Positions 1-64,000 of a DNA stretch of 64,000 nt are shown here, in pieces. The translations under genes and the position numbers were made by a program. Each line of letters begins with the position of its first letter. Positions within the stretch are counted from its first letter, which is position 1. The notes beneath the pieces were generated by a model. It saw nothing but the letters and a program-made list of their open reading frames with translations. It was not told the origin of the DNA and did not search any database. Source of the stretch: Amoebophrya sp. A120 (Eukaryota; Protista; Dinoflagellata); assembly GCA_905178155.1 (NCBI GenBank), contig CAJINV010000018.1, positions 476,609 to 540,608 of the forward strand, in the 5' to 3' direction.

Positions 1-12612: not shown

Positions 12613-13461
12613 TGTGTGCGCTTCGAAGATGCTTCTAGAGACGTTGCTGATGGCGCGTTCTGTCTCGTCAAGAAAAATACTTATCGGGGAAGACTTATCT
12701 GTCTCGTCAAGAAAAATACTTATCTGTGGTCTCGTTAAGAAAAATACTTACCTGTGCTGTTCGTGAAAACAGGCGATCGATGGTGGTAGTGGTACAATTA
12801 CTTGCTTTACTAAACTAAGGCTATGGAGCAAAAGTCCAGCAACGTAGCACGAGTGTAGTAACCTGCAAAAGTATTTTGATGAAAGCCTTTCAGACGAGCG
12901 GCAGGATGTTGAGCATCAAAAAGCTCTTGTGTGTAGCAGAAAGATGAATTCGCTCGCGCTACTAGTATGCGATGATCGTTATGCGATGATCTTCGTCCAC
13001 CTCTGTTGAGCGTGAGCAGGTAAAACCGGCGCTTAGAAACACCGAGAGGATCATCTTCTTCTGCGGCAAGAAAGTCGCTTGCTGTGCAGTCAATTCTGAA
13101 GACCATCAAGACCAGACGAGGAACGTTGCCATTTCATTTCATTAAAGTATTTTCACTCGAGATGAAGTAGGTCTAGGTGAAGATCTCCCTGCAGAAGGTG
13201 CAATTGTGCATTTTCTCTTCGTCAGATGTAGCTCTAACTCGTTTTCATTTTTTAATCGTGGTCAGTGACTGGCGAACAAGTTAATTTACTTCTAAACGTG
13301 CATGACTGGCGACTTACTTCTAAACGAACAAGTTAATTTACTTCTAGTGACTGGCGACTTTACTTCTAAACGTGCATGTAGCAAGAGGATTTTTTTATCG
13401 TGGTGATCGTGCCTTTACTTCGTCTCTGGTTTGTTTGCCGCGGTCGTTCTTACAATGACCA

Positions 13462-13729
13462 TATCAAATGTAAAAGTGTCTGGGTCTGGAAGAGTGCAAG
13501 ATTTGTCATTGTCATGCACATTTTGCATGACCCATGATGTCTGTGATGCCTGCCCTAGAATCACAAATTTTTTGAGGGCTTTCTGATGCGTATCCTGCAT
13601 GACAAATGCCCTCTCCGTGTAGCACAAAATCGAATCCTCTTGCTAGTCATGCAACGCAGATTTTTTTAGAATCCGAAGACAGCATCAGAAGTTGCATCCT
13701 TCCAGACCCAGACATTTTTACAATCCATA
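13462..13729. mobile_element. Introner family A outside any clear CDS
   Basis: Family A TIRs, direct repeat GACCA. Confidence 0.9.
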
Positions 13730-14212
13730 GACCAGCCGCGCAAGATGTCCAGCGGTGTGGGCTTCTCCGAACCATCAAGTTATGCAAGAACAGCGCAAAT
13801 TCATTCGAGCCAAGCAACCCATTTCTCATGCAAAACCACCAGTATTACTTCGTCTTTCGACAACTATACACACAAAGTGCAATGAAAGCAAAACTGCATA
13901 AGACAAATGCAAATCGTTCTTGACTCTGACGACAAATAAATTTTGCGCTGTGATACCAGATTTGTATCCGTATCGGTCATTGTTACATCGTCCAGGCGCT
14001 TGACCTGAAGGGAAATTGTTTTTCGAGATTAGAAATCATGCGAAAGACTATTAAGCAGCCAATTCCTAGAAAATCATGCATCATGATCATACTTAGCTGC
14101 TGCATCTGGATCATCAACATGAACAAAAGTTACCGTTACATCTTCCATGAGCCACAGATCTCAGAAAAGAACATTTTCGAAAGCCCGTAAAAAACGTGTA
14201 GGCGTATCTGTG

Positions 14213-15932
14213 TTATACCACTTCACTCTTCGTTTTCACAATCGCCGGCGGCTTTTTCGTTTCCTCAGAGCAGTACATCGGGCCTGAAGTAGAGGAGGAA
14301 CTACTACCCTGCCCGATGACATCCGCGCCATAATTGCCAGCAGAACAAATGTTGACCGAGCTACCCGCACCACCACCACCAACAGTCAAATGGCACGACG
14401 ACGACCTAGAGGCAGGAGCTACAGCTGGTGCGTTATTTCCCACAATTTCCACCTTGCTCATCGTCCAGGGGTACCCCCGCCAATAGTCCAAGCTTTCCGT
14501 TTCCGGTTTCAACTCGTTGTCCTTGCCTCGGTACACCGACCGGACGTACACCCCGGCGGGCGGGTAAGAAATGATATCAGGCGCCGGTGTTTTATGTCGC
14601 CGGCCCCCGGACACTGGGTTTTCGTGAAACAACGAGGAATATTGAGAGGAAAAGTCCCCCCTTCCCATATCGAAAAGGCATCTTTCCGAAAATTTGCGCT
14701 GCTGATTTGAGGCCACAAATCACATCTGTCTTGCAAGAAGGCAAGGGCAGAAGCTTCCGCCCCATTATGGAAGCGATTTGTCATGCTGTTGGGCCTAAAA
14801 GTCAGCCGCTTGATGCAATGCTGAACTACTAGACCCATACGCCCCTAGCTAGCCTGGGGATCTGGTCGCAATGCCTTCCTGCAATACAAATCTGATTTGT
14901 GTACGCAAATCTAGCATCACAGATTTCCTTTTTGATATGGGGAGGGGGGATTTTTCCTTTTCATAAGGACGACGAGGCAGACGAGACCGAACCGGCAGTC
15001 GCCTGGTCCGAAGCATTCCCGTCGCGCATTTCACAGTCGCGGTCCTCCTGCTCAACAGCCATCATTGATGTTGGGGGTATGACGACATCACTGGAAGACA
15101 AGGGAGCTGTTCTTGCGGTCAACTGTGGTTGATGTAGTGGCCCTCCATGCAGATCTTCGCCACCACTAGTACCACCGGGTCTACTACAACTTCCAGTTCC
15201 ACCACCAAAATTTCTATTCGCAACGTCAATATCGACCCCACCCACCGCGGTCATGCTGAAGACTCGGCGCCGGTTCCCGCTTCTCTTTCCCTTGCTCGCC
15301 CCGTGGGAAGATGGACAGGAAACGCCATCCTGATCACAATTTTTTGTGCCCACCACTCCCTCTTTCCCGGTTTCATCGTTGCCGTGCGGCCCGAGCACAC
15401 GGTATTCCAGATGGAGTGAATCTTCCTTGCAAATTTCGATGAGTTGCGTCATCGTGAACCGATTGTTCGCCCCGGGGAGGGCTTTCCAGAAGACCCAGTT
15501 GCTGGTGTTTTCCTTGTGCTCCCTTTGCCGCATCTGGTACCGGAGGTACTTGGTAAGCAGTTTGCTCTCCTCGTACTTATCGAAATAGAGCTGCCCGCTA
15601 CTTGTTGCACTTCTCCCAGTGTTTCCCTTCCCACCGTGCTTCCCGTGGGCACGGCCGAAAGAGGAGGAGGAGCTACTGGCAGAACTTCCGGCGTAATTCC
15701 GCGTGCAGGAAAACCGCCCGAACCTGCCGCGGTTGAGGTTGTGATGGTAAGAGCCACTACTACTTCCGTGGAGGGAAGAGGAGTTTCCATGACGATCGCG
15801 GAAATGACTGGAGTGGTGGTCGGTTGCGTGGTGGTTGTCTGCTTTGTCGTTTTCCTTCCTCACCGGCATGCCCGCCCAATGGGGCCGTCGGTGGCTGTGG
15901 CTGCTTTGCTCGGCGGCCGTAATGGGCGGCAT
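14213..15932 (-). CDS. Low-complexity protein containing a degenerate Tpt1/KptA-like N-terminal lobe, 2 exons
   Basis: ORFs 14961-15932 and 14213-14716 join in frame (SSASSS-SLFHENP) after removing 14640-14965 plus 5 bp. The motif ESKLLTKYLRY..NWVFWKAL..FTMTQLIEICKED resembles the Tpt1 N-lobe, judged by eye only. Confidence 0.6.
14640..14965. mobile_element. Introner family H
   Basis: TIR TAT..AGGAAAA..CCCC(C)TCCCCATAT, direct repeat AGGAA/AGGAC. Confidence 0.88.
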
Positions 15933-17733
15933 GGCGAAATAATTACACGTTAGTCACCAGAGTAGAGGTTCTGCGCTTTTCGATTCAAGTTTGACAGACG
16001 TTTGATTTTTGAACATCAATCGGCTCGTTGAATTTTTACATTATACTGCGAAAAATGGCGAGTGCTGTGGTGATCATGTTGATCTTCTACCATATGAAAC
16101 AAAACTGCACTACGCTTACGAGGACTTCTTTCTTCATCAGTTTCTTTATTCTTCCGGTACGCAAGTCTTTCTGGCTTTCTTGTCCGTTGCAGCAGAAGTG
16201 CATCTATTTTTCTGTCCTTTATTTTTCGCCTGTTAGCAGGACCACAGCCAAACAACATCATTCCACGGGAGCCGCAAAAATCATCCACGTACCGCTGCTT
16301 CTCGTCATGCGTATCAGATACTTCTATCTGATGACGCGTCCTTTAAAAACTGCTGTGAAAGAACAGGATCGATCGTCCTCATCTGACAACAACCACCAAT
16401 CAAGAATAAAGAGCAAAGACTTGATGTAGACACGCAAGAAAGATCTTTTTTCCTCGTCCTCCTGCCTAGCAGTTCTGCCCTTCTAGATCCTTCAGAGTCT
16501 CTGATGTGTTTCAATGTCAGATTCCCTTTCATGTAATTGTCCCGAAAGGGAAGATGCGCCTCTGGGCGTGATTGGTAGGACAAACACGGTGTTTCAGTAT
16601 TCTAAACTTGTTTCCGCAAATAAAACATCGTAGAACAGCAGGAACATTCGAGGCATATTAATCTCGGTTAAGCTCTATTACATCTTGGTGCGATCTGAAG
16701 CTTGGCGCGATCTGAAAGTGTTCCAAACCACATTTTTAAAGCCGTTATCTCATCTTCGTACTTCTAGTCCGGTAGGACGAGCGAAGTCGGACGAACGCAC
16801 AGGTCTCAGTCTCGCTTCGAGCTCATGACTCGGGCGTGCGCCAAAAAAGCAACTGGGCACGACGGAAACAAACCAACACCAGAGCAGTTGGTAACTGTCA
16901 GATGAATCATTCTCGTCCGCTAATGAATTGCATCATTTCATCTCGTGGTCTTTGCTTCGAAAGACGCCAGACTTTGATGCAACAAGGACAGAAAAAATGG
17001 TACATAGAGCCCAGACTTTGCTGGCGAGAGCGGTTAGATTCTTAGTTATTCGCACAACTACTTCCTGGTATCACATGAACATGCATTCTCTTGTTCCCAG
17101 GAAAAGAAAAAAGTAACAGAGCACAGAGAATGACGTACCCTAGCTAAACCAAAATTTAAACAAACTCGGTGAAGAATTACTTATTGCTTGTTTGTTTGTA
17201 TCATTGGACTTGTGGCATCCGGTTGAAGGTTTTGTCTTCTTCTCACGATTCTAGCGCTACTTAGTGAAGCAATTTCAATTATGATTTGTGATTCATTTTT
17301 GTCTTGAAGCAAAAGAAAATTCGGTTGTGATTGATAAGTCGCTTGTCATCAAATTGAAAGGAACAATGCTACCTATCGCTATTCATTGTTTGTTTGTTTG
17401 TTTTAGGTGGATACGCGGAATCCTTTTGAAGATCGTCTCTTCTCTCGTGTGGTTCTAGCGCTCTTTTGTCATTTAATCAAATGAATATGCATATACTAGA
17501 AATCTAAAAAATATCTAGCTCTACATTTTTGAAAAAAAAACTACTTATTCGCTTTCCCAGTGTGAAAACATAGGGGCTACTCGAAGAAGGGGGGCACCAC
17601 TCTGTTCCAAAAAAATACAAGTTGAGCTAGTACTTACTGATGAACAAGATTTCAATTTTACGAATACCAAAAAAAAGTACAGACGCCAAATATGTGATTG
17701 AAAAAAAATTAAATCCTCGCAAAGGCGCAGCTT

Positions 17734-20700
17734 CTACTTTGTCCAGAAGATGATCGCCGTCCCCCGCTGCCTCCAGACCGCCTCTTCTCCGAGGCCCTTC
17801 AGCTTAAACGAGCTTGTCACCAACTGCGTGCGCGTGCTGTTGAGGTATACAGGCACCTGCCAGAACCCCGCTTGTTGAAGAGCTACGCCACTTCCCAATG
17901 CAGCCCCTTTCGTCTGCTCACTCTGCAGGACCCACTTCAGCAGTAACGGCGGCATTTCGCAGGACAGCTCGTCGCAGATTTCCAAGCACTTTGCCCGCTT
18001 GTTGACCGTGGCGCCCTCCAACGTGCAACCAGTGAGAAGCCAGCCGGTGTCGGCACTGGAGGGTTTGGATATGACAGGGCACAACTCCCCCTCCCCCTCA
18101 TTTGTCATGCAAAATCCCAAATCCAGGCGCTGCCTTGTGGCACTGTTTGCATGACAAATAATTCCGGAAGTAGAACAAATAGTACTACATTAGGAACACA
18201 AATTTGTCATGCACAGGCTCCATCTGTGCTGGTGTTTGTATTGCTGTTCATGCCATACAAGTGAGGGGCAGGGGGAGTTGTGCACTGTCATATTGGAAGC
18301 GGTGAAGCTTTGCTCGGAATCCGTGAAGATTTTAACAACCGGCTATGAAAGCCTCAGAATGGAAATCCTCAGCGTGTAAATAATTTGTGATGCATGAAAT
18401 GCGACGCAAAATAGAATGTATTGCACAGGACGCAATGGAGGCCGACTATTGTCCTTCTACGGGTTAAGAATTGGAGTGCTGATTAGCACGAGAGAAGGGC
18501 ACCCCTTTGCGTTAACCAGCATGACAGACATGCTTTGAGTGCCCGGGAAATTTTTCATGCGCAGCCTAGAAGTGGCGCTTCGACTGGAGTGCTTTTCTGC
18601 ATTACAAACTATTTCCACTTTGAGGATTTCCAACCTGAGGCTTTTATACCGGCTTGAGCTCCTCTAGGCTCCACTTGTTCTTCTGCGCCACGGCCTGCCG
18701 TATGCATTGCAAATATGTCTGGGTCTGGAAGAATACAACTTGTGATGCTGCATTTGGATTCCGAAAAAATCTGTATTGCAGGAAGAGCAAAAGTTTCGCA
18801 TTCCTCCTATGCGGAGGGGGCATCGCATTTCTCATGCAGCATGGGCATCAGAAAGCCGTCGCAATATCTGTGATGCTAGGGCATGCATCACAGACATCGC
18901 CGGCGATGCAAAATGCGCATGACAAACTTCCAGACCCAGACATATTTGCAATCCATATGCCGCGTTGCGGTCAGAAACGCCTCCGGGAACATGAGAAGGC
19001 CGACCGCGAGGGAGATGTTGATGAAGGATCCATTGTTACCCGTCGTCAGCTTCACAAGCTGCTGGACCCTGTGATTTCAGTTTGTCATGCGAAGTCGCGA
19101 TGTGAAAGTGAATCGTACCTACGTACAAAGTTTTCCATGCAAAGAAATAAACGAGACCCTACACAGTAGCACGGGAAAAGGAAAAGCCGTGCTTGATATT
19201 ATCTGTACCTATGATTGAAATCGAACACCCACTCAATGCTGCTCAGTGTCTGGACGATCGGGTACGCCTTCAGCCAGTAATCCGGTGGTAAATCCTATGG
19301 AAGTGTCAGGATTGAAATCAATAAAGTTGAAATAATCTGTGATGCACAAAATGCAAGGCACGAAAAGGCTGTCTTGCAGGGATTGCAAGTGAGGCCGATT
19401 GTGAGCCTGTTTCGAGGTTGGGATAGAGCTGCTAAAGTGGCATGACAAAGGATGCCCTCTTTCGCTAAACAGCATGACAAACTGGATTTTGACGGTGCCG
19501 AAATTTGTCATGCACCGCTTAGAAATTGGGCTTCTAACAACTGGTATCGATTTTATGCATCACAAATTTTTCAACTTTGACGATTTCAAACCGGACGCTT
19601 CCATAAATCCAAGTTTAGTTGCAGCGCGATCGCCCGCAACTCGTTCGTCATGCGCGCGTTTCCGTCGCACACTTCTTTCAGGGACGATAAGTCCGCATGT
19701 ATTCTCGCAAGCAGCTGCTGGGCCACCGCGATCTCCCGGTGGAAGCACCGCCACATCGGGTCCGATTCGTCGAAAGCGGCTGTGTTTATGTGCTCCAGCG
19801 CGTCCGGCTGGGGCAGGCCGGAGGAGATGGAGTCCAGTTTCGTGGTCAGATCTGTCAGCCAGTTGCTCATACCGGAGACTTTTTTCCGGTCTTGACCCGC
19901 CGCCGATTTATTCGCTGTCATATCCTCCTTCTTATCCAAATCATCCTGCGCCGCAGTACTGCTGCTGTCCTCCACAGATTGCAAATTCAACCAATTGGAC
20001 AAAGTGTTCATGCCCGCTAGGCTTCGCAGCATCTTCTCAGCCTGCGCGGACAGCCCCAGCCAGGCCGGCGACCCTTTCGCATCCAACATTTCGACCCACT
20101 TTTCGTAGTCGTTGAGTTTCCGCGCGTTTTCCGGGGATTTCAAGGGGACTTTCTCGTCCCGGTTTAAAAGTGACCCTCTGCGATAGACGTCGGCGTTGAA
20201 CAGTTGCTCCACGAAAGTTTTCAGAAGTTCCTTGTCGAAGTCGTTATCTATTCTACCCCCGTAAACCACCTGCACTATAATGTGCTGCAGCGCCGCCCAG
20301 GGGATCGAATTCGGGTCCAAGTTGGTCGGAAAAGAAGCTGTAGTACTGGAGCCGCCGCACGCTCTCTTGATCCAGGTGTCCACAATCGTCAGACCGCAGG
20401 TGAAGTCCGCATCGGAAAACTCGTATCGTTTTGTCCACCCGATGGGGGAGTATCGGACTCTTTCCAGCACGATCGCGTGCAGTATCGCCAAGTTGAAATG
20501 CAATCTACACCGCTCCACCGGGGGATTGTCGCAATTCGCAGAGACGAGTGGTCCCGCGAAGGATCGTTGCAAAGATGCCTTCAGCCCAGCGGGGGGCTCA
20601 AACACGTAGACCCTCGATTGCCGCATCAAGTTCGCTGGAAGCTTCGGATTAAATTCCATGCAAAGGAACAGCCGGTAATTCTCGTTCGCGGACGCCGCTA

Positions 20701-23700
20701 TTGTGCCGATCCGCTTCTCCAGATTCTTCAGCCAGTCGATGGCCAAATGCACATTTTTCAAGATCACCCACTGCCCCATCTTCGCGCCCGTCGCTATCAT
20801 TTTGTCCGCCAGGTCAAACCCCTCGCGACTCCCCATGGCCATCGAGACGATTTTGGTTTTTTTCAAGGTCGCCAAGTTCACGATCTGCGAGCTCGGATCG
20901 AAGCCGGGCTGCGAAACCATCATCATCGGACGATTTGTTCCACCCTTCTGCTGGAGTTTATCCTGAGAAAAAAATCCACCATCGATCCCCATGATCTATT
21001 TTTTGTATGACAAACAGTGGGAGTGGACTTCCTTGATGCATGTCTTGCATGACAAATTGGAAGATGCGGATAGGTGTTTTTTTTGGATAAAGTTCCATCT
21101 GCTTCTCCAAATCGAACGGTGGGATGAAGAGGAACTCCTTGCCCATGATGTCGTTCGTCAGATTCGTCAACATGGCCGGGAGTCTGTCGTTTGCCAGTGC
21201 TTTTATCAAATGCAAAAGTGTCTGGGTCTGGAAGAGTGCCAGACTTGTCATGCAGGTTTTCCATGACCCATGCGGTCTGGTATGTAGGACATAGCATGAC
21301 AGATTTGGTGAGAGTTCTATCATGCCTATCCTCCATGAGAAACTGCCTTTCGATTAGGTCAAAAGTGGACAGGAGCTTTTGGTAATCATGCAACACAGAT
21401 TTTTGCATGATTCAGATTTAGCATGACAAGTTGCATTCTTGTTCCAGACCCAGACACTTTTGCATTTGATAGCTTTCACGAGCAAGCAGTTGTACAGCTT
21501 CTCGTTCAAGTCCGCCGAATCCTGCGAAGAATTCATCGTCCCTTGCGGCGGCGAAAACCAGCCGGACGGCGGGTTTATTTGCTGCCCACCCGGAGCTGCG
21601 CTGTTGGTATCGCCGGAGGACTGGAGAAATTGCTGCCACGCGCTCGCGTTACTGATCATGTGGTCGGGCAGGCCGTAGAAGCCGGGCAAGAGAAACAAGC
21701 TCTCCATGGCTTTCAACTGTGCGTTACTCAGGTAGTTGATGCTGCCCATGGCCTTCCGCCGCGCCCGCTCTGCGTCTTTGGGGAGGTTGGTGATCAAACC
21801 GCCCTTCATGAGCAAGTTCACCGCCTGCTTTATGGCGTTCTCAACTGTTACATTCTCAACTGCTACATGGATTTGTGATGCAAGAATGGCGAAAGTGAAA
21901 GGGGTCACCTTGCGCGTCTTGCATGACAGATCTGGCAAAGATTCTCAGCCTGTTTGGCTCTTCGAGAATTTGTCATGCGAAGCAGCTTGATCGTGTCGAT
22001 TCTCATTGTGATTTTGCATTGCAAATCATGTAACAGTTGAGAATGTAACATTTGAGAACGCCATATGCTTCTCGAGCTCAAGACCGTCCATGTCCGCGCG
22101 GACCTGATTTTGTGTTCTAATCTTATGCCGGAACTTTGTCATGCGAGAGCCGGAAGCAGCATTGCGCTGTTTTATTTTCATGCGCGTCTCGTCCGGTCGC
22201 CACTAATTCTACTTTCACCAGGAGCTCCACTGTACGCTATACAAAAGTCCCTTTGCGGGGGTGCGGGTGTTGTTCCCAGGATTCGACCGTTGGCGGACCA
22301 CGGGCCTGCCGTCTGCTGTTTCAGTGACTCACTCGGGAACCTCCTTACTAGCAGGCAGAGTTTGATGGCAGCGGTGTCTTCCCGAGGCTGGGAGCGCATT
22401 TTCTGGTCAAGGGTGCGCTTCCCTGGTGCGCCGCAGCCGTGTTTCGCACACAGCCGCGTTTTTTCACGCTCTTTACATCACTGGCCCTGCCTCTGGGCAA
22501 GTGCAGCCGGTGTGCCGACGACTGCAATGATTCTCTCAGTCATGCGCGCGGCGCCAGACAAAAAACGGATGCAAAAAATAGTTGCGCGTTACAGGATTCG
22601 AACCTGTGTCCCCCAGCCGCTCGCCTAGGTCGAGAGCGGTTGCCTTCCGCTAGGTTGGTGAGTTTCCACCTACTCCCTGAGGTTCCCAAGCCCCTTTGGT
22701 GCCAGGCGGGGCTACTTCCCGAAGGCACCCTTAGTACTCAACGTTATCCCAGCTGGCGCACCAGCCCCGTGATGGATCGATCCCGGAGGTAGACTTTCGC
22801 CTCAGAACCTCTGGAGAGTTCGGCCGGGTGCATTTCCAGTTATGCTATCCGCGCGATTAAGAAGATACGGGAAAGGAAAAGGTCCCTACGCCAGAATAGC
22901 TGTGCTAAACACAATGATTCGGGCAAAAGACGAGAAAGAGGCTCGGGCAACAGAGTTTTTTTAGGCTTTAGTACTACGCCCGCAAAAATTGCACCGAAAA
23001 TGTGAATAATAAATACTCGAAGAATTATTGGGTAACTTTACAACTCAGATGCAACTATTTGATTATGTACTTCAGTACCTGCCCCAACCGCAGCGCTAAG
23101 GCCAGTCTATCTCCCGCCAACATTCCGGGACAGATGTAAGTGTAGAGGGTGCGAAAAAACAAGTTTTCGATGAAATTCCGCCTTCTCTGAAAGTCCTTGC
23201 CGAGTTTCGCGATCGCAGGGTCCGTGATGCTGACCCGGAAAATCTCGAAAAAGAAGTCCAGTGAGTATTGGTACAGGAAGTTGATACTGCCTAGAGATTC
23301 GAGAGAAAAGTAGGCTCTTGTTGCGGCAATCGCTAAACTGGTGTACTCAGCTGAAGTTCTGCTCACCTTCTCCATCGTTTCGTCAATCTTCGTGAACTGT
23401 TCCTTCAGCTCGGCCGACTCTGCTTTTATCTTCTCCATCGTGGTGATCACATTTTGATCTTCCAAAATCGACCCCTCCACGTTCGCTAGGGCGGCTAACA
23501 GCCCGTCTTCCATCGCGCGCATCTTCACTTTGAATTCTCCCTGGAGCACCAGCGCCTCGTGCCGCTGCTGGTCCACGTCGGGCCGTTCTTGCCGGAGCAC
23601 CATGTTTAGCGTTTGCGATTGTAAGCTGGCTGGTGTGATCGTGAAGTTGCAGAAGGACATATCCTGAGTAAAAGCGTCCCCATAGTACCAGTGCCAAGAT

Positions 23701-26700
23701 GGAAAATCTGCTAGACAAATCAGGCAGCTTTGGTTGTTTCGCATGACAAGTCCTCTGTCCTCGTAGTGTAATCCTGTTTGGCTAGTTCAGAAGCATCACA
23801 GATCTAGCATATCATGCTATTTCTAGCATCACAAATCCCAAACCACGACTAGAAAAAACTTTTCATGTGGCTTCGCATGAGACACTTTTTTGGCATGCAG
23901 ATTTGCATGACAAGAACTCTGGGGTGGGGATGTTTTTACTCAGAATAGGACACCCTCGAGCACAAATCCGGGGTAAACACCGCGCCCGCGTCCCGTGTCG
24001 ACAAGAAAATCTCAAAACTGGGCGAGAAATCCACCTCCTGGTCCCCCATGGTGATCATGGTTCTCCCCCCCTTCTTGTGCGTTTCCTTGTTCAAAATTCC
24101 GTTCAAAACCGGATCAAGTTTCTCCACGTCGGTCAACAAGATCGGCGTCCCGAACCGCACGCCCGATTCCAGAATCTTGTAGAACTTCGGATCCAAGAAG
24201 CTGGTTACGTGGATGTCCTTTTTGCTGTACTCCTGTTTCAGCCACTGCAGGGCTTGGCCACTTGGGTCTAAGATCAGCGGGTACCTTTGATAATTGTAAA
24301 TTATCACCGCGTTTTCCACACAGAGCTCATCATCGGGTAGCCCATTCGACACCCAGTTGAAGCGGTCTGCGGTGGTGGCCAGATAGTCCGTGATCGACAA
24401 AGATTTGGAGAATTTTATGCCCCGCTCCTCCGCTAAGAAACTTTCCCACTTTTTCAGCACCAAGTTCCTCGCGTACATGTCGAAAAATCCGATGTACGCG
24501 AGGAAACCGCCTGAAAGTAAGGTGTCTCCGTGCAGATTTAGCAATTGTTGGTCGAATTCCGCGGTGGACTCGGACCACCGCTGCTTCTCCCCAGATAAAT
24601 CGGTGATCAATTTTTCCGCCCGACTGGCGTTCTGCACGACGGATTCCATCTGCTGTTTCAGTTTCTCGACTGCCGCGACTAGTTGCGCGTATTCCTGCTT
24701 ATACGCGTTCAGTTTTTGCTCCAGCGACTCCACAACCTTCTGATTTTCGTCGATGTTTTTCTGCGACTGCTCCGCTTCCAGCTCCAAATCCGCTAGCTCC
24801 TTTCGTAATTATTGCAAGGAAAAACCCCACCTGCGCCTCCCCATATTGAAAGCGCATCCCACTGAAAGTTTGTGATGCGGATCTGTGACCACAAAGCGCG
24901 CCCGTCTTGCAGGGAGCCAAGTGCACGCGGTCCGCCACGTTCTGCCGACGAATTGTAATGCTGTAAGGACTACAGGGCAGCCGTGTACCATGCTAGGCGC
25001 CTACAGCAATAAAGGGCCCCTACCTAGGCTTGCGATCTGCGCACAGTGCTCCACTGCAAGACAAATCTGATTTGTGTACACAAATCCAGCATCACAGATT
25101 TCCTTTTCGATATGGGGAGGAGGAATTTTTCCTTTTGGTAGTAACGGCCCGATGTTCTGCAAAATGCCCGAGTACTTCAGCTGCGCCTCGACCCAAATAC
25201 CTAAGGGTCCCGCCGCTTTGCTCGCCCGGGCAATTTTTTGCGTGTCCCAGTCGGAGGATTTGGTTAGCTTCTCCGCGAACGCACGGGATCCGTCCGTGAT
25301 CGATTTTGAATCAAATGCGGTGACATTAGCGATCAGGCGCACGTCCTTCATTTCCTTGCGCGCCGCGTCCCAAGTCACGTCCCCCTCCACGTGCTTCAAC
25401 AAGATCACGAGTCCACGACACGCGATTTGGATCCCCATGGGCGCGTGTTGTATCCCGTGTAAAAACGTCCAGAGTCAGCCTGGGGATTTTGCAACACAAA
25501 CCTAGAAGTTTTGGGACTCACGCATCAGAAGTTGCAGCCCGTAGTGTAGTGCAGGTTAGCAAGGACAAACGTGGATCACAAATCCGTCTGCTTATCCTGG
25601 TTAATACAGCATTACAAATTCCAAAACACGAATAGAAACGCCTCTCATCGGGATGCACATTACAAATGTTCCTGTCATTGCAAATCTGCATCACAACTCT
25701 GGGGTGGGGATGTTTTTACAAATGATATGTTGGCCCATCTGTTATCCCACAAAAAAACTGTTTCACTGTGGTGATTTTGCAAGATCTGCATCACAAGTTT
25801 GTTACACATGACTCTGAAAATTTGTCATGCGCGCTTCCCAAGGGAAAACACGCCTGAAAATCCAATGCCTTGCAGGTGTAGCAAGACAAATAGTTCTGTG
25901 TTCCATTTTCTGCATCACAAGTTCACAGTGAAACAGTTTTTTCTTGCGATATTTGTTTCAGTTCATTCAAAGCGGAGGAGCTGATGTATGGATGTGTCAG
26001 AGTTGAAATCGACAAAGTTGAAATAATTTGTCATGCATAAAATGGATGCCAGTTGGAACCCAGTTTCCAATTGGCGCATGACAAATTTCGGCGGTCCCTA
26101 AATCTAAGGGCGCGCAGCCCACTAGCAGCAGACCGGGGCTCGAACGAAAAAACATTTTGCCCTGAAAATTTTAAAAAAATTTGATTTCTGTGCGCCGGTT
26201 CGAGAAGGCGGCTTTGGGGCGGTGTCCAGGATGCACAACTGCGACAGCGGACTTGCGCTGCATGTCCGGGAACAAGATGTGGCGTGCACATCTCTCGCCG
26301 AGCCCTGTCCGGGGAGTCGGTTTAAAATAGAAAAAAGAAGCGACCTGCGAAGCGCTTTGGCTGCCGATCTCGTGTTGATTCCAAAATAAACAAAAAGCGA
26401 CCTCCGAAGGGGCTTCGGAATCTACTACAGGTCACGCGGTTCCAAAAACCAGACCAAGAGTCGCGCCGCCGATGCCGCACGCTGCGGGCACCGCGCTCTG
26501 TAATCTAGAAAATTTTCTCCTGTGGCGGCAGGTCGGGGATGATCAGTCTCGGAAATACTCCTCCGGAATGCCATTTCGAAATGAATTCTAAAAGAAATCG
26601 ACTCCGAAAAGGCATTCCAACCACCCATTCCGACAGGGCATGTCGAAAAGGCATTCCGAAAAGGCATTCCGAAATGGCATTCCGAAAAGGCATTTCGAAA

Positions 26701-29700
26701 CGGCATTTCGACAAGACACCCATTGCAAATCTGGGCGTCGTGTTGTTTCGCATTCTCATGCGCTAAAACAAAAAACGTAGATCCTGAGCACTGATATTGT
26801 GTTGCCACGCTTGAACACCCGAACAGTGGGAACCCCATCAGCGCCTCAACGTATCGACACCAAAAGATCGCATCTACCAAGCAGGACTGCGACATAAATG
26901 CGCTTGGAGTATTACGCCCGTTCATCCACTGCGAAGTCCCCCCGGTGCTTGCTTGATCTCCGACCTCGTCCAGGATCGTCTTGTCGCGACGCGAATTTTT
27001 GAAATTTTGTAAAATTTTAGGGCAAAAAAAAAATCCGTTTGAAACTGGTCTGCTGCTAGTGGGCTGCGCAGCCTTACTAAATCCAGTTTGTCATGCTGTT
27101 TAGGCAAAGACGACCGATTTTCTCATGCTACTTTAGCAGCTCGAGCTGTAGCCCCAAACAGGCTTACAATCGGCCTCACTTGCCTGCTCTGCAACACACG
27201 CGCCGCGGGTCATGCATTTTATGCATTACAAATTATTTCAACTTTGACGATTTCAAACCTGACGCTTCCATATGATGTTCGAGACCGCCTTATCGTCTTG
27301 AAAAACGTCCCCGCCCCACAGTTGTAATGCAAATCTGCATGCTGAAAATGTTTCTCATGCGGAGCCCCATGAGAGACTCTGTCTAGCCGTGTTTTGGAAT
27401 TTGTCATGCTCCAATCAGCATTATATACTAGATCTGTGATGCTGCTGAGCTAGCTCAAACAGCACTACGCTACAAGTCCAAACTTGTCATGCAAAACAGC
27501 CAAAGCTTGTGGATTTGTCTAGCCGATTCCGCATCTTGACTATGGGGTGGGGACGTTTTTACATAGGATACGCCTCCTTGGCCGCCGCTAAAACCGGCTC
27601 GACGTCGCTCAGTTCCGTTTCCACCGCTTTTTTCCGTTTCGCAATCTGGTCCTGCTTCACCTTCAGGGCCTCGGAAAGTCTTGCTGTCTCCTGCTTTTTC
27701 GCTTCCGCGTCCGCCTGCCCCTTCACCATTTCTTTCATCTTCTCTTCCGCTTCCGCGTTCTTCGCCTGAAGCTCCTTGTTCTTGATTTCCAGGCCCTTTT
27801 TCAGATTTAACACCTGTTTCCCGGTTTCCTCCAATTTCTCAAGCCCCCCGGAAATGTGCGCTTTGCTACCTTTGATTTCCTGTGACTTCTTCTCGTGGGT
27901 CTTCACGAAGTGGTGAATAAAATCCAAAAAGTCCCGGGGTGCGATGTAATTGTATTTCTTCGCCGCTTTTTTCGCCGATTCGTGCGTGTCTTCAATGATC
28001 TCGTGCATCCCGACAATCGACTCGGCCAAGACGATGTGCAGCCACTGCAGGTCTTGCTTCTGGTCCTTCGCCAGTTTCGTGAAGCAATCGGGGGTGCTAT
28101 CCTGTGTAAAAACTTCCCCACCCCAGAGTTGTAATGCAAATCTGCATGCTTAAAATGTTTCTCATGCGGAGACCCATGAGAGGCGTTGGTTTTCTGGAGG
28201 TGGTGACTTCAGACTTGTCATGTTCGAATCAGCATGACAGACCGGATTTGTGACGCTGCTGCACTAGCTAAACACGACTAAGCTTCGAGCCCAAATTTGT
28301 CATGCGCGACAGCCAAAGCTTAGGGATTTGTGTAGCAGATTGGGTGGGGACGTTTTTACTCAGGATAAGTGAGTTCCCGCGCAATCTGGTCCGTGAACTC
28401 AAACGCGACCTGACACAGCGCGTCCCGGGACCAGTCGCCGAACCAGTCGATGATACAGCGGTTGAACAGTGTATCGCAAGAAAAATCTGTTTTTGTAATG
28501 CAGAAAGTGTATCGCAGACGTGTTTGTCTTGCTACACATGCAAGACAATGCATTCTCAGTCGTGTTTTTCCTCGGGTGGCTCGCATGGCAAACCTCCTTT
28601 GTGATGTAGAGAAAACTTGTGATGCAAAACTTGCAAAATCCTTACAGTGAAACAGTTTTTTCTTAAGATACAGTGCGGGACTCGAGGCGCCGCGGTTGTA
28701 GAAATCTGGATTCGCGGGGTTCATCGTGAAAACGATGTGGAGGTTTCGGCAAACCGACTTCGTAAACTTGCTGAAAATCTCCGCTTCGTCCATCATCTGG
28801 ATTTGGTCCTTCATCGTGCCTTGCTTGCACTCGTTGATCAAATCCTTGTAGTAGTCGCCCTCGAACAGCCCGGGGACTTCCCCAGATGCCAGCAAGGCAT
28901 TCATCCTTTCCAGAAACGCCGGTCCCAAGGCGTTGGACTCGTCGAAGATGAAAGCGATTTTTTCGTCGTGCGCCCCCGCTCGGGTCATCACGTTTCGCAA
29001 ATCGTATGCAGGAAGAAAAGTGCGTAAGTGTAACTTTCTTGGAGGAACAGCATCACGAATTTGCTCTGCATGACAGAGAAAACCTCTCATGCGTAGCTCG
29101 TACGTGGAAACACGCTCGAAGAGAGCCTCTGATGCATGTCCAGCATGACAAGTATAGGTGTTCTTTTGCATCCTCTGCAATACAAATTTACACTTACGCA
29201 GTTTTTCTCTTGCATAAATCGTCTTCGAAATTTAACACGTTGTACCCCTTGCCGCACTTGATTTGGAAAATCGTCAGCCCGTTCATGTTATGCGTTGCAA
29301 AAGTGTCTGGGTCTGGAAACTTGTGATGCAAGGAAGGGACGAATGGTGAGCGCACTCTAATGCGCTGGCAAGCATTACAAGTTTTTCCGTGCGCTGGCAA
29401 GCATTACAAGTTTTGCGCTGGCAAGCATTACAGAGTTGCGTACTCCGCATGAGCAGCCGCGTTTTTGCATGACAGACAAGAGGACCTCTTCGCGGGCACG
29501 CAATACAGAGTTTAGAGTCATGCCAGACTAACATGAGAAATCTCGCAATTTCCCAAACCCAGACATGGTAGTTGGCACTGCATACATGTGGGACACGAAC
29601 TTGGACAGAACCGTCTTCCCCGCGCCCGCGACGCCGACTAGTAACAGATGCCCTAACGGCTGTCTCAAAACCCGGTCTATCCTCGTCACGTGGTCCAAGA

Positions 29701-32700
29701 CGTCGTCGAACACCACTAAGTGGACACCCAATTCTATGGAAGCGTCAGGTTTGAAATCGACAAAGTTGAAATAACTTGCAATGCATAAAATCGATACCAG
29801 TTGGAAGCCCAATTGTCAAGCGGCGCATGACAAATTTTGACACCGTCTAAATCCAGTTTGTCATGCTGCTTAGGGACAGAAGGCGTCCTTTGTCATGCTA
29901 CTTTAGCAGCTGTATCGCAGACCCCAAACAGGTTGACTGTCGGCCTCGCTTGCCATCCCTGCAAGAGAGGCACTTCATGCCTTGGAGTTTATGCATGAGA
30001 AGTCATTTTTTCAACCTTGACGATTTCAATCCTGACGCTTCCATAAATTCCTCCTCGCAGAAACTGTGGATTTTTTCCTTGATCAACACCCGGAGATCCT
30101 TATCAAATGTAAAAATGTCTGGGTCTGGAAGATTTCCAGGTTTGTCATGCATATTTCGCATGGGCTATGATGCCTGTAATGCATGACCTAGCATGACAGA
30201 TTTTTTGCGGGTATCTTGATGCCTATCCCGCATGACAAATGCCCTCTCCGCGGAGCAAAGTCTGGACGCCTCTTGCTGCTCATGCAATACAGATTTCTTA
30301 GATTCCAAAAATAGCATCACAAGTTGCATTCTTCCAGACCCAGACATTTTTGCAATCCATAATCCTCCTCGTGCACCTCCCGATACGGGGCTCGCTTCCC
30401 CGATTTCGGCGAGTGATCTCCGCCCCAGCAACTGAAGTAGATCGGCCGCTTCAAGTCGTCCTATGGAACTGTCAGGATCGAAATTGACAAAATCGAAAAA
30501 TTTGTGATGCATAAAATGCATGGCGCGAAATAGGTGTGATGCAGAGCAGGCAAGTGAGGCCGATTGTAAGCCTGTTTGGGGTTATAGCTCGAGCTACTAA
30601 AGCAGCATGAGAGAATCAGTCTTCTTTGCCTAGACAGCATTACAAACTGTATTCAGGCACCACCTGAATTTGTCATGCGCCACTTAGAAACTGGGTTCGA
30701 GCTGGAATCTATGTTATGCATGACAAATCATTTCGATTTTGTCAATTTCGATTCTGACCCTTCCATACGTCCTCAGACGCGTTTAGTCGGTTTCTCGCGA
30801 TAGAATCGATTTTGCGGTTCGTCCACTCCCGTTCATCGGCATTCACCAACCTGTATCCTGTGCAAAAGTATCGCACTCGTAGTGCAGTCATGCATTACAA
30901 ATGTTTTTCTTGAGGTAAATCCGCATGACAGATATCATTTGCGATGCTGACGAAATTTGTAATGCATGTATACGAGTACGAGACTTTTGCAGTTCATAAC
31001 CTGTCGCAGAAAATCCGTAAACCCTCGTGGATGTAGAGTCGCGTCATTTCGGACGGCGTTAACGCGTCGTCCTCGGAGCCGACAATCGCCTCCATGACCG
31101 CGATTTTCCACCGGGTCAGTTCCCGCGGCGAGTACAAGTAGTGTGGCTGCATTTCCGTCGTGAACTTCTTCGCGGACTCGACCCAGAAGTCGACCATCGC
31201 CTGTGCCAGCGGCATGGCCATGTTCAGACACGGCGGGCAGAGTTTCATGACCCCCTTCATCAAAGTCCCGTAGATGTGCGTTAAAGATTCCTTCCCGGGG
31301 TAATCCACGAGTAAGATTGGGCAATGCCGCAAGAAGCGATCGCTCATCGGCCACCTGCCCGGGTCCGTCGGGGGGTTGCACGCCCCGAGGAACTGGACCC
31401 GTTCCAAGCTGATCCACGCCTTGTCACTCGACCGGTAAAATCCCCCCTGCTCAAACATTTGCCGGATGTACATGATGACGCGTTGTGTGCCGTACTTGTC
31501 TTGCTGCGGCAGGTTGCATTCGTCGCACATGACGATGACAAACTTATCGTGCCTCAACGGGCGCATCACCAACCCCTTCTGCGTCTTCACCGTTTCGCAA
31601 TACTGCTCTAGCGAGTTTTGATATGCAAAGAAAAAGTGTTGTGTTGCAGGCCAAGCAAGACAGACAAGCTCTGTCATGCCGGATATGCGTCGGAGCCTTG
31701 TTGCATACGTGTTTTATTCCCTTATGATCTCCGCACTGCAAGTGCAAGCTTTCGAAAATTTGTGTTGCTGAATTGACAGCAGATGCGTAACCGTACTAAC
31801 ACCTTGTTCTTTGCATATTTGAAGTAAGCTGCTTGTCGTTCCAGAGGAGAAATTGAGCGAAACGAGCTCGAAAATATCCGACTTCTTCAAAATCGACATC
31901 AGCGTCATGGACTTGCCGGAACCGGGCGGGCCACAGAGAATGAACGGGCGTTTCTCCCAGATCCAAGCGCCCGCCGCCGCGACGTGCCGTAAAGTGTCGA
32001 TGGTTTGAATGACCAACTCCGGCGCCATGGACTGCTCGGGACTCAAATCCAACTCCGGGACCTTCTCCGACCACAAGTGCCAGTTGCCGATATCGTCTAA
32101 CCTCACCTCGTAGTCCAGTAGTGTGCATTCGTCATCCAGTCTTTGGGGTAAGTGGACCAAATGGTCGCAGTAATGCGCCACTTCGTTGCAGAACTTCAAT
32201 CTTTCCGACAGGTACATCGACCCGCCGAACGCCCAGCAAAGCGCAAACGGTACGTACATCTCGGTATAGGTGCTCACGTCCGCTTCGGACAACGGGACTT
32301 CGTGCTGGTCGTTGAAATCTTTTACGTCCTGCACCGCTTTTTTGAGCAATCCGAAAAAGGACGTGATTACCCGAATATCGGTATAGACCATCACGTGCTT
32401 CATGGTCGTGCACACTTTCAGCAATTCAATGATCGACGAAGAAAATTTTTCCACGGAATTCCGGACAACACTTATCGAAAGGAAAAACTTCCCCTCCCCA
32501 TATCAAAACGGAATGTCTGATGCTGGATCTGTGTACAGAAATCAGGTCTGTCTTGCTGGAGAGGACTGCGCGCCCATATCAAGTCTGAGCAGCGAGGCTT
32601 TGGCCTAGGCGTTTAGCATGGAAAGCGTCTGCGCTGTAGGCCCAACAGCATGACAAACCCCCTGCAAAATGCGGCGGAACCTGTGGACTTGCCTTCTTGC

Positions 32701-35700
32701 AAGACAAATGTGATTTGTGACCTCAAATCAGCAACACAAATTTTCGGAAACACACCTTTTCAATATGGGGAGGGGGAGTTTTTCCTTTCAATAACACTCG
32801 CGACGTTGTCGTGGTCTCCTGGGGGAAGTTATCCTGTGCAAAAGTATCGCACTCCTACTCGTAGTAATTGGACCCATGCATTACAAATTTTCTCAGCATG
32901 AGAAATAAATTTGTAATGCGGATTTACCTTATGAGTCATAAGGTAAATCCGCATTACAAATTTATTTCTCATGCTGAGAAAATTTGTAATGCATTTATAC
33001 GAGTGCGATACTTTTGCAATGCATAGAAGTGCGGATTCCGGCGGCGCCGCGGCTGTTGCCTCGTCTGACGGGGCGTCCTGCCGGCTTTGTCTGGTCTGCT
33101 GTTGCGGAGACCGTGGTCCGCCGGTGGTTTGCCCAGCGCCGGAACCGTTTGCATTGCAAATATGTCTGGGTCCTCTGGAAGTAGCACATGCAAGGTTTGT
33201 CATGCTTGTCTGTCATGACTGAAGAGTTTGTGATGCGTGTCCTAGAAGAGACCCTATTTTTCATCATGCAAAACGCAGTTTGTGTTTGTCATGCTGAATT
33301 CGCAACACGACTAAGCAGAGCAAATATTCCTCATGCGTGGCTGTGCACTATTACAGAGAATTCACGATTCACAAATCAGCATTACAAGTTTCCAAACTCA
33401 GACATATTTGCATTTGATAAACCGTTCATGATGGTCGTCCCTTCGCCGAATTCCAAAACGTCCAAGTGGTGTTTATGGCGTTCTCAGCTGTTCTTACATT
33501 CTCCACTGTTGCATCAATTCGTGATGCAAGAATGCCAAAAGTGAAACGGGCAAGCGTGCGCCTTTTGCATTACAGCTTTAGCGCAGATTCTCAAGCTATC
33601 TAGCGAGTCGGGAACTTGTCATGCAAAGCAGCGTGATCATGTAGATAAATATTGATGGCAAATCTGCATGACAAATTCATGCAGAAGTTGAAAATGTAAC
33701 GTTTGAGAATCCACCCATAGTGTTTCACCAACATGTCCCTCGTCACCACGTCCTCCGCGAACCACACCATGCCGCAGCGGGACACGGTGGCGAGAGTGGC
33801 GTATTTCAACGTGTCGACCTCGAAGAGTAGCCTCACATTCGGCGGGATCGAAAGCCGCTCCCCGTTCGGTAGCGTCAAAAGTTTGTTGTCGTCCAAAACC
33901 TATCTTGTGCAAAAGTATCGTAGTCGTACTAATTGCAAATATGCATGACAAATCTCCTTCCTAAGGTAAAACAGCATTACAAATTCCACTTTTCTTCTTG
34001 CCAAAATTTGTGATGCAATTTTTTATACTAGTACGATACTTTTGCGATGCATAGAACCGAGTTCAAATTCTCCGCCCACTCGGGGTCCACGTATCGCAAG
34101 AAAAAAGTCGTGCAGTTACACACTGTGTTGCAGGCCAAGCAAGACAGGCAAGCTCTGTTATGTCGGATATGCATAGGAGCCTCATTTCATAATCATAGGT
34201 GTTTTCCCGTAGGATTTTTGCATTACAAGTTTTCTTTTGCATGCAGAGAAATTTGTGTTGCTGAATTGACGTACAAATGTGAAACTGGAACACTTTTTTC
34301 GTGGGATACCACGTCGCCGTCAAATACTATCCAGTACCTCCGATCCGATCCCTGTTTCGCGGTCGCGGAGTTTTTTGATATATGAAATGCAAAAATGTCT
34401 GGATCTGGAACAAAGCAACTTGTCATGCGAAAGCTGAATCATGCAAAGATCTGTGTTGCGTGATTACCAAAAGCTGTCCACTTTTGACCTAATCGAGAGG
34501 CAATTTCTCATGCAGGATAGGCATGGTAGACCTCTCACTGAGTCTGTTGTGCTATGTCCTACATACCAGACCCCATGGGTCATGGAAAACCTGCATGACA
34601 AGTCTGGCATTCTTCCAGACCCAAACACTTTTACATTTGATATGATAAAATCCGGCGCAAGTTCGCCGTGAAAACGCCGTCCGTCCACTCCAGCGTCGTG
34701 GGGTCTATGTCAAATGCAAAAATGTCTGGGTCTGGAAACTTGTAATGCTGCGTTGGGAATAGTGAATGCTCTGTAATGCACAAGCAAGCATGAGAAATAT
34801 CTGCGCTTCTTTGCGTTGCGTTTTTCGCATGACAAACTGCGTTTTCGCATGACAGGCAGAAGGATCTCTTCTTGGACACGCATAACAAACTTTTTGGTCA
34901 TGCCAGACAAGCATGACAAATCTCGCATTCTTCCAGACCCAGACATTTTTGCATTTCATAGTCTAACCGCCCGTACAGCTCGTCCTTCGTGATTGCTTTC
35001 GGCTCGATCACGATTGCCTCGGATTTGATCTTATCGATTCTTTCCATCGCGGCGAGTAATGTTCTCCACGCGGCGGACTTCCCGGTGCCAACCGTTCCGA
35101 CCATCATGACGCCGTGGGTGATTCGCTGGATCTCGTACAGCTGCATCATTTTCTCCAAGAAAACCGCTTCGAGCTGTAGGTGCGTCGTGGCGCAGAGGTT
35201 CTTGATCTCCTCCTCCAGCTCGCGTTCCTCCATCACGACTAAATCTTGCCCCGGGAAAACCCCGGAGAGTAAGGACCGGAGTAAGGGCTTGTCTTCTGCA
35301 ACTAGTTTCGGGACCAAAGTGTTGCAGATGGATCCAACTAGCAGATCCTCTTCTGCCTTTGCGATTTCCTCTGCTGACTGCTGCTTTGCTGCCTGTCCTT
35401 TACTTTCCTCGCTGTTCGCTGTGTCCTTTTTCATGTTCCCCGCCGTGGTTAACACCGCACGAAGGGACCGTAAGCCGAAGTCGTAGTGTGGCTGCTGGGA
35501 GAGTTGGTCCAGGCATAAGTCGAACAGGGACACGATCCTGCCCCCGAGCCTTATGAAAGTGCACAAGAACTCCCCTCATTGTATTGCATGAACAGCAATA
35601 CAAGCATCAGCAAGAATACAGGTTCTGCACGACAAATTTGTAGAGGAGTGTAGTGCGATTTGGGCTGCCAGAACTTGTCATGCAAACCATGCCAAGAGCC

Positions 35701-38700
35701 AAGGCGTAAGTTAGGTATTTTGCATGACACATGAGGGGCAGGGGGAGTTGTGCACTCTCATAAGCCTTTCCGCGGTGGCGAAACCCCGGGAGAACAGCTG
35801 GACTTCCGCGATCAAGCTCTTATTCGGTGTGATCATCGCCATTTCGCGGAACAACTGCTTCAAGTTATCCGGTAAATTGCTCCGCCCCGCACACTATGCA
35901 CTGCAAAAGCATTGCAGTAGTAGAAATCACATTACAACAAATTTACTCAACCAGAAAGATGCAGTTTGTCATGCTGGACTGCAGAATAGAGTATGAGATT
36001 TGTCATGCGTAACTGCAGTTCCAATTACTCGGAGTGCGATACTTTTGCATTGGATACATACCCCGGGTTCATGGTTATGAAAATCCCCACCCCCGGATTC
36101 AATCGGACCTCCTTTCCGAGCAGTTCTATCGTCTTCATCTGCTTCCGGAGCCCGGTCTGGATGGTCAAAATCTGCTCGGTATCAACTGCAAAAGTGTCTG
36201 GGTCTGGAAGATTGCCAGGCTTGACATGCATATTTTGAATGACCCATGATGTCTGTGATGCATGCTCTGCATCACAGATTTTTCGAAGGCTTTGTGATGC
36301 CTCTACCGCATGAGAAATGTCCTCTCCGCGTAGCACAAAGTGGAGTCCTCTTGCTGGACATGCAATACAAATCTTTTTAGAATGCAGAGACAGCATCACA
36401 AGTTCAGAATCTTCCAGACCCAGACATATTTGCATTTCATACTCGGAGCAAGCAGACAGCATCTGCTCCTCCAGTCGATTAAACTCGTCGAAACAGCCCC
36501 AGGCGTATCCACAGGAAAAAACACCCATCCCCATGCATTTTTTGCATGACAGATAGTGGATCTTATTCATGTTTTGCGTAACAAATTGGATGGGGATGGT
36601 TTTTTTTCTCTTGATAAGGCGCCGACCTGACACAAACCGACAAAAATCCGGCCCATGGACTGGAAGTCGAAGGTTTCGTCGCAACAGAAAACCAGGACAA
36701 AATACCCCATTTGCGCACCCAAAGCCTTCACGGATTCGGTTTTCCCGGTGCCGGCCGGTCCAAACGGGTTCCCGCCCATCTTCATGTGCAAGGCCTGCGT
36801 CATCGTGAGAAAACAGCGGTCCGTCAGCGGTGTTTGGCACAGTTTCTCCGCCATGCCCAAGTACTCAAACCCGTAATTCAAAGACGCGTTGGTCATTTCC
36901 ACGCGACAAGCCGTGCTCATGTCCCGCGTCGCGTTCGCGTCCCAGTACACGCGGAGTAGCTGCAGCCAGTCGAAGTTGTCCGCCTTGTTGATCCTTTTCG
37001 CGGCGAGTTCCCGACTGACGTCCCGTTGGTGCACCATTTCGGTGATCAACTGGGCGAGTTTGGTTAAGAAATTCCTACTGATGTTTGGCTCCAGGACCTT
37101 TTTCGCTAACACGTCCAGCGTGTGAATGCAGTCGGACGCGACAGACTCGGTGGTTTTGCCGGCTTTCAGAAAGCTTTCCACCCGGATCGTCCACACGATC
37201 TGCGAGGCGATCAACATCAGTTGACAGGGCTGCTGATCCACCCAGGCGGTGAATTCTTGATCGGAACTTGGGTCGATGGAGGCAAGAGCCGGCCAGGCGG
37301 TACCTGATTTTGATGGTGGAAAACATTTCTGTTGCGGAAAGTAAAGATAAAGAACCGACTGGGACTGACAACATCACACTGTCATGCACCAAAAAACACA
37401 TTAACCATAAGTACAGAAATCTTTAAATCGATACTCAATCTCGCCGACAATGCAGTTCTTATTGCGGTCTCCACCTTCGTCAGCCAAACGTGGATGCTAG
37501 GATCTTCGGAGATTACCACTGGTTTCTCAAATTTCACCTCCTCATTCTCCCGGCTCCGCATCACCGTAATCGAATCCCCTTCATTCTCCGTTCCAAACTG
37601 CGCCACCCCAGCAAACATCTTCGCCAAGTGATGCCCGAGGACCGTGACGTCCCGGCTGTTGCCGATAATTTCGAGCAGGTCCTCGTCGCCGATAAAATAG
37701 AACCGCGCGAACTGGATTCTCTGCTTTTCCAGGTAGTCTCCCAGCGCTTTCTGCACCTTCCCGAGATTATCCTGGATCTTCGTCAAGATCTTTTCCAAAT
37801 TCGCGATCTGGATAACGTCGAGGACTTTCGGTTTTTGTGATGCTTTTTTGCAAATGGACGTGAATTCCGTGTCAACCTGCTTAAACCGATTGTATTCCTG
37901 GACCAACAAGGTCTGGATGTCTGCCGACCCGAAGAAGATTCCCTCGAGGTACACCCACTTCCGTTGCACGTCCATCCAGATGTCCATCAAAGTATTCACT
38001 TTCCGTAATTTTTCGTCCCATATGCATTGCAAAAGTATCGCACTCGTATAAATGCATCACAAATTTCCTCAGCATGAGAAATAAAATTTGTTATGCGGAT
38101 TTAGCTTTAATGCATGATTGCAATACGAGTACGATACTTTTGCACAGGATATCCCAGGTCGTCGCCATTTCTTCGAACGCCTTGTAGAACGGAGACATTT
38201 TCATCGACGCGAAGGAGTTCAAATGCTCCTCGACCTGCGCGAACAGCTCGTCCCAACCGCGGATGAGCTTGCACCGGTTTTTGTACAAAACGAGCTCCAG
38301 TTCGTAGTTCGTCCACAGCTCCTTCACTTCTTTCATAAACTCCTGCAGTGCCATCTCCCCCTGCGCGAGTTGGAGCTGCTCCCGCACCGGTTTTTCGCAA
38401 TTCACCCAATCGACTTTTTCCCATAAATCACCCAAGGTTAAGTGTGTATACCCCTTGTCCTTCAGATTGATCACGGTCAAGATGCTGTCCCAGTGCCGCT
38501 CTTTCAGCGCGTCGGTTTTCAAATCTGTTAAGAGAATGTTGAGCTTGATGAGCTTGTGGATCTTATCCACCATATTCGCGTAGCTGTCGTACTGCTGGAT
38601 TTTATCCGGCATGTGCTTCAGCTTATGAAAGCCTCAGGTTTGAAATCCCCAAAGTGGAAATAATTTGTGATGCAAAAAAACGACTCCAGTAGAAGCGCCA

Positions 38701-41700
38701 TTTGTAGTCGGCGCATGACAAATTTTCCGGGCACTCAAAGCGTGTCTGTCGTGCTAGTTAGGCAAAGGGGTCTGACCCTTCTGTCGTGCTAATCAGCAGC
38801 CCAATTCTTCACCCCTAGCAGGACAATAGTCGGCCTCCATTGTGTCATCTGCAGCGCAGTCTTTTTTGCCTTGCATTTCATGCATCACAAATCATTTCCA
38901 CTTTGGGCATTTCCATTCTGAGGCTTTCATACAGCTTGTCCTGTAGAAGATCCTCGTCCAGAATTTGCCGGATTTTTTTCGGAATCACCGCGGTCCAGAG
39001 CTTATCCTGTGCAAAAGTATCGTACTCGTACTAATCGCGTTTATGCATTTACAAATCTCTTTACTGAGGCAGATCCGCATTGCAAATTTGATTTGTAATG
39101 CTAAGTGAATTTGTAATGCAATTTATACTAGTACGATACTTTTGCAGAGGATAGAGCTGTTCCTTGAGCGAATTCAGCTCCTGGTCGACCGAGTTCAGCT
39201 GCGTCCACACCTCCTTCAGCGATTGGATCTCCGCGGCGAGTATGGATTGCAATTATGTCTGGGTCTGGAACAGTGGAACTTGTGATGCGTGTCTGGCATT
39301 CCTGGAAAATCTGTGTTGCAGGAGCAGCACATACAAGAGGAGCTTCCTTCGTCATGCAAAAGCGCAAGAATTTGTGACGCGTGCTAGGCATCAGCAGGCG
39401 TCTCAAAAACTTGTCATACTTGGCTCCCATTGCAAGCGCTTCAATCATGCTCAATTCAGCATCACAGGTTCTTTCCAGACCCAGACATATTTTTTGCATT
39501 CCATAGCGAGTGGCTGGAGCTGCTTTTCCAAATTCGCGGTGGAACGGTTCAGCACTGACTGAATCGTATCCTGTGCAAAAGTATCGCACAATCATGCACT
39601 ACAAATTTTTTTTTGAAGGTAAATCCGCATTACAAATTTTATTTCTCAACATGCTGCGGAAATTTGTAATGCATTTATACGAGTACGAGGATACTTTTGC
39701 GGTTCATAAATCGCGTCCCCAATGCCGGAACATTCCGTTTGCATCTGCTCCACCTTCAACGCGTATTGGCTGCAAATCTCCAGCGCCTTCTCACAAGACT
39801 CCACGACGTGGATCGGCTTGTCCTTCGTCCAATCGGAGTAGCAGGAGCGGACTTCTTCGGTAATCTTCTTCTCGTGTCGCTCGATCCCGGTTGACAGTGA
39901 ACAACTCTTCCTCCCCCTCGTTTCAGTATGGCAGAAACAGCAACACTAGCAACAGCAGCTATGTGGCTTCCGCATGACAAATCTGTGCACGGATAATTGT
40001 AGTACTGTTTGAGGTTGTTGGTTCCAAAAAAATTTGGCATGCAGACACTGCCTCAGCAGGGCAGGACGTGGACTTGGTATTTTGCATCACAAAGGAAGGA
40101 GGGGCACGGAAGGCTGTGCACTTTCATATCCCGGCGCGGAGCGACGGCATTTCCCGCTCCATCACGAGCGATTTCCGGTCTAGGACGGTCAGTAACGAGT
40201 CCCAATCCGACGCTTGCTGTTCCAAAGACGGGAAGTCATCCGGAAAGGTATACCCCCGGTTCCGCATAAGCGTCTTTGTACAGTCGAGCACCAACTGCAC
40301 CTGGTCGTTCAAATCTTGCTTTTTCTTTTTCAATCCCTGCACGATCGTGATCGATTTCAGCGTTTCCGGTGACCCCGGCTCAAAGCTGGACTGCTCGAGG
40401 CTCGTGCGCAATTGCCGCAAGTCCTGCACTAATCTCGTGCTGGAATTGTAGACTCGCTCGCCAAACTCGTGCAAAATGTCCCGCTTCCACAAGTCGTATC
40501 TTCTCTATGACAGTGCACCACTCCTCCTTTATGTAGCGTACACGGCTGCAATACAAACACCAGCGCACGTGGCGCCTGTGCATGACAAGTTCATGCGCCG
40601 AGAAGTAAGTACAGTCCTGCTTGGGATTTGTCATGCAAACAGTGCCACAAGGCAGCAGCCAAAATGTAGAGTTTGCATGACAAAAGAGGGGGTGTTGTGC
40701 ACTTTCATATTGTCGTGATCTTCGTGGAAACCTTGCTGTGGTCGATGATAAGTGGTCCGAAAGTATTAAACAAAAAAGTGTTAACGTCAACGTTTTTGGG
40801 GCATTGCAGTCATGCATGACAAATTTTCGCTATCATGCATGCTATGCAATACAAATTTGGGCATCGTTTCTCGTGCAGTCCTGCATGCCAAATTCCGTTA
40901 ACGTTAACACTTTTTGGTATGATAGAAAGCTTTCTCCCGGTTTTCCTTGTCGTTTTCCAATTGCGCCCGGTTCTGCTTGATCTCCTGCAAAAGTTGCTGC
41001 CACTTGACCAAGTCATCGCCGAGCTTCTCAAAAACCTGCTCCGCGTTGATGTCCCACAATGCTTGGTACTGCAGCCAGGCGTTCGCATACGCGTCCATCT
41101 GCAAAAGTTGCTGCTCAATCGCGTCGTAGGCGTCCAGGAAGATTTTTTCGGAGAGGGAAGACAGGAGGAAGTTATACGTTTTCTTCTTCGACAAACCCTC
41201 CTTCAATTTCACTGCGAGCATGGTGGTGTTTTTCTCGTTCGTGTTTCGCGCGAAGTCGTCATACCGATTCGCGACCAATTGTGGCAAGGAGCAGACAATC
41301 CCGAGCGTCTGGTGAAAATGCTGCATCCAATGCTGTCGGGCGGACTCCTTGGGCGGATTCAAAGCGAGCAGCTGCTGGTTCATTTTCAATTCGTGAACCG
41401 TTGGCTCGTCAATCAAGCTCGTCCCCGCGTTGGGGTACCGGGTGAACTGTTTCACCCACTCGGTCACGAGTTGCTCCAGCCGTTGCTTCAGCTTCTGCTC
41501 GATCTTTTCCTTAAGGTGCGACGAAGCCCAGTACTCCAAATTCGAAAAATTCTTCAAGTTCATGTCATCGATAAGACTCTGCATTTGGTTAAACACCGAC
41601 TTGAAATAGGCCCGGGCGGAACTGCGGTCCAGATTCGTGTTGTCGTTCAGAGTTGCTTGATTGGCGCCGGAATTCTGGGCGAAATCGGAGGAGGTTTTGT

Positions 41701-44700
41701 CCGCTATGATTTCATCGGGTGCAGCACCAAGATCGCCTGGGTATCGAGGTGGAGAGTTTGATAATTGATGAACAATTTCAAGTACTAGTAAGTACCCCAG
41801 AAGCGAGCACTAGCATTAGCAGTTATAGCATCAGAAATACATCGGGACGAGTTCTTCTTCACATCTGCGGAGCGAGCGTCACAAACAAGCTGCAACGAAG
41901 TTGTACTTTTGTTACCTTCCACAGCTATTTTCGCCACAGCAGTTGTAGACCCGGCGACTTTAATTTTCGCTTTGTCAACAGCGCCGCCGTCGTCATCTGT
42001 AATATCGTAGTCGTCCATATCCAGGAAAAAACACCCGTCCCCATCCATTTTTTGCATGACAAATAGTGGATTTCATGCATGTTTTGCATGACAAATTGGA
42101 TGGGGATGGGTGTTTTTTCCTGGATAGTCCAGTTTCATGATCAGCCGGTCCATATCGTTCACGCACTTGCTCACTTCTGATACCCGGTCTTGGAACAAAT
42201 AAATTTCCGAGCACAGTTTTTGCGCGTACGACTCCACCTTGTCGTGAATCCACTTCAAACCCATACCCTGCTGAATCAGGCCCTGCACATCCGCGTGGTG
42301 CTGGGCCATGAGCAGTTCGATCGTCGGCGTGAACTCGCGTTGTACCACCTGCATGTACGTTTTGCACGCTTCCTGCAAGCCGTAGGACACGGGGTAGGAG
42401 AGTCTCGCCTCGTCCGCCATGACTTTCAAGCTGTACGGCACGCGGAATTGCAACGCCTGGAGATTCCGAACTTCCTTGAACAGAGTAGTGATTGTCGCGT
42501 CCGTATTGACCGTCAGCTCGTAGTTTTTGGCCTGCACAGTGATGTCAAAGAGCCGCTCTTTCGTCATATCGAAGGGTTTCTGCGCCTTCACGTCCTGCAT
42601 CCACTGCTCAAAAAGCTGCACGGCCGAGCACTTCTGCAAAAAGGCATCTACGCTCTGCTTGATCTTCGACCCGTCCACATGTTGGTCCCACCCGCGGCCG
42701 AGCACGTCTTCCACGCGCCTTAAGCAGATCGTAAGCTTTCTTTCGATCTGCTTGGCGAAGATCACACTGCCGGTGATTGGTGGGATGTCTCGGGCTAACG
42801 TCACCTGGGAGGACTTGCTGTGTTCGAACTTTTCCTTGAACTTCGTCTGCAGCTTGTTTACCTCTTGCTTAATATTCTCCAACAGCGTCGATTGGTACTC
42901 CTGAATCGCGCCACGGATTCTGCTGCGAAAGAAGAGCGCGTTGAATTTCTGGAAGGATTTATCATTTGTAAAAACGTCCCCACCTCCGCCCCAGAGTTGT
43001 AATGCAAATGCGCAAGAATGACAGGAACGTTTGTAGTGCGCATCTCCATGAAAGGCATCTTCAGTAACGCTCTAAACAGGATCAGAAAAAAATCTCTTTC
43101 TCATGCGCCTTTCCCTGCTAGCCAGCACTACACTGCAGATGGAAGTTTGTCATGCAGAACTCCTAAAACTTGAAGATCTGTGTTGCAGACTTCCCGTCTT
43201 GACTATGGTGTGGGGACGTTTTTACATGGGATAGGATTGAAACATGTCGTCCGCGTTTTTCGCCTTGGAGAGCTGGTTCTGCAGTTTCGCAATGACGAAA
43301 GTCTCAACCCGGTCGACCCGCTCGTTGTACTTCTTCTGCGCGAGGTCCCACTTCGCGGTCCCTGTTACTGATATTCCCAGAAAATCAACCATCCCCATCC
43401 ACTTTTTGCATGACAGACACAGAATTTTATACATGTTTTGCATGACAAAAACTAATGGGGTGGGGATGGTTAATTTTCAGGGAATAACTGACGTGTCTAA
43501 CACGTCGAAGGACTGGCTCGTGCTGATCTGCGGACTGATATGACAGTGCACAACGCCCCCTCCCCCTCATTTGTATGGTATGAACAGCAATACAAACACC
43601 AGCGCACATGGAGCCGATGCATGACAAATCTATGTGCCCCCCAATGTAGCACTGTTTGGGCTTCCAGAATTTGTGATGCAAACAGTGCGACAAGGCAGCA
43701 GCTGGATGTGGGATTTTGCATGACAAATGAGGGGGAGGCGGGGAAGTTGTGCGCTTTCCTAACTGGCTTTACTCGCGGCTCCGTCGGACGAAGAGGTGGA
43801 CGTAGCGGCAGCTCCTCCTATTGCACTTGTCGTCATGAACACCTGGTCATACGCGTCTTGCAACTCTTTGTTCAGATCTATCTCCGGTACGGCGGAGTCG
43901 AAACCACCCGCGCCCTTTTCCTTCTTCTTGCGGGTAGAAGAAGTACTCTCTCCGCCTTTCAACATCGCGGACGAAGCTGCACCTCCTCCGCTACTCGATG
44001 GGGACGAGAAGATCTTTTTTAACACATCCGCCATCTTTTGGTGCTGCCTCCGGAACAGCCTGATGTCGTCCACCCGGTCTTGTAACGACTGGTGCTCGCA
44101 GTTGATCTTGTGCGGCGGGATCTCCTATGTAAAAACGTCCCCACCCCATAGTCAAGATGGGAAATCTGCTACACAAATCACCCAGCTTTGGCTGTTGCGC
44201 ATGACAAATTTGGGCTCGTAATGTAGTCACGTTTAGCTAGTGAAGTAGCATCATAGATCCAGTTTCTGATGCTAATTTGAGCATCACAAATCTCAAAACA
44301 CCACTAGAAAAAGCTTCTCGTGCGTCTCCGCACGACAAATGTTTTTAGCATGCAGATTTGCATTCCAACTCTGGGGAGGTGGGGACGTTTTTACACAGGA
44401 TACGGCCGCTCGCTGGTCCCTCGTCGCTTCACTTGATCCCGGACCAGCTCCTTAAACTGGCGGATTTCCTTATGGAAGCGTCAGGATCGAAATCCACAAA
44501 GTTAAAATAATTTCTCATGCATAAATTGCAAGGCATGCAGTGCCTCTCATTGCAGGGATGGCAAGTGAGGCCGACTGTCAGCCTGTTTGGAGTCTACGAT
44601 AGAGCTGCTAAAGCAGCATGACAAAAGACGCCTTCTTTCCCTAAACAGCACGACAAATTGGATTTAGTAGATGGCGCTAAAATTTGTCATGCGCCGCTTG

Positions 44701-46532
44701 GAAATTGGGCTTCCAACTGGAGGTATCGATTTTATGCATCGCAAATTTTTCAATTTTATCGATTGCGATCCTGACGCTCCCATATTCCTCCTCCCACAGC
44801 CTAAACAGCTTCTCCGACTCCCGGGTGCCTTCCTCGAACGTCTGATAGTCCAGCATCATCCACTTTTGCGTGGACAGGATTTTCAGAATCTGGGTCTTCA
44901 AATCCCGCGACAACGCCTCCGCCAGCTGAAACGCCCGCGCCAAGGGGTAAGCGGTGGCGTTCTTCAGCTTTTTCAAATGGTTGAACAGCGTCTTAATCGC
45001 GTTCTGCAAGTGCACGAAGCTTGTCGCGGCGAGTAGGTCTTGTACCGGGAACTCCCTGAGTAAAATCAAGTAGTTGGACACCGAGTCCATCGCTTTCTGC
45101 AGCCCCGTGTCAGATTCGAAAGACACGCTGGTCAGAAACCGTTTTCCCAGACGGAGCACCCCCAGCGTGAACTCGACGTCCGGAGATTGCAGTTGGTTCC
45201 GGACGTGAAAAAGCGCCTTCTCTATGCCGACCCAGAAGTTCACCTCCGACATTGCCGTCCCCGTGATGGAGCCGCTCGTGCCCCCGGGCTGGAAGTACTT
45301 GGTCAATTTCTGGATATCCTTCATCCACTGGTTCACCCCGGAGTGCAACACGTTCAACGTGTTTACCTCCAACAGGGTGCCGGAATACTTCTCCGGGGTT
45401 GGCATCGGCCGGTTTTCCCGTTTTGCTTGCTCGAACAGTTTCAGCACAATTGGGTCAACCTTTAACACGATCTCGGGAATCTGAATCGTCTGGCCGCACT
45501 GTTGCAGCGCGATCCCCAACTCCGCGAGCTTTTTTTGCACGATTTGCTCCGCATCGTTGGCCTGCTCCTGCTCGGACTGTTGCTGAAATATCCTGTGCAA
45601 AAGTATCGTACTAGTAGAAATAGCATGATAAATTTTTCCAGAAGGAGAAATGGAATTTGTAATGCTGAATTGGCTAAGAAACCGGATATGTCATGCAGGG
45701 CTGCAATTCATACGAGTACTACATTTTTGCAGAGCATATGAAAGGAACTTTGATTTCCTGTTTGACTTTGCTCTTTCTCCTTCGCCGCGGACTTGATCGC
45801 GAAGAGCGGCGCGACTGCGGTCTGGAGGTACATCAAAACCGTGTCGTACGGTGTATCCTGCTCGAGAGTGAGCAGCAAAACCGCTTTCGCGACCGACTTC
45901 GGGTACTGCTCTTGAAAGATCGGGCGTTTCAGAATCGCGAGAACATCCTGGTTGAGAACATTACTAGGGGACGAATTAGGCATAGGCTGCTCCTGTTGCA
46001 GCTGTTGAGACGCAGACAGTCGCGGGGTCCCGCCCGAGGCTCTTTCTTGGAAAAAATCACCTTGCATATTATTGCCTGATGTTAGAGATGAACTGCTACT
46101 TGGTAGGTTGTAACCGCTGCTACTTGATGTCCTTGTGGTCATGGCAGAAGGGATGTCCAGAGCCACGATCAAATCCTCATCGGCGGCGGTTGTGCTACCA
46201 CCAGCTCCTGCCCCGGACGAAATATTAAGTGATGGTGATGCCTTCTTCCCGAAGAACAGTGCGGGCGTTTCTTGCACCGCGTTGGCCACAAAGAGCTTCA
46301 GCTTCTCCACCACGTCCCGCTGTTTTAACCGCGTCGCAATTTTGCTTCGGTTCAGCTCCAGCGTCGTGGGCAGCAGATTGGTCAAGTACTCTATCAAAGG
46401 GTCCACAGCGAGAGAGCCGGTCAGGGTAGTAGTGCCAGTTCCGCTTCCAGAAGTCCCGCCAGGTAGAAGACCACCTCCCCCTCCAGGCGCGGAGGTCCCG
46501 CCACCCCCGAGGAGCGTGTTTGAGGAGGCCAT
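17734..46532 (-). CDS. DYNC1H1: Cytoplasmic dynein heavy chain, 54 exons, ~4972 aa
   Basis: P-loops [24 protein letters not shown] and GVAGAGKT. Motifs [67 protein letters not shown] and [11 protein letters not shown] are present, several only after junction repair. ATG at 46532, TAG at 17734-17736. Removing 49 TIR elements (each +5 bp) and 4 GT-AG introns leaves 14,919 nt, a multiple of 3 (hand count). Confidence 0.96.
18070..18292. mobile_element. Introner family B (dynein intron)
   Basis: TIR TATGACAG.GCACAACTCCCC, direct repeat TTGGA. Confidence 0.9.
18344..18648. mobile_element. Introner family C
   Basis: TIR TATGAAAGCCTCAG, direct repeat CCGGC. Confidence 0.9.
18701..18957. mobile_element. 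Introner family A
   Basis: 31-bp TIR, direct repeat TGCCG. Confidence 0.9.
19069..19208 (-). other. Canonical GT-AG intron of dynein
   Basis: AG|GTACAG...CACAG|G restores [12 protein letters not shown]. Confidence 0.85.
19296..19605. mobile_element. Introner family D
   Basis: TIR TATGGAAG.GTC.GG, direct repeat AATCC. Confidence 0.9.
20959..21089. mobile_element. Introner family E
   Basis: TATCC..AAAAAA ends, direct repeat GAGTT/AAGTT. Confidence 0.8.
21204..21471. mobile_element. Introner family A
   Basis: Direct repeat GCTTT. Confidence 0.9.
21831..22065. mobile_element. Introner family F
   Basis: TIR TATGGCGTTCTCAA, direct repeat TGCTT. Confidence 0.9.
22104..23078 (-). other. Canonical GT-AG intron (975 nt) hosting a tRNA-like RNA gene
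   Basis: CAG|GTACTG...ATCAG|GTC restores [13 protein letters not shown]. Confidence 0.85.
22583..22854 (-). ncRNA. tRNA-framed structured RNA (272 nt) with a ~207-nt domain in place of the anticodon loop
   Basis: 5' half GCGCGGA TA GCAT-AACTGGAA-ATGC A CCCGG. 3' half CTGGG GGAC ACAGG-TTCGAAT-CCTGT AACGCGC A. A box, B box and a T6 terminator at 22578-22573 are present. Acceptor stem is 5/7 paired. Confidence 0.75.
23660..23947. mobile_element. Introner family G
   Basis: TIR TAT.CTGAGTAAAA.C.TCCCCA, direct repeat GGACA. Confidence 0.9.
24810..25140. mobile_element. Introner family H
   Basis: Degenerate TIR, direct repeat GTAAT/GTAAC, restores IGPLRKEL. Confidence 0.85.
25451..25727. mobile_element. 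Introner family G
   Basis: Direct repeat TGTTG. Confidence 0.9.
25743..25951. mobile_element. Introner family I
   Basis: TIR TATC.CA..AAAAAACTGTTTCACTGTG, direct repeat TCTGT/TTTGT. Confidence 0.88.
25987..27272. mobile_element. Introner family D carrying a nested transposon
   Basis: Family D ends, direct repeat TGATG. It is 1286 bp versus ~310 bp for its siblings. Confidence 0.9.
26105..27076. mobile_element. Non-autonomous DNA transposon (972 bp) with 7-bp TSD
   Basis: TIR TAAGG..GCGCAGCCCACTAGCAGCAGACC at both ends, TSD CTAAATC (26098-26104 and 27077-27083), internal GGCATTCCGAAA tandem repeats. Confidence 0.9.
27291..27570. mobile_element. Introner family G
   Basis: Direct repeat CGCCT. 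Confidence 0.9.
28098..28367. mobile_element. Introner family G
   Basis: Direct repeat GGTGC/AGTGA (3/5). Confidence 0.88.
28472..28670. mobile_element. Introner family I
   Basis: Direct repeat CAGTG, restores SSPALFNRC. Confidence 0.9.
29005..29216. mobile_element. Introner family J
   Basis: TIR TATGCA..A.AAAA.TGCGTAAGTGTAA, direct repeat AATCG. Confidence 0.9.
29289..29584. mobile_element. Introner family A
   Basis: Direct repeat CATGT. Confidence 0.88.
29735..30045. mobile_element. Introner family D
   Basis: Direct repeat AATTC. Confidence 0.9.
30101..30361. mobile_element. Introner family A
   Basis: Direct repeat ATCCT. Confidence 0.9.
30462..30767. mobile_element. Introner family D
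   Basis: Direct repeat CGTCC. Confidence 0.9.
30854..30998. mobile_element. Introner family K
   Basis: TIR TATCCTGTGCAAAAGTATCGCACTCGTA, direct repeat ACCTG. Confidence 0.9.
31622..31817. mobile_element. Introner family J
   Basis: TIR TATGCAAAGAA, direct repeat TTTGA. Confidence 0.9.
32473..32793. mobile_element. Introner family H
   Basis: Direct repeat ACACT. Confidence 0.9.
32830..33025. mobile_element. Introner family K with perfect internal palindrome
   Basis: Direct repeat GAAGT, 59-bp arms around 32935. Confidence 0.9.
33148..33419. mobile_element. Introner family A (left end TTT)
   Basis: Direct repeat AACCG. Confidence 0.88.
33474..33719. mobile_element. Introner family F
   Basis: Direct repeat GTGTT. 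Confidence 0.88.
33901..34053. mobile_element. Introner family K
   Basis: Direct repeat AAACC/GAACC, restores ENLNSVLDDNK. Confidence 0.9.
34092..34308. mobile_element. Introner family I
   Basis: Direct repeat CCACG, restores FDGDVDPEW. Confidence 0.9.
34381..34642. mobile_element. Introner family A
   Basis: Direct repeat TGATA. Confidence 0.9.
34708..34960. mobile_element. Introner family A (left end TGT)
   Basis: Direct repeat GTCTA, restores YGRLDPTTLEW. Confidence 0.9.
35552..35762. mobile_element. Introner family B
   Basis: Direct repeat AGCCT. Confidence 0.9.
35895..36056. mobile_element. Introner family K
   Basis: Direct repeat CACAC/CATAC, restores NPGYAGRS. Confidence 0.9.
36180..36441. 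mobile_element. Introner family A
   Basis: Direct repeat CTCGG. Confidence 0.9.
36506..36616. mobile_element. Introner family E
   Basis: Direct repeat AGGCG, restores [11 protein letters not shown]. Confidence 0.9.
37304..37434 (-). other. Canonical GT-AG intron of dynein
   Basis: A|GTATCG...ATCAG|GT, frame restored (ARLSTAWPAL). Confidence 0.8.
38021..38151. mobile_element. Introner family K
   Basis: Direct repeat TCCCA. Confidence 0.9.
38624..38931. mobile_element. Introner family C
   Basis: Direct repeat CAGCT. Opposite orientation to 18344-18648. Confidence 0.9.
39003..39153. mobile_element. Introner family K
   Basis: Direct repeat GAGCT. Confidence 0.9.
39241..39505. mobile_element. 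Introner family A
   Basis: Direct repeat GCGAG. Confidence 0.9.
39567..39708. mobile_element. Introner family K
   Basis: Direct repeat AATCG. Confidence 0.9.
39890..40128. mobile_element. Introner family B (degenerate left end)
   Basis: Direct repeat TCCCG. Confidence 0.85.
40506..40709. mobile_element. Introner family B
   Basis: Direct repeat TTCTC/TTGTC. Confidence 0.88.
40764..40924. mobile_element. Introner family L
   Basis: TIR TAT..AAAAAGTGTTAACGT.AACG, direct repeat GAAAG. Confidence 0.9.
41737..41795 (-). other. Canonical GT-AG intron (59 nt) of dynein
   Basis: TGG G|GTACTT...CCCAG|GC removes an in-frame stop and restores the frame. Confidence 0.75.
42018..42126. mobile_element. 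Introner family E
   Basis: TIR TATCCAGGAAAAAACACCC.TCCCCATCCA, direct repeat GTCCA. Confidence 0.9.
42960..43233. mobile_element. Introner family G
   Basis: Direct repeat GGATT. Confidence 0.9.
43372..43486. mobile_element. Introner family E
   Basis: Direct repeat ACTGA. Confidence 0.9.
43539..43761. mobile_element. Introner family B
   Basis: Direct repeat ACTGA/ACTGG. Confidence 0.88.
44121..44402. mobile_element. Introner family G (left end TCT)
   Basis: Direct repeat CGGGA/CGGCC (3/5). Confidence 0.87.
44471..44784. mobile_element. Introner family D
   Basis: Direct repeat TTCCT. Confidence 0.9.
45589..45738. mobile_element. Introner family K
   Basis: Direct repeat TGAAA. Confidence 0.9.
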
Positions 46533-47819
46533 GTTGTTTTCGTGGCGGTCCTGGAGCCTGTAGTCCGGGGAGCAGAGAGGCCACTTAGCGGGCGCCGCTA
46601 TCTAGCAGCCAGGCGGTGCACGAACATCAACATTCTCTAGAAAATGATCGACGCCCTCGCGCGTCGACCTATCAAAGCAATGCGCCGCAGACTTCAGATT
46701 CATTCGATAAATAGGTTTTGGTGTTAATATCCACAGGGAAGAGTTCGACTTGTAGGCGAAGAAGTACAACTAGAGATCGATCCAAGATCTAGTCCCGAAA
46801 CAGTAAGATCGTTTCTTCTTTATACTGATGTTGCTGGTGGGACGGAGACGATGCTGTTGTTGAGAAGTCGTAAATGGACATTCTCATCTTCCAGCAAAGT
46901 TGTAGACCCTTCTACTGTTATTTCTCTTGGAACTGTTCATCAGCAGAGTGTCTGTTCTTGTGCAAACTGTTCACTGACCAGCAAGACGAGAAACTTCAAA
47001 CAATACAGCAACAACGGAGATCATCGTCTACGTGTTCACTTGTTTTTTTAGTAGTATAGAACCAGCAGATAACTGTGATAAAAGCCCAAGCGGCAAGTAG
47101 CAACACAAAATTGTCGTTTTTCGGCCTCGAAGATAGAACACGACCAGACGTGCGGGGTCGGGAGCTGAACACGACCATCAAAGATGACAGCTGCAGCGGG
47201 AACGGTACCCGCTGAGGAGCTTATGAAACTCGCCGCCGACGAGGACGATACTGGTATTTTTACCAAGAACGCCGTGCCCGTGGACGAGACCATCGTCCAT
47301 ATTAGTTGATGAGTGACTCATCATTCAACATCAAAAACGGAGTTCCAAGTTTTGCATCCTCGAGAGAGAAATGCTCGCATTTTTAAGGATTACGTCTTCT
47401 CGCAGAGAAAAGCAGCGCAGGGAACATTTACTATGCTTGCAGGTTACATTTTTACGGAATACGAAATGTGAACAGCGTCACATGAAACGAAGCTCAAAGT
47501 TGTAAACAGCTTAGATTTTTATGAAGAGCCTTCAGCTTTAATTGTAGGTCTTTTTTGTCAAAATCGGGATTAACTTCCTTTGGATAGAAGTTTAGGTAAC
47601 TTCTGACGAAGATGGCGGCAGATACGATATCATCAACTTCCTGTATGTGCAAACAGCAGCATGATCTACATCATGTTCATGATGTCGACGCAAGGTGTGT
47701 GATTCTCAGAGTCTCGTCTCGTTACCAGCAGTCTCGGCCCGTTCACTGACCTTCGGATCCACCGGAGACCCAAAATAAATCTGTATGTATCCATCGGCCC
47801 AGTATAGATACGAGGAAAA

Positions 47820-50198
47820 CTATTTTTCGGCCGGCGTAGTACCTGTACCAAAACCCGACACGACGGGGTCCATGCTCAAGCGCAAAGACAGCGTCGCCAT
47901 TTGCACGCGGCCGTGCAGCAGATTCCCGGGGGTGACCTCCAGCTCGACATTCATCCCCTCGATTTTCACTTCCAAGAACTCCCGCCGTCTGCGGTAAATG
48001 TTCGGGAAAAATTTCTGCGGATTCTCCTCCAGCACCACGTCGTGTGCCCAGAGGATCTATCAAATGAAAAAGTGCCTGGGTCTGGAAGAATGCAACTTGT
48101 GATGCTGTCTTCGGATTCGAAAAAAATCTGTAAATGCATGACCAGCAAGAGGGGTCCAGTTTTTGCCACGGCGAGAGGGCATTTCTCATGCGGAACAGGC
48201 ATCAGGAAGCCCTCTCAAAATCTGTGATGCTAGACCATGCATTGCAGACCTCATGGGTCATGGAAAACCTGCATGACAAATCTTCCACTCTTCCAGACCC
48301 AGACATTTTTGCATTTGATAGGATCAGGAAACTGCTCAGGTTGTTGACCCCGTTGGCCATCGCGAAGCGCGCCGTGGCACCGACGGCAGTCTCCTTCCCC
48401 GTGGGGTCGTCCTATGCATTGCAAATGTGTCTGGGTCGAGACGTGTCATGCAGTTTTTCCAAGCTCTGCCAAGTCTGGAATGCGGGGCCTAGCATGACAG
48501 GTTCTGCACGTCCTTCGTGATGCCTATGCTGCACGAGAAATTATAGCCTCTCAGCATGGCCACAAGTGAGCACCTTTTGCCAGTCATGCAACACAGATCT
48601 TTGCATCGTCCGCAACTCGCATCACAAGTCTTGTAACCTTCCAGACCCAGACATTTTTGCAATCCATACGTCGGGGTCGGGGACAAAATACCGCAGCACG
48701 TTCGGCTCGCTTCTCTCCACGCGGGCAAACGCGCGGGCGAAGCTTTTTTCCAGTGTTCTGCAAAAATACTTGATTTTGTCATCATGCAGCAAGTACATCG
48801 CCATTGTGTCATCGATTTTCTCCTGGTGCGTGAGTTTCGCCTCCTCGCGCAAAAAATCCTCCAAGTAAGCCTTCCACTGGTCCCAAAGACTCAGCACCGG
48901 GCCGTGGAAGGTAGTCGTCTGGCGATCCTGGGTATCAAGTGCAAATACGTCTGGGTCTAGAAGCGTGCACGTTTTTTGTCATGTTTGTCCCTTGACGTAG
49001 GTATCAACAGCAAATAGGTCTGGGTCTGGAAGGTGGCAACTTGTCATGGGAAGTCTGAAGCATGCAAAAATCTGTGTTGCATGAGTGCCAAAAGCTGTCC
49101 ACTTTTGACCAAGTTGGAAGGGAGTTTCTCATGCAGGATAGACATGATAGGGATCTCACAGAATGTCTGTCATGCTAAGTCCCGCATTCCAGACCCCATG
49201 GGTCATGGAAAATCTGCACAACAAGTTTACACTTTTCCACACCCAGACATTTTTGCAGTTGATAGTAGGTCAAAGTGATGACACAGGAGGACGAAGTAGA
49301 AGACGTCGCGCTCCCGGTGGTCGGAGCCACTTGTACTAATTCAGGAGGACGAGGACCAGCTGCAGCTTTGACGGTACAACTATAAGCACCGGTCTGGTGG
49401 ATCTGGTTCTTTCCAGGACCGTCAGTTCTCCCTGCACGACCCGGGCAGCAGCCCTCATGCAGCCCGGGCAGCAACAGGCTGCTCACAGGCTGCTCACCAA
49501 CAGGCTGCTCACATCTTCTCCTTCATCACTGGCAGAATGGATTCGCGTGCGAGCCGGTCAAACAGCTCTGGATTTCGCGTAGTGGCCAGTTCCACGCCAG
49601 TTTCAGTGTGACTGCTGCCCCGGTGCCCGGTTGTGAGTACGCGACTCGAGGAGGACGAGGCTCGACGATGTTGTCCACGCGGCCCATCCGGGCGTCTCTG
49701 AAGTAAGGGTTGTGCTTCCTCGTCCATGGCGGCGATCATTCCGCTATCATTTCCATGCGAAAAAGATGAATCGCGGGGCTGCCCCGTGAAGGGTACGTGA
49801 CTCGACGAAGAGGCTCGATCATGTAGATCTAGTACTTCATAGCCAGCCGCGGTGCGGCCTCTCGGGAGTAGAGGTTCTGCTGCTTCATCTTCATCCTCTT
49901 TCTCTACTTGATGTTGAGCCCCCCCAGGAGGCGCAGTATCCGTCATTTGCCATTGCTGCATTTCAACATTTGCAGCATGACCTCCAAGAAACAGCAGCGA
50001 CGAGGAAAAGAAAGTGACAGTGAGGATGCGCCGCAAGGTCGAAATGTTAGGTGCAATAGGCGAGCAGCTGCGAGAACTACGGAGGTCCTGCTTCGACGAA
50101 AATGGGGTAGACGACGGACTCATCGTGCTGCAACCCAGACGAGCCATTTTGATGTTCGTGTTCCGAGAGCGGTCCTTTGCCACTAAACCTTCGACCAA
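47820..50198 (-). CDS. Hypothetical multi-exon protein with N-terminal hydrophobic segment; 5' exon linkage and 3' end uncertain
   Basis: Exons ~48669-48927, 48321-48407 and 47820-48052 join in frame across two introners (FVPDPD-DPTGKE..SSFL-ILWAHDV). The link to ORF 49509-50198 is not resolved. Confidence 0.5.
48058..48320. mobile_element. Introner family A
   Basis: Direct repeat GGATC. Confidence 0.9.
48413..48668. mobile_element. Introner family A
   Basis: Direct repeat CGTCC/CGTCG. Confidence 0.88.
49002..49264. mobile_element. Introner family A, adjacent to an orphan family A end at 48933
   Basis: Direct repeat GTAGG. Confidence 0.88.
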
Positions 50199-51136
50199 TC
50201 GTGGCTTTAGAAAGATGAAATTCTTTTATAAACGATAGTGTCGTAGTACTATGCTAATAATATTTTTTGAAATTCAAATTCTTCAATTTGTACTTAGTTA
50301 CAATTTTAAGCTCCACCTCCTGATAAACTTGACAAGATGAAATAGTACGGCGTGCCTCGACTCGATTTGGATAAAGTTGATTAAGTAAGCAAATAGAAGA
50401 ATGATTATATGAGAGAAGCGACCGGAGCTGACAATGGAGTCAATCTCAAATGTTCTACTACGTTGGCAACCTGCTGTTCTTATTTGGTGTTTGGAAGCTG
50501 CATGGTTATCAACATCATGATGCGTGTCGATCAGTCAGGATCGACTGGAAGCGGGTCGTTCTCGTGGACAAAAACACCACCAATCACTAAAAAAGGGAAA
50601 GATCGTGATCTACTTACAACTGTCAGTCATGGTTACGCGATCGCCAGGCCCGACAAGCTTTGGTTTTGCGTAAGATCAACGGAAAAATGTGGAATCGACC
50701 CTACGGCGGAATGCGCCTGCGCAAGAGCATGCGGATTTTATTTTTCACTTGGTGGGACAAATAATCGCATTTCTTTCGCCTATTCATTTTGGTGCACGGA
50801 ACAGGAACGCATTCTTTTCTGGCTGCACGATGGACTGTAGTTTCAATGACAATGAGATGCACTTCTTCTATAAATCTTGTTCCTGGTGAAGTAGTAGACC
50901 ACCCATGTAGCGAATGCGGATCGAAGGTGGAACCGGTTATTGATATTGTCCGTACAAAGTAGATCAGAGTCTTCATGGAGATTCCTCGAGCTGCTTTTTA
51001 TTTGGGTGTTGCACGACCATCTGTACCGCGAATAATTTTTCCGGCACAACAAGTACTAGTTCGCGAGATCCCGGGCTCTCTGAGGTCGGCAAATAGGAAC
51101 TGCGGGGTGCACCTTTTTACCAACTAGAGGCGGACA

Positions 51137-52161
51137 GTACGAGGAACACTCTGCACTGCCATTACTGTAGCATCATCGACGCCTTCATTGGATGGCCGCT
51201 CGGTGGGAGCAGTCCCCCACCACGTCGTCGAGGCGCCCAGGGAGATGGAGCACCTGACCCGCGATGGAAGACATGGACCTCTGTCACACCCCGTAAGAAA
51301 AGGGCGGCGCGAGGTCTTAGCGGCCCATCCGTAGTAACGCAACCACCTTGAAACAACTGGGAGGGAGGGCGGGCGAAACAAATACCACCCCGAAATTCGG
51401 TGGGTTGTCCTGACTAATCTTCTCAAGTCCTGGCTACCGTACACTAAAGGGCTGAGGGCGGACACGGGCATAAAATACCGCCCGACCATCCTCAGCCTAG
51501 ACTCACAGGCTCGCTAGCCTGCTGCTGCCCGGGCATACATTTTATGCAGTTACCGCAGACGGGCCACCCAATGGATGGCCGCTCGGTGGGAGCAGTCCCC
51601 CACCACGTCGTCGAGGCGCCCAGGGAGATGGAGCACCTGACCCACCGGCGGAGGCCGGATACGCCGAAGCATCCCAAAGAACCCGCTGTGGCGCTTGCGG
51701 CCAGTAGATGAATTTGGGAAACCGGTGCGCCCCATCGATGAAGGCGTAGCAACGAACGACGACGGGCTGAAAAGTGAGCCGATAGACTAAGACGCGGGCC
51801 TATCAGAAGGGTCCGCCAAATAGAACGAAAAACCGCGATCGCCCAGGCTTAGCATAGCCCCATTACAAACCAATCGGACGAGTCTCGGTCTCGCATAGCG
51901 ATGGGAGGGGAAGTCCGGATATTTATCTCAAAGCAGATCCAACGAAGTCCAGCGCTCTAGTCAGGGAGAAAGTTCGCAAGGGTAACGGGTTCGAACCGCC
52001 AGTGCCAAACGACCCCTCCTCCCATCGCAAAGCGAGACCGACCGCCGTTCCTCGTCCCGAGGACAGAACGGCCAGACAACACCTATCCCGCATAGATAGC
52101 TGGCAACCGTACGAGGAACACTCTGCACTACCATTACTGTAGCATCATCGACGCCTTCATT
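51137..52161. mobile_element. Non-coding element with split direct repeats (B-A...A...B)
   Basis: The 53-bp repeat B at 51137-51189 recurs at 52109-52161 (1 mismatch). The ~70-bp repeat A at ~51190-51260 recurs at ~51573-51643. Confidence 0.6.
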
Positions 52162-53322
52162 TGTTTTCGCTAGCGATGCTAGCTCACATCATCACTATCA
52201 TCATCATACATCTTCCATTTCTATATAGTGCGCAGCATGTTGTCTTGGGGTAGAGAATCCTTTTTTGTAAAAAACTGGTCTTTGGAGTGCCCTTCTTGAA
52301 AGTTAGTGCCGACGCCTCCACCTCCGACATTGATTTTGATTTTGGAAGACGACCTTTCTTCCACTAGCAAGTTGTGCCAAGTCTGACTTGGTACAACTTC
52401 GACGTCCCCTCAACGGAGGAGGAATGTCAGACGCATCCATTTCATTTGGCGGGGCAGTTGAAGGTCGAAAATCGAAGCTTCAAAGCAGCAGCTAGCTCAA
52501 AACATGTAAGTACGTAGAAAAAGTCTCAAAATAAGGAGGTTCAAAATGTCTCTCTCAACAACGTTCAACAAAAATACTTTGCGCATGCTTCAAAAAGATG
52601 CTGCTTATGCTTCGGCAAACGCCTTCTTTGCGCCATGTTGGGTCGAGCTCGACGCAAGTCTATCCCTATAGTCATCTCCTGAAAAAAGGGAAAATTTCGG
52701 TGAAGGGTTTTCATCACGAGGGTACATAGCATATAGTGACTACTTTTGTAAGTAGAAAGAAGAGTGTAAGAAGTACTGTAGCCGTTGCGAATCCAAATGT
52801 TGTTGTAGCATCAATTCTTCTTCCTCGACGCTAGGCTCTGAAAGTGTTCTAACTGTAGATGTAATTCTCCTCCACAACTGAAGAAGGCACATTTAGGAAA
52901 AACCTTCCGAATACATCATTCCGCGGCTTTTCTGTACAGAAAAAAAAAAATAATTTTGAGATTGGGTTGCTCGATGAATAGTGACCTTTACAGTGCTGAC
53001 GATTTTGGCCTTTGCGTTCAGGACGCCGATCATATAGGAGCGGCAGATTGAAAATTGATTTGCGACGCATAAAACCAACGCTCCCAGCTTCGCTCGCCCT
53101 TTCATCTAGGCGGCGCATGACAAAGCTTCTCCAACATGTTTAAGTTTATGTACTAAATGCGCATCCCCATCTTCTATCTTTACTTCGTTCTGTTTACTTT
53201 ACTTAGCTGAAAGATGACAGACCGTGCCTCTGTCATGCTCGTCCATAGCCATTCTTTGTTTCCATGCATGACCACCCTGAGGGGACCCCGACAAGAACGC
53301 CGGGACCGATCTGCAGCTATTT

Positions 53323-55806
53323 TTAGCCGCTCAGACTCAGAAAACGGACTCCATCCGCGAGGGCGCGCGTTCCGTCCGGGTTGAACCGCGGCATCGCCGC
53401 GGGGGCGGGGTTGTCAATGAAGGTGACCAGGCGCCGCAGCATGTCGAGCTTTTCATCTTCATCAACGGAAAACGAGGAATATTCCCCCTTGTGCTGCTGC
53501 TTTTCGTCCATAAAGCAGTCAAACCTCACCGTAGTGATGGTTTGCCCCATAAACCTCTTCTCCCTCACAACCCACGACGTCACCTGGCACACCTTCCCCA
53601 TGTAGTCCTGGCTCCCCTCGCGGAGAATGTCGCGAACCTGCTTCACGTCGGAAGGGGAAGCAGCTGCAGGCAACCGGAAAAAAACTCCTTTCCGGAACCC
53701 CTGCTCGCCGTCGTTTTTCAGGTTCTGCAGTTTCTCCTCTTCCGCTTGCTTTGTGAGCGCTTCGACCTCTTGCGCCGACAGGGCCAAGGCGTTCGAGGAC
53801 GTCGCAGGCTGCGCGGCCCGTTCGTTTTTTTGTCCGGGGGAAGCCGACCTGCTGCGAGATGAGCGACGGCGCGAGCCGCGCGACGAGGAGGACCGTTCGC
53901 GACCTGTCGGCGACCGGCTGCGACGTTTTGTTCTCGTTGAAGCTGCATCACCAATCGCGCCAAGCCCCACTGAGTCTCCGATTGTTTTCATCAATTCCGT
54001 CGAACCAATGGCGCCGACCAGTTTCAGGTTGTCTTCCGTCACGGAAATCAGCCCATTGAGCATGTCGCACAGCTTGCGCACGGCGCCTTCCGTCTCTTTC
54101 CTGGCAAACGAAACGTCGTCGAGGTCCAGCCACGCGTCTACCGCCGGGAACTTCGCCTTTTTGGTGGGTGCGCCGAAGGGGTTCTCTCGGAAAACGCCCG
54201 TTGCTTTCTCTTGAACTCGGATTTGGACCTTGGCTTTTGAAAGAGGAGGAGTAGCTCGATGCTTTGTTGTGTCAACATGAGCAACATCTTCCTCGACAAC
54301 TGAGGCGGTTCTTGTAGTAATAGGGTCAACTACATTATACAGCACCCGCACCCCCTTTACGCGAATTGGATGACCAATCTCCTCGTCATGTTGGTTCTCG
54401 GCGTCAAATTTTTCAAGGCGGGCGGAAGTATACTTGGCGTTGTCGACGAGGACCGTTTCGTTGCCACTTAGGTCGTAGGCTCTCTGTGGCCGGCCCTTCT
54501 CGTCCAACACGGCAACTTCGTCCAAATTCAAGCCGGCTCGGGTCACTTCCTCTAACAACACTGACATCTCTCCGTTCACGACTGCCGACGCCCGAAACCA
54601 GTCCACGCCGGCGGCTTCCAGGCGCTCGAACGGCGCGTTCCGGTGGAAAAATTCAAACTCGTTAAACGGAAATTGGCCCCGGTAGGGCCCGAAAGAGACT
54701 TCCTCGACGCTCCGGCCTTCCAAGAGGTGCTTCATTTGGGTTGCAAACGCCTCACCGTTGTCGTGTCCCAGCAAACGCTGCGCGAGGGCGTGGGCTTTCT
54801 GCGTGGCGGGACCGGCGCTTGCCTTTTTCTGGTTTCCCCACCGTTTCAGTGTTTCCAGAGCATCCAACACGGCCTGGGACGCGCGAGTGAAGTCTTCTGG
54901 TTGCAACGAGACTGCTTCCTCGCCGCCTGCTCCACCAGCGCCATCACTCTTTTTACTGCGGAGCAGCCACATTGCGAACCGGTCCGGATGCACGGTGCGC
55001 TGGACCGTCTTCATTTGCTTTTCCGCCAGACTCAGAAACTCGTCGACTTTGCTACTCATAACCGCCGCGTCCGTGAGCTGTTTCTTCACTTCTGCTAAAG
55101 CTTCGCTCACGTCCAAGATAACCGCCGCTTGTTCCTCCGGAGGTGTAGCTGCAGTACTAGCACCTCCATCCTGCGCAGTAGTTGCCTGCAAGATTCGCGC
55201 TATCGCTTCCTCGACGGACACCGGACCTCCTGGTGACGTGGTTTTCTTCCGTTGAAGATCCTTCATCGGCGGACCACCACGAACTCCCGCCGGGCCAAAC
55301 GACATTGGCGGTCCTGCGGCGAGGGAAGCAGATGCAGAAGCAGCGGACGAGGAGGACGTCGAGGTCGTGTTGTGCTGGAAGAGGCTCTGCAATTCACTCT
55401 GCAAGCCATCCTTTGCCAGCCACTTTTGGAACGCTTGTTTGACCTCCCCGGCCGGCGGCTTACTGCTTTGGTACGTAGAAGGCATGTTGGTTGCGAACAT
55501 CAGTGCTTTTTTTTCTTTATTGTACGTTCCCTTCAACACCGCGTCTCGCAGACTCTGCAAGAAACTTTCGGTAGTATTCTCGTTTAGCCAGACAAGTGCC
55601 CTACTGTTGACGTCATCCTCCTGTTCGATGGACAAACTACTACGCCCGGGGGAAAAATCGCGCGGAGCAGGAAAAGCCGCCCGCACCACGACGCCGAAGG
55701 GGGACAGCAGTTGCTCTTGCTGCAGAAGCAGGCCCACGCCCAGACCCGCCGCAGCAACGAAATAGTTGCAGCCGTGGTTGTTCAAGAAACGCGTCATTTT
55801 CAACAT
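53323..55806 (-). CDS. 827-aa protein with signal/TM segment and J-domain-like HPD motif
   Basis: Long uninterrupted ORF. QRTVHPDRF...EDFTRASQAVLDALETL resembles J-domain helix II-HPD-helix III. Confidence 0.75.
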   Translation of the reverse strand: MLKMTRFLNNHGCNYFVAAAGLGVGLLLQQEQLLSPFGVVVRAAFPAPRDFSPGRSSLSIEQEDDVNSRALVWLNENTTESFLQSLRDAVLKGTYNKEKKALMFATNMPSTYQSSKPPAGEVKQAFQKWLAKDGLQSELQSLFQHNTTSTSSSSAASASASLAAGPPMSFGPAGVRGGPPMKDLQRKKTTSPGGPVSVEEAIARILQATTAQDGGASTAATPPEEQAAVILDVSEALAEVKKQLTDAAVMSSKVDEFLSLAEKQMKTVQRTVHPDRFAMWLLRSKKSDGAGGAGGEEAVSLQPEDFTRASQAVLDALETLKRWGNQKKASAGPATQKAHALAQRLLGHDNGEAFATQMKHLLEGRSVEEVSFGPYRGQFPFNEFEFFHRNAPFERLEAAGVDWFRASAVVNGEMSVLLEEVTRAGLNLDEVAVLDEKGRPQRAYDLSGNETVLVDNAKYTSARLEKFDAENQHDEEIGHPIRVKGVRVLYNVVDPITTRTASVVEEDVAHVDTTKHRATPPLSKAKVQIRVQEKATGVFRENPFGAPTKKAKFPAVDAWLDLDDVSFARKETEGAVRKLCDMLNGLISVTEDNLKLVGAIGSTELMKTIGDSVGLGAIGDAASTRTKRRSRSPTGRERSSSSRGSRRRSSRSRSASPGQKNERAAQPATSSNALALSAQEVEALTKQAEEEKLQNLKNDGEQGFRKGVFFRLPAAASPSDVKQVRDILREGSQDYMGKVCQVTSWVVREKRFMGQTITTVRFDCFMDEKQQHKGEYSSFSVDEDEKLDMLRRLVTFIDNPAPAAMPRFNPDGTRALADGVRFLSLSG

Positions 55807-56047
55807 GCTGCTGTAGAAGTACTGCTTTGGTATGAGTTTAATAATAAAACCTGTTCTCTGAAGATGAAAATGCTCGATAGAAGAAGGTAGTTGGTCTTGT
55901 TGACCAAAAAAGTTTTTGCGCCAAAAGTTTTTGCGCCAAAAGTCAGAAGACTTCGCGTTTAAAATTTTGGGTAGAACTGCAGCACAGCCACAGTTAAGTT
56001 AGGCGAAATAATTGATTGCTCGTTTATAAATGCGGATGCTGTAGTTT

Positions 56048-58551
56048 TTAAGCTAGATGAAGCGATGTTGATCCTGCTTAAGGATGAGAGCCTCTGTTTC
56101 AGTTGTGTTCTACTTAAGGATGAGGACGAGTAGCAATGCAAAAAGATGCTTTTTGTAAATTGGTTGCTCTCTGTAATGGTAATTCAATAGCCTCGAGCTT
56201 GTTCGCTGCATCTCTGTCATGCGATAACAGCTTCCTTTCGTGAAAAAACAAGTTTTGCCATGCAGGTAATGTATACTGAGCGCAATTAAAAAACAACAGA
56301 GGTCTGCATCTGCAACTTGTGATGCAAAATTAGTGCACTTGTTGTTATTTACCACTCAGACGACAAACGTACGTTGCTTCTGGGAAGGAGTGCGTTGATT
56401 CTGGGAAGAAAAGGAAAAAACAGCACCGATTTCGTTGTGCTCTGTGGTCCACCGCTATGAAAAAATCCTCAACAACAAATTAGAAATGCTTGACCACGCC
56501 CATTCATAACATTTGTTACATTTACAAAAAAAAAACACAACTGTTTTTGGCGCGCAGAGAACAAATCTGCGCTCTGACATAAAAGGCTCCGAAGCTTCTG
56601 AAGATCTATCTGAAGGCTTTTTCTGCGCGTTTTTACAAAAAGTGACGTTTTTAGTTGGCGGCGCGCAACAAAAACATTAAAGTTTGTCGGGTCTTCTGAA
56701 GGTTCTTCAGAAGATGCACCTTCAGAAGACTCAAAAAACAGAGTCTTCTGAAGGTGTGTTTTTTTTATTTTTCTCATTTTTGTCAAATTGCGATAATTTT
56801 TGAAAAACCTTCAGAAGAAATTTGCGTCTTCTGAAGGTTTTTTTTGATTGTCCTGTTTTTTTTGATTGTCCTTTTGGGCCACCCAGATCGGGCATTTGTA
56901 AGCGGGAGGAGGGTCGCAATTTTGGACCTCATACCGGTCGAAAACCGTGAGGTTTGGACACACCTCCACAGGCTTGATAATTGTTTTATTGTCGTCCAAT
57001 CCCGGTGCCACGGGCCTCCGGACAAATTTGAAAACCACTTTTGAGCGGCAATTTTCAAGCGGCTTTAGCTTTTTCAGCGAAAATTGTCGTTTTCAATTTC
57101 CAAGCGGTTTCCGGGGACTGCAGAAAATCGGCAAATTTTGTCGGCCGCTTGTATGCTGCGAAAAATTGCATTTTTTCAACGCTTTTTTTCAATTTTCAAG
57201 CGGCTGGAGCTGCCCGGACGTGACGCATTTTCCGCTATAAAACGCATCACACCATCGGCCCTAGCCAAAAGCGCCATTCTCTTTTTTCAGATTCAGACCG
57301 GGCGGAGCTGCAAAAATGCTCTTTTTTACCCTTTTCCGACATGGTAATTGCTGTTTTGGCTGCTTTCGGTAAAATTCCCAGAAATTCTGCCCGATCCGCT
57401 TTCTGAAGGCAAAACGCACTTGGTAATGCCCAATTTTTCCAGTGATTGCATACCCCCGAGTTCCTCCCATATGGTAACGGCAAAGCCTTCGCGCTGCGTT
57501 TGCGATGGATGGGCATCTCGCAAAGAGCGCTTTGCGCGCGGGCAAGCCCGCGCGCAAAGCGCTCTTGCGGATACTGTTCTTAAGCTAGATGAAGCGATGT
57601 TGATCCTACTTAAGGATGAGAGCCTCTGTTTCAGCTCCACCACCATTGGTTCACTCCACCACCCCCACGTCGCTGGGAACATCAACGCCCCCGCCTTCCC
57701 CCTCAGTTTTCGCCCTTTCCTGGCCTGCCAGATTTTCTGCTTCTGCGCAGCGCTCCAATGCGTTTGCCAGCTGCGGCGCGGCAACGACGCTCCAATGCGT
57801 TGACACAGCCCAAGCTGCGGCGCGGCAACGACTGCCCCGCCTGCGAAGCCTCTGGCCCGTTCAGAAATGTGTCGCATGAATTAGGCAACCCAGGCAGCCC
57901 CGGCAGCAGTGGCATGCAGCTGTTGGGGAGCCGCTGCCAAGAACTATGCAAGCGCGAGGTGGGCTGATCGCCCTGCGTGGCGTTTTGGATTGTTCGGCGG
58001 ACCGAATCAGGTAAGCGCCAAAGCATTGGCGCTAGGCCGAGACCAGGCAACACCGCGCTGCCGATGTCGCTCTTTTAATGACGCCCGCCTAGGGGAATGG
58101 CATCGCGGCCGCGTGGCTGTTTTGCTCGAAATCCTGACGCCGGGGGCCAAGAGTGTGCTGCGGATCCCAAAAGAATGGCTCTGGTCCGGCTGATTACCTA
58201 GTCGCCTCCTTCGTTTCCCGCAAACTTATTCGCTACGTGTAGCCTGCGCAGCTGTCTGCTGGTGCTCGGGGTTGCGGCTTAGCCTGCCACCCCTACCCGA
58301 ATCCGTAGGCAAGGCCATTGGGAATGTTGGAATGAGGCCGCCCTCTTAAGTAGCTATGCGGAGAATGGGAAAAATAACGCAGGCGTTGGCTAGAGCCCAC
58401 CCATGAACAGGCTCGCCTGCTTTGATATCGAAATGCGCGGACCCTGAATTTTTTTTATCTACTTTGAAAAGATGCAGTTAGTATGGCCATATGTTCTTAA
58501 GCTAGATGAAGCGATGTTGATCCTACTTAAGGATGAGAGCCTCTGTTTCAG
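56048..58551. repeat. Three dispersed copies of a ~60-bp direct repeat
   Basis: TGTTCTTAAGCTAGATGAAGCGATGTTGATCCTACTTAAGGATGAGAGCCTCTGTTTCAG at 57575-57634 and 58492-58551 (identical), and 56048-56102 (near-identical). Confidence 0.9.
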
Positions 58552-59664
58552 TTGTGCCAGCAATAGTCTATGCGTATTTTTCGTCGCGTGTCGATTTTTC
58601 AGCTCCTCGCAGCTTTCATGTCAACACTTGATCCTGCACACATTTACATTCGAAAATTTCTGCTCTCCTTCTCTCGGATCTTCGGCAACGGGATCATAAC
58701 TCGCTTGATCCTGTATTTGTTTGTGGAACGACCCTTGTTATTTTTGTACAAGAGCGCACAACTATTGATCTTGATGCGGTGGACCGAATTTCTTCGTTGG
58801 TAGAGACACTTACACAACGAAAAAGACAAGAGAATAAAGAGCAGCCTCGTAGTGGGGTGTTGCATCAAAAGTATGAGCATGGAAATTTCAACATGACCAC
58901 TTGAAGAATCCGAACTTGTCGCTGGCTGTACGAGCACAAATTTGAAGATCTTTACTCGGTGCTAGTCATTTTCACCGAGAGGGAGCTGTAGTTGTACAGC
59001 CTGGCGGATCATGGCAGATAGATCGGAGCAGCGCAGCACCATTTGATCTCTACTACGACCGATTTCCAAAAGTCTACACAGCCATGCTCACACGAGTGTC
59101 GACGTAGTCGTATGAACAGATGAAAAAAGAAAGAAAGATATACGAGAAGTGAGTAAGTACCAGCGGAACATCACTCCCGCATGGATCATTTTCATTTACA
59201 TCGGATTCTGCGTCATGGTCTTTCCTCCACCTCCGTTACTGTTGCGATTTTTCTGGTTCGCGGCTTTCACGCGTTTTGATTTTCACTTTCGTGTGACCAA
59301 GAAAGTCTTCTCTGTGGTCGTACCACTCGCGCCGGCGCAATATGCAAGAAAAAACTTTTTCCTGTGGCTTTTTTTCGGAACTAGTACATGATTAAGAACT
59401 TGGGGTCGTTGTGCTTTTCGTGTACGGGTTATTGCATGGAGTAACTCCTTAAATTCATTTTCGCTACTAGCGTGCAGATGGCGTGTGCTTACCACTTGCA
59501 CTTCCACTTTCATAGGAGTATTGCATGAACAGAGTCTTTGAGATTTGCTTATGTTATCGTAACATCCCCCATGCCTTCTATTCACAAACACGATACGTAA
59601 TGCATTGTTCACACCGGCGCCAGCACCATACAAACCCATTGCTCAGGAAAAGTATACATGTCTC

Positions 59665-62600
59665 TTACCCTGATAAAACTGCGCCCCGGCCACCGGTTTT
59701 CACTTCGCTAATCGAAAAGCGATCCGACTGTGCCTTTAGAAACGTATAAATTGCAAAAGTATCTTCGACGTAGTGCCAAAAATTGGAATTGCATATACAA
59801 ATGTTTTCGAATAAAGCAAATAGCGCTGACTTTTCAGGCAAGTAACCTTTAGATTTTTTGTCATGCAGTACTGCAAGTGGTACCAGTTCTAGTACATTCA
59901 TTAGGACGACATACAAGTACTTTTGCAGAAGTGGATAAAACGTGAGCAGCAGCGCTTCCAATTCGAGCTTTTTTGGATGTTGCATCTTTTCCGCAAATTC
60001 CGGCACGAGGTCCGCGAGTTCCGCGACTGTCACCGTTCGCTTGCGCGCCTGATCCATCCGGTTCTGGAACAAAAGGGGCCAGTTCAGGTTCTGGGAGGTT
60101 GTCTGCTTCGATGTTGACATCAAGCCGTTTTTACTTGCAGTTCCACCAGTTGAGGCAGATATAGCTGCAGTTTTCGTTGTAGTTGTCCCATTTGTGTTAT
60201 TGTTCGTCTTTTTCCCGTCTCTCGACCGTGGGAGTTGAGCAATTCCGGCACTGTCCGCGGGCTTGTAGGCCAAGATTGGCTTCGTTCCATAACCGTTCTC
60301 TCTCGCGCTCTGCAGAATGACGAGATCTGCTGCACGGGGCCTTTTCATCTCTTCTTCACCGCCTTGGTTGTGGGGGGCGGTGGAGACGGGGTTTTTCATG
60401 TCTCGCTCGCCAGTCCTCGTCCCGGAAAGAAGGGTCTTGGTCTCAGCCATTTCTTCGCCCTTCTGGGTTCTTTCAGCTGCGTGCTGGCTCGCTCGTGTAC
60501 TAACACTTGCTGGTGCAGCCCCCGGAAGGTCTTTACCACCTTGCACGCTGGTGCCTCCGATCGTTGTAATTTCACCATCATTTTCGCGTTGAACAACCAG
60601 TTCCGTTCTTTCTACGAAGGCTGGGTCGTGGCCTTCTACATTTGGTATTCTGTTCGAAGGGTTGAATAAAGCTGGACTCCCAACCTTATTTTTCGTGGCG
60701 TTCAGTTCTTTTTCTTTGTCTTTCGCGGCATGTTGTATCTCGATAGGCGCAAGGTCAGCCGCAGCGACCCTCGGCACCGCGCTGAGATCCCAGCCGGGCG
60801 ACGTTTTGTTCAAGGCAACCACGACTTCGCGCCCACCTTGGCTGTTGGCGGAAGTGGTTCCTTTCTTCTTCGCGCCCGCAATGGAAGTTGCTGGCGTTTT
60901 TACAACACTGGCCCCACCCAATGCGGGAAACGCTTCGAAGTCATCTCGGTCAGGCATGGACGCTCGCATGGGTCTCTTGTGGATGTCGCCGACCACCGTA
61001 CGGACTTCGAATGGTGATCCACGGCCGGGATGATCCATTTTCGACGGCCCGATGGAAGCAGTACTAGATGCGCCACCTTCGAAAAGTTCGCCGCTTTTGA
61101 AGAAAATATCCTCGCGCATAGTATCAGAGAAAGCACCTTCTACTTCGCGCGTATTCGCTGCAACGGTGTTGTGGATCTTCGACGCTGAAGTAGCACCAGC
61201 TGCGTTTTTCATATTATTTCCACCTGTCAACACACTCTTTGTCTTTTCCAGCAGCTGTGTCTCCATGGCTTTCAGCGAGGCGGCAAGGACGTAGTCCTCA
61301 TTTTGAATCGCGACCCTCTTGCGCTCTTGGATCCCCTCAAGTTCGCTGGCGTGGACTTCCTTACTTTTAGTGTTCAGAAAGACCAACAGGTCGTGGACGT
61401 CGTGGTCGTCTTCCTCCTCGTCCTTGGGTGACGTCGATGCAACCGGAGGACTTGTAGTAGTTCTAGGGTTCTTGTTCGCTTGTTCAGCTTCCTTCTTCGC
61501 GTCCTCGCCAGGTGGTTCTATAATTTGTGCCCGTCTACTTTTTATACTTGCCTCGTCTGCGAGGGGATCCTGGACTACAGCTCCAGGAGTAGATGGTGAT
61601 AGCGAGACGAATTCGTACTCCACCCCGGCTCCGCGCCAGAAACTTGTCAGCGCATTCGAAATTTTTTTCGAAAGGAGAAACGGTGCATGAAGATAAAGAT
61701 CCTCAGACTCATCTGTACTAGTTTTCGCGTTTACAGCTTTCCCAGTGAAAAACTCTTCGGGGAGCGCGGACCTGGTATGATGGAAAAAAATCGAGATTTC
61801 GGATCGCAGTCTCGCATTGATTTCCGACAGAAGGAGGGCGCCGTCGTGTTCTTTTCGCTTTGCTAATCTTGAAGTGGAGACTTTAACATTTTCAGCAATA
61901 GAAGGAGCGGTGCCACCCGCCGATGTTTTGGCTATTGATGAAATTCCAACATCTTCTTGTTCCATTATCTTCAACTCCGTAGGCTTAGAAGCTCTGTTCA
62001 TCCCACTTCTGCTCCTCTTCTGTCTCTCTTCTAGCAGCAGCTCCACCACCTTTCGCTGCAGGTAGTAGAACGGCTGAGCCTCCTCGAGCAATTCTTCTTG
62101 CCAAAAAACCGGCCGCGCTGGTCGTGGTGGTGGAGTCGTTACGGCGATATCACCTTGCTGTAGTTGCGGTCGTCCCGCGTCTCGGCCTTGTTGGAGAAAG
62201 AACACGATGCTCCCACCCTGAAATAGCACGGGGGTAGTCTGTTCCTTCTGGTGACCACGCTCGCGCTTTGCAGACGCGGCTCGTTGTTCCTCGGGCAACA
62301 TCCCCGTTTCGTTGAGCATCTCGGAGGACCGAGCCGTGAAATCCTGCACAAGTTCCAGCTTGTCCACCAGGAACTTCTTTAGCTGCGCTGGCAGCGGGGC
62401 AACCACTTCGAAACGTTTCTGATCCAGCTCAAACCGTTATGAGGGTGCACAAATCCTACTTCTAGTGGTCCTCCCCTCATTTGTATATCCAAAATTATAC
62501 CGATAATCGGAATCAACATCGACATCTTGCCTTTAAGCACTGTTTGCATGACAAATAATTTTGGAATCTACTCAAACAGTCAACTACAATCTGCGTAGAG

Positions 62601-63813
62601 ATTTGTAATGCGGAAAAGCCCCTTGGCTTTGATTTGTCATGCGGAAACGCCCCTTGGCGTTGGCCTCGTCTGCTGTTGCTTGTTTTGTGCTGCTGCTCAT
62701 GCTCTTCAAATTATGCGGGGGATGGAACATCAACGGGACGAGTTGCGCACACTCATAAGCCAAGGAGGTAGGAATGGAGAAACAACCTCGGACAAAAATG
62801 GCGACTGAGATAGTAGCTTTCATCACCACGACCCCCACCTTTTAGAGATACTCCCTCGTTCTTTGCTGCGGCAGGAGGAGGATCACGAGTTAATCTAGTT
62901 CCAGCTGCGGCGGGCCAAGCGGTCGTTGTAGAAGGAGCTGCAGATGAATTACTACTAGAAGAACCTTTATTTTTCCACGAACTTGGGCCGTCCTCTGATG
63001 TTATCTTCTTCCATCGGTATTTGTCGTCGCACACCAGTGGATGCCCAATGTGCTGTATCAAATGCAAAAGTGTCTGGGTCTGGAAGAATGGAAGATTTGT
63101 CATGCAGGTAGTTTTCCATGACCCATGAGGTCAGTAATGCGTGGTCTAGCATCACAGATTTTGAGAGGGCTTCCTGATGCCTGTTCCGCATGAGAAATGC
63201 CCTCTCGCCGTGGCAAAAACTGGACTCCTCTTGCTGGTCATGAATTACAGATTTTTTTCGAATCCGAAGACAGCATCACAAGTCACAACCTTCCAGACCC
63301 AGACATGTTTCCATTTGGTATGCTGCAGGTGCACCCGAATCTGGTGCGTGCGCCCGCTGTGATATGACAATGCACAACTCCCCCTCCCCCTCATTTGTCA
63401 TGCAAAATACCCAATTCACCCATTGCCTCTTGGCACTGCTTGCATGACAAGTTCGGGTAGCCCAAATCGCACTACACTCCACTACAAATTTATCATGCAA
63501 AACCGGCACTCTTGCTGATGCTTGTGCTGCTGCCGTTCATGCTATACAAATGAGGGGGAGGGGGAGTTGTGCACTGTCGTATGTGAATGCTGCATGCGAG
63601 AAGAGAGAAATATCGACGAGAAGCAGGTGTAGATGACGATGTTGCCGAAGCGTGATGAAAACTAACCTCCTCGTCCTGCTCCGGAGTTGATGTAGTAGAT
63701 CCCGGCTTATTTTTAACACCAGGCGCACGACCCGTTATTTCAGCATCTTCTTCCTTCCCTACTTCACCACTTAGTTTCTCTCGAAACCAGCCGACGAGTA
63801 CGAAATCCGTGCG
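59665..63813 (-). CDS. RluA-family RNA pseudouridine synthase with long C-terminal extension, 5'-partial
   Basis: After introner removal it reads ARTDF..SLLACSIHSGRTHQIRVHLQHIGHPLVCDDKY..RLFLHSYLLGF..FEVVAPLP, the RluA/RluD C-terminal motifs. The gene continues beyond the window. The 3' end may splice further at GG|GTAAG (~59668). Confidence 0.88.
62438..62757. mobile_element. Introner family B with decayed direct repeat
   Basis: TIR TATGAG.GTGC.CAA. Flanks ACCGT/AGCCA match at only 2/5. Confidence 0.82.
63056..63320. mobile_element. Introner family A
   Basis: Direct repeat TGCTG. Confidence 0.9.
63363..63581. mobile_element. Introner family B
   Basis: Direct repeat TGTGA. Confidence 0.9.
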
Positions 63814-63818
63814 CGCGG

Positions 63819-64000
63819 TATCAAAATGAAAAAAGCCCCCGCCCCATATCAAATGGGAAATCTGTGACGCAGGATTTGCGTACACAAATGCGCGCTGTCT
63901 TGCAATACGGCATCGCAGCCAGATCCGCAGCCTAGGGAAGGGCGTTGCGGGTCTAGTTGCTTAGCATTGCAAACGGCTGCCCTTTAGGCCCAACAGCATG
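63819..64000. mobile_element. Introner family H, truncated by window end
   Basis: TATCAAAATGAAAAAAGCCCCCGCCCCATATC, interior similar to 14640-14965 and 24810-25140. Confidence 0.85.

Follow-up and report, generated by a model that had tools for sequence, protein, structure and literature searches.

The cytoplasmic dynein heavy chain gene of Amoebophrya sp. A120 (17734..46532, minus strand) in the analyzed window, a stretch of 64,000 nucleotides, is interrupted by 49 elements with terminal inverted repeats (TIRs) that are missing from probable-RNA contigs wherever checked. These observations support precise removal of the elements at the RNA level without GT-AG signals, next to ordinary introns of the same transcript. 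The explanation that we favor, on balance, is that the elements are published A120 introners and are likely cut at one register by a relaxed spliceosome. The phenomenon itself has been known since its publication in 2021 (PMC7789003).

The gene consists of 54 exons and has 53 interruptions, namely, the 49 TIR elements and 4 GT-AG introns. Excision of each element together with one copy of its flanking duplication yields 14,799 nt encoding 4,932 amino acids with a single terminal stop; aligned over 4,777 columns, the product shares 39% identity with a full-length dynein (P0027). At 34 of the 53 junctions, at least 5 of 10 homologs align without a gap, and several of these junctions lie within near-invariant motifs. 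Thus, the gene is intact and excision restores conserved dynein motifs, as proposed in a first-pass annotation. The four GT-AG introns, all on the minus strand and all starting with GTA, are located at 19069..19208 (140 bp, GTACAG...CAG), 22104..23078 (975 bp, GTACTG...CAG), 37304..37434 (131 bp, GTATCG...CAG) and 41737..41915 (179 bp, GTAACA...CAG). An Rfam and ARAGORN search of the whole window produced no above-threshold match.

The elements, all read on the minus strand, are 109 to 331 bp long in 48 cases, the exception being an element of 1286 bp (25987..27272), made up of a 307-bp family member into which a 974-bp insert (26104..27077, no strand assigned) is nested; this insert carries its own, different 77-bp TIRs (78% alike). 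The flanking duplication is exactly 5 bp, as the first-pass annotation claimed: it is perfect in 40 of the 49 elements, with one mismatch in 7 and two in 2, and none of the 49 matches a duplication of 3, 4, 6, 7 or 8 bp. Perfect duplications flank, among others, the elements at 18070..18292 (223 bp), 18344..18648 (305 bp), 18701..18957 (257 bp) and 19296..19605 (310 bp). The TAT and ATA termini, described in that annotation as shared by all elements, are both perfect in 43 of the 49; deviations include TAG at the 5' end of 43539..43761 (223 bp, duplicates mismatched at position 1) and, at the 3' end, AAA in 33148..33419 (272 bp), ACA in 34708..34960 (253 bp), AAC in 39890..40128 (239 bp) and AGA in 44121..44402 (282 bp, duplicates mismatched at positions 1 and 2). 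The TIRs span 5 to 40 bp with a median of 29 (48 elements), a wider range than the initially estimated 10 to 30 bp. The reported absence of GT-AG signals holds for most elements: in some sliding register, GT-AG can be read in 2 of the 49, 30854..30998 (145 bp) and 33901..34053 (153 bp, duplicates mismatched at position 5), and GC-AG in 2 more, 27291..27570 (280 bp) and 35552..35762 (211 bp). Further elements of the gene are found at 30462..30767 (306 bp), 32473..32793 (321 bp), 32830..33025 (196 bp), 34092..34308 (217 bp), 34381..34642 (262 bp), 36180..36441 (262 bp), 36506..36616 (111 bp), 38021..38151 (131 bp), 38624..38931 (308 bp), 39003..39153 (151 bp), 39241..39505 (265 bp), 39567..39708 (142 bp), 40764..40924 (161 bp), 42018..42126 (109 bp), 42960..43233 (274 bp), 43372..43486 (115 bp), 44471..44784 (314 bp) and 45589..45738 (150 bp).

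The division into about 12 unrelated families proposed earlier has to be abandoned because an internal motif, GCATNACA, is common to all 49 elements of the gene, and the 57 elements of the window (8 of them outside the gene), which form 13 clusters when 50% coverage is required, fall into 3 when 25% suffices. The GCATNACA repeats are spaced 31-32 bp apart. Helical phasing of the motif scores at a period of 10.25, a weak signal because periods near 8 also score and family members are not independent. Among the 57 window elements, 43 have megablast matches of 79-97% identity at loci in a related assembly, and repeated families amount to 415 elements in 511 kb of that assembly; the detector used recovers 45 of the 49 elements of the gene (37 of 49 in a first version with an A-run filter, which lacked three families) and reports 94 hits in 10 real stretches compared with 2 when the DNA of these stretches is reversed. 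Orientation does not differ from 50:50 in any of the 10 families with at least 5 members. The elements are short and non-coding, with TIRs and a target site duplication (TSD) of fixed length, and occur in both orientations, as is characteristic of MITEs, in support of the transposon-like origin suggested initially.

The identification with the Amoebophrya introners, also suggested in the first-pass annotation, is borne out by comparison with the available sections of Farhat et al. (PMC7789003), where the A120 elements are described as starting with TAT, followed by a variable middle and an A-run at positions 11-14, with short direct repeats (5 bp in the Fig. S19 legend), a length of about 240 bp, RNA support, no internal transposase and a mixture with GT-AG introns in the same gene. 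Here, 114 TIR ends start with T (113), A (110) and T (110), and A occupies positions 11-14 in 83-99 of the 114, the run being missing from three small families; a border repeat within the 3-5 nt range (5 bp), repeated families and removal without GT-AG are found as well. The same sections report the border as unknown, without a dinucleotide signature, and contain no fixed register, 5'-biased TA or shared internal motif; none of these three features was found in the accessible parts of the literature searched. In the available part of Gozashti et al. (PMC12130899), the A120 families, with tens of introns per gene, are mostly classified as 'TIR DNA, unknown superfamily', whereas the automated splice-site calls vary by family (co-option of both sites, the 5' or the 3' site) in the 22 of 58 rows seen there. 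Family 38 in that source combines TIRs with integrase-like ORFs and is a candidate mobilizer.

No long elements combining these TIRs with a transposase, a search for which was recommended in the first-pass annotation, were detected in the window or among the long TAT..ATA units in 511 kb of the related assembly. Pfam searches with 13 non-dynein ORFs of the window identified no family, one tested ORF of the nested 974-bp element had no Pfam match, and an Atlas search with the two longest non-dynein ORFs gave no usable match. Of the eight long TAT..ATA units listed, the one examined carries a GC-rich insert; three multi-kb units were rejected as long elements, being internal repeats paired across exons. 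The TIR pattern has no matches in viral contigs. Among integrase-related superfamilies (PMC2836005, PMC10045372), Ginger2/TDD resembles the elements in the 5-bp duplication of TDD, IS3EU/GingerRoot in TA..TA ends and IS481EU in TNT..AYA ends, but none has TAT..ATA together with 5 bp as a rule (Ginger, TGT; IS3EU, 6 bp; IS481EU, 4, 15 or 25 bp), so that each is matched only in part in termini and TSD length.

Evidence of removal comes from RNA-type contigs, with the qualification that the runs represent one sample and that their RNA status is a tool's guess (probable RNA), none of the runs listed for the window being recorded as RNA. A contig of 6,664 nt (X3) lacks all 15 elements between 19700 and 30400 as well as the 975-bp GT-AG intron, and the gene model is identical to it at 4,495 of 4,495 nt; X4 shows identical joints. 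In addition to the 1286-bp and 280-bp elements described above and the four with mismatched duplicates considered below, the missing elements are 21204..21471 (268 bp), 21831..22065 (235 bp), 23660..23947 (288 bp), 25451..25727 (277 bp), 28472..28670 (199 bp), which is missing even though its retention would leave the frame open, 29005..29216 (212 bp), 29289..29584 (296 bp), 29735..30045 (311 bp) and 30101..30361 (261 bp). A 16th element (31622..31817, 196 bp) is skipped by another X3 contig, while an X1 contig continues from the interior of this element into the exon. Thus, among the junctions listed, which cover 16 of the 49 elements and are sparse in 30900-47200, all 16 show exact loss of the element plus 5 bases, and none is readable as GT-AG in any register; neither retention nor cryptic GT-AG use, two of the outcomes that the first-pass annotation named as contradicting it, is seen there. 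X1 contigs, possibly the source of the window itself, carry both elements and GT-AG introns, and one genomic-type X1 contig covers the whole of 33474..33719 (246 bp). Raw RNA runs from 2026 contributed 175 (X9) and 2 (X10) reads, which are uninformative on the dynein gene because all are partial and concentrated at element ends.

In published work the true borders were given as unknown, being masked by the duplication; where the two duplicates differ naturally, the border can be read. We define the register k as the number of upstream-duplicate bases kept. In 20959..21089 (131 bp), the duplicates differ at position 5 and the downstream base is kept in the RNA, placing the cut at or before position 4 (k<=4); in 24810..25140 (331 bp), they differ at position 1 and the upstream base is kept (k>=1); in 28098..28367 (270 bp), they differ at positions 1 and 5, and the RNA has the upstream base 1 and the downstream base 5 (1<=k<=4); and in 25743..25951 (209 bp), they differ at position 4 and the upstream base is kept, placing the cut at or after position 4 (k>=4). 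A fifth limit (k>=3) comes from 35895..36056 (162 bp, mismatch at position 3), where a Tyr present in 10 of 10 homologs requires the upstream base; at 40506..40709 (204 bp), also mismatched at position 3, the homologs are uninformative. Only k=4 is compatible with all five limits, the exclusion of k=1-3 at an RNA junction coming from 25743 alone, as read from the joint table rather than from raw reads. A single fixed register, with the intron being N-TAT...ATA-NNNN, is therefore likely, its extension to all elements being inferred from the four RNA junctions. Applied to the mismatched duplicates of the related assembly, a codon-likelihood test detected no signal (upstream versus downstream base better in 10:6, 6:7, 6:3, 8:4 and 4:3 cases at positions 1-5), and no mismatch in this test produced a stop codon.

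The element ends differ in conservation by transcript strand. Among 349 stranded elements of 432 paired ones, TA is broken twice at the transcript-5' end compared to 17 times at the 3' end (p=7e-4; p=0.005 in a locus-level flip test), and an earlier detector gave 1 versus 14 of 314. Given k=4, the conserved 5' TA corresponds to +2/+3 of the canonical GTA donor, so that U at +2 and A at +3 are constrained by transcript strand, as in a U2-type donor, only in this register. Position +1 and the acceptor appear free of constraint: of 201 elements, 64 have G at +1 (61 expected) and 13 have an AG acceptor, and none of the 49 reads GT-AG at k=4. A single 3'-role bias was detected, at TIR position 15 in the largest family. 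No branch site was found near the acceptor; GCATNACA as an obligatory branch site was rejected for its absence of strand bias (460 versus 467 copies), and its strict sense copy is missing from 61 of 314 elements, although 3 of the 4 GT-AG introns contain the motif in sense. In the available portion of Table S4 of Farhat et al. (PMC7789003), the top 9 non-canonical ends are without exception NT-NN for A120 and TT-NN for A25; the A25 repeats begin with TTA and two purines, resembling GTARR with +1 changed. Because 8 of the 9 A120 ends also fit NN-AN, ends that the aligner placed at k=1 may be mixed in this table with others placed at k=4.

The available sections of the same study report nearly all spliceosomal proteins as well as U2, U4 and U6, with U1 not found. 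In the P complex of yeast, the partner of U+2 is A51 of U6, whereas the acceptor G-1 is paired with G+1 and the branch A with A-2; by these contacts, the base retained in the elements would be the one that contacts U6, and G+1 and G-1 could relax together. The relaxed spliceosome is thus envisaged as reading U at +2 and A at +3 of the donor, needing neither G at +1 nor an AG acceptor; intron definition would be replaced by the TIR hairpin or by a hairpin-binding protein, and the acceptor would be set four bases past the 3' TIR. Insertion might be performed in trans by a DDE transposase, probably integrase-related given the 5-bp duplication and TA..TA ends, with the shared GCATNACA repeats as its presumed binding sites. 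As TAT opens both ends, an insert supplies N-TA whatever its orientation and target site, and every insertion into an exon would therefore function as an intron from the outset. Tentatively, these steps add up to a U1-less spliceosome with sequence needs reduced to U+2/A+3 and an acceptor set by a four-base count from the inverted repeat, a rule that a single GCATNACA-marked transposase system could exploit such that insertions are born as precise introns.

We consider a relaxed spliceosome likelier than a separate removal system, in which an endonuclease would recognize the TIR hairpin and cut 1 nt upstream and 4 nt downstream of it, preferring UA at the 5' cut, followed by ligation; such a system, which would resemble that of the euglenid nonconventional introns and corresponds to the view of the first-pass annotation with the register added, is a serious but rather unlikely alternative. 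It would account for the lack of G at +1, AG and a branch motif, and 38 of 48 elements fold end to end, although the TIRs alone predict this and the folding was run without a shuffle control; the conserved UA could equally mark a nuclease site. Nonconventional introns of euglenids (PMC12501133, PMC11282704) share with the elements the TIR hairpin, TSD-like repeats, lack of GT-AG, a longer free 3' end and coexistence with spliceosomal introns, and those of Euglena leave as circles. However, the asymmetric euglenid signature, N3-CDG...CHG-N5-6 (3 free bases 5', 5-6 free bases 3') with a purine at the exon start, was not found as a pair at the element ends, which instead follow N-TAT...ATA-N4 with canonical-donor bases conserved. 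TIR mismatches show no sign of selection for hairpin stability, wobble pairs not being favored (G-U 102 versus A-C 132; U-G 93 versus C-A 93), a result that also counts against the spliceosomal reading. The only terminal bases with strand-biased conservation are those of the canonical donor, and this holds in two strains with different TIRs. Moreover, in the tunicate Fritillaria borealis, a modified U2 spliceosome handles MITE-derived non-GT-AG introns with TIRs and TSDs (review PMC11282704; PMC13326754), although the preferred ends there are AG-AC and AG-AT, whereas in the dynein elements +1 and both acceptor bases are free. The first-pass annotation was thus right that GT-AG-independent removal coexists with spliceosomal introns, but a spliceosomal reading is preferable to a separate system, since what the inferred register and the strand-specific conservation preserve is precisely T at +2 and A at +3 of the canonical donor.

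It is improbable that the register is not fixed, both cuts sliding together within the duplicated bases under the guidance of exon pairing or structure, with k=4 arising by chance at four junctions. Single junctions each permit a range of k, 40 of the 49 are uninformative, and the Fig. 3 legend in the available part of Farhat et al. (PMC7789003) describes the position of the splice sites with respect to the hairpin as variable. Against sliding, the 5' TA is selectively conserved, as expected with a fixed distance to the cut, and no second base is among those listed at the four mismatched RNA sites, with the proviso that contigs drop rare variants.

Somatic DNA excision, or mRNA supplied by an intronless copy, is very hard to sustain: the transposon anatomy would suit excision and a minor element-free DNA form could be lost from contigs in the same way, but the contig without the elements is free of the GT-AG intron as well and agrees letter for letter with the exons of the window, X1 contigs hold the elements along with GT-AG introns (with the caveat on their origin given above), and end conservation tracks transcript direction. 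Least credible of all is an ordinary spliceosome acting at cryptic GT-AG sites near the element ends, for which in-frame alternatives exist within 20 bases in 35 of the 49 elements and within 10 bases in 11, but which is refuted for the 16 elements with RNA junctions and could still apply to 30854 and 33901.

The register bears on how the published elements are excised. If it holds genome-wide, it would provide exact ends for lariat-versus-circle assays, correct tens of thousands of annotated borders and show which spliceosome contacts are dispensable. On the same condition, it would also explain how exons can be filled with transposons at little cost to the genome.

The dynein gene (17734..46532, minus strand) is interrupted by 49 inverted-repeat elements with TAT...ATA ends (introners) and by four GT-AG introns, as established within the window by a search for inverted repeats flanked by 5-bp repeats and by reading of the remaining gaps; the counts of the first-pass annotation were thus correct, barring small corrections. 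Removal of the interruptions yields a gene model of 14,799 nt with a single stop, the 4,932-aa product of which contains four P-loops, all at the expected places, and aligns to cytoplasmic dynein heavy chains along almost its entire length (39% identity to the full-length homolog P0027), with exon matches to the Pfam families DHC_N1, AAA_6, Dynein_heavy and AAA_lid_11. Excision of each element together with one duplicate hence restores an intact dynein, as had been claimed, and 47 of the 49 elements would each disrupt the frame if retained singly. The flanking duplication indeed has a fixed length of 5 bp (perfect in 40 of the 49 elements; 0 of 49 at 3, 4, 6, 7 or 8 bp). Two low-complexity stretches (41737-42017 and 45950-46230) have few or no counterparts in the homologs; the first GT-AG intron and the N-terminal exon are predicted features of the gene model.

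Removal of the elements occurs at the RNA level. Matches were listed for 11 sequencing runs, with four contig sets (X3, X4, X7 and X8), all from one sample, guessed to be RNA; the comparison with RNA-type contigs covered 19700-30400. A 6,664-nt contig of X3 lacks all 15 elements of this region as well as a 975-bp GT-AG intron; its listed pieces contain no letters differing from the window, it agrees with the gene model at 4,495 nt, and X4 shows the same joints. Another X3 contig skips 31617-31817. Altogether, 16 of the 49 elements are absent from transcript-type contigs, the remaining 33 lying outside the displayed joints, and none of these 16 can be read as GT-AG in any register. Both the elements and the GT-AG introns are retained in contigs of genomic type (X1). 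The proposal that removal without GT-AG signals operates beside normal introns in one transcript is accordingly upheld: 16 of 16 elements are gone, 15 of them from the same contig as the GT-AG intron. In the raw RNA run X9, reads at 34417-34467 and 34611-34643 (152 and 70 loose ends, respectively) run from element ends into foreign sequence, which is read as a related element present in another transcript.

Where the duplication is perfect, the border cannot be placed. Mismatched duplicates occur in nine elements of the gene, four of them within 19700-30400, and bear on k, the number of upstream-duplicate bases kept in the joined RNA. At the joint 20954/21091, the downstream base is kept at position 5 (k<=4); at 24804/25141, the upstream base is kept at position 1 (k>=1); and 28093/28369 keeps the upstream base at 1 and the downstream base at 5 (1<=k<=4). 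For the element at 25743, four exon letters precede the point (25951) at which the contig picks up again, and no mismatch is listed there; the upstream base at position 4 is thus kept (k>=4). The letters separating the listed pieces at this junction, 48 in all, sum to the gene model. At element 35895, the tyrosine of 10 of 10 homologs is given by the upstream base alone (k>=3), and in the other four non-synonymous mismatch cases, the homologs do not settle the choice of copy. When mismatched duplicates in the listed loci of a related assembly (accession prefix JACKZZ01) were scored by codon likelihood, no signal emerged for either copy. If one register serves all elements, it is k=4, with the intron N-TAT...ATA-NNNN, as derived from a few junctions, the RNA lower bound coming from one.

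A pattern scan of this assembly yielded at least 155 loci (511 kb after merging), with 415 same-family elements among the loci listed. Pairing of ends blind to the terminal three bases gave 432 elements, 349 of them with a strand assigned by a codon model that, in a held-out test on the window, placed 46 of 49 elements on the correct strand (43 of 45 among confident calls). Among the 349 stranded elements, TA is broken twice at the transcript-5' end vs 17 times at the 3' end (p=7e-4; 2 vs 14 in the loci alone); both gene strands agree in direction (0:3 and 2:11), whole-locus flipping gives p=0.005, and the third terminal base shows no bias (6 vs 3). With k=4, this conservation falls on intron positions +2 and +3, and neither +1 nor the acceptor is constrained in base; GTA starts all four GT-AG introns of the dynein gene. 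Junctions under k=4 (or k=1) fall between codons in 101 of 201 locus elements vs 17 of 49 in the window dynein. The insertion phases in the related loci are 101:51:49 of 201, with no base bias in the duplication, and the window dynein has no such excess. Of the elements of the largest family in these loci that carry G at TIR position 15 on one end alone, 32 have it at the 3'-role end and 6 at the 5'-role end, independently of the element's own orientation; this bias tops 122 pooled tests and survives correction. The G puts a C after an A at 19 bases upstream of the acceptor and makes the hairpin less stable, and position 15 may therefore mark a candidate branch region.

We lean towards removal of the elements by a relaxed spliceosome, which would provide catalysis; a single register would serve all elements. 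Besides +2, U6 contacts +3 as well. In the P complex of yeast, U6 A51 is the pairing partner of U+2; G+1 pairs with G-1 of the acceptor, and the branch A with A-2 (available part of 10.1101/212811). Most spliceosomal proteins are present in Amoebophrya, with U1 not detected, according to the accessible text of PMC7789003. The repeats of strain A25 differ from those of A120 in that they begin with TTA plus two purines; the same text gives TT as the leading A25 donor, with a free acceptor. No branch site was found in the elements, and mismatches in the TIRs show no preference for pairing; both points count against this reading. The first-pass annotation had proposed a non-GT-AG removal system beside normal spliceosomal introns; the GT-AG-free removal stands, whereas a separate, non-spliceosomal system is the less likely reading, given that the T at +2 and the A at +3, kept in two strains, are more readily explained by a relaxed spliceosome than by a dedicated nuclease.

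The families had been described as unrelated, which does not hold, given that GCATNACA or a close variant is present in all 49 elements. The 57 elements of the window (14,455 bp) hold 156 copies of this motif, against one in 14,799 bp of exons; the GT-AG introns carry it three times, all in sense. Copies are often spaced by 31-32 bp, and those pointing outward cluster about 40, 50, 70 and 80 bp from the element ends. Because the motif shows no strand bias, the protein that mobilises the elements probably binds it, and a role as branch site is less likely. Mobilisation would be carried out by a trans-acting DDE transposase, probably integrase-related. The families use both insertion orientations equally. 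The median nearest-neighbour identity is 88%, with none at 98% or above (296 of 432 elements have a full-length neighbour), indicating no very recent burst in the sampled elements.

Eight elements of the same families lie outside the dynein gene (2670-2934, 13462-13729, 14640-14965, 48058-48320, 48413-48668, 49002-49264, 63056-63320 and 63363-63581), and in three of them the duplicates differ and can serve to test the register. An introner harbors a nested 974-bp element (26104-27077) with its own 77-bp TIRs, a flanking repeat that measures 5 or 7 bp according to where its border is drawn, and no match in the related loci; a 1,104-bp element in one of these loci (L018, 505-1608) combines family ends and a perfect duplication with a GC-rich repetitive insert. 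Inside the 975-bp GT-AG intron, 22575-22856 (minus strand) encompasses a tRNA-framed RNA of about 280 nt with A box, B box and cloverleaf followed by a T run, in which about 190 nt of hairpins replace the anticodon loop (fold z -1.95). ARAGORN reports no tRNA there and the Rfam tRNA score is 18 bits, below threshold; a SINE, a pseudogene and an unknown Pol III RNA are all possible identities. A GC-rich array of short GGCCATCACTTT-like units in both orientations occupies about 5900-9700. Three long minus-strand ORFs of 754 aa (2852-5116), 891 aa (53323-55998) and 923 aa (59665-62436) have no Pfam match, and the latter two have no usable Atlas match.

The observation is real, and this kind of element is already known. 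Farhat et al. describe these elements and, in the available part of PMC7789003, call the border unknown and suggest that splicing proceeds by an alternate mechanism, perhaps involving a new subunit; introners with short direct repeats are thus reported in Amoebophrya, as stated earlier. The A120 families are listed as TIR elements of unknown superfamily, with family 38 integrase-like, among 22 of 58 A120 rows (accessible portion of PMC12130899). The general idea is already in print, given that PMC11282704, in its available part, reads the Amoebophrya introners as spliceosome adaptation; further related literature, likewise seen in part, includes PMC9860276, PMC11453091, PMC12501133, PMC13326754, PMC10045372 and PMC2836005. 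A fixed register for Amoebophrya or Syndiniales introns is absent from the literature searched, which included few subscription journals; figures S19-S25 of PMC7789003 may bear on it. What this analysis adds is a border rule that can be tested and a motif common to the families; with these, the mode of excision can be addressed by a defined lariat-versus-circle experiment.
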